A program made the position numbers and the translations under genes. Under the pieces are notes generated by a model. The model searched no databases. It had not been told where the DNA came from and worked only from the letters and a program-made list of their open reading frames with translations. Source: Rhynchopus sp. YZ270_cl-10 (Eukaryota). Taken from it: 64,000 nucleotides of DNA. The stretch is taken from NCBI GenBank assembly GCA_964035575.1, contig OZ037836.1, positions 1,178,001 through 1,242,000 on the forward strand, in the 5' to 3' direction. Position 1 is the first letter of the stretch; each line of letters starts with the position of its first letter. Positions 1 to 64,000 of the stretch are shown here, in pieces.

Positions 1-557
1 TCTGCTGGCTTGGTACCCCCGAGGACGATGTGCTTGGGTTCCAAGGCCGGAGCGAGACCTGCCTTCGAACCTAGCGTGCCCACCAGATCCCGGAGCCGGT
101 CGTGCCTGCGAATCGTGCAAGATTTTTTGACAAGGCGCTGGCCCATACAAAATGCACTGGTGGTACAGAAAATGGCTGGGGAATAAACTCTAGATGCTCA
201 AAACAGCCCAATTCATGCTTTTTTTGACTTTTTGGTCTCAGAAGGGTACCTAGGGTGTAGTGAGCAGGCCTCAAAAACACTTGTGAAAAAAAAAAAATTT
301 TTTTTTTTTTTGAGATTTTTGAAAAATCGGCCGATTTTGCGACCAAATTTGGCTGGGGAATTTCGGCGACCAAAGGGTCCCCCCTTTGGAAAAAAAACGA
401 AATCGACCAAAAAAGGTACCCTAACATTTCGGTTTTTTTCGGTTTTCATTTCGTTTTTTTCGGTTTTTCTGGTACAAGGGGAAATTTCCCTTTGCGAAAA
501 AAAAAAAAAACGAAATGGACCGAATTACACCGAATTGGACCGAACAGTTAGGGTACC

Positions 558-1066
558 TCCTTTGGAAGTGTTTTTTTGGTGTTTTTACATCAAAAAAAAA
601 TGGTATGGCAATGGTATGGCAGCGCTCCGGCAGCACTCCAGCATGCTGTTTGACCCATATAGGGGTCAAGAAATGGCTAAAAACCCCCGAAAAAGGACCC
701 TGGGAGCCCAGATAGTTCCAAATTTCCACCACATCCCCACCCAAACACCGCAAAAACACGACAGAAAGTCGTCTTAAAAAACACACATTTTTCAAAAAGG
801 TCATTATGGAACCTGCCTGATTACCTTTTTGAAAAAAGTGTGTTTTTTAAGAGGATTTTCTGTCGTGTTTTTGCGGTGTTTGGGTGGGGATGTGGTGGAA
901 ATTTGGAAAGATTGGGGTTCCGGGGGCCCTTTTTCGGGGGTTATAACCAAAAATATGGCCGAGAATGTGGTCGAGCAACGGTGGCAGTGCTGTCCCGGGG
1001 GCGGTCCGGGGGTTTTATGGGGGTGTTTTTCAGCGTGAAAACACCAAAAAAACACTTCCAAAAGTG
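558..1066. repeat. Imperfect ~500-bp palindrome (foldback) centred near 815
   Basis: Arms ~680-805 and ~822-945 are near reverse complements (ccaaatttccaccacatccccacccaaacaccgcaaaaacacgacagaaa vs tttctgtcgtgtttttgcggtgtttgggtggggatgtggtggaaatttgg). The outer pair is ttggaagtgtttttttggtgtttt / aaaacaccaaaaaaacacttccaa. Confidence 0.85.
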
Positions 1067-1711
1067 TCAAATATGTCCAAAACAGGTTGGAATGGACTCA
1101 CAGGCCACTTTTGGGGTATATTTGTGCCAAAGGAGGTTTTGTGATGTTAAAAAATAACCGTTTTTTTGGGTTTTTCTTGAAAAATCGCTATTTTGCCCAA
1201 CATGGCCAAAACCGTCAAAAAGCCGTTTTTTCACTATTTTTTTCCATTTTTTTGTATTCTGGGGTGGCTTCTGGGTCGTTTTTCGGCCCACAGGCCCCCT
1301 GTGACCCACTCTGAGGGTGTTTTTCACCCGCAGTTGCCTTGGAAATGACCAGAAGTTTAAAAATGAGTTTTTGGTACGAAATTTTATACACAAGTCTATT
1401 AGGAGTCGGACCCCCTAACCCCCCCCCTTAGGGCCCCCCCCTATAGGGGTAGTGGTGTCAGTATTCTGATGGGAGCCCATTGGAATACACAAAATACATC
1501 AAAATACATCAAAATACACGTGTATTTTGATGTATTTTGATGTATTTTGATGCCAAAAATACATCAAAATACGTGACGTTGAGTAGATGCGTAGACAAAG
1601 CAGTTTGACCCCAACACACACCAACAATGGGGGGGGGGAAAGCTAATTTTGACTGGGAAAAAAAAATTGAAACCGCCCCTACTTTTTTTTTTTTTGTACT
1701 TTTGTGATTTT

Positions 1712-2356
1712 TTAATACTCTGTAACCTCTACACGCTTTTACGGCAGGTAACCGGTTTGAGGTGAAAGTGTGGAGACACAGCCCAGTGGCACCTACTCGG
1801 GCACAAAGCCTGGAGGGCCTGATGGAGACAAGCAATTTTTTGGTCTGCACATACTACAACTTCACTTTTTTTGTAAATTTGTTTTTTGGAAACGTGAACA
1901 AACATGAATGCTACACTTCCACCACAACATCCTCTAATTCACTCGGCATCCACCACGTGTTCACCACCTTCGCTTTGAGGTAGGTGTGGAGCGCAGCCAG
2001 TTTGTGCACTTTTTGTGCGTACATCTTCGTGCGCTTGCCTTCAGACACCCTCCCGCGGTGCTGAAAAAGCGCTCAACCCCACATTGATGTGGCACAATCC
2101 GCGTGTACTTAAACCCCAGTGGCGCAAGCAGAGACCCCCTCTTGTACTACCCCCTCTCTCTCTCCACCGGAGCAAGTGTCATCACCATCTTCCGCCACTC
2201 TTCTATCGGCCAAGCCCCTAATCTTTTCAAAAGACTACAACAAAAAAACAAACACACAAAGATTAAAAAAGTAAAAGAATGCCCTTCCTCAGTCCGGAAG
2301 TATCACCTCAAACCGGTTACCTGCCGTAAAAGCGTGTAGAGGTTACAGAGTATTAA
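1712..2356 (-). mobile_element. Non-autonomous TIR element carrying a hAT transposase C-terminal (dimerisation) relic
   Basis: ~52-bp perfect TIRs (TTAATACTCTGTAACCTCTACACGCTTTTACGGCAGGTAACCGGTTTGAGGTGA). The minus strand at ~1975-2140 reads LLAPLGFKYTRIVPHQCGVERFFSTAG, then after a frameshift KRTKMYAQKVHKLAALHTYL, matching the hAT P-x4-ERxFS motif. Confidence 0.7.
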
Positions 2357-2729
2357 CACTCAATCCCAAATTTTTGTCCAAACTGGGTACTTTTCTAAAT
2401 AAAGAACAACTATTCAAAACTGTAAAATTCTTGCTTTAATTGATTTTTTGGGGTACCTCCCATCTACAGTCAAAAAAAATCGAGCAGATTCGTTGAGTGA
2501 CTAAAACCTCAGAACCCATAGAGAGAGGGACCCTGGTTCCCTGTAATTCCTTAAGGAAATGTCTTTGCCATTTTCAAAAATATTATGGCCGCAAAAATGG
2601 CAGTATGTAATCTGTGGTGCTCAAAAGTGCAAAATTCTTGCTCCAATGGATTCTCCGGGTATATATTGTACCTGGAGAATATGGTCAGATCACTCTTCAG
2701 ACCATCTGGGGTATGGTCACACACAGGTA

Positions 2730-3384
2730 GTATACACAGTATACACAGTATACACAGTATACACAGTATACACAGTATACACAGTATACACAGTATACAC
2801 AGTATACACAGTATACACAGTATACACAGTATACACAGTATACACAGTATACACAGTATACACAGTATACACAGTATACACAGTATACACAGTATACACA
2901 GTATACACAGTATACACAGTATACACAGTATACACAGTATACACAGTATACACAGTATACACAGTATACACAGGTAGTATACACAGTATACACAGTATAC
3001 ACAGTATACACAGTATACACAGTATACACAGTATACACAGTATACACAGTATACACAGTATACACAGTATACACAGTATACACAGTATACACAGTATACA
3101 CAGTATACACAGTATACACAGTATACACAGTATACACAGTATACACAGGTAGTATACACAGTATACACAGTATACACAGTATACACAGTATACACAGTAT
3201 ACACAGTATACACAGTATACACAGTATACACAGTATACACAGTATACACAGTATACACAGTATACACAGTATACACAGTATACACAGTATACACAGTATA
3301 CACAGTATACACAGTATACACAGTATACACAGTATACACAGTATACACAGTATACACAGTATACACAGTATACACAGTATACAC
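2730..3384 (+). repeat. Satellite (CACAGTATA)n, ~70 units
   Basis: Direct reading; two internal CAGGTAG variant interruptions. Confidence 0.98.
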
Positions 3385-5095
3385 CCAACTTTTTCTTTTT
3401 TATGTTCCCTTTGGAGGGTGTCTAAATTTGTACTTTTTTTTTCGCTTTTTTCGAAAATTTCCCAGGGTCGGGAGATGAGCAGGGGAGGGAAGAATGTTAA
3501 CTCACAGCCCAGGGTGTCTCCTAATTCTGGAAAATTTTCGGAAAATTCCGACATCTGGAAGCAATTTTTTTCCCTGGAAAAAAAGTGGGTGTTCAGCCCC
3601 AAAACATACCGCGATTGGAATTTCCGGAATCCGTCCGCGCTGTGGTGGGGTCACTTTGCCGAAATAGCCAAGTTCTTGGTTTTCGCCAAAATGAGTGTAA
3701 GGTAAAGGGGGCAGGTAAATCCCACAACCCAGATTTTCTCCCTGATCCTGAAAACATGAAAATGCCCGAAAACACCTGCATTTGCATTTTCGGAAAAGTT
3801 CCGTCCAGCCAGTGGTGGGGTCAATTTGCCAAAATGGACAAGTTCTTGCTTGTGGTCAAACCCGTCAGCGTAAGGTAAAGGGGGCCAAGTGTTTGCCTGT
3901 AGAAACTGGTAGGGAACAGGCAGCGCCGCAGGCGCACGGTACCCAACATACTTTTTTCTGGAAAATACCAAAAAATAAGCACTTTAAACACGTCCCTAAT
4001 TTTTCCGCAAACCTTTTTCCCGGCAATTTTTTTCCAAATCCCGGAAGCGGAAGCAAATTAGGAAACACCCTGACACAGCCCCAACACAAAAAAATTGAAA
4101 AAAACTTTTTTTCAAAAAAACTTTTTTCCCCAAAAATCTCAAAAAAACCTGGGCCGTTGGCAGGCAGGACGCGAACGCATAAAAAAAGTTTGTTTGCCCT
4201 TACACACATAACAACCCCAAAAAAATTGTCCGCAGGTCCACAGAAGTCCCTAAAACCACTCGAAAGTGATTGCCGGACCCCACCGGGGGTGGAATACCCT
4301 GTTTTCGGGTCCAAAATGCGTGTTTTTTCAGTGCTGTCCCCACCTGTAACAGTTGTAACAGTACTGTAACAGTAGCACCTCCCGGCTAAAATGTGGTTTT
4401 TTTTTTTTTTTTTTTTTTTTTACTGGTTTTCTTCCTTGCTTTCGTATTTTTTGTTTTCTGTATCTATGTGGATCCCCCCCAGTGAACCGTTTGGGACCCC
4501 GCTCTGCCGTGGCAGTCGTGGTTAGCGTTGTCATGTTTGTCTGTAGCACACAAGTAAGAAGAGAGACTCTAGGTCTCATTGGCGTCTGTTTCTCAAAAGT
4601 TTGGTTGTTGTTCTACTCTTGTGGGTTGCCGTTAAACGGAAGCGCCTCCCCATTTACCACGAAAATCGGGGGGAACATACAGGCTGCACAGGTTTTTGTG
4701 TATAAAAAAAATTCAAAATTTTCAGCAAAGGCATACAAAAAAATAGACTTTTGGCCCCAAAACCCCCAGAAATCGCTCTGTGCACACATCTGACTGGAAA
4801 AAACCACTTTTCCTCTTGTTTTGGGCTATTTAAAAAAATTGAATTTTTTGATAAATCGCCCTGTATCAAATACCCTCAGAAAACGGTGAAAATGGGGTGA
4901 AAACGCTACAAAAAGTGTCAAAAAAAGCTCTCAAAAGTGCCAAAAAGTGCCCAAAAGGCATCAAATAGTGAGGATATGTCCCAGAAATGTGTTTTCTGGG
5001 GTGGTTTTGTGTTTTCGAATGATTTTTTTGCACTTTTTCATGATTTTTTGGGTAGCGTGACAGCAATTCCCGGTTAGGTGGCACCCCCTACCCCC

Positions 5096-7372
5096 CCCCC
5101 TAGGCATACCGTGCAGACGAGTCGTCTACTCGTCTATCCTCGTCTTTTTGGGTCACGACCCAAAAACTCGTCTTTTTACTCGTCTTACTCGTCTATCCTC
5201 GTCTCATACTCGCCTATCCTCGCCTATCCTCGTCTATCCTCGTCTTGACGAGTGCTGTACTCGTCTCATACTCGTTTGTTAGGCCCTATGAGGTGCTCAC
5301 GGGTGAGCGTTGTCCGGCCAGCCAGTAGACCTCTTCGTCGGTGTCTTTCTGTGTCTTGCAGTTGACAGTACCAAAGTCCATTATTAATGTACTTTTGAGT
5401 AACCCGTACAACTGTCTCGTGTGTTCCAGTGTGTCGATGTTGTCTGGTGATCGATATTGCTCTCCATCTCCGCACGTAAACGTGCTGCAACACAAACGTT
5501 CCACCGACGTTACCTACAACTGCTCAGATGGCAAAGGGGAAGGGGAGAGGGAGGGGACTCGTTACCTGACGTACAAGGAGGCAGGAGCACATAGTAGCGG
5601 TATCCGAACCTCGAAATAGGAAGGTGACAGCTGCGTGGAGATCACACGACTACACGTCTTCAATTTATATATAATGGGTTTTTGCCGCTGTGCACTGTAG
5701 TATATGTAGTATATCATCCAAAATCTCGCTAGCCGTATACTTTTTCATATTTTTCACTCAGAAATGTGAGATGCATATTTTTTATCGTCCGACACCGGAA
5801 TTGAACGTTTCGAAACCGCGCTTTCAAAAGAAATAGAAATCTCAAAAAAATAAAAAAAATATTTTTTCTGAAATGGCCGTGTCAGTTTTTTCTCGTTTTC
5901 TTATCGGTGACTCAAGAAATAAAGTGTCAACAAACGCCCAAAAAAATTAGCTTGTATGCATTTCCGGACTCCGCCCAATAAAATAAAAAAAAAAATCGAA
6001 AACTTTAGTGGAGTTAAAGTTACATAAAAACCAGACCATGGCTCTAGGTACTAATACAAGGCAAATTCCTTAGCAAAACGGGCCGAGTTCCACACAAAAT
6101 ACTAGTGACAGTCAAAATTGTTTCGCGAGACGAAACCGGCGTTATTTGAATGATATTATGAACCCTCGTTCCAAAGAAAAAAAAATCGAAAACTTTCTTG
6201 AAGTTGCGTCAAGGTGAAACATCTTGGTCATTAGAAGGAAAACCCGGGAAATCCTTAAGGAAATGGGTGTGGTAAGGGAAACCTTAAGGAACCTACTGAA
6301 AACCACCCCCCTCACGATTTTTCTTCAGAATACCACAGGTGCGTAAAAAAAATCGTCCGACCCCGGAATTGAACGCTTTTACACCCGATCTTTCAAAATA
6401 AATAAAAATCGAAAAAAAAATCTGGGCTAATAATTTCCAGGATGTTTGCGGGCACGCCCGCAAGCGTTTGCGACACCGAGGGTGTAATTTTTTCCCCCGA
6501 AAATGCGCTTGTATGAATTTCCGGAGCGATCTGAAAAAATTCCGGGGTCGGACAATTTTTTTAGCAAAAAATGGATAACCTAAAAACCAGACCAAAATCG
6601 GGCTTTTCTATACGGCTGGGCAGATTTTGGATGATATACGTACCTCCCCCCGTGTATTTGTCCTGTGCATATGTCCGTGTTGGTCGAGGCTCGGACATAT
6701 CCGCAAACCCGCAAAAGGAATATACACATGCCTTCTGACATTACACATGCCGGACCTATGCACAGTTCAGGTAGTATATACTACATATACTACAGTGCGC
6801 AGCGGCAAAAACCCATTCCGAGCTTTCCGTCCGGTACGTTGGCGGGGCATCTCCGGTCATATGTGTATAGATGTATATAAAATGGGACACTCGTCTGTAC
6901 TCGTCTGACGAGGATAGACGAGTATCGAGACGAGGATCTAGGGGGGTCCTAGCAGACCAAATTTCTATGGGAGCCTCTGTCGGAAAAACTATTTTCACGC
7001 CTTGTCGGCGGGAAAAAAAAAAAAAAAATTTTTTTTTTTTGCGACCCTGCACCCCAAAAAAATTTGAAAAAAAAAAATTTTTTTTTTGAGCCAGCTGCCA
7101 GCACCTTAGCAAAAATCTGAATCCTGTGAATCTACCGAAATTTTGTTTCATTTTGCACTTTTCTCCCCGCAAAAAGCGAAAAAAAGTGGTGGGACACTGC
7201 GGGACACTGGAAAAAATGTGTTCTGGAGCAATTCCGTGTGTTTTCGGGGACTTAGGCATATTTTTCAAAAAAAATAGTTTTTCCGACAGAGCTTATTACT
7301 AGCTAGGATCCCCCTAGAGGATCGCCACTCGTCTCACTCGTTCCGACTCGTCCGCACGGTATGCCTAGGGGG
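5096..7372. mobile_element. Non-autonomous TIR element with nested inner inverted repeats
   Basis: TIR CCCCCTAGGCATACCGTGC(A/G)GACGAGTCG at 5096-5124 and reverse complement at 7344-7372, with subterminal CTCGTC/GACGAG arrays. Inner inverted pair ~5670-5740 vs ~6608-6640 plus ~6775-6816. No clear TSD. Confidence 0.75.
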
Positions 7373-8791
7373 CGCGCGCCCCCCCGCCCCCCCTCCAGAA
7401 AAAACACTGCTTATATAAGGTTAAGGGGATTGGCTGACGACACTGAGGACCTCCTTGGGCCACAGCTGTTGACGAAGTCGAGCATTACCCGGCTGTACAC
7501 GGTCGGCCTGAAATCAGGTCCGAATCTAGGATATGTGAACAAAATAAAAATAGCCAAAAAAGACGAAAGGGGGGAGGGGGCAGGGGGGCGGAGGGAGGGG
7601 AGGAAAAAGAGGGAATTGGTCACTCCAGGTCTACGCCGCGGGCGACAGGAGGCCATGCAACTCAGCGAGAAGATTGGTGGCCATGACGCGGTCCCCTTCC
7701 AGGATGGCACGGCTCGAACCCCAAGAGTGGAAGGCGGACAACGCAGCCGGGGGAGAAAGGAGTGCTACCGTGGATGGGGTGGTACCGCTGGTACCAGGCG
7801 GCGACGGTGGAGGAGTGAGGTCGGGGACGGCAGCTGTGTTGGCTGTGAAGGAGCCTCCCGTCTGCTGGGCCTGGTTCGAAGAAAAGGGGGTGGTGGTGGT
7901 CGGGGCACGTTCGGAGTTGCGGGACGTCCGGCAGGAGGAGAGGGGCTGCTGGACGCGGGGGCACAAGGGCACGGAGGGGAAGCAGACAACGCAAGCCCAC
8001 GACCCACAAGAGAGGCACTCCCAGTGGGTGTCGGCGCCTGAGCAGCAACTTTGGCACGGCTCACGGTCAAGATTATCCGAACCAGAGGACGCAAGCAGAC
8101 ACACTGCCAGAGACCCTCCACCTCGGGGAGGTGCTGCCCTGCCACCAACACACCACGTCGTCATTGTGCGTGTCTCTGTCGCTTCTGGCTTTGCTCGGGG
8201 GATTCGTCTCTGCTTCGTTTCGGACGTGCTTCAACCACAAGCTTACTCAGCTCGCCGTTCCTCACTTCGTTGGACACAACACTGCTGCAGCCGGAAAGGT
8301 AAATGCTCGTCAACGAAGTGCAGCCCTCAGCAAATTCCGTAGTATTATAAGTCCAAATATTCAAACCAATCGACGTCACGTTCCTGAGTGGTGATAAATC
8401 CAGGGTTGTTAAGCTTCTGCAGTTGTAAAGGAAACCTGAGCCAACCTGCGTCACATTGCTGAGTGGTGATAAATCGATGCTGGTTAAGCTCTCGCAGTCG
8501 GAAAGAAAGCTGCTCTCAATCGACGTCACGTTGCTGAGTGGCGACAAATCCAGGGTCGTTAAGCTGCTGCAGCTGTAAAGGAAACATGAGCCAACGTGCG
8601 CCACATTGCTGAGCTGTGATAACTCGACGTTGGTTAAGCTCCTGCAGCCGGAAAGAAAGCTGCGATGAATCCACGTCACTTTCCTGAGTGGGAATAAATC
8701 CAGGGTCGTTAAGCGACTGCATACCGCAAGGAAGCACTCACCAACCTGCGTCACATTGCTCAACCCAGAGAGGTCGACACTTGTCAACGAG

Positions 8792-11257
8792 TTAAACTTG
8801 TTAACGTGACCCACCCCCACAATTAGCCGACCAGCAGCCTAATTATGAGGATGGCACCACGTGTACACCATCGTTATCGAAACACCAGACGCGTCTGATT
8901 CACGTCGTGGTGACCCTTCTTGCAGCAGTTCGCCGGCGAAGCAATCATCGGGCGTCCGTCACGGTTCTTCTTCTTCCTCTCACTGGCCACACAAATATCG
9001 CAAGCTCCTCTGTCGTGTCCTCTGCAGTTGTGGTGCTTGCCACAGCACTGCTTCGCCGTCATCGGTGTCGCTGCCCCCGCACACTGCCCGCACGCAGACA
9101 TACTGTGCTGTTCACACGAGTCTAGTGCCTCATCGCATGCCTCCAAAATGTTCGCATCGCAGTGGTGCATCGCACAACAGTTGTTGATGTTGTTGCGGTT
9201 GAGGGTGCAGTCCTCGCATCGCAACCTACTGTGTGTGACGCACACCTGCATGTTCCCCTGCTTCCTCTGCGCCTTTACCCGGACAGCCGGCGTCTGTCTC
9301 CTCCTCTCGTCTGCACGTATTCTCTGCGCTGCCGCGACCGCGGCAATCGCTGACTCCCTCCGTCTCGTCTCTGCCTGCACCTGTGCCTCTGCCATCTGCT
9401 TCCATTGTTCACCCCTTACGGAGCGTTCGTCGGCAGCAGAGTGAGTCACCGTGCAGTCACCCCATCCCGTTCCCTTCTTCTTCTTCTTCTGTTGCGCCAC
9501 TGTTGCTGCTTGCTTCTCGGTCGCCTTCAGCCGCATGTCACGCAGGTACTGCTCAACCTCTGCCGAATACGTCAGCACAGGTCTCACAGAATACCCCACG
9601 TGGGTTCCGGCCCCCAGCTCCCCCAGATGTCGCACCGAAGTCAACCTAACACCTTTCCACACCGTTCTACCGCCCGCCATCACCTCTGCCTGTCGCAACA
9701 TACTGCCGAAAAATTCAGCTCTTTTCCCCACTGATACCCCCGGCACATCCAACCCCGAGAAGACTTCGAAATCCAACATGAGCTCTATCTGCGTGATGGG
9801 GGGCGTTGTGCCATCAGGCCAACGCAGTGCAGCGAGCCACGTCTTCATCGCCCAGAAAAGGTCTTCCGTCCACTTGTCGCTGTGGATATGTCCACTTTTC
9901 CACAGTACACGCTCAAGCGGGTCGAACGCCTCTAGCTCTGCCTCCTGCGGCGGCTTCCAGCCCCAAGGAAACATCGACATCCCACCCAGCTTCGGCGCGT
10001 TCTTCTTGTCGCAGCGCCCGATTTCCCGATCGTACGCATGGCGCGCAATGATGATTGCCGCCATCATCCCCTGCACACGCTTCACCAGCTTCGCCTTCTC
10101 TTTCGCGCTTAACTCCTGCAAGAAGACCTCGGGCACCAGGCCGTGATTCATGAAGCATGGAGGTGCGTTCATGAGCGTGATCCGGAGCTCGTCGATATCT
10201 TCTCCACGGTGCGAGTCCCACCGCGGGCACCACCACCACGTGTGCACCCTCGTCTCAATCGCCATGTCGCAGTACCTGCACAGCGACGACACGTCTTTTC
10301 CCCATTCCTGCAAGTGCACACCCACCACCGTCGAGCCCGAGAGAGTGCCCCGAATGGTACCTGCCACGTACCTGTCCGTCGAAGCGTCTCTCCACAGCTC
10401 GTTCGTCAGCTGCCGGTCCACGCCGCTCTCGATCCCCTTCATCCCTGTTCTGCGTTCCGCCGTCGCTCGGAATGCTTTCGCGCGAATGCCCACCCGCAGC
10501 TCGTGCAGCCACTTGCCGCTCTCATACTGCTGGATGCTCACCCTCATCCCGGTGTGCGTCGTCCAGCAGTGGAAATCGTCCCATTTCCATCCGTACCGCT
10601 CCAGGTCATCCCACAGCAACTCGATCACCCCCTTCTTTAGCTTCTTCACCGGCACCCGGGGGTTCTCAACGCCAGGATTCTGCTGCCTCAGACGTGCGAG
10701 TTCTGCGATCCTGTCGACGCGCTGCCGGAGCACCTCCGTCTTGCGGTCTCGTACCAGCCTCCATACCTCCTCTGCCTCCCTCTGCAGCTCCTCTTGCGTC
10801 ATCATCCGCAGAAAGGTCCCCATCCTTCGCTGTGCGATCGCCGAGTGAGGATCAATCCCTGCAGGCGACAGCACATGGCACACAATTGCGGAAGAGCGCA
10901 TCTTCCTCCCACGGCCCCACACAGCAACCTCCGCCCCCGCCTTCAGCCCCTGCAATGTCTTCACCGTGAAGGCTGTGACTTCGCACCCATGCAGCGCTGC
11001 CATCATCGGACCCCTGCTGCCAATAAGCGCCTTCTCCGAAAAGGACAGCGGCACATTCGCAACTCTGTGGAAGACTTCCACCGCATTCTTCACACGCTCA
11101 CACGCAATGGGTCCGAAATGGCCGTTCCCAAGCAACATGTCTGCTCCCACCGACTTGAACTCCTTCTTGTCGGGGAAGAAGGCATCCTCCTCCAGCCCAA
11201 ATTTTGTGGTCACCTTTTTGGTGGTGAACCCCACGCACTTCTGCCGCTTCACCTCCA
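8792..11257 (-). mobile_element. 5'-truncated non-LTR retrotransposon (element B)
   Basis: TSD TCGACACTTGTCAACGAG at 8774-8791 and 11258-11275. The ORF is visibly homologous to the post-RT part of element A (LRVGIR..RRTGMKGIESGVD vs LRDGIR..RREDMQGVKDGID; IELMLDFE vs LELALDFE). Confidence 0.9.
8874..11257 (-). CDS. Truncated LINE ORF2 C-terminal region: zf-RVT-like CRYC..H..C finger and triple Cys/His repeat
   Basis: ~790-codon open frame with no RT core motifs; CRYCDMAIETRVHTWWWC; C-terminal Cys/His repeats. Confidence 0.8.
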
Positions 11258-12596
11258 TCGACACTTGTCAACGAGGTGCAGTGTGACAGGAAGCTACCTC
11301 CAATGTGAGTCACAATGGACTCAGCACTGAGATCAAGTCTCGTCAACGAAGTGCGTGCCAAGAACCAATTCGGAATGACAGTCGCAACCTCCGCCTGCAG
11401 AAGCAAACACGCCACCTCAGGATCCTCCACACTCTCCAACGTCTCGGCTGTGATGTCGGTCACACCCAACGCATGAAGCTCTGCAATGGCTTCGTACTTC
11501 TGCGTTTTCGTGAGGATGATTGTGTCACCAGCACTCAGCTGCGTCATGTCCGCTCCTTCTCCCATCGCTTCGCCTCCGAAACTCATGCAAAAGCCGTCTT
11601 CAGGCAACCCCATTGCAGTCGCCACCTTCCGCCGCATCACCCCAAGTGTATCATCCTCACCCAGCTCGACCGTATGCTTCACTCCGTTCAACCCCTTGAT
11701 AGTCAAATCCATATTTGTGTCGCTCTGTATCATAGGTAACGGAGGGTGATGGTGATGTGGAGAAGGTGAGGAGGTGTGGGGGAAATAAACAAGAGTTTCT
11801 TTTGTTGTAGGCCTCGAGCATGGTCATGCACGGATTCGGGTGTTTGCACGATGGCGAAGCAATGGGAGGTACATGTAACTATAGTAACATATAGCATTAC
11901 ATGTCTTGATGGGATTATCCGGAAACACGGGACATAGTTACATTTTCATTTTTCATTAGGAATTCATGTACTTTTTGCAGAGTATAAATATTCCCCTACG
12001 CCGTCTGCTTTAATCGTATGCAACGAAATAAAGGTGGGCAAGAGAGAGGAGCCTAGGGGGAAGTATTCCACCCTTGAGTATCAGGTGTATCGTCACCAAG
12101 CACGTACCGCAGAAAAGTACGTTGTTCCCTTGGCAACTGCGTAGTGCAAGGCGGACTCGAGAAGTCATTTGCAGACAGCACATCTCACGCCTGGATGTCG
12201 CAGCTATGCCGTGTGCAATAAGCTGGCCTGACTCCAAGAATGAAACATTAAAATACAACAATGTCCCTTCTTCCGGATCATCCCCATCAAGATATCAAGA
12301 AGTACCCCAAACACTATCCCCCCTTGTAGAACTTGTGTGGATGTTATCATCAGCTTGTACCCCTTTATTACTCAATCGTACACGATCGATTTATCACATG
12401 ATTTTGTACTATTTGAGGTGCTTGGTGGTGTTGGTGGTTCAACTACCACCAAACACCATGAGGTCTGGTCTGGTGTGGGTAGGGGTCTTTGGTGGGTTAC
12501 TGTCAAGATTATCCGAACCAGAGGACGCAAGCAGACATACTGCCAGAGACCCTCCACCTCGGGGAGGTGCTGCCCTGCCACCAACACACCACGTCG

Positions 12597-13664
12597 TCAT
12601 TGTGCGTGTCTCTGTCGCTTCTGGCTTTGCTCGGGGGATTCGTCTCTGCTTCGTTTCGGACGTGCTTCAACCACAAGCTTCCTCAGCTTGCCGTTCCTCA
12701 CTTCGTTGGACACAACACTGCTGCAGCCTGAAAGGTAAATGCTCGTCAACGAAGTGCAGTGCGCAGCAAAATGCGAAATATTAGAATAAATGTTCAAACG
12801 AATATGCGTCACATTGCTTAGTGGTGATAAATCTAGGGATGCTAAGTTGCTGCAAAACTGAAGGAACCACGCACCAACCTGCGTCACATTGCTGAGTGGT
12901 GATAAGTCGACGTTGGTTAAGCTGCTGCAGCCGCAAAGAAAGCTGTCACCAATCCGCGTCACGTTGCTGAATGGTGCTAAATCCAGGATCGTTAAGCTCT
13001 TGCAGTTCTGAAGGAAGCCCTCACCAACCTGCGTCACATTGCTGAGTGGTGGTAAAAAGATAGTGGTTAAGCTCTCGCAGCCGGAAAGAAAGCTATCATT
13101 AATCGACGTCACATTGCTGAGTGGGGATAAATCCAGGGTCGTTAAGCTGCTGCAGTTCTGAAGGAACCACACACCAACCTGCGTCACATTGCTCAACCCA
13201 GAGATGTCGATACTTGTCAACGAGGTGCAGTTGTACAGGAAGCTGTTTCCAATGCGAGTCACAATGGACTCAGCACTGAGATCAAGTCTCGTCAACGAAG
13301 TGCGTGCCAAGAACCCAATCGGAATGACAGTCGCAACCTCCGCCTGCAGAAGCAAACACGCCACCTCAGGATCCCTCACACTCTTCAACTTCTCGGCTGT
13401 GATGTCGGTCTCACCCAACGCATGAAGCTCTGCAATGGCTTCGTACTTCTGCGACGCCTTCGTGAGGATGATTGTGTCACCAGCACTCAGCTGCGTCATG
13501 TCCGCTCCTTCTCCCATCGCTTCGCCTCCGAAACTCATGCAAAAGCTGTCTTCAGGCAACCCCACTGCAGTCGCCACCTTCTGCCGCATCACCGCAAGTG
13601 TGTCATCCTCACCCAGCTCGACCGTATGCTTCACTCCGTTCAACCCCTTGATAGTCAAATCCAT
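12597..13664 (-). CDS. UBL + 25-aa LRR protein with basic C-terminal NLS-like tail (copy 2, most repeats among copies 1-10)
   Basis: Intact ORF: beta-grasp-like N-terminus, LTTLDLSPLSNVTQVGxxFLxxCxS repeats, RPKRSR-x8-KRQR tail. An upstream in-frame ATG exists at 13685. Confidence 0.9.
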   Translation of the reverse strand: MDLTIKGLNGVKHTVELGEDDTLAVMRQKVATAVGLPEDSFCMSFGGEAMGEGADMTQLSAGDTIILTKASQKYEAIAELHALGETDITAEKLKSVRDPEVACLLLQAEVATVIPIGFLARTSLTRLDLSAESIVTRIGNSFLYNCTSLTSIDISGLSNVTQVGVWFLQNCSSLTTLDLSPLSNVTSINDSFLSGCESLTTIFLPPLSNVTQVGEGFLQNCKSLTILDLAPFSNVTRIGDSFLCGCSSLTNVDLSPLSNVTQVGAWFLQFCSNLASLDLSPLSNVTHIRLNIYSNISHFAAHCTSLTSIYLSGCSSVVSNEVRNGKLRKLVVEARPKRSRDESPEQSQKRQRHAQ

Positions 13665-15013
13665 ATTTGTGTCGCTCTGTATCATAGGTAACGGAGGGTG
13701 ATGGTGATGTGGAGAAGGTGAGGAGGTGTGGGGGAAATAAACAAGAGTTTCTTTTGTTTTAGGCCTCGAGCATGGTCATGCACGGATTCGGGTGTTTGCA
13801 CGATGGCGAAGCAATGGGAGGTACATGGAATACTATAGTTCCATATAACATTACATGTCTTGATGGGATCATCCGCAAAGATGGGACATAGTTACATTTT
13901 CATTTTTCATTAGGAATTCATGTACTTTTTGCAGAGTATAAATATTCCCCTACGCCGTCTGCTTTAATCGTATGCAACGAAATAAAGGTGGGCAAGAGAG
14001 AGGAGCCTAGGGGGAAGTGTTCCACTCTTGAGTATCAGGTGGATCGTCACCAAGCACGTACCGCAGAAACGTACGTTGTACCAAGAACCATCGCCAATGG
14101 AGGGGGTGGGTGCGAAGGTTGTTCTGTCCTGAATCCCGAGCTTTTCGCACGCAAATAGTCTTTTCACTAGCCTTCAAACGCTCTGCCCTATGTGCATGAC
14201 CACTCTTGCAGCAAGACGAACACTCTTTCGGCAGAAGGTCTGATTCAAAGAAGACTTGGTGAAGCAGGGTGGGGAACAATTCTGCGATTTGTTGTTGAGA
14301 ACTGCGAGGCGAAATAACATTGTTCTCGGGGTGTGGTGGGGAGCGGCTGGTTGCATGACGGGGTCATAACAGGTCCAAGCATCCTTGGAACATCGGGGGT
14401 GCCGATCACACCTACGAACCAGCAGTGGAGGATACGACACACACTGCGCGAGAGTGTCAGCCAAGCGCTGGCCCCTTGGCAACCGCGAAGTGCAAGGCGG
14501 ACTCGAGAAGTCATTTGCAGACAGCACATCTCACGCCTGGATGTGGCAGCTCTTCCGTGTGCAATAAGCTGGCCTCACTCCAAGAATGAAAAATTAAAAT
14601 ATAAGAATGTCCCGTCTTTCCGGATCATCCCCATCAAGATATCAAGAAGTACCCCAAACACTATCCCCCCTTGTAGAACTTGTGTGGATGTTATCATCAG
14701 CTTGTACCCCTTTTATTACTCAATCGTACACGATGTATCACATGATTTTGCCTTATCTGAGCTGCTTGGTGGTGTTGGTTGTTTCACTACCACCAAACTT
14801 CACTAAACACCACCAAACTTTAGGCAAAATCAGGTGTTGGTGCATGTAATATTACATGCTACATGTAACGTTACGTGAGGTCTGGTCTGGGTGTGAGTAG
14901 GGGCTTTGGTGGGACACGGTCAATATTATCCGAACCAGAGGACGCAAGCAGACATACTGCCAGAGACCCTCCACCTCGGGGAGGCGCTGCCCTGCCACCA
15001 ACACACCACGTCG

Positions 15014-15928
15014 TCATTGTGCGTGTCTCTGTCGCTTCTGGCTTTGCTCGGGGGATTCGTCTCTGCTTCGTTTCGGACGTGCTTCAACCACAAGCTTACT
15101 CAACTCGCCGTTCCTCACTTCGTTGGACACAACACTGCTGCAGCCGGAAAGGTAAATGCTCGTCAACGAAGTGCAGTTCTCAGCAAATTGCGTATTATGA
15201 GTAAAAATATTCAGACGAATATGCGTCACATTACTTAGTGGGGATAAATCCAGGGTTGTTAAGCTCCTGCAGTTCTGAAGGAAGCTCGCACCAACCTGCG
15301 TCACATTGCTGAGTGCTGATAAATCGATAGTGGTAAAGCTCTCGCAGCCGTCAAGAAAGCCATCATTAATCGACGTCACGTTCCTGAGTGGGGATAAATC
15401 CAGGGTCGTTAAGCGACTGCATAGCCCAAGGAAGCCCTCACCAACCTGCGTCACATTGCTCAACCCAGAGAGGTCGACACTTGTCAACGAGGTGCACTCT
15501 CCCAGGAAGCAGTCTCCAATGTGAGTCACAATGGACTCAGCACTGAGATCAAGTCTCGTCAACGAAGTGTCCGACAAGAAGTAATGCGGAATGACAGTCG
15601 CAACCTCCGCCTGCAGAAGCAAACACGCCACCTCAGGATCCTCCACACTCTCCAACTTCTCGGCTGTGATGTCGGTCACACCCAACGCATGAAGCTCTGC
15701 AATGGCTTCTTGCTTCTGCGTTTTCGTGAGGATGATTGTGTCACCAGCACTCAGCTGCGTCATGTCCGCTCCTTCTCCCATCGCTTCGCCTCCGAAACTC
15801 ATGCAAAAGCCGTCTTCAGGCAACCCCATTGCAGTCGCCACCTTCCGCCGCAAGTCCTCCACTGTGTCATCTTCACCCACCTCGACTGTGTGCTGATTCG
15901 TGTCGAAACCCTTGATGTTCAGGTCCAT
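15014..15928 (-). CDS. UBL-LRR family copy 3 (304 aa)
   Basis: Intact ORF, same architecture, MDLNIKG N-terminus. Confidence 0.9.
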   Translation of the reverse strand: MDLNIKGFDTNQHTVEVGEDDTVEDLRRKVATAMGLPEDGFCMSFGGEAMGEGADMTQLSAGDTIILTKTQKQEAIAELHALGVTDITAEKLESVEDPEVACLLLQAEVATVIPHYFLSDTSLTRLDLSAESIVTHIGDCFLGECTSLTSVDLSGLSNVTQVGEGFLGLCSRLTTLDLSPLRNVTSINDGFLDGCESFTTIDLSALSNVTQVGASFLQNCRSLTTLDLSPLSNVTHIRLNIFTHNTQFAENCTSLTSIYLSGCSSVVSNEVRNGELSKLVVEARPKRSRDESPEQSQKRQRHAQ

Positions 15929-16837
15929 GTCTTTGTTGTGGTTTTGTGTTCTGATCTCTGTGTGTGGTGGTGGTGTGTGCAGTCCTTTTCAAGAACCATG
16001 CAATATCATCCTCAACACAACGCAACAACGGAACAAACAAGAATGCGATCTCGAAAGCCTTGTATGAGCACACATCATACGCACAACACCTTCGCTTTGC
16101 TGTCACTACATCGAAGGTGCAGGCTGTCCGCACCAGAGCAGTTGCTGTGAATCTGGGAAAGCTCAAAGGGGAGAGTGATGGGGCATTCACGTCGCACTTC
16201 GCAACACCAAGCCCCGGGTACGTCATGCCATCGTGCGGGAGGTGTTCCGCAAGCTGCAGCACCGCACAAGAACGTGCCACCCACGTCTCCATCTTGTTCG
16301 TGCCTGAGCAGGTCTGTGCTGCCCTCTTCTACCCGCAAGACCAGTATCCGGAGGACTGGCACTCAGCGTACGCCCCAAGCACAGCAAAGCGCATCCTCCC
16401 CCCTGAGTCCCCCCAGTCACACCATCAAGTGAAAGCACGATATCAGTGCATCAGAGCACACAACGGAAGCCACTCGCCTCCGTCATCACACCTTACACCT
16501 CTTCGTGCAAAGCTACCAAGAAGACAGTGAAAGACCACGTGGTGTCAACGAGTTCAGAATGATGAAGTACAGAAAAAAAAGGGGGTTGGGCGTGGAGGTA
16601 CGTTGTAATGAACAAGACATGGGTTTTTGTGGGGATTCTTTTGCAGCACAGAGTAAAATAACACAATGTGTGGAACGTCTTGCTCAGCAGAGCTGTCCTC
16701 TCGCACCAAGTAGTAGTCTGTGCCACGGTGAGCAAGACTGTGGCCCTCTTCTTCTCCGAACCAGAGGACGCAAGCAGACATACTGCCAGAGACCCTCCAC
16801 CTCGGGGAGGTGCTGCCCTGCCACCAACACCACGTCG

Positions 16838-17755
16838 TCATTGTGCGTGTCGACGTCGCTTCTGGCTTTGCTCGGGGGATTCGTCTCTGCTTCGTTTCGG
16901 ACGTGCTTCAACCACAAGCTTACTCAGCTTCTTGTCCTTCCTCACTTCGTTGGACACAACACTGCTGCAGCCGGAAAGGTAAATGCTCGTCAACGAAGTG
17001 CAGCGCGCAGCAAAATGCGTATTCTGAGTAAAAATATTCAGACGAATATGCGTCACATTGCTGAGTGCTGACAAATCCAGGGTCGTTAAGCTGCTGCAGT
17101 TCTGAAGGAAGCTCGCACCAACCTGCGTCACATTGCTGAGTGATGATAAATCGATAGTGGTTAAGCTCTCGCAGCCGTCAAGAAAGCTATCATTAATCGA
17201 CGTCACGTTCCTGAGTGGGGATAAATCCAGGGTCGTTAAGCTCCTGCAGTTCTGAAGGAACCACACACCAACCTGCGTCACATTGCTCAACCCAGAGAGG
17301 TCGACACTTGTCAACGAGGTGCACTCTCCCAGGAAGCAGTCTCCAATGTGAGTCACAATGGACTCAGCACTGAGATCAAGTCTCGTCAACGAAGTGCCTG
17401 ACAAGAAGTTATCCGGAATGACAGTCGCAACCTCCGCCTGCAGAAGAAAACACGCCACCTCAGGATCCCTCACACTCTCCAACTTCTCGGCTGTGATGTC
17501 GGTCACACCCAACGCATGAAGCTCTGCAATGGCTTCGTACTTCTTCGTCTTCGTGAGGATGATTGTGTCACCAGCACTCAGCTGCGTCATGTCCGCTCCT
17601 TCTCCCATCGCTTCGCCTCCGAAACTCATGCAAAAGCTGTCTTCAGGCAACCCCACTGCAGTCGCCACCTTCTGCCGCATCACCACAAGTGTGTCATCCT
17701 CACCCAGCTCGACCGTATGCTTCACTCCGTTCAACCCCTTGATAGTCAAATCCAT
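16838..17755 (-). CDS. UBL-LRR family copy 4
   Basis: Intact ORF, MDLTIKG N-terminus (upstream ATG at 17776). Confidence 0.9.
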   Translation of the reverse strand: MDLTIKGLNGVKHTVELGEDDTLVVMRQKVATAVGLPEDSFCMSFGGEAMGEGADMTQLSAGDTIILTKTKKYEAIAELHALGVTDITAEKLESVRDPEVACFLLQAEVATVIPDNFLSGTSLTRLDLSAESIVTHIGDCFLGECTSLTSVDLSGLSNVTQVGVWFLQNCRSLTTLDLSPLRNVTSINDSFLDGCESLTTIDLSSLSNVTQVGASFLQNCSSLTTLDLSALSNVTHIRLNIFTQNTHFAARCTSLTSIYLSGCSSVVSNEVRKDKKLSKLVVEARPKRSRDESPEQSQKRRRHAQ

Positions 17756-18236
17756 ATTTGTGTCGCTCTGTATCATAGGTAACGGAGGGTGATGGTGATG
17801 TGGAGAAGGTGAGGAGGTGTGGGGGAAATAAACAAGAGTTTCTTTTTTTTTTTTTTTTTTGGGGGGATGCGTCCAATGGAAATCACGTCAGTAGTCTAGA
17901 ATGTAGGTTTTATTATTTTGGCCTCGAGCAGGGTCGTGCACGGATTCAGGGTTTTTGGGAAATGTGGGGTCATGATGTCATTCCATTCACAGCGTCGACC
18001 TCCACCACACCAAAAACCACACACTTTTTGGGGTCTACCATATTCTGCGCAAGAATTACCCCCCGTTCATCAGATTCACGCTCCACCTTTATCACTTTTA
18101 TCACTCCAGCAGCACAAAAGTGTCACTTGTCGTTCCCTCACCCCCCTTCTTGTAGTTGTTTGATGCGTTGACGCTTCCACACGACGTGACACTTTTTGCT
18201 CACAAAGTAGTGTGCGTAAAAAAAAAAAGAACGCCC

Positions 18237-18647
18237 CTAGACCCTCTCGGTGAGACACATCACTGCAACATTAATTGAAAGCGTGACAAGGAAGACTGCT
18301 AGCGCCACCGGGACACCGAGGACCTGTATGTCATACTCAGGGACGTTAGCGGGGAAGTACGTTCCCCCGTAGGTGGCCCGGGTAAGGGCAGCGAAGACAA
18401 AGCCGGTAGGTTCGATACTAAGGAGCATTGCCGCGTGGCGCACAGATGGGTATGGGGCTGCGAGCATCCACACCACGTACGCGGACAGTGCAACATTGCA
18501 GGCCAGCTGCCAGACAATGTGGAAGCGGGCGTGCGGCTCAATTGTCTCGTTCCAGACGTGTGTGGCGTTCAATTCCGCACCCAAATTAAACAGCACCGTA
18601 AACACTGCCACCCCCATCAACACAAAACGGCTTTGTTGGATTAGCAT
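18237..18647 (-). CDS. Small multi-pass membrane protein, DUF6640-like (136 aa)
   Basis: ATG at 18647; about four hydrophobic segments; ELNATHVWNETIEPHARFHIVWQ resembles the N-x-TH-x2-N-x3-PHA(R/K)FH motif. Confidence 0.65.
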   Translation of the reverse strand: MLIQQSRFVLMGVAVFTVLFNLGAELNATHVWNETIEPHARFHIVWQLACNVALSAYVVWMLAAPYPSVRHAAMLLSIEPTGFVFAALTRATYGGTYFPANVPEYDIQVLGVPVALAVFLVTLSINVAVMCLTERV

Positions 18648-19354
18648 TTTAGGGTTTTTATCTGAAAAAATATTTGGAAAAAAAATGGGTCGCGGGGGGG
18701 AGAATGAAGGCGAGGCGCAGCAAAAAATAAAGTGAAGTTGATAGTGCAAAACGCCCCTGGGACGCAGGCACTGACACTCCGCGGGTATCTTCAGAAACAA
18801 AAGAAAGTTTTATAAGATGACCCTAAGACTCTCATTTGCTTAGTCACCTTCGTCACATTCGTTATCGCACAGCATCAGCTGCGCTGGTTTCCACCACTCT
18901 GTCGGCAGGGATGACGTCTTTTCCCCAGCCGGAGCTCGAAAATTTTTGGACAAAAACAAAGCTGCAAACCCACAGGCTTGGGTGGGGGCTGTGGTGTGTG
19001 GAAAGGCAAAAAAAAAGGGGGGGAAGAAAGCGGGGAAACAACTATAGAGTATGGTGGTATCCTCAAACATTTTGTCCTTGACATAATCTAAAAAGAAATA
19101 TCTAATTTTGGTTAACCACGCAGAAAAGGTAGTGGCTGAAATACAAAGCCCGCTCGTGACAGTGTACCTTGGTACAGTGCTACATCCATTTCGTGGTTTA
19201 CATCTGAAAAATGCACAAAACACGCAGTACAGGAGTTTGACCCTCATCCACATATCTCCCATCTGCACACTGCGGACTTTTTCAACGAAGCCGTTTCCTC
19301 CCCCTCTCCTCCGTTTCCTGTCGCCCCACAGTCTCGGTGCTGTTAAATGCGGCC

Positions 19355-20280
19355 TATGGTGGGCTGGTCTGCAAGCTCGGAAGACTGCACAGATGATCAA
19401 AAGGTGTCTGTCAAAATCCATAGACAGCGTGCAATGCAACCCGCTGTCAAGACTCTGATCAAGCGGGAACCGACATAGTTTCTTTTGCTCAGCTTTCCCT
19501 CCCCCCATCCCCCCATCCCACTTCATTCCCCACAATGCGGAGTTGTTCTCTGCAGAGTCTTCCGAAGGAGCGCCTTGCAGTCTGCCAGGCTCAACCCCCC
19601 TGCCCCTGTGCTCTCTGCCAGGTAGAGGAGGTAGGGAAGGTTCGGGAAGTGTGTGCGGTCGTGCTGGTGATGCGGCTTGTGGTCGGCTGGTCTGCAAGCT
19701 CGGAAGACTGCACAGATGATCAAAAGGTGTCTGCCAAAATCCATAGACAGCGTGCAATGCCAAAACTCTGCTCAAGCGGGAACCGAAATAGTTTATTTTG
19801 CTCAGCTTTCCCTCCCCCCATCCCCCCATCCCATTTCATTCCCCACAATGCGGAGTTGTTCTCTGCAGAGTCCTCCGAAGGAGCGCCTTGCAGTCTGCCA
19901 GGCTCAACCCCCCTGCCCCTGTGCTCTCTGCCAGGTAGAGGAGGTAGGGAAGGTTCGGGAAGTGTGTGCGGTCGTGCTGGTGATGCGGCTTGTGGTCGGC
20001 TGGTCTGCAAGCTCGGAAGACTGCACAGATGATCAAAAGGTGTCTGCCAAAATCCATAGACAGCGTGCAATGCCAAAACTCTGCTCAAGCGGGAACCGAA
20101 ATAGTTTATTTTGCTCAGCTTTCCCTCCCCCCATCCCCCCATCCCATTTCATTCCCCACAATGCGGAGTTGTTCTCTGCAGAGTCCTCCGAAGGAGCGCC
20201 TTGCAGTCTGCCAGGCTCAACCCCCCTGCCCCTGTGCTCTCTGCCAGGTAGAGGAGGTAGGGAAGGTTCGGGAAGTGTGT
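19355..20280. repeat. 313-bp tandem repeat, ~3 copies
   Basis: Near-identical units; equivalent ORF positions 19829/20142 and 19744/20057 differ by 313. Confidence 0.92.
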
Positions 20281-21717
20281 GCGGAAGTGTGCGGTCGTGC
20301 GCAGTGCCCTGCGAAAGGCGGTGCTGGTGATGCGGCCTGTGGGTGGCTGGTCTGCAGCTCGGAAGGCTGTGCGTAGATGGTCAAAGGTTGCTGTTAGATA
20401 CTCCTCAACAGGGTCGGGGACGATGCAAATTTCTGTCATATCAGTTCCGCAGTCGCGTGTCATCTTTGCATCTTCCCCCTCTTTATCATCCACCCGGCCA
20501 GGAGTACCCCCTGGAGTAGAATACCGATCACGACGCAACCCTGCACCCATTGCGTGTGAATGGGCATCGTGGGTGTGAGGATGTGTTGTATGAAAAGAGG
20601 CGTCTCGGGGTGTCTTCTGTACATCCGTAGAAAGCCTGTCCCCTGCAGACCCACCCCCTGGGGTGAGAGGGGTGTCTTGAGGGGATTCTCGAGGGGATGT
20701 ATGTCCTGCGGTGTGCGGTCTGTTCACTGTGTCTCGGGGAGACTCTGTGGTTGGGAACAAAAAATGGACGCTTTTGAGGTCTTGTGGACTTCTGGTAGGA
20801 TAGGTGGGTTCCACATCATCTGTGCGAGACATGTCACGTCCTTCCACTCCTGCACTGCAGGAAGGGCACCATGCACGCTCAAGGAGCTGCGCTTCACGCA
20901 CCGTAAGGCGTTGTTCCCAGTTGGTAAGAGACTGTTCACGTTCTTGCAGACGGTGTGCTTTGTCTGCTAGATAAGCATAGCCTCTGCCGGAGACCTGAGC
21001 GGAGATTGCTGAGCGGAGTTCGGTGATTTCTGCTTCAGCGGCGAGAAGCCGGAGGGTGGTGTCGGTGTGGGCATGTGTCACATCATGAAGAACATCGTCT
21101 CGGGGTGTCTGCTGCGCACCCTCTCCATCCTCCACCCGGCAAGGAGCACCACCTGGAGTGCCTGCTCCACCCTGATAGCGTTCACGCAACCCACCCATTG
21201 CGTGCCCGCGATGTGAGTGGATATGATGCGCTGCATGAAAATCGTTGCCTCGGGGTGTCTTCTGTGCCTCTTTCGCAATCCTTGCAATGCCCCCTGCAGA
21301 CCCACCCCCTGGGGTGAGAGGGGTGTCTTTTCTTTGAGGGGATTCTCTCTGTCGCCCTTCAGAAATTCTGTCTGCGCTTTCTGGACGCAAAGTACCAGTA
21401 TGAGACGGAAGGTCATGAGAGGTAACAGCCTGGGGACACCCACGGGAAGTTGGGGTCAGTTGTGTTGCATGATCGGCGTGAGCATCGGGGAGGGAGTGCA
21501 CAACGGACTGATGCGGGGGTGCAGGGAATGACGAGGACTCCGAAAGAACCGTTGCAGGGTCCCTCTGTGACGCTGCCCGACCATGAATGGATGAGTGCTG
21601 CTGTCGAGACTCCAGAGCGTCGATTCTGCGTTCCAGATGCGAAGCAATGCCTGAAGAAGAAGGAAGAGGTGAACCACAAGTCAACGCAAAAGACATCGGA
21701 TACGTCGATGTGTGCAC
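20149..21717 (-). CDS. Low-complexity protein with coiled coil, internal repeats and degenerate C-terminal EF-hand-like pair
   Basis: 522-codon frame; repeated DTPLTPGGGSAG..QKTPR..TPGG motifs; LRTAFRAADQPPTGRITSTAFRRAL and ESTGAGGLSLADCKALL. Start and exon structure are uncertain. Confidence 0.5.
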   Translation of the reverse strand: MHTSTYPMSFALTCGSPLPSSSGIASHLERRIDALESRQQHSSIHGRAASQRDPATVLSESSSFPAPPHQSVVHSLPDAHADHATQLTPTSRGCPQAVTSHDLPSHTGTLRPESADRISEGRQRESPQRKDTPLTPGGGSAGGIARIAKEAQKTPRGNDFHAAHHIHSHRGHAMGGLRERYQGGAGTPGGAPCRVEDGEGAQQTPRDDVLHDVTHAHTDTTLRLLAAEAEITELRSAISAQVSGRGYAYLADKAHRLQEREQSLTNWEQRLTVREAQLLERAWCPSCSAGVEGRDMSRTDDVEPTYPTRSPQDLKSVHFLFPTTESPRDTVNRPHTAGHTSPRESPQDTPLTPGGGSAGDRLSTDVQKTPRDASFHTTHPHTHDAHSHAMGAGLRRDRYSTPGGTPGRVDDKEGEDAKMTRDCGTDMTEICIVPDPVEEYLTATFDHLRTAFRAADQPPTGRITSTAFRRALRTTAHFRTHFPNLPYLLYLAESTGAGGLSLADCKALLRRTLQRTTPHCGE

Positions 21718-22912
21718 GTTACGCTTCTTCTTTTGAAACTTAACAAAAATAAAAAAAATAAAAAAAAGGGGGAGCGTGCTGCCGAAAGAGCTTCTACCCT
21801 TCAGAACGCCAGTTTGACATAATCTGTTGTGAATGAAATGATCAGCTCTTGTGTTGAATTCTGGAGATAAATACTTTTGTGTGTAAGGTGTCTGTGATGT
21901 AGGAGGGGCTAGGGGTCTGGGTGGGGGTAATTCGCGTATTCGAGAAGAAGTGTGGTGGGGGGAGTGAAGGAAAAATAATGAAGTTCTGGGTGGGGATTCT
22001 TTTGCAGCACAGAGTAAAATAACACAATGTGTGGAACGTCTTGCTCAGCACAGCTCTCCTCTCGCACCAAGTAGTAGTCTGTGCCACGGTGAGCAAGACT
22101 GTGCCCCTCTTCTTCTCCGAACCAGAGGACGCAAGCAGACATACTGCCAGAGACCCTCCACCTCGGGGAGGTGCTGCCCTGCCACCAACACACCACGTCG
22201 TCATTGTGCGTGTCTCTGTCGCTTCTGGCTTTGCTCGGGGGATTCGTCTCTGCTTCGTTTCGGACGTGCTTCAACCACAAGCTTCCTCAGCTTGCCGTTC
22301 CTCACTTCGTTAGACACAACACTGCTGCAGCCGGAAAGGTAAATGCTCGTCAACGAAGTGCAGAACGCAGCAAAATACGTAGCTCCAAAACCGCAGCACG
22401 TAGACGTTACGTTGCTGAGTGGCGACAAATCTAGGGTTGTTAAGCTCCTGCAGTTGGAAAGGAACCACGGACCAACCTCCGTCACGTTGCTGAGTGGTGA
22501 TAAATCGATGGTGGTTAAGCTCGTGCAGTCAGAAAGAAAGCTGCGATCAATCTGCGTCACGTTGCTGAATGGTGATAAATCCAGGGTTGTTAAACTCCTG
22601 CAGTACTCAAGGAAGCACATTCCAACCTGCATGACATTGCTCAACCCAGAGAGGTCGATACTTGTCAACGAGGTGCACTCTGCCAGGAAGCTGTCTCCAA
22701 TGCGAGTCACAATGGACTCAGCACTGAGATCAAGTCTCGTCAACGAAGTGCGTCCCAAGAAGCAATTCGGAACGACAGTCGCAACCTCCGCCTGCAGAAG
22801 CAAACACGCCACCTCAGGATCCTCCACACTCTTCAACTTCTCGGCTGTGATGTCGGTCACACCCAACGCATGAAGCTCTGCAATGGCTTCTTGCTTCTTC
22901 GTCTTCGTGAGG

Positions 22913-24967
22913 TAGGGGTCCGTTTTAGGTCTCTGGCAGGCCGGGCCTTCTTTCTGTGGCCTTCCCAACCAAAAGACCCCCAAAAAACACAGGTACCTGC
23001 TGCGTTTAATGGCACTTTACCCCAGTCCCTGGAACAGATCGGCAAGCCGACCAGCCCAGGTATGCATGCCAACACTACTGGGGGTGCACTGTTCGATAGC
23101 ATAAAAGAAAAGTCAAAAAGTCAAAAAGACAAGAAGGTCAAACAAAATAGGTACTTCGAACAGGGCTGACAGGAGGGGATTCTCACCCGAGGTTCGGTGC
23201 CTGTCAGGCTGCGATTAGTGGTTCTGGGTGATTCCCTTCTTCCTAGCCACCGTTACCGCGTTGCCCGCACCGTAAGAGAGTGGGGACGGTTCACGACCGT
23301 TCGTACGCGTCAGCAAAAGTAGGGGTCGGAGTCCAGGCCCGAACCGGAAACATTAACCTCCGTTTTTCGAAACATTAAAAAGTAAAAATGAAAAAGAAAA
23401 ATCAACAGCAAGAGCAGTGTTGCTGTAAAAGAAACAGCAGCACCGTCAGCTAACATGTCCACACAATATGGCAGACGGCCACACAAAATTCCCCTGATTT
23501 GTACAGAGAAAGTTGTAACTTCTTCCTTACAAGTAAGGGAGTGCCGGCAGGGAAGGAGTTACAACAAACAGTGAACAAACTCAAGTACCAGCCTTTCCGC
23601 GTAGCACAGACCCTACATTTGGTAGTTGGTCTGCCCTACTGCCTCATCTGCACCGTAGCTGGACGCCACGACGACAACTCCTTCATCTATCAACGTACCA
23701 AAGCACGTGAAAATAGAACAAAAACAAACAGATTGGAAAAACAACAGAGCATGTACCTGCAGATCCACAGTTGTTTCACGTACAGTGCATACACCCTGAA
23801 AGCTTAACCTCTTCCTTCTAGCACGGACGTTGGTCTGCCCTACTGCCTCTTCTGCACCGTAGCTGAGCCACGGCGACAACTCCTTCATCTATCAACGTAC
23901 CAAAGCACGTGAAAATAGAACAAAAATAAACACAATGGAAAAACAGCAGAGCATGTACCTGCAGATCCACAGTTGTTTCACGTACAGTGCATACACCCTG
24001 AAAGCTTAACCTCTTCCTTCTAGCACAGACGTTGGTCTGCCCTACTGCCTCTTCTGCACCGTAGCTGAGCCACGGCGACAACTCCTTCATCTATCAACGT
24101 ACCAAAGCACGTGAAAATAGAACAAAAATAAACACATTGGAAAAACAGCAGAGCATGTACCTGCAGATCCACAGTTGTTTCACGTACAATGCATACACCC
24201 TGAAAGTTTAACCTCTTCCTTCTAGCACAGACGTTGGTCTGCCCTACTACTTCTTCTGCACCGTAGCTGAATGCCACGGCGACAACTTGTACCCACCTGC
24301 GAATGAATGTTCGCAGATCCCTTCTTCTACTAACGTATAAAAACGTAAAAACAGACCAAAAACTACAACATGCCACACTGAATTAACGACAGAGCACGCA
24401 CCTGCAGATCCACAGATGTTTCACTACGGTGTACACAGCCTGAGGTTAAACACATAACACAAGAATTCTACTACGGCAAAAAGATGAAAACTGAACTGAA
24501 CTGAACAAAACTACAACACATCACACTGAATACACAAGAGCACGTACCTGCTGATCCACAGTTGTTTCACATACAGTGTACGCACCAACAAAGCAACAAA
24601 ACGTTCCCATGCGGTCAAACGACAACACAGGAACAGCAACAATATTCCGTCACCAGTAGAGACACCGGCAACGCTTCCTTCTTGTACCTGGGATCCCCTC
24701 ATCGGCATCAACACACTCCCAGTCACCGCACAGGTAACAGATCCTTGAAACCCCTCGAAGGGGTTTGCGTAGCCTACATAAGCTGGTGATCTGCCCGAAA
24801 TTGACTGTGATGTTGTGTTAATAACCAGGGTCCCCACATCGGCTTGTTCCTCCTCCGGTCCCGAGCGAATCCATCATTGGAGAGGCGGCCGCCCACGCTG
24901 ACTCAGTACCATGCGAACACGGCGTCCAGGGGCCCCACTTGGCGGTTGGTCAGACGTTAATTGCCCC
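22913..24967 (-). mobile_element. Non-coding retroposed element (element C, SINE/SIDE-like)
   Basis: TSD CTTCTTCGTCTTCGTGAGG at 22894-22912 and 24968-24986; no TIR and no credible ORF; HDV-like fold at the minus-strand 5' end. Confidence 0.8.
23625..24290. repeat. 202-bp tandem repeat inside element C (~3.3 copies plus degenerate copies)
   Basis: Direct repeat units; a related solo unit lies at ~51560-51735. Confidence 0.9.
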
Positions 24968-24968
24968 C
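24895..24968 (-). ncRNA. Candidate HDV-like self-cleaving ribozyme at the 5' end of element C
   Basis: P1 GGGGGC/GCCCCU; P2 CUGAC/GUCAG (extendable); short P3 with L3 GCCAAGU; P1.1 CC/GG; P4 GCCGUG-UUCG-CAUGGU; J4/2 ACUGA. P3 is imperfect. Confidence 0.6.
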
Positions 24969-26680
24969 TTCTTCGTCTTCGTGAGGATGATTGTGTCACC
25001 AGCACTCAGCTGCGTCATGTCCGCTCCTTCTCCCATCGCTTCGTCTCTGAAACTCATGCAAAAGCCGTCTTCAGGCAACCCCATTGCAGTCGCCACCTTC
25101 CGCCGCAAGCCCTCCACTGTGTCATCTTCACCCACCTCGACTGTGTGCTGGTTCGTGTCGAAACCCTTGATGTTCAGGTCCATGTCTTTGTTGTGGTTTT
25201 GTGTTCTGATCTCTGTGTGTGGTGGTGGGGTGTGGAGGACAACAAGCCTGCAGTCCTTTTCAAGAACCAGGCCAAAGAAAAACTGTCAGGAGAAGAGCCC
25301 CTCTCCCCGACCCACAACCCCCGACTTCAGATCTCTCACCTCTCCACCCCCTCTCCCTGAACCAGCGCCCTTCACAGACGTTCCCTCCTCACGAAAGCAA
25401 ACCCACCTTCCCCTGCCCCTCTCACGCACCGTTACCTGCCCCGTTCTGCACAAGAAACCCGCACAGCCTCCACGCTGTCTCCACCCACCCCACGCAAGGA
25501 AGAACGCCAAAGGTGCTCTCGTGCTGCAACCACAGACAAGCTGAAGTGCCAGACAAATGCACGAAAGCACCCCACCGCCAGACACAGCTTCCCCTCCCAT
25601 CATCACCACAAACGATGGGTGCACCTCCCACACCCAAGGACAGCCATCCACCAACTAAGACTTCCGCACAAGCACCCCAACCACAGCAAAGCGCATCCTC
25701 CCCCCTGAGTCCCCCCAGTCACACCATCAAGTGAAAGCACGCCATCAGTGCATCAGAGCACACTCGCCTCCGTCATCACACCTCACACCTCTTCGTGCAA
25801 GCTACCAAGAAGACAGTGAAAGACCACGTGGTGTCAACGAGTTCAGAGTGATGAATTACAGAAAAAAAGGGGGGTTGGGCGGGGAGGTACGTTGTAATGA
25901 ATAAGACATGGGTTTTTGTGGGGATTCTTTTGCAGCACAGAGTAACATAATTGTATTTGCTTCTAAACTACTCTCACTAGATAGCACGATTTTGTCTTCA
26001 CAGGATCCTTAAAAGAGAGCAAATAGAAGGAGTACGTGAATATTATTCCAAAAAATTTATTTTTCCTTCCTTCAAAACTTCACACACAACGCTTTTTACA
26101 TCCGAGCATCTAATACTCTAGTCAAGCAAGAGACCACAAGAACTCATCACTAGGCTCCAGCAAGAACTTAATCTCTCACCTAGCTCAACCAAGAACTTCA
26201 CTCCAGCAGGACCCCCATACGAGACGTCACAAGAACTCGTCACCTGGCTCAACCAAGAACTTAATCTCTCACCAGGATCATCTAAGAACTGTACTCACGC
26301 AGGGTTACCAAGTATAAACTCATCAGTGTTCGCGGCACAGAAGAACAAACAAAGTGCAAACGGCACATAGAGAAACGATAAACATGAAACATATCCGAGC
26401 ATCAAATACTCGATCCCCACCAGAGACCATAAGAACTCATCACCCATGAAAGACTAGCCCCCTCGGCACTCAGTCTCACACCAGGCTCAACCAAGAACTT
26501 GACTCAAGCAGGACCACCAGGTACAAATTCATTAACACTCATGACACAGCTCAACGACTGTGTACTGACCAAGCAGGTTAGCCAACAAGGCATTAAAATT
26601 TTTGAAGAAGAAAGCAGGGAGTGGAGGGAGGGAAAGCTTTTTGAATAAAAAATGAACGAAGCACAAAAACAAGCGCGTGT

Positions 26681-28029
26681 TATACATAGCGCTCTAATTA
26701 GAGTATTAGGGTATAATTAGAGTCTGGGATTTTGGGCCAAGTCAGTTAGAGTCCAGTTAGAGTATAATTAGAGTCGCTTTTCTTCAATTAGACTATAATT
26801 AGAGTGCAGTTAGAGCATAATTAGACTCTAACTACACTCTAATTATAGTCTAATTAGAGTAAAACAACAGGCTTCTTGTAGGTGCAAACGCCGTAAGGAA
26901 CCGGTTCCCCTAAGGTTCCTCTGTAGGACCCAGGTGCCCAGATACCCACATAGCTGAAAATAAGACTTGGGGAACCGAGTTCTCAGCCGGACTGGGACAC
27001 AATATGTGAAGGCGCTGTGGTCCGCCTGAAAGCGGGTCGGGGACCCGGTCGCGGGAGGGTGGGGGCCTAGTCCTAGTCCTACTGTACCTAGTACCCAGTA
27101 CCGGGACTCCCGGCTTATTCTCAGCTATGGGTACCCAGGTACTCAGACCCGCGCAGTGGCACATGCCCTCAAGTGTGAGTGCCCCATACATTAGGGAATG
27201 CGATGCAAAAACTCTTCGTGCACCTCCGGTGCAACGCCGCAGACAGGCCAAGCAGCGTTGGACTCAGAGGAATGCCTGCTGTGCAGGTATCAAACATGAG
27301 AAACTCCCAGCAACAAGGGGCGCCTTTTGGCGGGCATTATTGAAGGTGTTTGGGGTGCAAAATTTTCTACAAATGTTGATGCGCGGGTACAGAAGTGGTG
27401 TCTTGTTCTTTCATCTGTAGGAATGTAAATATCAATCGAATTTAACTACCACTAAGGGGTCGAAGGGGTAATCCCAGTATCAAAGGCTATGTTGACGGGA
27501 AATCTATAGCGAGCATACGTTCATTTCAGCCGAAGAAATACTACTTATGAACCCAGGAGAGATCCAAGCCTCGCGTTGAACAACTACCCGCGATCGACAA
27601 TACCAAAGAGAATTCATAACAAAACAACACTGCCCCATACACACTAAATAGCCATGCTTCAAGTGCATGCCCCTGGGCCAAAATTCCTGTGCTAAAAAGG
27701 CAACAAGACCATCCACAAGGAGTGTGAATTGTGCACTGGTTTTCTGGGGGAACAAACAATATTTTCTTGTGTCTGGTTCTCTGCAAGCAGAGAACAGACT
27801 ATCTGGATTACAAAGTCGAATTTCTTGCACTAGCTATGCCCCCTGGGTTGATGGCTATAGCATTGATTGATGTGCCCCTCTTTATTGACCCTCTTATAGG
27901 ACTCTAATTAGACTCTAATTAGAGTCCAGTTAGAGTATTAGAGTTCAGTTAGAGTTTTAAAGACTCTAATTATACTCGAACTGCCGACTCTAATTATCTA
28001 GTTAGAGTCTAATTGGAGCGCTATGTATA
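26681..28029. mobile_element. MITE-like element, copy 1, 6-bp TSD
   Basis: TIR TATACATAGCGCTC(T/C)AATTAGA; subterminal TAATTAGAG arrays; TSD GCGTGT at 26675-26680 and 28030-28035. Confidence 0.92.
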
Positions 28030-29654
28030 GCGTGTGGAAGAAAAAAGAAAAGGGAAAATATTTTTTTCTGATTCACAGGAGGGTGTCTAAAAAGGTCAAA
28101 AATGGAAAAAATGGAAAAAAAGGTAGAAAAATTTGGGGTGTTTTTGACCAAAAAAAGAGTGAGGGGAGTTGGGTCCAGTCATAGGGGAGTATAGCAATTT
28201 TTAAAAAATTCTACCAAAAATGCACAGCATTTTTCAAGCACATAGGCAGATTTTCGCTTTTTTACAAAAAATTGAGGAAACCGAAATATCTCATTGTAGC
28301 TGTCCTCGAAAACGGCCTCAGAGGTCGGAGCCCAAAAAGGCCCGTTCTTCCTGCGGAAAGTAGTGCGCACACTGTACATATCTCCGAAGATGAACGGTTT
28401 CGGCTCGCAGAAACAAACTCAAACTACTTGTAGCTTGCGAGTCTCCGTGTTCTTGAAGTGTGGGGCGTAGAGGGAGAAGGCAGCGATCACATTGAAGTCG
28501 TCCATTAAGGATTCAATATTACCCGGAGGTCTGACTTCGGATACTGCCATCCAATGCCATCGCTTTGGGAGAGTGACTTGCCTTGCGTCATCGGATGACT
28601 CCAGGGCTTGCGCAAACTTTAAGGTTTCGGGACCGCTTGTGAAAAATAGGGCTCTGGTGCATGTTGAGGAAGAGGGGAGCCGGTCATCTCCGGAAGCGGT
28701 GTTGCTTTGTGAAGCCTCCCGCTGACCACCTGTGAAACCGCCTCAATCGCGTGATTCGTGATCGCTGTGATTGCTCCTTCGTGTCTGAGGAGTATTGGAG
28801 CACCCTCCGCTTGATGGCAGACGGCGTATGTCCTGGCGCAGACGCTTGGGGCCACACACCCTCGGTGCTACAGGATCTTGAGGGTTTGACGCACTGTTGG
28901 CTGCGTGCTCGGTGGGTCACAAGAAGGGGTTGAAGCTTGTAGACACCAGCACCGGCACGAGTCAAGTCACAAGGAGCTTAGGAGAACTGACGTGTGGTGG
29001 GGAAGGTTCCCTCCTACCGTCCGGACTTGGCGGTCTGCACCCCCATCCTCGTCAAGAATTGGCTAGAGCACATGGCACCCAGAGCAGTGACCGGTCCGAC
29101 GGTCGCACGTGAGCGTCGCTCCTCCGGAAGCTGGTGGCCCAAGTCCACACGGACTAGAGGCCGCCGATGAGCAGGAAACTGCAGGAGGGCATGCCACAAG
29201 GGCTAACGAAACCATGGTAATGGTCCTATGTTTTTATTTTTCCTTCCTTCAAAACTTCACACACAACGCTTTTTTGGTTTTTGGGAGACACACAAGGTGC
29301 CAGGTTCTATGGTAAGCACGGAACCACCCTGCACCTGTTTGTCATATTGTTTCCCGTGCAATACATGGAGAAACGTTTCGCACTCGAAACAAGGGTGGAA
29401 GAAAAAAGGAGAGGAAAATATTTTTTCAGCGTACGATCCCACTCCCACGGTGACACGGGGTCGTGGTCCAGTAAGGGTGCGCGTACGCTGTGGCGATAGG
29501 CTCCCGTCTCCTCCACAGTCTCTATCGCTCCGGCAAGCCAGCTGTCGCCTGCAGGTAGCTTAGTCGATATCGCAGCAGCTCTACCAGGGGAGTCCTCCAC
29601 CCGCATGAACTTCTCCAGGTCGTCCGCCGCTGCTGTTGTGGACAGAGAAGACAC

Positions 29655-30285
29655 AGTGGTGTCCCATGGTGTCCCCATCACACACTAGCCCACTCAACTT
29701 ATCTTTTTCTCATGCAGGTGCGTGCAGATCTCCTCCGCATTGTGCAAGTCCTCCTCCAAAACTTTTGTGCTTACAGGGCGGGCATCCGCACCCTCGCGAC
29801 AAGGGTGAACACCTTCTCGTCGTTGTGCGCCTTCCAGCCATCAACGTATACCGAGATGTGCAGGCTCTTTGCTAGGGCTGCTCTCACAGGAACCATGACC
29901 CTGTCATACTCAGCCTTAAGTACCCTGTTACCCATCTGGAACCCGCTGGGAATTTTTGACACATCAAATGCTGGCACCAAGCGCTTGATCAGCCAGGTTT
30001 TAGCGCACTCATTAGGGTACCGTACAGGAAACAAGTTAGCAGGAGAAACCAAGAAAAACCAGGCTAAATTGACCCCAGATGCACCAAAACTATGATTTTT
30101 GATACAGAAAAAAAAAATTCGAAAAATTCCCCCCACTTTTTTTACGTTTTTTTGTGCAGAACTGTCACCCGTTTTTTATTCGAGTTTTAAACGTTTAAAA
30201 CGTTTAAAACGTTTAAAACGCGTTTTAAATAATTTAAAACGTTTAAAACGTTTTAAACGTTTTAAACGCAAAATTAGGAACACTG
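29655..30285 (-). pseudogene. Degenerate hAT transposase N-terminal catalytic region with one terminus
   Basis: ISVYVDGWK (DxW motif), then across frameshifts EDLHNAEEI and GLVCDG. Terminus CAGTGTTCCTAATTTTGCG at 30285 with subterminal TTTAAAACG repeats (30185-30268). Confidence 0.7.
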
Positions 30286-31061
30286 GGGGGTCACCGGGAA
30301 AAATGGTTTATTGTTACTTTGTAACATTAAAAGGAAAAACGAGCCTTCCCAAAGACAAAGGGAAAAACGGGAGAAAAGGGAAAAACGGGAAATTTGAACA
30401 CCCTCCACAGTGGTGTTTATGTTTTGGGTACGGGGCGGAGAATAAAATCTGTTCGATAAAAGAAACGCAAGCTTTTTGTTTTATCTTGTTCAGGTGTCCG
30501 GACGAAAAAATATCTTTCAAAAATAAGAGCGAAATAGTAAAATGTAACACAGCAACTGCAGCGGAGTTCACAGTAATCTCGTGAACTCAAGATGGCTGAT
30601 GGCACTGCAGGGTTGCATGCATCCAGTTATTCCAGGCAGCCACAGGACTGGAAGATGCATGCAACAAAAATAGTAATATAAAACACGTATTGTCCTTTCA
30701 AGGAGAAACCGAAGAAATGTAGGGTGAAGACGAAAAGTAAAAATTGAATGAAACAGGCGAGACTGTCAAAACACATCAAGTTTGATCTCCCAAGGCCTCA
30801 ACTGCAGTCCTCATGACTTGCACGGCCGCATCAAGAGTGACAAGCTCTTCCTTATCGTTCGGGGCTTGTTCTTCTTGTTCCTCATCATCAGCGTCGGGTT
30901 CTTCGACTGCCGGAAATCCGTGTCTCAGCTTGCATTCAACAGCATATCTGCGTTCGATATCCTGATTCAGTGACAGCAGTGCGAGACGACCATGGCACTC
31001 AAGGGAGAGGGCACCTCTGTTAGTGGATAGCGCACTCTGAAAGGTAGGCGTGTCTCCGTCG

Positions 31062-31976
31062 TCATTGTGCGCGTCTCCGTCGCTTCTGGATTTGCTCGGG
31101 CGATTCGTCTCTGCTTCGTTTCGGACGTGCTTCAACCACAAGCTTCCTCAGCTTCTTGTCCTTCCTCACTTCGTTGGACACAACACTGCTGCAGCCGGAA
31201 AGGTAAATGCTCGTCAACGAAGTGCAGAAAGGAGCAAAGTCTGCAATATCTCCAAAACCGCTATCAATCTGCGTCACCTTGCTTAGTGGTGACAAATCCA
31301 GGGTCGTTAAGCTGCTGCAGTTGTAAAGGAAGCTCCCACCCACCTGCGTCACGTTCCTGAGTGGAGATAAATCGATGTCGGTTAAGCTCTCGCAGTAGGC
31401 AAGAAAGGCCTCACCAACATTCGTCACGTTGCTGAATGGTGACAACTCCAGGGTCGTTAAGCTGCTGCAGCTAGAAAGGAAGCCCACACCAACCTGCGTC
31501 ACTTTGCTCAACCCAGAGAGGTTGATACTTGTCAACGAGGTGCAGTTACACAGGAACCTGTCTCCAATGTGAGTCACAATGGACTCAGCACTGAGATCAA
31601 GTCTCGTCAACGAAGTACCTGACAAGAAGTAATTCGGAACGACAGTCGCAACCTCCGCCTGCAGAAACAAACACGCCACCTCAGGATCCTTCACACTCTT
31701 CAACTTCTCGGCTGTGATGTCGGTCACACCCAACGCATGAAGCTCTGCAATGGCTTGTTGCTTCTGCGTCTTCGTGAGGATGATTGTGTCACCAGCACTC
31801 AGCTGCGTCATGTCCGCTCCTTCTCCCATCGGTTCGTCTCCGAAACTCATGCAAAAGCTGTCTTCAGGCAACCCCATTGCAGTCGCCACCTTCCGCCGCA
31901 AGCCCTCCACTGTGTCATCTTCACCCACCTCGACTGTGTGCTGATTCGCTCTGAAATCCTCAAAGTGCACGTCCAT
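31062..31976 (-). CDS. UBL-LRR family copy 6 (304 aa)
   Basis: Intact ORF, MDVHFED N-terminus. Confidence 0.9.
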   Translation of the reverse strand: MDVHFEDFRANQHTVEVGEDDTVEGLRRKVATAMGLPEDSFCMSFGDEPMGEGADMTQLSAGDTIILTKTQKQQAIAELHALGVTDITAEKLKSVKDPEVACLFLQAEVATVVPNYFLSGTSLTRLDLSAESIVTHIGDRFLCNCTSLTSINLSGLSKVTQVGVGFLSSCSSLTTLELSPFSNVTNVGEAFLAYCESLTDIDLSPLRNVTQVGGSFLYNCSSLTTLDLSPLSKVTQIDSGFGDIADFAPFCTSLTSIYLSGCSSVVSNEVRKDKKLRKLVVEARPKRSRDESPEQIQKRRRRAQ

Positions 31977-32319
31977 TTGTTTGTTGTGGTTTTGTGTTCT
32001 GATCTCTGTTGTGTGGTGGTGGGGTGGAGGACAACAAGCCTGCAGTCCTTTTCAATGAAGGGGAGGGGTTCTTTGAGTGGTCAGCAAAGTGTGAAGAAAT
32101 AAAGTGGCTTTGAATGGGTGAAGCAAGACAGGCAAGTTGCCGGCTGCGTGCACATCACACAGGTGACAACACACTTTAGGCTAGTTGACGCCACGGGTCG
32201 GTTTAGGAAATTTGTCCACTTTTCTGGAAAATCGTGTCCCATACCCCCCCATACCGCCCTCAAATGCCCCCAAACCCTCCAAAACCCTCGCGAACCCTCG
32301 CATACCCTACCGTACCCAA

Positions 32320-32570
32320 CCATACCCTGCCGTACCCTCCCATACCGCACGTTTGCCTTTTTTTTGGGATAATCATGTCCCATACCGTGCCATGCCCTGC
32401 CATACCGTGCCAAACCCTGCCATACCGTGCCACACCCTGCCATACCCGTGCCATACCGTGCCATACCCTGCCATACCCGTGCCAACCCGTGCCATACCGT
32501 GCCATACCCTGCCATACCATGCCAAACCCTGCCATACCGTGCCAAACCGTGCCATACCCTGCCATACCCT
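32320..32570 (+). repeat. Degenerate ~10-bp minisatellite (GCCATACCCT/GCCATACCGT)
   Basis: Direct reading. Confidence 0.9.
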
Positions 32571-32599
32571 CCCGGTGCTGGGTACTGGGTACTGGGTAC

Positions 32600-33416
32600 T
32601 GGCTAATGGCTAATGGCTAATGGCTAATGGCTAATGGCTAATGGCTAATGGCTAATGGCTAATGGCTAATGGCTAATGGCTAATGGCTAATGGCTAATGG
32701 CTAATGGCTAATGGCTAATGGCTAATGGCTAATGGCTAATGGCTAATGGCTAATGGCTAATGGCTAATGGCTAATGGCTAATGGCTAATGGCTAATGGCT
32801 AATGGCTAATGGCTAATGGCTAATGGCTAATGGCTAATGGCTAATGGCTAATGGCTAATGGCTAATGGCTAATGGCTAATGGCTAATGGCTAATGGCTAA
32901 TGGCTAATGGCTAATGGCTAATGGCTAATGGCTAATGGCTAATGGCTAATGGCTAATGGCTAATGGCTAATGGCTAATGGCTAATGGCTAATGGCTAATG
33001 GCTAATGGCTAATGGCTAATGGCTAATGGCTAATGGCTAATGGCTAATGGCTAATGGCTAATGGCTAATGGCTAATGGCTAATGGCTAATGGCTAATGGC
33101 TAATGGCTAATGGCTAATGGCTAATGGCTAATGGCTAATGGCTAATGGCTAATGGCTAATGGCTAATGGCTAATGGCTAATGGCTAATGGCTAATGGCTA
33201 ATGGCTAATGGCTAATGGCTAATGGCTAATGGCTAATGGCTAATGGCTAATGGCTAATGGCTAATGGCTAATGGCTAATGGCTAATGGCTAATGGCTAAT
33301 GGCTAATGGCTAATGGCTAATGGCTAATGGCTAATGGCTAATGGCTAATGGCTAATGGCTAATGGCTAATGGCTAATGGCTAATGGCTAATGGCTAATGG
33401 CTAATGGCTAATGGCT
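32600..33416 (+). repeat. Satellite (TGGCTAA)n, ~116 units
   Basis: Perfect 7-bp repeat. Confidence 0.98.
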
Positions 33417-33478
33417 ACCCGTGCCATACTGTGCCAAACCCTGCCATACCATTTCTTTTCAATGGCCAGCTGTACTGT

Positions 33479-33772
33479 ACTGTGTATACTGTGTATACTG
33501 TGTATACTGTGTATACTGTGTATACTGTGTATACTGTGTATACTGTGTATACTGTGTATACTGTGTATACTGTGTATACTGTGTATACTGTGTATACTGT
33601 GTATACTGTGTATACTGTGTATACTGTGTATACTGTGTATACTGTGTATACTGTGTATACTGTGTATACTGTGTATACTGTGTATACTGTGTATACTGTG
33701 TATACTGTGTATACTGTGTATACTGTGTATACTGTGTATACTGTGTATACTGTGTATACTGTGTATACTGTG
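33479..33772 (-). repeat. Satellite (CACAGTATA)n on the minus strand, ~33 units
   Basis: Reverse complement of the 2730-3384 array. Confidence 0.98.
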
Positions 33773-34021
33773 TACTGCGAAAATTGACCAAAAACGAGAA
33801 CTTGTCCATTTCGGCGAATTGACCCCACCACTGTCCGACGGATTCCGGAAATGCAAATGCCGGCGTTTAAAAGCTCACCAGCGAAAAAAAAGAAATTTTT
33901 CCAACATCTGGAACCCCCCTTTACGGAGCGACAACCGGTAGAAACACGGGGAATCGGTTAAGGCGCCACACCATTGAAACAAACTTTTTCAATACCCTGC
34001 CATACCATGCCATACCCTCCC

Positions 34022-34451
34022 GGTACTGGGTACTGGGTACTGGGTACTGTGTACTGGGTACTGGGTACTGGGTACTGGGTACTGGGTACTGGGTACTGGG
34101 TACTGGGTACTGGGTACTGGGTACTGTGTACTGGGTACTGGGTACTGGGTACTGGGTACTGGGTACTGGGTACTGGGTACTGGGTACTGGGTACTGGGTA
34201 CTGGGTACTGGGTACTGGGTACTGGGTACTGGGTACTGGGTACTGGGTACTGGGTACTGGGTACTGGGTACTGGGTACTGGGTACTGGGTACTGGGTACT
34301 GGGTACTGGGTACTGGGTACTGGGTACTGGGTACTGGGTACTGGGTACTGGGTACTGGGTACTGGGTACTGGGTACTGGGTACTGGGTACTGGGTACTGG
34401 GTACTGGGTACTGGGTACTGGGTACTGGGTACTGGGTACTGGGTACTGGGT
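34022..34451 (+). repeat. Satellite (GGGTACT)n, ~61 units
   Basis: Direct reading. Confidence 0.98.
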
Positions 34452-34473
34452 AATGGCTAATGGCTAATGGCTA

Positions 34474-34730
34474 CCCGTGCCACACTGTGCCACACCCTGC
34501 CATACCGTGCCATACCCGTGCCACACTGCGCCATACCCGTGCCAAACCGTGCCACACCCTGCCACACCCGTGCCAAACCGTGCCAAACCGTGCCACACCC
34601 TGCCACATCCTGCCAAACCGTGCCATACCGTGCCACACCCGTGCCAAACCGTGCCACACCCTGCCATACCCTGCCACACCCGTGCCAAACCGTGCCATAC
34701 CCTGCCATACCCTACCATACCCTGCCCTAC
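34474..34730 (+). repeat. Degenerate GCCA(T/C/A)ACC(C/G)T minisatellite
   Basis: Same family as 32320-32570. Confidence 0.9.
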
Positions 34731-35090
34731 CCTTACTAACCCTCTCAAACCCCCCCAAATCTGCCCAAATCCTCTCAAACCCTCCCAAACCCAAATGTCC
34801 GTGACGTCAACTAGCCTACACTTGGCATTGTGTCACAAATCAAAGTAAACTAAAGACAGAAGGGAGGCAGAGAGAGGAGAACAGGTACGCTGCTCCATTC
34901 CCTGGCACACTGACTCACAAGGGACAGTGCGCTGAAGGATACAAATGAATTGTTTGGAACCAAGACTCATCTGGGAGCACATGGGGTTGGTTGGTGGGTT
35001 GGAGTAGAGCCATATTTCACCGACAGGTCGAGGTGTGTGTGTTTCACCACAACCTCTCCCTTTTGTCTTTATTGTTTTTATTGCTTTATT

Positions 35091-36328
35091 TATACATAGC
35101 GCTCTAATTAGAGTATTAGGGTATAATTAGAGTCTGGGATTTTGGGCCAAGTCAGTTAGAGTCCAGTTAGAGTATAATTAGAGTCGCTTTTCTTCAATTA
35201 GACTATAATTAGAGTGCAGTTAGAGCATAATTAGACTCTAACTACACTCTAATTATAGTCTAATTAGAGTAAAACAACAGGCTTCTTGTAGGTGCAAACG
35301 CCGTAAGGAACCGGTTCCCCTAAGGTTCCTCTGTAGGACCCAGGTGCCCAGATGCCCACATAGCTGAAAATAAGACTTGGGGAACCGAGTTCTCAGCCGG
35401 ACTGGGACACAATATGTGAAGGCGCTGTGGTCCGCCTGAAAGCGGGTCGGGGACCCGGTCGCGGGAGGGTGGGGGCCTAGTCCTAGTCCTACTGTACCTA
35501 GTACCCAGTACCGGGACTCGGGACCCGGCTTATTCTCAGCTATGGGTACCCAGGTACTCAGACCCGCGCAGTGGCACATGCCCTCAAGTGTGAGTGACCC
35601 ACACATTAGGGAATGCGATGCAAAAACTCTATGTGCACCTTCGGTGCAACGCCGCAGACAGGCCTCTACAAATGTTGATGCGCGGGTACAGAAGTGGTGT
35701 CTTGTTCTTTCATCTGTAGGAATATAAATATCAATCGAATTTAACTACCACTAAGGGGTCGAAGGGGTAATCCCAGTATCAAAGGCTGTGTTGACGGGAA
35801 ATCTATAGCGAGCTTACGTTCATTTCAGCCGAAGAAATACTACTTATGAACCCAGGAGAGATCCAAGCCTCGCGTTGAACAACTACCCGCGATCGACAAT
35901 ACCAAAGAGAATTCATAATAAAACAACACTGCCCCATACACACTAAATAGCCATGCTTCAAGTGCATGCCCCTGGGCCAAAATTCCTGTGCTAAAAGGGC
36001 AACAAGACCATCCACAAGGAGTGTGAATTGTGCACTGGTTTTCTGGGGGAACAAACAATATTTTCTTGTGTCTGGTTCTCTGCAAGCAGAGAACAGACTT
36101 GCTGGATTACAAAGTCGAATTTCTTGCACTAGCTATGCCCCCTGGGTTGATCGCTATAGCATTGATTGCTGTGCCCCTCTTTATTGACCCTCTTATAGGA
36201 CTCTAATTAGACTCTAATTAGAGTCCAGTTAGAGTATTAGAGTTCAGTTAGAGTTTTAAAGACTCTAATAATACTCGAACTGCCGACTCTAATTATCTAG
36301 TTAGAGTCTAATTGGAGCGCTATGTATA
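35091..36328. mobile_element. MITE-like element, copy 2, 6-bp TSD
   Basis: Near-identical to 26681-28029 but lacking ~115 internal bp; TSD TTTATT at 35085-35090 and 36329-36334. Confidence 0.92.
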
Positions 36329-36899
36329 TTTATTGTTTTCGGGGGTGGGGGAAAAACATAAAAAGGAAAAGTCGGGTGCGGTTTCAATTTCATTTGTGTG
36401 ACCTGGCACGGCACTTACCTGCATCCCGGATTAGAAAAATGGAAAAAGGATGGGAGTAGGATACGGTGCTCAATTTCCTTTTAGCACTGCATGTAATCAT
36501 GCAAGAAAATACAAATAGATTTAAAACCACCTGGAAGCAAATAGGAATACAAACACATATCAGTGCAACATGACTTCGTTTTCATTGAAGCAGGTGTGTA
36601 AGGGTGGTGGTGTGTCTGAACCGAGACAGAACACCGCCACCCACAACACTGTGCCAACCGCCACCACGATCCCAATGATCACGCCAAGGCTCAGACCAGA
36701 CCTCCCCTTGTCTTCCGTTCTGTCCCTTCTCCACGTCCCTTAGGGGCAGACGTCCACCCAGGTTCCTCTGTCACCTGTGGTGCACGAGAGACAGTCGCAG
36801 AAGGTCCTGATGTTCGCCCTGTCTGTGGTGCACGTGTTTCAGTAGTCGGTGGAGGCATCGTACGTACAGTAGTCAACACCCGCGATGTGAGTGGTCACG

Positions 36900-37170
36900 C
36901 AATGTATGCAGGGTTTGCAGACAAAGCACACCGTCTGCAAGAACGTGAACAGTCTCTTACCAACTGGGAACAACGCCTTACGGTGCGTGAAGCGCAGCTC
37001 CTTGAGCGTGCATGGTGCCCTTCCTGCAGTGCAGGAGTGGAAGGACGTGACATGTCTCGCACAGATGATGTGGAACCCACCTATCCTACCAGAAGTCCAC
37101 AAGACCTCAAAAGCGTCCATTTTTTGTTCCCAACCACAACAGAGTCTCCCGGAGACACAGTGAACAGACC
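36900..37170 (+). pseudogene. Inverted duplicate fragment of the 20149-21717 ORF
   Basis: ADKAHRLQEREQSLTNWEQRL...TVNRP matches ~20715-20970 on the opposite strand. Confidence 0.85.
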
Positions 37171-37739
37171 GCAGGAGGACGCGCTTTGCTGTGGTCCTGG
37201 CTGGCACACCTACCTCCGGAACACGTGCACCACGAACACGAATGCCACCGACTGGGGTGTGAGCATGTGTTGCATGAAGAGCGTCGTCTCGGGGTGTCTT
37301 CTGTACATCCGTAGAAAGCCTGTTCGCCAGGAGTGTCTACCCAGAACGCGAGTTTGACATAATCTGTTGTGAAGGAAATGATCAGCTCTTGTGTTGAATT
37401 CTGGAGATGAACATTTTTGTGTGTAAGGTTCTGTAATGGAGGAGGGGCTAGGGGTCTGGGTGGGGGTGATTCGCGTCTTCGAGAAGAAGTGTGGTGGGGG
37501 GAGTGAAGGAAAAATAATGAAGTTCTGGGTGGGGATTCTTTTGCAGCACAGAGTAAAATAACACAATGTGTGGAACGTCTTGCTCAGCACAGCTCTCCTC
37601 TCGCACCAAGTAGTAGTCTGTGCCACGGTGAGCAAGACTGTGCCCCTCTTCTTCTCCGAACCAGAGGACGCAAGCAGACACACTGCCAGAGACCCTCCAC
37701 CTCGGGGAGGTGCTGCCCTGCCACCAACACACCACGTCG

Positions 37740-38657
37740 TCATTGTGCGTGTCTCTGTCGCTTCTGGCTTTGCTCGGGGGATTCGTCTCTGCTTCGTTTC
37801 GGACGTGCTTCAACCACAAGCTTCCTCAGCTTCCCGTTCCTCACTTCGTTGGACACAACACTGCTGCAGCCGGAAAGGTAAATGCTCGTCAACGAAGTGC
37901 AGTGCGCAGCAAAATCCGTAGTATTAACAAAAGGTCTCAAACCAATCGACGTCACGTTCCTGAGTGGTGATAAATCGAGGGTCGTTAAGCTGCTGCAGTT
38001 CTGTAGGAAGCCCGCACCAACCTTCGTCACATTGATGAGTAGAGATAAATCGATCTTGGTTAAGCTGCTGCAGCCGGAAAGAAAGGCGTGCTTAATGTGC
38101 GTCACATTGCGGAGTGGTGACACATCCAAGGTCGTTAAGCTGCTGCAGTTCCAAAGGAAGCTCGCACCAACCTGCGTCACATTGCTCAACCCAGAGAGGT
38201 CGATACTTGTCAACGAGTCGCAGGCTGCCAGGAAGCTGTGACCAATGTGAGTCACAATGGACTCAGCACTGAGATCAAGTCTCGTCAACGAAGTGCCCGA
38301 CAAGAAGAAATTCGGAATGACAGTCGCAACCTCCGCCTGCAGAAGCAAACACGCCACCTCAGGATCCCTCACACTCTTCAACTTCTCGGCTGTGATGTCG
38401 GTCACACCCAACGCATGAAGCTCTGCAATGCCTTTGTACTTCTGTGACTTCTTCGTGAGGATGATTGTGTCACCAGCACTCAGCTGCGTCACGTCCGCTC
38501 CTTCTCCCATCGGTTCGTCTCCGAAACTCATGCAAAAGCCGTCTTCAGGCAACCCCATTGCAGACGCCACCTTCCGCCGCAAGCCCTCCACTGTGTCATC
38601 TTCACCCACCTCGACTGTGTGCTGATTCATGTCGAAACCCTTGATGTTCAGGTCCAT
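37740..38657 (-). CDS. UBL-LRR family copy 7 (305 aa)
   Basis: Intact; ATG of MDLNIKG at 38657. Confidence 0.9.
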   Translation of the reverse strand: MDLNIKGFDMNQHTVEVGEDDTVEGLRRKVASAMGLPEDGFCMSFGDEPMGEGADVTQLSAGDTIILTKKSQKYKGIAELHALGVTDITAEKLKSVRDPEVACLLLQAEVATVIPNFFLSGTSLTRLDLSAESIVTHIGHSFLAACDSLTSIDLSGLSNVTQVGASFLWNCSSLTTLDVSPLRNVTHIKHAFLSGCSSLTKIDLSLLINVTKVGAGFLQNCSSLTTLDLSPLRNVTSIGLRPFVNTTDFAAHCTSLTSIYLSGCSSVVSNEVRNGKLRKLVVEARPKRSRDESPEQSQKRQRHAQ

Positions 38658-39340
38658 GTCTTTGTTGTGGTTTTGTGTTCTGATCTCTGTGTGTGGTGGT
38701 GGGGTGTGGAGGACAACAAGCCTGCAGTCCTTTTCAAGAACCTTGCCAAAAATAAATGTTGGAGAAGGGCCCCCTCTCACCTCCCCTGCCTCACACAACC
38801 CACAGACGTGCACCGCAACACATATCGCCCCTCCCTACCCTCTCTGGAAACGGCACATACGTGACCCTCCCTCAACATCGTGTCGAGAGCATCTGTCCCC
38901 ACTGGTCGCCAGCACCTCTCTCTGGTGGAGCCACGCCAGCAGCGATGTGCCACGTCATGCCGTCATGCACAGCACCACACACCACACGTCACGTGTTGAC
39001 ACCATGTGGCTACGTGCCTTTTGCTGCACTCACACCCCTCCCTCCCTCCCTTCGCTTTGCCTCGTGCATGTATATGTGAAGATCAAGATCGTGTGATGTG
39101 TAAGATAATGGGAGAGTGAAAGCGAGAGCGTAATGGTCTGCAAAAAATAAAGTAGATTCGATACTTTTTTTGCTGTTGTCATTTATTTATTGTTTTCACT
39201 TTGGTGCTGCTTTTTGTACACAAAAGGCCTGTTTTCAGCCACACCAATCCAGGAGGCCGTTTTTTTTTTTTTTGGAAACTTCGCTGTATTAGTGTAGACT
39301 GATGTCATATCAGTTCCGCAGTCAGGGCCCTTCCACGTCG

Positions 39341-40258
39341 TCATTGTGCGTGTCTCTGTCGCTTCTGGCTTTGCTCGGGGGATTCGTCTCTGCTTCGTTT
39401 CGGACGTGCTTCAACCACAAGCTTACTCAGCTTGTTGTCGTTCCTCACTTTGTTGGACACAACCCTGCTGCAGCCGGAAAGGTAAATGCTCGTCAACGAA
39501 GTGCAGAACGCAGCAAAATCCGTAGTAGAAGTAAAAGGATTCAAACCAATCGACGTCACGTTCCTGAGTGGAGATAAATCTAGGGTTGTTAAGCTGCTGC
39601 ACTTCGCAAGGAACCACGGAGCAACCTGCGTAACGTTGCTCAGTGGTGATAAATCGATGCTGGTTAAGTTCTTGCAGCCGTAAAGAAAGCTGCCCTTAAT
39701 CGACGTCACGTTGCTGAGTGGTGATAAGTCCAAGGTCGTTAAGCTGCTGCAGTTCAGAAGGAAGTGGTTACCAACCCGCGTCACATTGCTCAACCCAGAG
39801 AGATTGACACCTGTCAACGAGGTGCACTCTGCCAGGAAGCTGACTCCAATGCGAGTCACAATGGACTCAGCACTGAGATCAAGTCTCGTCAACGAAGTGT
39901 GTGCCAAGAACCCATCCGGAATGACAGTCGCAACCTCCGCCTGCAGAAGCAAACACGCCACCTCAGGATCCCTCACACTCTTCAACTTCTCGGCTGTGAT
40001 GTCGGTCACACCCAACGCATGAAGCTCTGCAATGGCTTCTTGCTTCTGCGTCTTCGTGAGGATGATTGTGTCACCAGCACTCAGCTGCGTCATGTCCGCT
40101 CCTTCTCCCATCGGTTCGTCTCCGAAACTCATGCAAAAGCCGTCTTCAGGCAACCCCATTGCAGACGCCACCTTCCGCCGCAAGTCCTCCACTGTGTCAT
40201 CTTCACCCACCTCGACTGTGTGCTGATTCGTGTCGAAACCCTTGATGTTCAGGTCCAT
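39341..40258 (-). CDS. UBL-LRR family copy 8 (305 aa)
   Basis: Intact; ~1.6-kb tandem unit with copy 7. Confidence 0.9.
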   Translation of the reverse strand: MDLNIKGFDTNQHTVEVGEDDTVEDLRRKVASAMGLPEDGFCMSFGDEPMGEGADMTQLSAGDTIILTKTQKQEAIAELHALGVTDITAEKLKSVRDPEVACLLLQAEVATVIPDGFLAHTSLTRLDLSAESIVTRIGVSFLAECTSLTGVNLSGLSNVTRVGNHFLLNCSSLTTLDLSPLSNVTSIKGSFLYGCKNLTSIDLSPLSNVTQVAPWFLAKCSSLTTLDLSPLRNVTSIGLNPFTSTTDFAAFCTSLTSIYLSGCSRVVSNKVRNDNKLSKLVVEARPKRSRDESPEQSQKRQRHAQ

Positions 40259-42116
40259 GTCTTTGTTGTGGTTTTGTGTTCTGATCTCTGTGTGTGGTGG
40301 TGGGGTGTGGAGGACAACAAGCCTGCAGTCCTTTTCAAGAACCTTGCCAAAAATAAATGTTGGAGAAGGGCCCCCTCTCACCTCCCCTGCCTCACACAAC
40401 CCACAGACGTTCACCGCAACACATATCGCCCCTCCCTACCCTCCCTGGTAACGGCACATACGTGACCCTCCCTCAACATCGTGTCGAGAGCATCTGTCCC
40501 CACTGGTCGCCAGCACCTCTCTCTGGTGGAGCCACGCCAGCAGTGATGTGCCACGTCATGCTGTCGGTGGTGGCACACATCTGATGCTCGTGTCCATCCG
40601 CGTTCCGAACCTGCCCCCTCCACCCACGTCCCTTCCTCTGCAGCAAAGTGCACAGCACCACACACCACACGTCACGTGTTGACACCATGTGGCTACGTGC
40701 CTTTTGCTGCACACACACCCCTCCCTCCCTCCCTCCCTCCCTTCCCTTTGCCTCGTGCATGTGAAGATCAAGATCGTGTGATGTGTAAGATGGAGAGTGA
40801 AAGCGAGAGCGTAATGGTCTGCAAAAAATATAGTAGATTCGATACTTTTTTTGCTGTTGTCATTTATTTATTGTTTTCACTTTGGCACTGCTTTTTGTAC
40901 ACAAAAGGCCTGTTTTCAGCCACACCAATCCAGGATGCCGTAATTTTTTTGGAAACTTCGCTGTATTAGTGTAGACTGATGCCATATCAGTTCCGCAGTC
41001 ACCCCCTTCCACGTCGTCATTGTGCGTGTCTCTGTCGCTTCTGGCTTTGCTCGGGGGATTCGTCTCTGCTTCGTTTCGGACGTGCTTCAACCACAAGCTT
41101 CCTCAGCTTCCCGTTCCTCACTTCGTTGGACACAACACTGCTGCAGCCGGAAAGGTAAATGCTCGTCAACGAAGTGCAGTTCTCAACAAATTCTGTAGTA
41201 TCATTCCAAGTCAAACCAATCGACGTCACATTGCTGAGTGCTGACAAATCCCGGGATGTTAAGCTGCTGCAGTTCTGAAGGAAAAACGGACCAACCTGCG
41301 TCACATTGCTGAGTGGTAATAAATCGATGGTGGTTAAGCTGCTGCAGCCGGAAAGAAAGGCGTGCTTAATCTGCGTCACATTGCGGAGTGGTGACACATC
41401 CAGGGTTGTTAAGCTGCTGCAGTTCCAAAGGAAGCATGCGCCAACCTGCGTCACATTGCTCAACCCAGAGAGGTCGACACTTGTCAACGAGATGCAGTGT
41501 GACAGGAAGCTACCTCCAATGTGAGTCACAATGGACTCAGCACTGAGATCAAGTCTCGTCAACGAAGTGCCCGACAAGAACTCATTTGGAATGACAGTCG
41601 CAACCTCCGCCTGCAGAAGCAAACACGCCACCTCAGGATCCCTCACACTCTCCAACTTCTCGGCTTCGATAAACGTTTTTAAAAATAGGATGGAGCACCC
41701 CGGTCCGAAAAGGAATGCAGCCACCCCTGGCTTCAGGCTCGCGAACCCAGCGTTGATGTAACACAGGGTTTCACGGGCCAAAAACCAGAAAAAAAATGAA
41801 AAATTGAGGGTTCAACGACTGCGCCAACTGGTCTCATGCGCCGTTGAACCAACTTAAAATCTAGAATCTTGTGTCAACTTGTAAAGAAAAGCAATGAATA
41901 TTAAAAATTACCGGTTTCAGGCGTGGCGTACACGTCTGCTGCCATCTACGCTGGGATAGCAGTCCGGCTTGAACTTGGGGTCCAACAACAGTGCCAAGTG
42001 GACTTATGCGTCGCTGTGTCAACTGAAAAACAATGAAAAACAAGAATGTCGTTGAGGAAGATTGAAATGCATGAAAAAACAAATGCATGGAAAAACAAGA
42101 AGAACAAGGTAAATCT

Positions 42117-43098
42117 CTACAGAGGGTGCTGTCCTAGCTTGTCCTCTTTCGTTGTCTCGCCCACACTAAGCTTCTCAACGGCCGTGCAGGCGAGCTTTGT
42201 GGCGTTCACGTTGTTACTGCTGTCGATGTGCACCAACGTGATGCTTCGGGTCGCTCTCAGCTTGTCAAGCTCACCCCGCGCCTCTTTCTGGAGGTGGGCG
42301 ACTGCCGCGTATGGTCTGCAGTGCTCGTTCACCTGGTCAACCACGGTTCTACTGGATCCGTAGATGTTCAGTGGTGTGGTGTCTGTGACGCTCTTCAGGT
42401 ATTCGAGGCACATCAGCAGTCCTTTATACTCCGCGACGTTCAGGGGTGTGTCCGCCAGGCGACTACTGGCTGTCCACCGCACCTCGCCGTCTTTCTCGAG
42501 GCGTGCTCCAGCGCCCGATCCCTGGCAAGTGTTTTTCTTCACCCTCGCCCCCGGCTGCCTCACGTTGCAGTATCCGCCGAAGAAGATGCGAGTGTGTCCG
42601 GTGGGTTTCTTAGGTTTGCGTCGATCCTGCTTCTGCTGCTTCTGCTCAGCAGCCAAACGGATGTGCTTCGCAATTCTGTCTGCTCTCTCCTGTTTGCAGT
42701 CCTCTTCTAGGGGTGGGAGCTCTGTGTTCGTCCAGGATTTGTTTCCGTTGCAGAGGGTTGGCAGGGACCGGATCGTCTTGAGCACCTCAGCTGGTTCGGT
42801 GAGGATGGGTCGTCTCGTGATCGCTAGGGTTCCCCACTTGATGCCTAGGTCTAATGGGGCGAACACTTTGCTCCTGGGGTAGATGGTGCCCGAGAAGAGG
42901 TACGCGTTTGCTGCCACTATCTTTGCCTTAGCCATCCAGTTGCTGAACCAGGTGATTTTGTCGGTGATCATGGAGCTCTCTCGGGAATTGGGTTCCTCTG
43001 TGGTGAGCTTTGCTCCTGTGTGCGCTTCGAAGTCCAGCGCCAGCTCCAGGTGCGAGACGTGCTGTGATTTCCCATTGGACACCGTCGGCCACTTTAGG
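42117..43098 (-). CDS. Frameshifted C-terminal part of element A ORF2 with degenerate RNase H-like domain
   Basis: WLE/LKWP aligns with WLAALRWP of element B, implying a frameshift near 43098. RIFFGG..GSGAGA..NVAEYKGL..IYGSSRTVVDQV..NVNATKLA follows the RNase HI (RVT_3-type) pattern. Confidence 0.8.
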
Positions 43099-46000
43099 CT
43101 CCAGCCACTCCTTGAGTGCGAGGTATCCTTCCGCTTTGTACGGCCACGCGTCTGGCACCTCGTCAGGAAGTACTCCTATGTAGGTCTCGTATGGGCCTTC
43201 TGGTTCCCATGTCCAGGGAAAATTGTCCATTTGGCTCGTCTTCGTTGTAGTGGTACCGCGTTTTCTCTTGTCCTCCCTCTCTAGGGCGATGTCTGAGTAC
43301 ATGAGAAGCAGCAGCTCTAGGGCTTCTCTGTTCGGCACTTCCGGAATCATCTGGAAGCCGGCGGGGAGAATGGCGTTGAGGCGCAGGCATTTCGGCCAGC
43401 TTTCTCTTACTGCTGGATCGGACACTCCTGCGTATTTGTGCTGTTCGCGTATGTGTGCGGTGTGGCTGCATTGTTCCCACATGTGTTCAAAGTCCTCCAC
43501 ACCTGTGCCGCAGTGCTCGCACGTGTCACTGGTGCTCATCTTCATTCTTTTGCGCCTGTCCTGTGTGAGCTCCGCTCCTGCAAGAATGTTCCTCATGTAC
43601 CCTGCACGCAGTGGATCTGTGTTCTTGTAGCTGTTCCACACGGCGTTGATTGTGCGATAATCGATGCCATCTTTAACCCCTTGCATGTCCTCCCTCCTTG
43701 TCTCGAGTCTACGGCAAAAATCGTCCCTGATACCGTCTCGGAGTTGGTGTCGAAGGAGGTCACCCTCGGGTTCGTCGAGGTTCATCTGTGTTGTGTGCGG
43801 GGGCAATAGGGTGTTGTTCTCCCAGCGCCAGTTCATGGATTGGGTGGTGCGGAGGAGGATGTCTACCGGTCCACAGTATTTTACTCTCGACGTCCGCTTC
43901 AGGATACGGATCTCGTCTATTAGGGTTCTAATCTCCTGGTTCTTCCCCATGGTGTAGAGCGCGAGCAGGCGTTGGTACTTGAGGTAAGATGTTGGGTCTG
44001 TCCGGTGTAGCGGGTTCAGCACTCCCCTCACTATTTCACTACATCTGCTAGGTAGGCCCCTCCAAATCGCCGCCGTCACTGCTTTGGTGAGCCTTCCAGC
44101 GGTGGTGGACAGCGGCTCGTACGTCTCGCAGCCGTAGAGTGCCATGGGTATTATTTTTGTCGCCACCAGTTCGGCTCTGCCTTCAAAGGGGACGTTGAGG
44201 TGAGGGATACGTCGCGCACATGTCTCAGCTTTGCGCACTCGCTTGTCCAGCTTTGTCGCTGCTTCCTTTTTCTTGGCTACGGCCAGTCTGATCACTGCGC
44301 CGAGGTTGTCCAGTTCCTTCTTTTCCTGTCTCAGCTGGGTGTCTCCGAGCATGAGCTCCAGCTTTTCGGTCTTGGCTGTCGAGAAGGAGAAACTACTTCC
44401 GTACGTGAGGTCAGTCTTGGTGGCGAAGTCGTGGGACACTGTGAGGCCTTTCCTCAATTGTGCGGTGTTGTTCGAGGTCATGGTGGTGTCGTCCGCGTAC
44501 AGGCTTGTCCGACATCTGGCTTCCGTCCGAACCGCCGCCTCCCACACTGCTAGGAGGGCGTTCAGCAGGATAATGCTCAGCGCACATCCCTGCAGAATGC
44601 CATTGTTCGCTTTGAACTCCTCACCGACCGTACCGTATAGTTTGAACCGCCTCTTCAGGTCCCTGTACATGCTCTTGAGGGGCCGCGTGATCTTCATGTC
44701 GATCCCCATTTTCTCCACAAGACTGAAGGTTATGTCCCACGGTATGGTGTCGAAGCATTTCTTAATGTCCAGAAATACTCCTCGCAGCGTGTTCCCCGAC
44801 ACCATTGCTTTTTCGACCAGGAGTGCGGTGAGGTAGAAAGCGTCACGTGTTCCGTGCCCAGTCCTGAAGCCGTGCATGGATTCCGGTGCCCATGTCTCTT
44901 GCCACACCATCAGGCTCGTCAACCTTGTCTTTGCCCATAGCCGATATACCGCCGACATCACGGAAATTGGTCGGTGGTCGAGTGGTTGTGGGTCCTCCAC
45001 CTTGGCGATCATGCTCACGGTCGCGTGGAGGAGAGCTTCTGGCCATATGCCCGTCTCTTCTACTTGGTTGAGGATTGATGCCAGCCTGTCGAAGATCCCC
45101 GTTGGGAGAAGCGCAAGTTCTTCTGGGTGCCAGCCGTCTGTGCTGGGGGCCTTCCCCTTCGGCATGCTCTCGGCCACGGCTTTCAGCATCCTTCCGGTGA
45201 GGGGTTCTACGTGCATCGGCCGTTGAGGTATGTGTGTGCCAAACCTTTCCTCGAACGCTTCCCACGTGGGTGTGTCACTCAGGGTGTTGTGCTTTTGGAG
45301 TATGGGAAGCCATGCCTCACGCAACCACGTGTCCATGTCCTCCACATTCGCGGTCTCTTCCGTCCCGCGCTTCATCGTGTTGCACCGCACTTTGGCTCCG
45401 TTGAGGCGCTTGTAGATAAGCCCTGGTGTGGTGTGCCATTGCGTGCGTATCATACGATATCTTTGCGTGGCCCTGTCCCTCTCCAGGTTCTTTCTGGCAG
45501 TTTCGAGTCTCTGGTGCAGGCGCTGTATCAGCTCCAGTGTCGTGCTGGCCTGCGGCTCCTCCTCTGGGGTAGCGTCGAGAATGCTCACCAGCCCTGCCTT
45601 CGCTTTGTCCCACGCCTTGCGTGCGCTGGGTGTGAGGGCTCCTTTGGTGCGTAGAGTGTTGCCGACCTCTGTTAGTCTGCGGATCGTCTTCCGGATGCGC
45701 GTCATCTTGAGGGTCTCTCCTGCGTCGCCTTCGCGAGACTGTCTGCTGCACAGCCAGGTGCGTCGAAGTTTGGGTGGTCGGCCTTTGCGGAAACATGCTG
45801 CTGAGTTGTCGTCTCCCTGCCGTGCCCAGAAGTTGGTCGCATCCTCATTCCATGCTTTCCACTTGTCCTCTACCAATGTGCTTGTGTGCCATTGTGCTTT
45901 GGAACCATCGCAGATCTCTTCAGCCTCCTTTTCCAGGTCTGCCTTCGTTTTCTTCCTGCTCAGTTCATCCTGTTGTAGCATAGGGGCCCTTTCCTGCTTG

Positions 46001-47556
46001 AGCACACGCTGCCTGAACGTCATATTCTCAAATGTCGCGTCCAGGGGGATGTGTGAAGGTATTCCGGCCGTCCCCGTTTTGCACCCTGCCAGCGCAAGCA
46101 CCGCAATCTGGTTGGCCAGGATGATGTCAATTCGTGAGCACACACTTTTGGCTTCAGACTTTGTGCTCTTACCGATGTGGGTGTGCTCTGGCTCTTGGTT
46201 GGCCCAGCCCGCGGCTCGTTCGGCACAGTCCGTCCATCGTTCTGAGCTGATGGCTAGGGATATTGCTTCGCTTGAGCTGGGTTCTGGGTGGCTGTTGCAA
46301 TCCCCGAGGATAATCGCTGGTACGTCCCCTATCTCTGCTTCTGCAAATACATCCGATAGGAAGCTCTCGCGCTCTTGCTTTGCTTGCGGGGAGTTGCCGA
46401 CTTTCGCGTATATCACGAATAGGTGTAGAAAATGGTTCCCTGCCCCATGTGCCACCTTTGCGTGCAGGTAACGCTTTGAGTCCCAGAGTCTCTTTGCTCG
46501 TTCAGTATCTCTCCTGACCACACTTGCTGGTATGCCTCGTTTCACCATTAGGCCCACCCCCTTGTGTTCTCCGTAGCTCTGTTGTATTGCGTTTGGAAGT
46601 AACTTTACTGGGCACCCCCAGAGACCTGTCCAGCCTTGTTCATACAGCGTTCGGGAAGCTTGGGCCTGTTTCTTCTGTGTGAGCCGGGTCTCCTGCAGTG
46701 CGACTATGTCGTTGTCCCAACTCCACACCTCCTCCTGGTGAGCATTCATTGAGGTGATGTTGGCAGTACGTATGGACAGGTTTGGAGTGGCCCGGGCAGC
46801 GCGGCGTCGCTTTCTCTCCGTCTTGGTACGTTTCCGTGAGCGAGACACTGCGATATTCGTGTCCAGGTTCTCCAGCGTGACACAGCGGTTGCCCTCTGCC
46901 TGCGTCGTTGCAATCAGCGACAACAGCCCCTCGGTTGCTTTGAGGCGGTCGAAGTGCTCGGGCCTGTACGTGAGCACAACTGGGTTCGATGTAGGTGGTC
47001 CGCCGACGTGGCTAAACCGTTTCGCTCTGGCATCCAGTACCCAGATGGCCCTGTCGAGTATGCTTGCCGCAGTCTGTAGCTCACGTTCTCCACCGTACGT
47101 TCCTTGCATTCTCATTTTGGCTAGGTGTTGCGTGTAGGTGGAAGGTTCGTTTGCCTCAGGAGAGTAGCTGTCAGCATAGAGGTCACTGTCGTCGTTTTGC
47201 AGTACGTCCACCACCCGTTGTCGCAGTGAGTTCGTTGTCCACCCCTCGCTCTGCTCAGCTATGGCAGAGAATAGGCAGTCCCCGTCTGGCGCTACTGCTA
47301 TCCTTGTAGAGTTGATACTGCGGGCTGTTGCGTCCAACCACTCCTTGTGGTCGGTGATGGCCCTCAGTGGGTTCACGGGATTGTCGTTGTTTTTGGGGTA
47401 GGCGCTCCTACCTATCCCCGGTTCTATGTGCGATTCTAAGTACGTATCTAATCTAGTGGGGGGGGTGAGGTGGGGGAGTGGAGGGGTTGGGTCTAGAATC
47501 AAACGAACAGGAGATCGTTGATCTCGTCCGCAATCGCCTTCGACTCCTTCTTCCAC
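43099..47556 (-). CDS. Element A ORF2: OTU protease - APE endonuclease - reverse transcriptase - Zn finger
   Basis: OTU: VAPDGDCLF (Cys 47275-47277), YGGEREL, EHFD. APE: TANI, ALQET, LGDCN, SRIDII, PSH. RT: RPIS, HGFR, LDIKKCFD, GILQGCALS, YADD (~44490). Zn finger CEHC..H..C. Confidence 0.95.
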
Positions 47557-49030
47557 CGCTCCATCTCCTCCGTCCCCTCCGTCACCTTTCCCGCCCCCTT
47601 TCCCATCTTTCCGCCGTCCTTCGACTTGCCCTTTTTGCGCTGGGGGGGGCCCGACCCGAAGATGTCGTCCATTGTGCTTCCCTTTCCCGCGCCGGACGAC
47701 TTTGACCCCTTTTGCTTGTTGGGGGTGGTTGGTGGCGACAGTGTCTCGGTCGCGGTTTTCGGCTTTACCGTCTCGTTGGCCTTCACATCACAGTCCTTCG
47801 TGTCCTCCGTGGTGCTTTGTTGTTGTTGGAGCGGAGAGGGTGGGTGAGCCGGTTCCGCGTTGGTGGTAGGCTGGAGTAGCCTGAGGAGGTGGGCCAGGTG
47901 CGCGTCCGTCGCCTCCTGTCGTGCCTCCGCTGCACACTGCCGAGCCACCACCGTCGCCAGCGCCGCGTTCATCTCCTCCTGAGCTTTGTTGTTACTGATA
48001 ACTGCAGAGAGGATTTGCTCCCGCTGAGCTTCCGCGTTTGTCGCCAGTTCTTCCGCTCTGGTGGCGTGGCTGTCCATCTTGGACAGTTGGAGCACTTGAC
48101 GCTCTAGGAGCGCTTCAATGCCCTTGCCCATTTGTAGAAGAGGGGTGGTGATAGAGGTGAGGTCGGCCGGTGTTGCGTTGTGGTTCTGATGCTGTTGGGG
48201 AAGTTGGTGCTGAACTACGCGCTGCATCCATGCCAGCTCCAGCTTCTGTCCCTGTTCGAACAGCTTTTTGCCTCTGTCCGCGCCGTACTCTGCTACAAAT
48301 TCTTGGCTGGTGTATTTTACCTTCCTGTTTCTCTCTGTGGGGTCAGGTACCCGTGTAGGAAGCTGTTGGTGGGTGTCTGCTGTGGTGGTGACGGTGCTGG
48401 TATCTCTTGCTACTGCAGGGAGGATTGACACCACTAGGCTCTGCCACTTGACGCTGCTGTGCGGTGGCTGCGTCTCTGCGCGCACCACGAGGGTCTTTTC
48501 CCCCGTTCTGCCCTTGCTGAGCAGCGTCACCACCCGCGCCCCCTCCCACTTCATCGCCTTCAGTGCCGCGATGCAGTCCTGCTTCGTTGCGGGGGGAGGA
48601 ACCGGCCTGAGGTCGAAGAGCTGGGTGGTGGTGTGCGTTGTGGTGCTGTCGGGTATCTCGAACGTGAATGTGGGGGCGTCATCCATCGCCTCCGGGGCAC
48701 CACCGCTGCTACCTCCCCTTAGCCTACCCAGCTCCCACACGTTGCAGTGCGTCCTGCACATCCGGAGCGACTCCTTGTCGCTCATGTCCCTCCCGTTGAT
48801 GGTAAGGCGGTGCACGTCCCTGCGTCCACCTGTCTTCGCGCGCACTGCCGCCTTCAGGTCAGCCACCGAGTCCGTGTCGCTGACGTCCACTGTCACTGTC
48901 TTTCCAGTCAGCGTTCGCACAAAAATCTGCCTTTTTACCTCTTCATTTTCTTCTTCTTTTTGTTCCGAGTCTTTGCCGCAGTCCTCTGCGTTGCCCGGGG
49001 TCACCTCGTGGAGGTGCTCGGTAAAAACCC
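47499..49030 (-). CDS. Element A ORF1: N-terminal ubiquitin domain (48711-48929, ends RLRGG), coiled coil, basic tail
   Basis: QIFVRTLTGKTVTVDV...DLKAAV...RL...GRLRGG aligns with ubiquitin; Q/A/E-rich heptad region; the frame is open to the element 5' end and in frame with the host UBL. Confidence 0.88.
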
Positions 49031-49031
49031 C
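48965..49031 (-). ncRNA. Candidate HDV-like self-cleaving ribozyme at the 5' end of element A
   Basis: GGGGUU-UUUA-CCGAGC-ACC-UCCACGA-GGU-GACCCC-GGGCAA-CGCAG-AGGA-CUGCG-GCAAA-GACUCGG. P1, P2, P3/L3, P1.1, P4 and the J4/2 C (48975) are in HDV order. Confidence 0.78.
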
Positions 49032-50035
49032 ACTCTCCAACTTCTCGGCTGTGATGTCTGTCACACCCAACGCATGAAGCTCTGCAATGGCTTCGTACTT
49101 CTGCGACTTCTTCGTGAGGATGATTGTGTCACCAGCACTCAGCTGCGTCATGTCCGCTCCTTCTCCCATCGGTTCGCCTCCGAAACTCATGCAAAAGCCG
49201 TCTTCAGGCAACCCCATTGCAGTCGCCACCTTCCGCCGCATCACCGCAAGTGTATCATCCTCACCCAGCTCGACCGTATGCTTCACTCCGTTCAACCCCT
49301 TGATAGTCAAATCCATATTTGTGTCGCTCTGTATCATAGGTAACGGAGGGTGATGGTGATGTGGAGAAGGTGAGGAGGTGTGGGGGAAATAAACAAGAGT
49401 TTCTTTTTTTTTAGGCCTCGAGCATGGTCATGCACGGATTCGGGTGTTTGCACGATGGCGAAGCAATGGGAGGTACATGTAACTATAGCTACATATAGCA
49501 TTACATGTCTTGATGGGATTATCCGGAAAGACGGGACATAGTTACATTTTCATTTTTCATTAGGAATTCATGTACTTTTTGCAGAGTATAAATATTCCCC
49601 TACGCCGTCTGCTTTAATCGTATGCAACGAAATAAAGGTGGGCAAGAGAGAGGAGCCTAGGGGGAAGTGTTCCACTCTTGAGTATCAGGTGTGTCGGCAG
49701 AAGGTCTGATTCAAAGAAGACTTGGTGAAGCAGGGTGGGGAACAATTCTGCAATTCGTTGTTGAGAACTGCGAGTCGAAATAACATTGTTCTCGGGGTGT
49801 AGTGGTGGGGGTCATAACTAAACAGCACCAAACTTCAGGCACAATTTGGTGCTAGTGCATGTAACATTATGCTAATATTACATGCTACATGTAACATTAC
49901 AAGGTCTGACTGGTGTGGGTAGGGGCTTTGGTGGGTTACGGTCAAGATTATCCGAACCAGAGGACGCAAGCAGACATACTGCCAGAGACCCTCCACCTCG
50001 GGGAGGTGCTGCCCTGCCACCAACACACCACGTCG

Positions 50036-50875
50036 TCATTGTGCGTGTCTCCGTCGCTTCTGGCTTTGCTCGGGGGATTCGTCTCTGCTTCGTTTCGGAA
50101 GTGCTTCAACCACAAGCTTACTCAGCTTCTTGTCGTTCCTCACTTCGTTGGACACCACACTGCTGCAGCCGGAAAGGTAAATGCTCGTCAACGAAGTGCA
50201 GTTCGCAGCAAAGTTCGTAGTATTATTGCAAGTCAAACCAATCGACGTCACATTGCTGAGTGGTGATAAATCCAGGGTGGTTAAGCTGCTGGACTTCGCA
50301 AGGAACCACGCGCCAACCTGTGTAACGTTGCTGAGTGGTGACACATCCAGCGTCGTTAAGCTGCTGCAGTTGTAAAGGAAGCCCGCACCGACCCGCGTCA
50401 CATTGATCAACCCAGAGAGGTCGATACTTGTCAACGAGGTGCAGTGGTGTAGGAAGCAACCTGCAATGCGAGTCACAATGGACTCAGCACTGAGATCAAG
50501 TCTCGTCAACGAAGTGCGTGACAAGAAGTAACTCGGAATGACAGTCGCAACCTCCGCCTGTAGAAGCAAACACGCCACCTCAGGATCTCTCACACTCTTC
50601 AACTTCTCGGCTGTGATGTCGGTCACACCCAACGCATGAAGCTCTGCAATGGCTTCTTGCTTCTGCGTCTTCGTGAGGATGATTGTGTCACCAGCACTCA
50701 GCTGCGTCATGTCCGCTCCTTCTCCCATCGGTTCGTCTCCGAAACTCATGCAAAAGCTGTCTTCAGGCAACCCCATTGCAGTCGCCACCTTCCGCCGCAA
50801 GCCCTCCACTGTGTCATCTTCACCCACCTCGACTGTGTGCTGATTCGCTCTGAAATCCTCGAAGTGCACGTCCAT
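50036..50875 (-). CDS. UBL-LRR family copy 10 (279 aa, one LRR fewer)
   Basis: Intact; ATG of MDVHFED at 50875. Confidence 0.9.
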   Translation of the reverse strand: MDVHFEDFRANQHTVEVGEDDTVEGLRRKVATAMGLPEDSFCMSFGDEPMGEGADMTQLSAGDTIILTKTQKQEAIAELHALGVTDITAEKLKSVRDPEVACLLLQAEVATVIPSYFLSRTSLTRLDLSAESIVTRIAGCFLHHCTSLTSIDLSGLINVTRVGAGFLYNCSSLTTLDVSPLSNVTQVGAWFLAKSSSLTTLDLSPLSNVTSIGLTCNNTTNFAANCTSLTSIYLSGCSSVVSNEVRNDKKLSKLVVEALPKRSRDESPEQSQKRRRHAQ

Positions 50876-51994
50876 CTGTTTGTTGTGGTTTTGTGTTCTG
50901 ATCTCTGTGTGTGGTGGTGGGGTGTGGAGGACAACAAGCCTGCAGTCATTTTCAATGAAGGGTTGAAGGGCAGGGGTTCTTTGAGTACAATCGTACCATC
51001 GTGGGTTGGGCACATATACCCAGGTACCGACGTGCGGTTTTGTTAAATTGTTGAGTAGTGTAGTTGCCTCGGTTGTGTTGCCACAGTTGTGCAATCTCCA
51101 CTTTGTATCTCTCTGTTTTGTGCAGGTGTTTTCAATTGGGGGTGAGAGTACGCAAGAGACAACAAACAGTCATAAGGGGAGAGGTCTTTTGGTATGCTAC
51201 TTTTGTCCGAATATTTGTGAGAACAGTATTTAGAAGTGGTTGGTGATAACTTACTCGGATTTTCCGTTTGAGAGGAAGATAACCGGAGCCACGGCACTCT
51301 TCGTGTGCTGTGCCACGTTCTCCCCCACATTCCTTCCTCCCAGCCTGGCAGCGAAACAGCCGCACTGACACTAGAGCATCATATAAGCTGGCCTGACTGC
51401 AAAACAAATGAAAGAAGCAATGCACAAAACCCTAACATATGGCGTGCTAATAAAGAAGGGCGACCACCTTGTGTGTTGCGCTTCCTGTCCCCATGCACCA
51501 TCCCCGAATATGCTTTCAAATGACATAGGTTCGTGATACTGGATAAACAACAGCGCACGTCAGTTGTCTCACGTACAGTGTATACACCCTGAAAACGTAA
51601 CCCCTTCCCTCTGGCACAGACCCCACCTTGGGCAGATGGTCTGCCCTACTGCCTCTTCTGCACCGTAGCTGAGTGCCACGGTGACAGCTTGTACCCACCT
51701 GCGAAAGAATGTTCGCAAGGTCCCTTCTTCTACTAAGGGAAAACAAACTTTTCGTCTGCGTGCGCGTCGGGACGTCCCCCAGAAAAACCCAGGCAGGCAT
51801 GCAAAAAAAAGTTTGTTTTAATGGTGTGATTTTCCTAAAAATTAGGTGTAAATTGGGTACTTCTTGGGTCCTTCTTGGGTATAGTGATTTTCCTTAGGGC
51901 ACTTCCTTAAGGAAAACGTGATCTTTTTCCCGAGCTTTCCCTGTGGTTAGTAGCCTTGTTTTCGCAAAAATTTTCTCAAAATCCGGGATTGGCA

Positions 51995-52632
51995 CCCAGT
52001 ACCCAGTACCCAGTACCCAGTACCCAGTACCCAGTACCCAGTACCCAGTACCCAGTACCCAGTACCCAGTACCCAGTACCCAGTACCCAGTACCCAGTAC
52101 CCAGTACCCAGTACCCAGTACCCAGTACCCAGTACCCAGTACCCAGTACCCAGTACCCAGTACCCAGTACCCAGTACCCAGTACCCAGTACCCAGTACCC
52201 AGTACCCAGTACCCAGTACCCAGTACCCAGTACCCAGTACCCAGTACCCAGTACCCAGTACCCAGTACCCAGTACCCAGTACCCAGTACCCAGTACCCAG
52301 TACCCAGTACCCAGTACCCAGTACCCAGTACCCAGTACCCAGTACCCAGTACCCAGTACCCAGTACCCAGTACCCAGTACCCAGTACCCAGTACCCAGTA
52401 CCCAGTACCCAGTACCCAGTACCCAGTACCCAGTACCCAGTACCCAGTACCCAGTACCCAGTACCCAGTACCCAGTACCCAGTACCCAGTACCCAGTACC
52501 CAGTACCCAGTACCCAGTACCCAGTACCCAGTACCCAGTACCCAGTACCCAGTACCCAGTACCCAGTACCCAGTACCCAGTACCCAGTACCCAGTACCCA
52601 GTACCCAGTACCCAGTACCCAGTACCCAGTAC
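51995..52632 (+). repeat. Satellite (CCCAGTA)n, ~91 units
   Basis: Reverse complement of the GGGTACT array. Confidence 0.98.
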
Positions 52633-54272
52633 CAAAGGGCCGATGGAGGGTTCCGAGACGGCGATAGCCTGCGACACTATGTCATGGGAAGGTGGGATAC
52701 TAGCTTGCGCCGCAGGCGCACGGTACGCTACTTTTATTGTTTCGGCGTATCCTTTTTTCTCACTCTTCGTTGGGTTCCACGAGCTCCGCCCGTCAAATGA
52801 TGGGGTGTAAAATTCGCATCTACGCAAACTGCCCCACGTTCATTTTGTACTTTTCCTTCAGAAGTCAAGTACTGACCATATTTTGCACACAGAACCTGAA
52901 AATGGCCTGTAAAAACTGACACATGCATTTTAGGTCAAAAATACTCATTTCTGAGCGCAAAGTGACCCCATCACAGCACGTACAGGCTCCGGTGCACCGA
53001 AATCAAAAAATTTTTTTTTTGATTTTTTGTGGGGAAAAATTTCTGGGGAAATTTTCTGGCCACAAAAAACCACCAAAAAGATGTACACAAAATAATTTTA
53101 GCACCCCCAAAAAAAAAAGGTGTAAAAAAGGTCCTTCTAAGGTCCTTCTAAGGTATACCACTACCCTTGTATAGGTCACACCAAAATTAGATATTTTATT
53201 ATCGCGCAATTATGGTCGAGTACAAAAATCCGGCGGGTTCCAAGAAGGTAATCAGAACCTGGAGTGAGGGTGGTATGGTGTTAAGTGTGAGTGTGAGTGA
53301 CAAGTAAAGAGAAAATGTGCAGATGGGCTCTTCACAATCATTAGCCATGTGCTCGGCAGTCTTGTTCGAACTACGGCTACTTGGAAGACGTCCGTCGTCT
53401 ATTGTGTGTATTTGTATGGATCTTTGTGATTTTTTGTTGATTTTTTTTCAAAAAAAAAATTTTTTTTTGTGTCCAAAAAATGTGTTCCCCATGTCGTGGC
53501 AGGCCGAAAAAAAATTTTTTTTTCGCGTGTAATTATTTCCTTAATTTTACTGTCAAAAATTTTACGGCTATTTTATACACAATCCTTAATCCCACTAGTG
53601 GGATTAAGGATCTTAAAAATACTTTTTTGGTCAGGATTTTTGTACGAGACCTTAATTGCGCGTTAATAAAGTGAAATAAAATCCTTTTATTTTCACGCAC
53701 TGTTTCCGCTCAGAATACACCACTATTTCAGGCCATTTTTGGCTTAAAAAAGTCCAAAAATGAATTATTTTGTGTCAATACAGTGAATACAGCGCGTCTG
53801 TGACACACAACGCGGATAAGTCGACCTGTGTGGGCACATGTGCGGCGTGACTGTGTCGGCATACAAGGCAACATGTGTCTGCGACACACTACCACCAGTG
53901 GAGTGGGATTGGGTCACTTGCGCTGAGAAATGCATATTTTTGACCGGAATGATTTGTGAGTGTATTGATGTGTTTGTTCACAGGTGCCAGCCAGTTTTAA
54001 AACAGGGTCGTGAGTGCACGCTACAGCGTGCCGCGAACTGCGTGTGTGAGTGAAGCTGCCCAGCACGCACACTCCATTTGTCACCAAAAAAGTGAGATAC
54101 TATGTGCATAAAAACCACGATTCTGCCTCAGGACTTTTCCAACTTGCTTTTTGGGCCGTCACAAACACCACCGTAGACAAAACACGTATATTTTTTCATA
54201 ACACCTACCCTATTTGACTGCCCCCCTGTAGAAATTGTACTTTGACCTCCTCAAACGCTGAATAAAATATTG

Positions 54273-54421
54273 TATTCATGTGAAATAAGATTCATATTTC
54301 ACGCTCCCTGGCCTGGAGACACGCGTTTCATAATTTTCACTCGCTACGCTCGTGAAAATTAACCCACTTGTGACTCCAGTCCGGGAGCGTGAAATAAAGG
54401 GAATCTTATTTCACGTGAATA
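54273..54421. mobile_element. ~150-bp palindromic hairpin element
   Basis: Arms tattcatgtgaaataagattc..tatttcacgctccc / gggagcgtgaaata..gaatcttatttcacgtgaata; centre aattttcactcgctacgctcgtgaaaatt. Confidence 0.65.
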
Positions 54422-55173
54422 AATAGTTATTATTTTTTTTTTTCTTTTTTTCTTTCTTGCTTTCAATTACTGCTTTTTGTACACACAAAAGGCCTGTTTT
54501 CAGCCACACCGATACAGGATACCTTTCATTTTGTAAATAACTTTGCTGCACTAGCGTCGACACCCGAAGATGAACTTCACTATTTTATTCTGCTAATGAA
54601 CATACACGCTAACCCATTCCTTGACGCTATGTCGCCTATTGCGTAACACGGTGTTTTCTACGTGCTCCTCTGGAAAGGGGACACACAGAGGTAGATCCCA
54701 TGCGGGCAGAGTCTGCTGCTGCGCGAATATCCAAACAAAAAAGGGGGGTAGAGGAAAAAAGGAAGAAAAAAGAGGGAGTAGTAAAAAGTCAAAGTGTGTA
54801 CACAAAGAGAGGGGTATGTTTGTGACAGCTTTTTTTTTTTTGATATCCCAGTAGAAATCCCTGCCCTCCACCGTACTGTGCTGTTTGTATGCCACAATCT
54901 GCAGTTTGCTGGGTGGGGAGAAAGTACGAGGCAAAAATGCAAAGAATAAAAATTAAAAAAAAAAACGAGTCGGGGAGAAGACAAGGAAAGGGGAACAAAC
55001 AAAGAAGAAGAAAAAAAAACACACACAAATTCATATCTGGGATGGTTGAAAAAGGGGGTGATTCGCACTTCTTGCATACGGTGCGCACCATCCTACTCAG
55101 CCACACCAACGTGCTTCCTATTAAAGGGTGTAACAGCTATCCCCCTCCTTTAAAAAAGAAAAAAGATAAACTG

Positions 55174-56752
55174 TAAACCCCCCTCCCAACTATTGTTTAC
55201 ATCCAGGTATTGTTTACATGGCAGCGTCCGCGAAAGACCCCCCCCTAAAGCTAACATCCATGCTTATTGGTATTTCACTAATTAAAATTTTGGTATTTTA
55301 TAAGATTTTTTTTTACAATGAACTCAGAGTTAAGTTTCTGAGCTCATTAAAAAAAAAATCGGTGAAAAATTCCGAGTAGGTATTAATTTAGATAGGAAAA
55401 GCTATGTCAACAGCTATGTGTCCCCTTATTTTACCTGTAAATACTAAGGATATACAAGGAAATCCTCACAAACACCCATATAACCACCCATAGAACAACA
55501 CAACAGGGGGAAATGTAATCAGCAGCCAAAGCATTCGCTCAGGAGCTGAAAACCCGGCCTTTCCGAGGCCTAAAAAACTTCGCCGAGCTGCAGGTGTATG
55601 CAGGGGTCCACTGGCAGGGGGGCAAAGGGTGGGGCGCGAGGAGCTGGATGCGCGAGGTGTGTAGCTCGAAGCATATGTCCCTCCATATGCAGAAGACAAC
55701 CACCAGGAGAAAAGGGGTGTCCGCCGTTTACTACTCCTGTAGTTGCATCAGCGACACCCTCAGGACAGTGACAGCGAGACGGAGGAGGAAGAGGAGGAAC
55801 AGGCGGACAATTGTCTGTAACTCTTGGAGAGACTCATCACGGAGGTCAATAGGGTCACTCAAAAAAGGGGGTTTTCTGCGAGAAAGTCGACGTCGCCGCA
55901 GACGACCCGGAGCGTGAAGCTCTTTCGCGCTCTATTTAGAGTGTTCGGAGGGGGCGACAAGCCTCCACCCCCCTTTCCTCCCCCCCCTTTTTGATAATGG
56001 GTTTAGAGACAGATATTAGTGAATTCCTTCCTATATCCTTAGTATTTACAGGTAAAATAAGGGGACACATAGCTGCTGACATAGCTTTTCCTATCTAAAT
56101 TAATACCTACTCGGAATTTTTCACCGATTTTTTTTTTAATGAGCTCAGAAACTTAACTCTGAGTTCATTGTAAAAAAAAATCTTATAAAATACCAAAATT
56201 TTAATTAGTGAAATACCAATAAGCATGGATGTTAGCTTTAGGGGGGGGTCTTTCGCGGACGCTCCCACATATAATTATTCACAGCTATTATTTACATCCA
56301 ATTACTATTTACATTCGAATTATTTATTTACACCCCCTTTTTTTTTGCCGGTTTTTGGTGACGGGGTGCGGATTCGTGACCAAAAACACAATTTTTTGGA
56401 ATTTCCGGAATCTGTCCAGAAAATGGTGGGGTCGATGTTGAAAATTGGACAATTTTTTGACCACTTAAATTTTGGAAAATATGAGCCCGGTCACTAGGTG
56501 GGGCCCATTTTCGGCCAAAAATTTTCACAAAATCCGAGTTTGTAAAATTGACCCTACACCCACATCAATTTCAATACTATACCTCACTTCACCTTCGGTT
56601 ACCCTACAGGGGAGGTGTGGAAAATGTAAACAATACATGAGTGATAATTATTTACATGTACTATTTACATTTAAATTATTTACATGTATTATTTACATGC
56701 ACGAATACTATTTACATAAAAATATGTAAACAATAGCTGTGAGGGGGGTTTA
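55174..56752. mobile_element. TIR element with TTTACAT subterminal repeats (host of the nested 55220-56266 element)
   Basis: TAAACCCCCCTC(C/A)CA(A/G)CTATTGTTTACAT at both ends in inverted orientation. Confidence 0.75.
55220..56266. mobile_element. Long-TIR (~240 bp) non-autonomous element with 4-bp TSD ACAT
   Basis: 55220-55460 is the near-perfect reverse complement of ~56025-56266; ACAT flanks both sides. Confidence 0.85.
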
Positions 56753-57345
56753 GTTGTTGATGCAGGCACCTCCGACTGACCCACGTACGATGCCAGCCAT
56801 CCGGATGAAAGCACAAAAAAAAAAAAAAAAAAAAATGGGTAAATTGCGATAACACACACGTATACTTTTTTGTGTGCGTGTTATCGCAATTTACTAAAGA
56901 AATAATAACAGGGGGAAGAAACTCTCGTGCACACACATAAAAAAGTTGAAAGACGAGAAAAAAAAAATTAACTGGATGCACAAAAAGGGGGGGAGAACTG
57001 TTGGAGGGAGGGGATGGGAAAGAGAAGAAGAACTTATAAGATGACCCTAAGCCTCTCTGTGCTGAAGTCACCTTTGGACACAATCGTTATTGCACAGCAT
57101 CAGCCTGACTGTGTAAAGCATTGCTGAGGCAGACGTCTCAGACTGACCCCGGACACCATCCCCAGACGATAGCACAACACAGAATACTCTGATAGGCAAG
57201 TAAAAGGGGGGGAAAAATTGGAATTTTTTTTTTTCCGTTGATTGCTCAATTACCCCTGTTGGAGGGGTGGTGATTGGCGATCGCATTGGGGGAACCATTT
57301 CTCCTTTAAGCCAAACGTTGTTTGTGAGATCCAAACTATTTCATA

Positions 57346-57452
57346 TACCGTAATCGTACTAATGTTCGTAAAAAAAAAAGGTCGAACTTCCAGAAAAATC
57401 TGAAAAGGTCAACAAACATATTTACGGTCGATATTTTTTTACGATTACGGTA
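57346..57452. mobile_element. Tiny TA-flanked MITE-like element
   Basis: TACCGTAATCGTA ... TACGATTACGGTA inverted termini. Confidence 0.45.
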
Positions 57453-57824
57453 CTTCTTATACAACACCGCTGGTGATCAAGGATGCATCTAAGACTCGAC
57501 AGGCAACCTCTGTCCCCTCTAACTGCTGTTGAACAGTCAGGACTTTAATATACATAAAAACATATCTTCAAGGACGTCCCCGTGCTCTGTAAACACACAC
57601 ACACACACACACCCTTTTTGAAATGTGGTTGTATTAGTGTAGACACCCGAGGATGCGCTCCAATATGTAAATCTGGGGCTTTTTTTTTTTTTGATAAATT
57701 TTTGGAGTAGTGTACACGGTGGAGTCTACCCGGGGGGGAGTTACTCTTTGGGGGGGACTTAAAGGGGGACTCAAAGAGTCCCCCTAGGGGGACTATGTAG
57801 TCCACCTAGGGGGACTATAGTCCC

Positions 57825-60800
57825 CCTAGGTGGACTCTTTTGGTGGGTTCTTGTGGGTTGTGGGGGCTGGTGCTGGCAGGTATGTACACACCAGGGGGGT
57901 GGTGAGGGTCCCAGATGGGGCCCGGGGAGGTAAAAGGTCATGTTGTGCATATCATTGCACAGTTTATACAGTGCAAACTGTTGTTTGCCATTAGATGCGA
58001 TACAATGACAGAGTCTTGTTGCTTATTTCCTTTCAGTCCTCAGTTGTTAACGCCTGATGTGGTTTGCATGTTTGAAATGTATAGCTATGAGAGCAGCTGC
58101 GCACGGGAGACGTGCCGAGAGAAGGAGCCGTCGCCATACTGGATAAGGCGACGGCCTACAACCATCCAGACCCACCCCAACTCCAGGGATAGACCCTCGG
58201 TCGCTGTCGTGATGATGGAGTCCCTCTACGGCAGCAGCCCCTCCTGGGCCTCCCCCCACCAGCACCTTCATCATGTGCGCCAGGCAGGCACCTACATCGC
58301 CATATATACAGTCGCTCTCCGCACTCCACTCCAACATACTCAGGTCGATGCACCTGGGTGGCTACACCACAGATGATGCGAGCGGTGTTAAAGGACGCTA
58401 GCGACCACCCCGCCTGGCAGAAGACCCCCGAGAAGACCGCACGCAAATGGCTTGCGAAAGCACATCGTGGATACCTCCGTGACTGCAGCACGCGATTGCA
58501 AGAACACCCGCCTGCTGATGCGACTGCTCGTGGAGGTGCACCCCGACACCGACCTCCGTCGCGTATCGGGCTTCGACGGCGTGCTGAGGATGAGGCCGCA
58601 GACAGCCTCACGCGAGAGGGTGGTGTGGCTGAGCCGGAGCACAGCCTCAAGGCTCGTGAAGCAGCATTGCTGCATCACGGGAGGGTGATGATCGCCTCAC
58701 CCAAATATTTTGGGCTTGTCGTACGCCCCGTCCAGGAACGCAGCGCATGCGCCGCCAGAAGTCGCTCCTCATGCGGGCCCAAAGACCACCCAACCGCGGA
58801 CTTTGTCGCCGCACTTAACAACAGCGGCCTCGCGTGCGCAACGCAGACCGTGCCGAGCACTGGGAAGACCTGGTGCGTTAAGTTAACATCATGACACCCG
58901 TCCCCAAAGACGCATGTGTCATCAAGGGAAGCCGGTGATGGCTTGCCAGGCCCAGCCTGGTCACCGATTCAGAAGCAGGAAGAGGGCGGGCCCGGCCACA
59001 CCCGACAGCGCCAAGCCTGAGGCGAAACGGCAATGCAAGCCGGAAAAAAGGGGGCAAAAGAAATAGTAGGATCGGTAGGTAAGTAAAGTTGCTTCGTTCA
59101 TTGCACAAACAAAATAGCAGCAACAGGACCACTGCAGCCGAGGGAGAGGAGTCGAGGGAGGAGCTGCAGAGGCAGAACCTCGACCTTCTGCGACAGCTGG
59201 TGGAACTGAAGCAGCAGATAGCGTGACGGCACAGCTCACCGTCACCACCAACCAAGACACTGTGATGACAGCAAAGACCCCTTCTCAAGAGGTCTCTGCC
59301 ACCTCCACAACTGGGATACACTCCACGCTCCCTAACCCCGGACCCAAACCCCTCAAGTGTCTCTCCGACAACATCAACGGATTGACACAAACGACACGAG
59401 CAGAAGCTGACGTGCCGTCTGCAGGACACGGCGTTTGATGCAGGGGTGCAGGTTGTGCTTGCCCGCCCTCGCTTGGCCGACATCAAGTGTCCTGCTCAGT
59501 ACAGTGTAACGCATACGGGAGACAACGGGTTACTGTCGCGTTGTGGAACGCTCTGCATCTATAGTAGCAGGCGTGGGCATGTTGGCGGCTTCGACACAGA
59601 AACCTACGAGCCTGTCTTCTCATTTGATTGATGCGGACAATTATGTGTACGGTGCGCCTGCCATCTCTCAGTGCAAGACACGCTGCTACCTGCCTTGTGG
59701 GGATTGCCTTCTCAAGGTTGCACTTCCGGGTGGGGAGGTGGTCCGCAAAGTCGACTGCGCTTCGTGGACCTTGTTCTCCTGTGGCAGTGTTGTTGTCTCG
59801 TATGGCAAAGACGGCGTCTCTGTGTATGACGAAGACCTGACGTTGCTCTGCTCTCTCTCGCACGAAGAGTGTGTTACTCTACTGCTCGCCCAAAAAGAGT
59901 ACGACGTTGTCTGCCTTAAGGAACTCAAAGCGAGCCAGACAGGCGACATTGGCTTCGACGTTTACATTATGTATGATACAAACGCATGCGTATCCAAAAG
60001 CGTGCGAAGGGGGCGACGGCATCGGGAGGCGGCATCCACGTCTGCACCACACGCACATACAAACACATCTTCACTTCTCCAGAGAGCAGCGTGACGGAGA
60101 CTCGCCTTCGAAGTGGAAGGTGTGCGATTCTGCAATATGCACAGGCCAAGTGCGGCAGGCCTGCACAAAAATGACACACTACGTGCCGACGGCAACGTTT
60201 CAGAACTGCCCACACACAAGGGAAGGTGGTGGTTGCGGGGACGTGAACGCGCACCACCGATCCTGGGCACACTGCACTACACGACGCTATGCCACTGCAC
60301 AAAAAAGGGAAAGACATGACTGACCCTCGTCGTACCGCCCGATCTCCCTTACCGGCAGTGTGTCGAAGGTGATGGAGAAACTGGTGGGGCGACGCATGCA
60401 CCAACTGATGAGCCAGCCAGACTCTTCAGTGAACAACCTCCACTCAGCTTAGGACGAGCCACCCTCTTGCTCCACCGGAAGGCAGCAAAGGTGATCACCG
60501 GTGCGACTACATGTCGCACGGTCAGGACGTGTTGTGGGAGGCACCGCAGATCACAGCGTACCACCAACGACTACGAGAAGTTTGTAGGACTGCCCGGCTC
60601 GCTTGGGCATGCTGTGTTTAACAAACTAAACCAGGCATTTTCATAGTTCATGAAATGCTGGAGACATACATCTTAGGTACGTACGTAATACGCGGCAAAT
60701 AGGTAGCAAAAATAATAAAATACATAGTGAACTGAGGACTGAAAGGAAATAAGCAACAAGACTCTGTCATTGTATCGCATCTAATGACAAACAACAGTTT

Positions 60801-60950
60801 GCACTGTATAAACTGTGCAATGATATGCATACCATGACCTTTTACCTCCCCGGGCCCCATCTGGGACCCTCACCACCCCCCTGGTGTGTACATACCTGTC
60901 AGCACCAGCCCCCACAACCCACAAGAACCCACCAAAAGAGTCCACCTAGG
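57825..60950. mobile_element. ~220-bp inverted repeats enclosing 2.7 kb of decayed coding-like sequence
   Basis: 57825-58045 is the reverse complement of 60730-60950; the interior has fragmented GC-rich frames. Confidence 0.75.
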
Positions 60951-61167
60951 CATACATGGTAAGCGAACAAAAAATTCGCTTTATTCGCTTTTGGTTCGCT
61001 TTTTTATTCGCTTTATTCGCCGGCGAATAAAGCGAATAAAGCGAACCAAAAGCGAACGAAAAAGCGAACAAAAAGCGAATAAAAAGCAACGTATTTTTTG
61101 TCAAGTCTAGTGTGTCGAGTCTAGTCCCCCGAGATCCCCCAATACCCGCAACGACGCCAAAATAAGG

Positions 61168-62157
61168 CTACTGTACTGTACTGTACTGTACTGTACTGTA
61201 CTGTACTGTACTGTACTGTACTGTACTGTACTGTACTGTACTGTACTGTACTGTACTGTACTGTACTGTACTGTGCTGTACTGTACTGTACTGTACTGTA
61301 CTGTACTGTACTGTACTGTACTGTACTGTACTGTACTGTACTGTACTGTACTGTACTGTACTGTACTGTACTGTACTGTACTGTACTGTACTGTACTGTA
61401 CTGTACTGTACTGTACTGTACTGTACTGTACTGTACTGTACTGTACTGTACTGTACTGTACTGTACTGTACTGTACTGTACTGTACTGTACTGTACTGTA
61501 CTGTACTGTACTGTACTGTACTGTACTGTACTGTACTGTACTGTACTGTACTGTACTGTACTGTACTGTACTGTACTGTACTGTACTGTACTGTACTGTA
61601 CTGTACTGTACTGTACTGTACTGTACTGTACTGTACTGTACTGTACTGTACTGTACTGTACTGTACTGTACTGTACTGTACTGTACTGTACTGTACTGTA
61701 CTGTACTGTACTGTACTGTACTGTACTGTACTGTACTGTACTGTACTGTACTGTACTGTACTGTACTGTACTGTACTGTACTGTACTGTACTGTACTGTA
61801 CTGTACTGTACTGTACTGTACTGTACTGTACTGTACTGTACTGTACTGTACTGTACTGTACTGTACTGTACTGTACTGTACTGTACTGTACTGTACTGTA
61901 CTGTACTGTACTGTACTGTACTGTACTGTACTGTACTGTACTGTACTGTACTGTACTGTACTGTACTGTACTGTACTGTACTGTACTGTACTGTACTGTA
62001 CTGTACTGTACTGTACTGTACTGTACTGTACTGTACTGTACTGTACTGTACTGTACTGTACTGTACTGTACTGTACTGTACTGTACTGTACTGTACTGTA
62101 CTGTACTGTACTGTACTGTACTGTACTGTACTGTACTGTACTGTACTGTACTGTACT
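61168..62157 (+). repeat. Satellite (CTGTA)n, ~197 units
   Basis: Direct reading; one variant unit. Confidence 0.98.
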
Positions 62158-62751
62158 CCCCGAGAAAACCACTTTTTTGGGATAATTCAGCGCATTAGAA
62201 AATTTTGCGACCCCGCTCGGTTAGAACCGTGACTCTGTGTGACCCTTACCACCGTGAGAGTAAACACCAAAAAACGGGGAAAATAAAAATAAAAAGGGGT
62301 ACCCCCTCCAAATTCCCCGTGGTTCGCCCGTATGTCTCCCGCGGTTGTACCGCGTACAACGGTTCACACCATTTTGGCCATTTTTTCACAAAAAACCAAT
62401 TTTTTTTAATCAGGAAAGTATCTGTAGAGGTCGTCAGGTGGTTTAATGGGATATTTGGGTGATCCCCAGGGCGATTTGCGGCCAGGTACGACCTTTTTGG
62501 TGGGTTTCTTCACCTAAATTTCAAAAAAATGGGTTTGTGACAGTATTTGTACAGGGATTTAGACACCACTGCGCCCCCTAGAGGGGGGGGAAGCTGAGAA
62601 AACCGTATTATTTTGTCTGTTTTGTGCATAGCTGAAAGGGAAAAAGAAAGAAAACTTGAAAGATGTACCGCAACACATCTTCACCACCATCGCATGAGGG
62701 AACCAGAAAAAGGCGGACAAAACCCACAAACCAAATTCAACCCACGTTCAT

Positions 62752-63972
62752 TCAGCCCTTTTTAACCCTCTTGCCAGGACGCACAACAGCGGTGTCCCTC
62801 TTCACTCGTGGCGTCTGTTCCTCCTCACCTTCATCCTCGCTGCACGCAGGCGAACCCTTGCTCTCTGCGAACCCTGCTTCCCTTTCCTCAGAGGGCTCTG
62901 TGTCTGCATGAAGACGCTTCCGCCTGCACCCTTCTTTCTGCACGGTTGCGGGGTCGGGCACGTTGTCAGTCTCGCATATCAGACCGTGAATCACATTTGT
63001 CGGCAAACCCACTTCTTTCGCAAGCAACCTCCTCACAACCAGAGCGTCCTTGCTCAACCCTGAGGCATCGATTCTTGTTAACTCTGAGCAGGACTCGAAC
63101 AAATACTCCCCAATACTCCTGACCCCGCTCAACGCAGACAGGCCATCGACGACTTGCAAGCGTAAGCAATGCCCAAAGAAGTACTTCCCGATGGTAACGA
63201 CACTCCTCAGCCCCGAAAGACAAACTCTCTTCAACGACGAGCAGTTGTAAAGAAATCCGTCAACTATTTTGGTGACATTGCTCAACCCCGAAAGGTCCAC
63301 GGACGTCAAATGGCTGCACTTGTTAAGAAAATCCCCCGCAATCACAGTCAGGCAGCGAAACACAGAGAGGTCAACCGTTCGCAATGCAGAAGAACCAAGA
63401 AAGTATTGGTCTATCATAGTGACACTGCCGAACCCCGACAGGTTGATGCTCTCCAATCGTTCGGCGAAGGGGATGAAGCGAACTCCTATCACAGTCACAT
63501 TGCACAACCCTGAAAGGTCAACCTCTGTCAACTGTGGGCAATTGTACAGGAAGTTTGCCCCTATTTCGGTGACAACCGACACAGCACTAAGGTCAAGTCG
63601 CGTTAACGCACTGCGTTCCAAGAAGTGAAAAGGAATCACAGTCGCAACCTCCGCCTCCAAAAGCAAACGCGCAACGTCCGGATTCTTCACAGTCGCCAAC
63701 CTCTGTTTTGTCAGGTCTGTCTCGCCCAATGCGTGAAGTGCTGCAATGGCAGCAGACTTCGTTGTCCTCATGAGCATAATCGTGTCCCCAGCACTCAGCT
63801 CCTTGATGCCCTCCTCGTCACGCAGCACCTCCCCTCTGAAAGTCATCTGAAAGCTGTCTTCCTGCAACCCTGCTGCAGACGCCACCTTCAGACGCAGGTG
63901 TCCAAGTGCATCATCCACACCCACCTCCACCACATGTTCCTTCTCGTCAAAATCCTTGATCGTGATATCCAT
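62752..63972 (-). CDS. Divergent UBL-LRR paralogue (copy 11, 406 aa)
   Basis: MDITIKDFDEKEHVVEV UBL; conserved AIAALHALG..VARLLLEAEVATVIP linker; 25-aa LRRs; acidic/basic tail. Confidence 0.9.
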   Translation of the reverse strand: MDITIKDFDEKEHVVEVGVDDALGHLRLKVASAAGLQEDSFQMTFRGEVLRDEEGIKELSAGDTIMLMRTTKSAAIAALHALGETDLTKQRLATVKNPDVARLLLEAEVATVIPFHFLERSALTRLDLSAVSVVTEIGANFLYNCPQLTEVDLSGLCNVTVIGVRFIPFAERLESINLSGFGSVTMIDQYFLGSSALRTVDLSVFRCLTVIAGDFLNKCSHLTSVDLSGLSNVTKIVDGFLYNCSSLKRVCLSGLRSVVTIGKYFFGHCLRLQVVDGLSALSGVRSIGEYLFESCSELTRIDASGLSKDALVVRRLLAKEVGLPTNVIHGLICETDNVPDPATVQKEGCRRKRLHADTEPSEEREAGFAESKGSPACSEDEGEEEQTPRVKRDTAVVRPGKRVKKG

Positions 63973-64000
63973 TTTTGTGTTTTTGTGTTTTGTGCTGTGT

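Follow-up and report, generated by a model that had tools for sequence, protein, structure and literature searches.

An array of UBL-LRR genes with positively selected repeat positions and recurrent mobile-element insertions in Rhynchopus

The question raised by this locus is whether a cluster of similar UBL-LRR genes represents a diversifying repertoire of binding proteins and, if so, what these proteins bind and what becomes of their targets. We analysed a window of 64,000 nucleotides of contig OZ037836.1 from Rhynchopus sp. YZ270_cl-10 and found 11 homologous intronless loci between 8161 and 63972, each built of a UBL, a helical linker, an LRR domain and a basic tail. The original prediction of 11 same-strand paralogues is borne out as to homology, and all loci lie on the minus strand; as an array of 11 genes it stands only in part, because eight of the 11 loci are intact and the splitting of g01, g05 and g09 by insertions had been overlooked. 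The features are, in window coordinates:

8161..8791, minus strand: g01, 3' half (LRR2 to tail) and the right copy of an 18-bp target duplication
8792..11257, minus strand: insertion A in g01, 2466 bp, 5'-truncated, LINE-like
11258..11712, minus strand: g01, 5' half (UBL, linker, LRR1)
12597..13664, minus strand: g02, intact, 355 aa
15014..15928, minus strand: g03, intact, 304 aa; the copy used for the structure model
16838..17755, minus strand: g04, intact, 305 aa
22201..22912, minus strand: g05, 3' half (linker to tail)
22913..24967, minus strand: insertion B in g05, 2055 bp
24968..25183, minus strand: g05, 5' half (UBL)
31062..31976, minus strand: g06, intact, 304 aa
37740..38657, minus strand: g07, intact, 305 aa
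39341..40258, minus strand: g08, intact, 305 aa
41017..41665, minus strand: g09, 3' half
41666..49030, minus strand: insertion C in g09, 7365 bp, non-LTR retrotransposon, 20-bp duplication
49031..49316, minus strand: g09, 5' half (UBL and part of the linker)
50036..50875, minus strand: g10, intact, 279 aa
62752..63972, minus strand: g11, intact, 406 aa; member of a divergent subfamily whose acidic/basic tail is longer

Identity among the seven intact close copies is 93.8% in the 39-aa linker and 92.4% over the last 30 aa, so that the near-invariance claimed for both regions holds within the array; family-wide the tail varies, with other tail types and truncated copies among 151 sequences. All seven xxFLxx motifs quoted originally are found in the copies. 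The repeat unit is indeed 25 aa, but the length steps between copies are 25 aa +/- 1-3 and not exact, because the UBL/linker junction and the loop in the last repeat (9-12 aa) vary in length. The divergent g11 has a tail that is also different from those of the other copies. Along the length of the genes the nearest-neighbour copy changes, reflecting segment exchange between copies; g04, for example, is a mosaic with a UBL closest to g02, and an LRR1 and third repeat closest to g03. Besides segment exchange, the array has undergone changes in repeat number and birth and death by insertion. When scanning 65 of the 83 other ORFs of the window we obtained no Pfam family, hence no partner gene was seen, and Rfam returned no match. 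Overall, the earlier observation of a UBL-LRR array is partly confirmed, and its interpretation as a receptor-like repertoire is partly supported.

The family is large, with hundreds of relatives: the same UBL and linker are present in 316 of 437 candidate database clusters at E 1e-12 or better. Named UBL-LRR relatives come solely from diplonemid transcriptomes, and those of Diplonema japonicum keep the N-terminal UBL (profile E 1e-7 and 4e-6). The same repeat type is joined to a B-box in three of 54 proteins scanned, and occurs with a weak F-box-like match in one Holosporales protein. Of 147 representatives, 17 carry an N-terminal KYxKY motif and may be of giant-virus origin; a scan of viral contigs with one relative, P0131, gave no confirmation of this, database names were lacking or read 'hypothetical protein', and the N-terminus of another, P0246, retrieved only itself. 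We found no description of the UBL-LRR family in the literature searched, which included few subscription papers; main-text passages of the D. papillatum genome paper make no mention of LRR, BspA or ubiquitin, and among the first matches listed from its supplements are a few LRR orthogroups. The family is a variant of known expanded adaptor/BspA repertoires that is nowhere described in that literature.

The N-terminus of the intact copies scanned matches the Pfam ubiquitin family (E 6e-6 to 5e-8) and is modelled as a beta-grasp (ubiquitin-like structures, Z 11-12 at 1.4-1.7 A; rmsd to ubiquitin 1.4-1.9 A over ~70 residues), in agreement with the fold originally proposed. In the g03 model, the UBL (residues ~1-69) is followed by three helices (71-106), the LRR solenoid (~112-282) and the basic tail. 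A diglycine after the last UBL strand is found in none of 132 members, which together with the modelled beta-grasp points to a non-cleavable (integral) UBL. The domain is not uniform, with three N-terminal types and a mean identity of 82.6%. In UBLs of the Rad23/Dsk2 type, the usual docking patch for proteasome receptors is the hydrophobic Leu8-Ile44-Val70. Here, Phe or Leu occupies position 8, Ser replaces Ile44 in 83% of the 132 members, Thr stands at the equivalent of Val70 (register set from the strand), the Arg42 and Lys48 positions are Cys and Glu, and the mean net charge is acidic at -9.4. Given Ser at 44, Cys at 42, Glu at 48 and this charge, the usual patch is missing; of the claimed proteasome adaptor, the non-cleavable UBL survives, but canonical docking is weakened by the Ser at 44 and the charge near -9, and docking of the UBL on the proteasome is a weak proposal. 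The UBL is under modest constraint (pN/pS 0.66, interval 0.37-1.25), and for the linker pN/pS is 1.55 with an interval so wide that constraint is unmeasurable; the conservation of both may therefore come from gene conversion. Comparison of the three-helix linker with UBA domains gave no Pfam or PDB profile match and a best Z of 4.2 (model pLDDT 66).

The repeats match Pfam LRR_5 with 37.8-104 bits against a curated cut-off of 27.7 in all four intact copies scanned, and the top six VIA matches are TpLRR/BspA-type structures (6mlx, Z 15.3, rmsd 3.8, 174 aligned). A weak fold match, at rank 41 (E 6e-3), is to a model of a viral protein that bears the name 'putative E3 ubiquitin ligase'. The canonical BspA/TpLRR repeat has 23 residues; in the 120 best database relatives (118 with an anchor), 615 of 730 intervals have a spacing of 25 aa. 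The repeats are a 25-aa length variant of the BspA/TpLRR class.

Seven of the 25 repeat positions (14, 16-18, 21, 22 and 24) are variable and under positive selection. Across 10 close copies, omega is 3.95 at 26 variable codons versus 0.46 at 58 framework codons under a shared silent rate (LRT 66), and 2.05 at the variable codons when the local silent rate is free (p 0.002; silent-rate multiplier raised to 2.6), in accordance with the dN/dS above 1 expected of such a repertoire. Of 120 mosaic simulations at omega 1, none attained the observed LRT and one attained an omega of 2. A regional mutation hot spot was ruled out, since silent divergence in the interleaved F19/L20/C23 codons (21/457, 4.6%) is lower than the 7.9% at positions 1-13. 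The strictest within-codon tests give marginal results: the 81 variant alleles include 6 synonymous ones versus 10.3 expected (P 0.07), the four xxFLxx codons of the first three repeats with their own rate give omega 1.87 (p 0.068), and divergence at third positions of variable codons (0.31) is nearly that of first and second positions (0.37 and 0.36). In a pair that played no part in choosing the variable sites, g11 and the relative P0162, 33 of 49 variable sites differ versus 17 of 146 other LRR sites (P 2e-13), with 3 differences in 70 positions of the UBL and 4 in 101 of the tail. Selection on the variable codons, this independent pair and the size of the family together support diversifying recognition, and the genes very probably encode diversifying binders; among 758 xx..xx combinations, 680 are distinct.

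The varying stripe comprises the second strand and the loop that follows, and the concave strand is conserved: its x positions are under purifying selection (pN/pS 0.20, interval 0.09-0.50), with an entropy of 0.8-2.2 bits versus 2.1-3.7 at variable positions. Receptors of the VLR and NLR type vary on the concave beta-strand; in the LRRs of VLRs and plant NLRs, exposed positions are positively selected, and both the number of repeats and a loop close to the C-terminal cap vary. The present LRR repertoire shares these features, with selected positions that are predicted to be exposed; it differs in its conserved concave strand, in having no NB-ARC/NACHT or secretion signal and, as regards VLRs, in giving no indication of somatic assembly within the window (from contigs only). 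The analogy with variable receptors thus holds for diversifying LRR sites, but not for their place on the repeat.

A hydropathy scan of the eight intact copies revealed no N-terminal hydrophobic core (best 8-residue mean at most 0.8), and the sole hydrophobic 19-mer corresponds to linker helix 3, a component of the fold; the reported absence of a signal peptide or TM segment is upheld. The eight C-termini have no terminal Cys for a lipid anchor and end instead in a bipartite basic motif, from which a nuclear location is predicted as probable. This basic bipartite pattern is found in 81 of 132 members. When classifying 151 tails, we find 86 NLS-like, 10 with Cys at -4 and 55 others including truncated copies; the second basic cluster is lost in ~12 relatives, and some relatives end in a CaaX-like motif. 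A C-terminal helix (293-303) is predicted in the g03 model at a pLDDT of about 63.

Introns were ruled out as the cause of the three gaps, because 18-20 bp duplications flank each gap and two encode retroelement proteins. Insertion A lies at position 5 of LRR2, and its ORF (8877-11267) resembles the C-terminal part of insertion C ORF2 (E 3e-23); a contig of run X2 crosses its junction at 11258 with 0 differences. Insertion B, at the UBL/linker junction of g05, contains 202-bp tandem repeats and has a 19-bp target duplication, and three of its ORFs scanned gave no Pfam family. Insertion C encodes in ORF1 a ubiquitin-like domain of its own (48929-48711) ending in RLRGG, in ORF2 (42931-47787) an OTU, an APE endonuclease, an RT and a zinc finger, and in a further ORF (42120-43175) an RNase H-like product; the g09 5' half is in frame with ORF1, forming a 605-aa chimeric ORF. 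Our literature search found no description of OTU in non-LTR elements, its matches concerning DNA transposons. Insertions recur in at least 13 relatives: 10 break at repeat position 5 into a shared read-through sequence (at the protein, not the DNA, level), and three, also judged from protein read-through, break like g05 at the UBL/linker junction. Mobile elements thus appear to have entered many paralogues repeatedly at two shared sites, a site preference read from protein rather than DNA.

Several known systems share parts of this pattern. BspA/TpLRR proteins, with 911 genes reported in Trichomonas vaginalis and 116 in Entamoeba histolytica, resemble the family, as far as the published descriptions extend, in LRR_5 repeats, TpLRR fold, hundreds of paralogues and repeat-number variation, and are unlike it in that here the 25-aa repeat has an LDLS strand, the N-terminus is a UBL, an NLS-like tail replaces the TM or CaaX end, the predicted location is intracellular and the lineage is likely free-living; 'ubiquitin' is absent from the main text of the Trichomonas BspA paper. 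Nematode F-box/MATH-BTB and chlamydial NEX1 F-box/U-box-LRR proteins (Thomas 2006, as cited) are expanded adaptor-plus-repeat families for which a role in immunity or host interaction has been proposed, and according to these accounts they too combine a conserved N-terminal ubiquitin-system module, a variable repeat domain, large expansion, and birth and death. As in F-box/BTB repertoires, the genes have expanded in clusters by birth and death, and their binding domain is under positive selection; F-box, BTB and U-box have no Pfam match at E 0.1 in the window copies scanned, and since the module here is a predicted non-cleavable UBL, no connection of it with a cullin ligase is known. Midnolin is described as a non-cleavable UBL followed by a substrate-binding domain and a C-terminal basic helix/NLS, an order that the present proteins share as far as their tail is predicted to be such a helix, but here the middle domain is an LRR solenoid instead of a Catch domain, in hundreds of diversified copies, and the midnolin UBL is no better a match than other UBLs (Z 10.0, rank 49), so that the likeness is an analogy only. 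Trypanosome RHS, described as a largely nuclear euglenozoan multigene family, likewise has many copies broken by retroelements at a recurring site, whereas here there is no RHS domain match, at least two sites appear to recur and the elements differ. ESM Atlas clusters pair a ubiquitin-like domain with a bacterial-type surface repeat (DUF285) of a different family, with scores (0.82-0.84) below 0.9 that make them leads only.

We tentatively favour, as plausible rather than probable, a germline UBL-LRR repertoire that binds fast-evolving foreign proteins inside the cell and passes them to the host degradation machinery. Equal repeat positions would stack in the solenoid, and therefore positions 14-24 and the last-repeat loop would form one binding surface that runs lengthwise next to the conserved concave strand. 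The bipartite basic tail would act as an NLS, the targets would be virus, endosymbiont or transposon proteins, and bound proteins would be handed over through the conserved UBL and helical linker, with the UBL using a non-canonical surface to dock on a partner in the ubiquitin system. That the targets are foreign is somewhat probable, the coupling to degradation is possible but doubtful, and a role in defence may follow. It is unlikely that the array represents an antibody-like protist immunity, in which hundreds of midnolin-like adaptors with distinct LRR stripes would capture proteins of viruses, symbionts or transposons in the nucleus and bring them to the proteasome without their being ubiquitinated, with site-preferring retroelements (one with a ubiquitin-like domain and an OTU protease) parasitising and disabling the array.

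The selection evidence also fits diversifying binders inside the cell that would sequester their targets, serve as decoys or signal, with the UBL as a structural or non-proteasomal interaction module. The lost Ile44 patch and acidic UBL agree with this, as do the swapped tails (NLS-like versus Cys at -4), which suit several compartments better than one nuclear proteasome route; however, the N-terminal UBL is kept family-wide and in Diplonema japonicum, and the published midnolin UBL indicates that a receptor other than the usual ones is possible, making this reading rather unlikely. Diversification might instead be driven by internal conflict (self/non-self recognition, or host proteins as the targets of selfish toxin-antidote or incompatibility loci) rather than by pathogens, and we regard this as distinctly unlikely: hundreds of copies with 680 stripe variants exceed the need of one host target and no partner gene was seen in the window ORFs scanned, even though the predicted nuclear tail and rapid turnover fit, and a young nematode F-box adaptor is reported to degrade a host enzyme, killing hybrids.

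In a near-neutral array driven by conversion, exposed positions would drift, frameworks would be homogenised and the locus would be mostly a niche for mobile elements, as the three disrupted copies, the insertions in relatives, the raised silent rate and the marginal strict tests might suggest. This is very unlikely, as omega exceeds 1 with a free local rate and neutral mosaic simulations fail to reproduce it, variation alternates codon by codon with silent-invariant neighbours, the 81 variant alleles contain no stop codon versus 2.8 expected (P 0.05), and the concave positions are under purifying selection. That the proteins are adhesins or receptors at the cell surface, as are the BspA proteins of Trichomonas and Entamoeba, is highly improbable, since signal peptide, TM segment and terminal Cys are all lacking in the window copies, whose C-termini carry the bipartite basic motif; in its favour are the shared repeat class, the CaaX-like end of some relatives and the report that Entamoeba BspA proteins arrive at the membrane although they lack a signal peptide, perhaps through prenylation.

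Protist recognition of intracellular invaders is largely open, and diplonemids are reported to rank with the most abundant eukaryotes of the sea; a non-secreted LRR family of several hundred members under positive selection offers a concrete candidate for such recognition. Should the UBL route targets to the proteasome, the proteins would provide a naturally occurring scaffold for programmable degraders. The family also shows that the diversified face of a BspA-type solenoid need not be the concave strand, which is of interest for repeat-protein evolution and binder design. Separately, contigs of runs X1, X2, X3 and X4 show depth in 30 of 30 bins including the spacers, as DNA would give.

Using tblastn with a single copy together with six-frame translation of the window, we found 11 homologous, intronless minus-strand loci (g01 to g11, numbered by position) that encode a ubiquitin-like domain (UBL), a helical linker, leucine-rich repeats (LRRs) and a basic tail. 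The original prediction of 11 same-strand paralogues therefore holds for the loci, but only eight are intact and three are split.

Intact loci of the array
12597-13664, minus strand: g02, 355 aa
15014-15928, minus strand: g03, 304 aa
16838-17755, minus strand: g04, 305 aa
31062-31976, minus strand: g06, 304 aa
37740-38657, minus strand: g07, 305 aa
39341-40258, minus strand: g08, 305 aa
50036-50875, minus strand: g10, 279 aa
62752-63972, minus strand: g11, 406 aa, divergent

Loci g01, g05 and g09 are split by insertions A, B and C (2466, 2055 and 7365 bp), bounded by duplications of 18, 19 and 20 bp, and their halves total 355, 302 and 304 codons, respectively. The g01 insertion junction is covered with 0 differences by a contig of sequencing run X2, which may be the source sample, so that this contig argues solely against an assembly artefact at g01. 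Across the seven intact close copies, identity reaches 93.8% in the linker and 92.4% in the tail, in agreement with their proposed near-invariance, and 82.6% in the UBL.

Pfam places a ubiquitin domain (PF00240) at residues 3-71, followed by BspA-type LRR_5. In an AlphaFold model of g03 (304 aa; pLDDT 91, pTM 0.77, alignment of 74 sequences), a beta-grasp is followed by three helices (71-106), then by a solenoid and a tail helix of low confidence; residues 1-72 of the model fit ubiquitin at 1.4-1.9 Å, as expected from the UBL first proposed. The solenoid strands correspond to repeat positions 3-5, in some repeats also 14-15, and the closest structures are TpLRR and related bacterial BspA-type proteins (6mlx, Z 15.3; 4h09, 14.7; 4fs7, 14.1). 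Profile and structure comparisons assigned the linker to no family. The UBL also appears non-cleavable, as predicted, with GG following it in 0 of 132 members; in ungapped alignment to ubiquitin, Ile44 is replaced by Ser in 83% of these members, Arg42 by Cys and Lys48 by Glu, and the mean net charge is −9.4. In 81/132 members the tail has KR and KRxR separated by about 11 residues, which we take to fit the bipartite NLS pattern; variants have Cys at −4 instead (10/151), and about a dozen members end ahead of the second basic cluster.

Upon searching with the full protein, 868 of 3259 candidates matched, unrelated LRR proteins included, and with UBL and linker alone 316 of 437 matched at E ≤ 1e-12 (proteins of 167-532 aa, 90% clusters); the best 120 matches listed in each search are single-contig ENA or window proteins. 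The 20 distant relatives looked up included proteins of Diplonema japonicum (n=2), D. ambulator (n=1), Flectonema neradi (n=2), the kinetoplastid Papus (n=2) and Holosporales (n=1), and one "hypothetical protein". When 130 sequences were searched with a family UBL profile, it matched both D. japonicum N-termini (E 1e-7 and 4e-6) and no other named relative; the D. ambulator protein has a weak Pfam ubiquitin match (E 0.023). These Diplonema proteins are transcriptome-derived, indicating that relatives transcribe genes of the UBL-LRR layout, and two of the proteins carry a CaaX-like C-terminal motif. We take the host of the array to be a diplonemid, with fairly high confidence. The family repeat is also joined to B-box domains and occurs in bacteria and viruses. 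Six longer database relatives (P0174, P0177, P0187, P0200, P0254, P0267) have an N-terminal Cys/His-rich region, a B-box by Pfam in three, ahead of the UBL/linker-LRR unit, a TRIM-like layout. Additionally, 17 of 147 representatives (e.g. P0123, P0131) combine a KYxKY N-terminal motif with the same 25-aa repeat over 900-1330 aa; these presumably resemble giant-virus proteins, a likeness that a viral-contig scan did not confirm.

We calculated entropy per position from 615 regular repeats of the 120 best relatives, tabulating each protein from its second repeat onward. Values are 2.9-3.7 bits at repeat positions 14, 17, 18, 21, 22 and 24 and 2.1 bits at 16, against 0.2-0.6 bits at F19, L20 and C23 and 0.8-2.2 bits at the concave-strand positions 2, 3, 5 and 7; the last-repeat loop varies in length as well as sequence. 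Since a solenoid places equal positions of successive repeats on top of one another, the variable sites should form one lengthwise stripe on the second strand and the next loop, unlike LRR receptors whose concave face varies.

Next, we examined selection at these positions, which were picked from the database proteins (6/120 being window copies), using the DNA of 10 close copies and four positionally anchored repeats. By counting, the 26 variable codons had pN 0.37 and pS 0.26, a ratio of 1.45 (bootstrap 1.06-2.09); pN/pS was 0.56 for the remaining 58 codons and 0.20 for the concave positions. Codon models on a star tree likewise upheld dN/dS above 1: omega was 3.95 when the silent rate was shared (LRT 66) and 2.05 when a rate multiplier, estimated at 2.6, was left free (p 0.002). 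The four xxFLxx codons taken from repeats one to three gave an omega of 8.3 under the shared rate and 1.87 under the free one (p 0.068). In null simulations with omega 1, an own random genealogy for each repeat and multi-base changes left out, the observed LRT of 9.8 was attained in 0/120 and an omega of 2 in 1/120. Multi-base changes can inflate omega, and 37 of 81 variant alleles lie 2-3 bases from the modal codon, which counts against selection, as does third-position divergence at variable codons nearly equal to that of first and second positions; the synonymous-allele deficit reached only P 0.07. The F19/L20/C23 codons that lie among the variable ones show no elevated silent divergence (4.6% vs 7.9%), which makes the variation pattern codon-specific. 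Furthermore, in an independent pair of which neither member entered the choice of sites, g11 and the database protein P0162 (both 406 aa), 33/49 variable and 17/146 other LRR positions differ, compared with 3/70 UBL and 4/101 tail positions. Across 369 pairs whose linkers diverge by less than 6%, differences affect 59% of variable and 15% of framework positions. The nearest neighbour shifts along the gene, g04 grouping with g02 in the UBL and with g03 in LRR1, which indicates that copies have exchanged segments. We read the pattern as diversifying selection together with gene conversion and repeat gain and loss; a neutral array appears very unlikely.

Insertion C (41666-49030, minus strand) is a retrotransposon of the non-LTR type that encodes OTU, APE, RT, zinc finger and RNase H-like domains. 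Its ORF1 holds a ubiquitin-like domain ending in RLRGG, with no Met ahead of it within the element, and ORF2 opens with an OTU that begins upstream of the first Met and has a DGDC motif of catalytic type with a His further downstream; the RNase H-like ORF lies in a different frame. The ubiquitin-like domain and the OTU are possibly a self-processing pair; our literature search returned OTU in DNA transposons only. The reading frame of the g09 5' half continues into ORF1, creating a 605-aa chimeric ORF (47502-49316, minus strand) with two ubiquitin-like domains. Insertion A is a 5'-truncated relative of insertion C (E 3e-23). Ten database relatives of various subfamilies (P0098, P0106, P0118, P0275, P0276, P0279, P0280, P0281, P0284, P0285) share 74-92% mutual identity and are interrupted at position 5 of a repeat, which ranges from repeat 3 to repeat 11; beyond the break they continue, in two frames, into a common foreign sequence. 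The break in g01 (window 11258) falls at this repeat position too, and a site-preferring element is the likely cause. In three others (P0115, P0228, P0272) an insertion lies between UBL and linker, the junction at which g05 is also broken (24968), and P0272 retains a short in-frame insertion with duplicated flank. Compared by eye, loose ends in sequencing run X6, where they make up a small share, match both insertion B ends at this junction and have a different G-rich end at 11258. These patterns suggest that site-preferring elements exploit the array as a niche, as described for trypanosome RHS genes. The insertion pattern is no evidence for transposons as targets of the proteins.

That the array is a germline repertoire is well supported, and we hold it with high confidence. 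Our leading, still tentative, reading is that its products act inside the cell, probably in the nucleus, where the stripe would bind and track fast-changing foreign proteins and the conserved UBL/linker would pass them to degradation machinery; location, target and effector are what we infer. Among the alternatives, binding without degradation is somewhat doubtful and internal conflict quite unlikely. Loss of the Ile44 patch speaks against docking of the Rad23/Dsk2 type. For midnolin, binding of the UBL to Rpn11 and of the NLS helix to Rpn1 is described, so a non-canonical route is possible with the same domain order; by analogy the array might be a midnolin-like immune repertoire, which we consider rather improbable, and the family differs from midnolin in having no Catch domain. 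The repeat is shared with Trichomonas and Entamoeba BspA proteins, but the family differs from BspA surface proteins in carrying no surface signal, and a surface role is highly improbable. In its evolution the repertoire resembles the F-box expansions of nematodes and the F-box-LRR expansions of chlamydiae, but it has no F-box. It is a variant of known repertoire kinds of which we found no earlier account in the literature searched, nor any description of a UBL-BspA-NLS family there; the main text of the D. papillatum genome paper, in the portion available, mentions none.

Between the loci, a 190-codon ORF (18240-18809, minus strand) that has several hydrophobic stretches and weakly matches DUF6640 (E 0.039) is possibly a real membrane-protein gene. 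A 631-codon ORF without Pfam match (20152-22044, minus strand) is partly repeated, inverted, near 36.9-37.2 kb (region 36620-37354, plus strand), and a dispersed repeat of 1.2-1.3 kb has two 98% identical copies (26680-28029 and 35090-36328). Near-perfect intergenic microsatellite tracts with 5-, 7- and 9-bp units span 0.3-1 kb (2729-3384, 32600-33417, 33478-33774, 34022-34474, 51994-52633, 61169-62157). Finally, CTGCAG is conserved about 60-65 nt 5' of the ATG in g05-g08 and g10, and may be a candidate trans-splice acceptor.

Follow-up and report, generated by a model that had tools for sequence, protein, structure and literature searches.

Element A, a 7.4-kb LINE lying in sense orientation within a host ubiquitin-like/LRR gene, begins with a predicted HDV-like ribozyme. 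By analogy with known retrotransposons, this ribozyme, which heads a target-specific LINE at its 5' end, probably cuts the host co-transcript immediately before G49031 of the window (the whole 64,000-nucleotide stretch of Rhynchopus sp. YZ270_cl-10 DNA analysed here). In L1Tc and R2, ribozyme cleavage frees the element from a host co-transcript (PMC3185411, PMC3774820, PMC6765202). In element A, Mg2+-dependent cleavage would likely yield an uncapped 5'-OH RNA starting at G1 (G49031), and this RNA would be the template for reverse transcription. Use of the cleavage-released RNA as template would explain the 5' boundary shared by the copies, and release by cleavage would allow the element to exploit host transcription. 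The features of the locus are listed below, with the basis of each in parentheses.

49032..49316, minus strand: 5' part of the host gene, ATG at 49316, ubiquitin-like N-terminus, 95 codons (record P0075)
49031..49050, minus strand: 5' copy of the 20-bp TSD, host coding sequence (repeat comparison)
48965..49031, minus strand: predicted HDV-like ribozyme (fold and register, RF02682 match, strict descriptor)
48930..48964, minus strand: A-rich acidic linker (copy comparison)
48711..48932, minus strand: ubiquitin unit of ORF1, residues 34-107 from G1, ending RLRGG (Pfam and alignment)
47499..49031, minus strand: ORF1, 510 codons from G1 (open frame)
42117..47787, minus strand: ORF2, with OTU protease, AP endonuclease, RT, zf-RVT and RNase H-like regions (Pfam)
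41666..42116, minus strand: 3' UTR without a poly(A) tail (sequence)
41646..41665, minus strand: 3' copy of the TSD, beyond which the host gene continues (repeat comparison)
24898..24968, minus strand: second predicted HDV-like fold, at the exact 5' end of element C (relaxed descriptor and fold)

Predicted fold and position of the ribozyme

Along the minus strand from 49031 to 48965, the predicted helices followed the HDV order P1, P2, P3, P1.1, and P4. P1 (49031-49026/49002-48997) consisted of 6 bp, five Watson-Crick pairs and one U-G pair. P2 (49021-49017/48969-48965) had 5 bp and an extra C49016-G48971 pair across one bulged A, and P3 was formed by 49015-49013/49005-49003. The L3 sequence was UCCACGA, in agreement with the U-C-C-N-C-G pattern. 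In P1.1, C49011 and C49010 paired with G48995 and G48996, followed by the GGGCAAC junction, and P4 (48990-48986/48981-48977) was capped by loop L4 (48985-48982). J4/2 contained C48975 at the catalytic position and A48972 downstream, which we take to be in the registers of HDV C75 and A78, respectively. The pairing check confirmed the helix order, L3, junction, and J4/2 cytosine proposed in the initial annotation, as well as its P1 of 6 bp instead of 7.

The predicted cleavage point was between U49032 and G49031. G1 paired with C, not U, and a seventh P1 pair, U49032-G48996, was possible at the cost of a P1.1 base. The 20-bp TSD, of which G49031 was the final base, supported the earlier proposal that the ribozyme starts at the exact boundary of element A with G1 as the last TSD base. 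G49031 could equally be element-derived, because each of the 9 empty sites in host paralogs of the window carries a G at this place.

Organization of element A

Beyond the ubiquitin unit, ORF1 showed no Pfam family, homolog, or Atlas lead, and the best 150 matches of an ORF1 HMMER search were P0076 plus ubiquitin-repeat matches. ORF2 retained the Cys and His motifs of OTU. Compared with the contigs from each of the 4 runs, the window copy lacked 2 nt near 43099, and this deletion shifted the frame of the RNase H part; other copies of element A had an intact 1753-aa ORF2, and ORF2 was 99% identical among copies. Two ORFs were present in the window copy and most records, and both were joined as one long ORF in P0057. 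The open frame of ORF2 overlapped ORF1 by 289 nt (47787-47499) in the -1 phase. Because of this overlap, the lack of a Met/AUG in ORF2 ahead of the OTU Cys motif, and the G-GGA-AAG heptamers within the overlap (47688, 47604, and 47592), ribosomal frameshifting from ORF1 into ORF2 is possible. The last bases of element A (window 41666-41700, minus strand) varied among copies and resembled the host bases before the TSD, which suggests priming by microhomology.

Host gene family and insertion sites

The host family consisted of ubiquitin-like genes with BspA-type LRRs, and at least three elements had inserted in it, making it a hot spot like RHS. About a dozen paralogs, whole or partial, were arranged in tandem on one strand (window 8000-64000, minus), and an intact one at 50875-50036 had Pfam ubiquitin and LRR_5 domains. 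We compared protein records for 15 of the 19 members of the ORF2 cluster and all three members of the ORF1 cluster. The peptide encoded by the ribozyme occurred in at least six distinct records. Full-length junctions were readable in four records (P0075, which is the window's own, P0057, P0054, and P0076), all four in the host codon phase, and the same host motif lay upstream of each, in different paralogs or behind the 3' end of another copy. This motif was also upstream of the 5'-truncated records P0053 and P0048. Several insertions thus occurred at one codon position of a host multigene family, indicating target specificity. The identical 5' boundary of other copies behind differing upstream sequences supported the full-length 5' end that the initial annotation had deduced.

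P0076, P0048, and one contig junction adjoined the 3' end of another copy, which represents tandem insertion. One of the two contig junctions was tandem without a gap. The other was located in a paralog and was one G short (place 49030, runs X1 and X3), and therefore it was out of phase, with a damaged or shortened P1. P0050 and P0077 were called from a GUG inside the ribozyme, so their junctions could not be read and are possibly out of phase. In-frame junctions are over-represented among protein records, and the phase agreement across copies is to be counted as a single event because both the target and the 5' end are fixed. Contigs of run X4 did not cover 48993-49046, and viral contigs contained no relative.

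Element C (24968-22912, minus strand; 19-bp TSD), which was non-coding and unrelated to element A, occupied a second insertion site in the host family, within another paralog. Its longest stop-free stretch was 120 codons. In its predicted ribozyme fold, G1 was again the last TSD base, P1 had 6 bp with a G-U first pair, and P4 was capped by UUCG; read in the host frame, the fold reached a stop after five codons. A relaxed descriptor, loosened after this fold was seen, gave 4 matches in the window versus 318 in 491 controls (0.65 expected per window), and no Rfam match was obtained for the fold. Window matches of this descriptor at 37756 and 22217, in duplicate host 3'-end sequence, were judged to be chance. 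Element C also contained internal tandem repeats of about 180 nt, and by eye the host paralog of P0054 appeared to carry both C and A. Element B (11258-8791, minus strand; 18-bp TSD) was a 5'-truncated LINE of another family at a third site, in the LRR region of the same host family, with 22% identity to the C-terminal part of element A ORF2. The window also held long arrays of short-period tandem repeats (2600-3400, 32400-34500, 51800-52800, and 61000-62200) and perfect inverted repeats forming hairpins (726-899, 26770-26871, and 35180-35281); these arrays and inverted repeats yielded spurious Rfam miRNA matches.

Conservation of the ribozyme and a probable partner family

Over 48860-49046, nine variant positions were listed among copies: a single one in the ribozyme (base 1 of loop L4), seven in the 35-nt linker, and one at the start of ubiquitin. 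The scarcity of variants in the ribozyme gave Fisher P = 0.08 against 48879-48964 and P = 0.002 against the linker alone, the latter being a post hoc window. One single-copy contig had two more differences, outside the listed variants. Positions of the catalytic core were invariant among the covered copies. The ribozyme showed no true covariation, because the copies were near-identical and the sole listed variant lay in the L4 loop; relative to the RF02682 consensus, the letters of P1, P2, and P1.1 changed with pairing kept. The seven linker substitutions, three of them synonymous, distinguished the subfamilies and involved no indel or stop.

A second family had the ribozyme of element A in common, and its alignment departed at 48948. 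In run X1 the contig depth of this family was 1640, against 398 and 377 for the two ORF1 subfamilies, a difference of about fourfold; depth is not copy number. A contig of similar depth to the second family differed in the 3' UTR (window 42035), and the second family probably also has part of the 3' UTR of element A. By analogy with NARTc/RIME, this more abundant family is likely to be a non-autonomous partner.

Open frame and translation of ORF1

Starting at the host ATG (49316), the open frame passed without interruption through the TSD, ribozyme, and linker into the ubiquitin unit. The 67 nt, or 22 codons in the ORF1/host frame, were stop-free as the initial annotation had stated; this is ordinary by itself, since P was 0.52 in shuffles and two of the three frames were open. 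As a correction to the initial annotation, the frame started not within the element but at the ATG of the interrupted host gene. The stop-free frame alone is not evidence that the ribozyme is translated, whereas the host-phase junctions and the Met-less ubiquitin are. The chance of a stop-free frame from G1 up to ubiquitin was 0.22; combined with the chance of host phase, this gave about 1/3 x 0.22 = 0.07. In both subfamilies, Arg replaced Met1 of the ubiquitin unit, and the first in-frame AUG (48785) was internal to the ubiquitin domain. Because the ubiquitin lacks a start Met, ORF1 needs either non-AUG initiation or the host AUG. A three-codon uORF in the linker (AUG at 48946) was rejected as a start mechanism, as it was out of frame and absent from the other subfamily.

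With the host AUG, ORF1 might be read on uncleaved message through the ribozyme, although we lean against this route. An OTU enzyme, of the host or of the element, would then cut behind the ubiquitin GG and so remove the variable leader, and this trimming would do the job of the 2A peptide in L1Tc/ingi. From the sequence, such read-through translation with trimming at the ubiquitin GG is plausible, with the balance somewhat on the other side. Ribozyme-assisted non-AUG initiation of ORF1 on the cleaved RNA is the alternative, and its chances are about even.

The strongest competing explanation, to which we give even odds, accepts an active ribozyme and regards the open frame as incidental, with host phase a matter of luck. 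ORF1 would be initiated in an IRES-like manner at a non-AUG codon that lies within the ribozyme or directly behind it, or a spliced leader would be added in the linker; it thus departs from the cleavage explanation on translation only. The stop-free probabilities given above for the 22 codons and for the stretch up to ubiquitin agree with it, as do the out-of-phase contig junction and the early stop in the ribozyme of element C. IRES-like activity has also been proposed for the R2 and L1Tc ribozymes (PMC6765202, PMC3383444). However, all four readable full-length protein junctions were in host phase, and the frame of the linker was kept despite seven changes in its A-run. The partner family was also open for 10 more codons in the same frame, a weak observation made by eye.

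If cleavage by the ribozyme is combined with read-through, the LINE may parasitise a protein-coding family for transcription as well as translation, and the 67 nt would be both ribozyme and peptide linker; we consider this broader proposal rather unlikely. Cleaved RNA would then become the reverse-transcription template, uncleaved capped RNA would be translated from the host AUG, and the ubiquitin/OTU pair of the element would trim the fusion to a uniform ORF1 protein. The weak 6-bp P1 could tune the ratio of cleaved to uncleaved RNA. In HDV mutagenesis, a 6-bp stem I reportedly cleaves more slowly than one of 7 bp, and slow cleavage would suit such dual use of transcripts.

Rfam, chance, and folding statistics

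A match to Rfam RF02682 was obtained at 48963-49031 with 37.2 bits (E = 1.8e-5 for 401 nt; E = 0.0029 window-wide). Its gathering score is 44, and RF00094 scored 18 against 50; no family reached the Rfam gathering level at the ribozyme. The Infernal-type check suggested in the initial annotation found an HDV relative, but below the gathering score. A strict descriptor, composed after inspection of the sequence, had a single match on both strands of the window (128 kb), exactly at 49031, and 79 matches in 705 Markov-resampled windows, corresponding to 0.11 expected per window. The nested MFE of the ribozyme segment was unremarkable (z = -1.67), as a double pseudoknot would lead one to expect. 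When 100 nt of host leader was included, the probabilities of P1 and P3 were 0.01-0.02 in nested folding, for which pseudoknots are outside the model, so the host sequence may compete with the ribozyme fold. Host sequence formed a competitor duplex with the P3/P1 3' strand at -10.7 kcal/mol. An alternative 5' strand of P1 from upstream host sequence was weaker (-5.2 vs -8.8 kcal/mol) and was rejected.

It is improbable that these data reflect an HDV-derived relic with little or no cleavage, retained for use as an internal promoter or as a hallmark bound by protein, as in inactive Pr77 copies. A relic would fit the 6-bp P1, the sub-threshold Rfam score, and the competition by the host leader, and there are precedents in the loss of activity in some Pr77 hallmarks (PMC4035085) and the abolition of R2 cleavage by P1 defects (PMC3774820). 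Against it, the catalytic core was intact and invariant among covered copies, the family is young, with near-identical and intact ORF2 copies, and element C independently has a 6-bp P1. Chance folding within ordinary coding sequence was largely refuted and is extremely improbable: the modest nested MFE and the post hoc descriptors would allow it, but the only strict match in 128 kb coincided exactly with the element boundary, against 0.11 matches expected overall, the Rfam HDV match was independent, and the second family has exactly the ribozyme segment in common.

The exact 25-nt ribozyme pattern had no match in metagenome contigs. No ribozyme was found by an Rfam scan of 9 of 33 related metagenome loci or by the relaxed descriptor on the first 15 of the 33, most of which were without a 5' end; an antisense relaxed-descriptor match in L010 was judged to be chance.

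Discussion

Trypanosomes are already known to have LINEs headed by ribozymes, partner SINEs, and hot-spot gene families, and precedents for ribozyme-headed retrotransposons are given in PMC3185411, PMC3383444, PMC4035085, and PMC6765202. If read-through is incidental, the element A ribozyme is another case of a well-known type. With the predicted ribozyme, the range of HDV-like retrotransposon ribozymes comes to include an OTU-LINE lineage of diplonemid type, and elements A and C provide two natural candidates with a 6-bp P1. The RHS-like hot-spot family has three insertion sites, each used by a different element. The translation of uncapped, ribozyme-processed retrotransposon RNAs is an open question, for which element A offers a clean test: its first domain is AUG-less, and the two start routes are separable by single mutations. 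In the literature searched, mostly without subscription papers, we found no in-frame targeting of protein-coding families, no OTU or ubiquitin in non-LTR elements, no combination of an in-frame ribozyme with a ubiquitin/OTU module, and nothing on diplonemid ribozymes; the word "ribozyme" had 0 whole-word occurrences in the main text of the D. papillatum genome paper.

Named homologs were those of Diplonema papillatum, D. ambulator, and Rhynchopus humris; several of them had OTU, and their origin points to a diplonemid-type host. None of the 44 and 49 homolog matches was a named trypanosomatid protein. A 2A-like NPGP-type motif was seen within the N-terminal part of nine homolog proteins and three loci (L002:202, L008:450, and L003:1596); in relatives, GDVExNPGP or GEASNPGP often lay just before the endonuclease, and other relatives had OTU there. 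No NPGP-type 2A motif was present in P0001/P0002 of element A. A quick RT tree of 28 homologs, containing no ingi sequence, placed element A with P0080, P0081, P0082, and P0104, and OTU and 2A labels on it were not significantly clustered.

The closest covariance model, RF02682 (HDV-F-prausnitzii), resembles the element A ribozyme in its compact layout, the C before P3, the bulged A of P2, and the GGCAAC junction. RF02682 is bacterial, with a 7-bp P1 and U-A in P1.1, whereas the element A ribozyme has C-G in P1.1. For HDV-like ribozymes, P1 is given as "~7 nt" (PMC3774820), and the L1Tc ribozyme starts with C1 (PMC3185411).

Like R2, element A is site-specific in a repeated transcribed target and is predicted to be released by an HDV-like ribozyme (PMC3774820). 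R2 uses the non-coding 28S rDNA target and a restriction-like endonuclease, whereas element A is of the APE type and uses an mRNA-coding family. Target bases can form the 5' end of P1 in R2 (PMC3774820), whereas in element A no more than a single target base (G1) can be part of P1.

Ubl-LRR genes are not RHS genes, and the host family parallels the RHS hot-spot system as an analogy. As with the Trypanosoma RHS family and ingi/RIME/L1Tc, the insertion site is fixed in the 5' coding region of a multigene family, and the RHS site sometimes holds several elements (PMC7563717). RHS insertions give rise to nonsense or frameshift pseudogenes (PMC7563717), whereas in the Ubl-LRR host the frame is kept into ORF1. 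Among the elements themselves, the closest parallels to element A are L1TcRz/Pr77, an HDV-like ribozyme that cleaves at +1 and lies within the first ~70 nt of a LINE with APE, RT, and RNase H, and L1Tc/ingi with NARTc/RIME, in which the ribozyme is common to the LINE and a likely non-autonomous partner and a processing signal lies near the N-terminus (PMC3185411, PMC4035085, PMC5814959). Element A has the APE, RT, and RNase H of L1Tc/ingi and lacks their single ORF with 2A, poly(A) tail, and ~12-bp TSD. In L1Tc/ingi the ribozyme is described as 5' UTR, and the element has a single ORF with 2A, ends in poly(A), and is flanked by a TSD of ~12 bp, whereas element A combines an in-frame ribozyme with two ORFs, has ubiquitin and OTU in place of 2A, lacks poly(A), and is flanked by a TSD of 20 bp. 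Some chimeric RHS/ingi ORFs that are in frame were reportedly noted by Bringaud in 2002, and if these chimeras hold, the in-frame arrangement of host and element in element A has a precedent.
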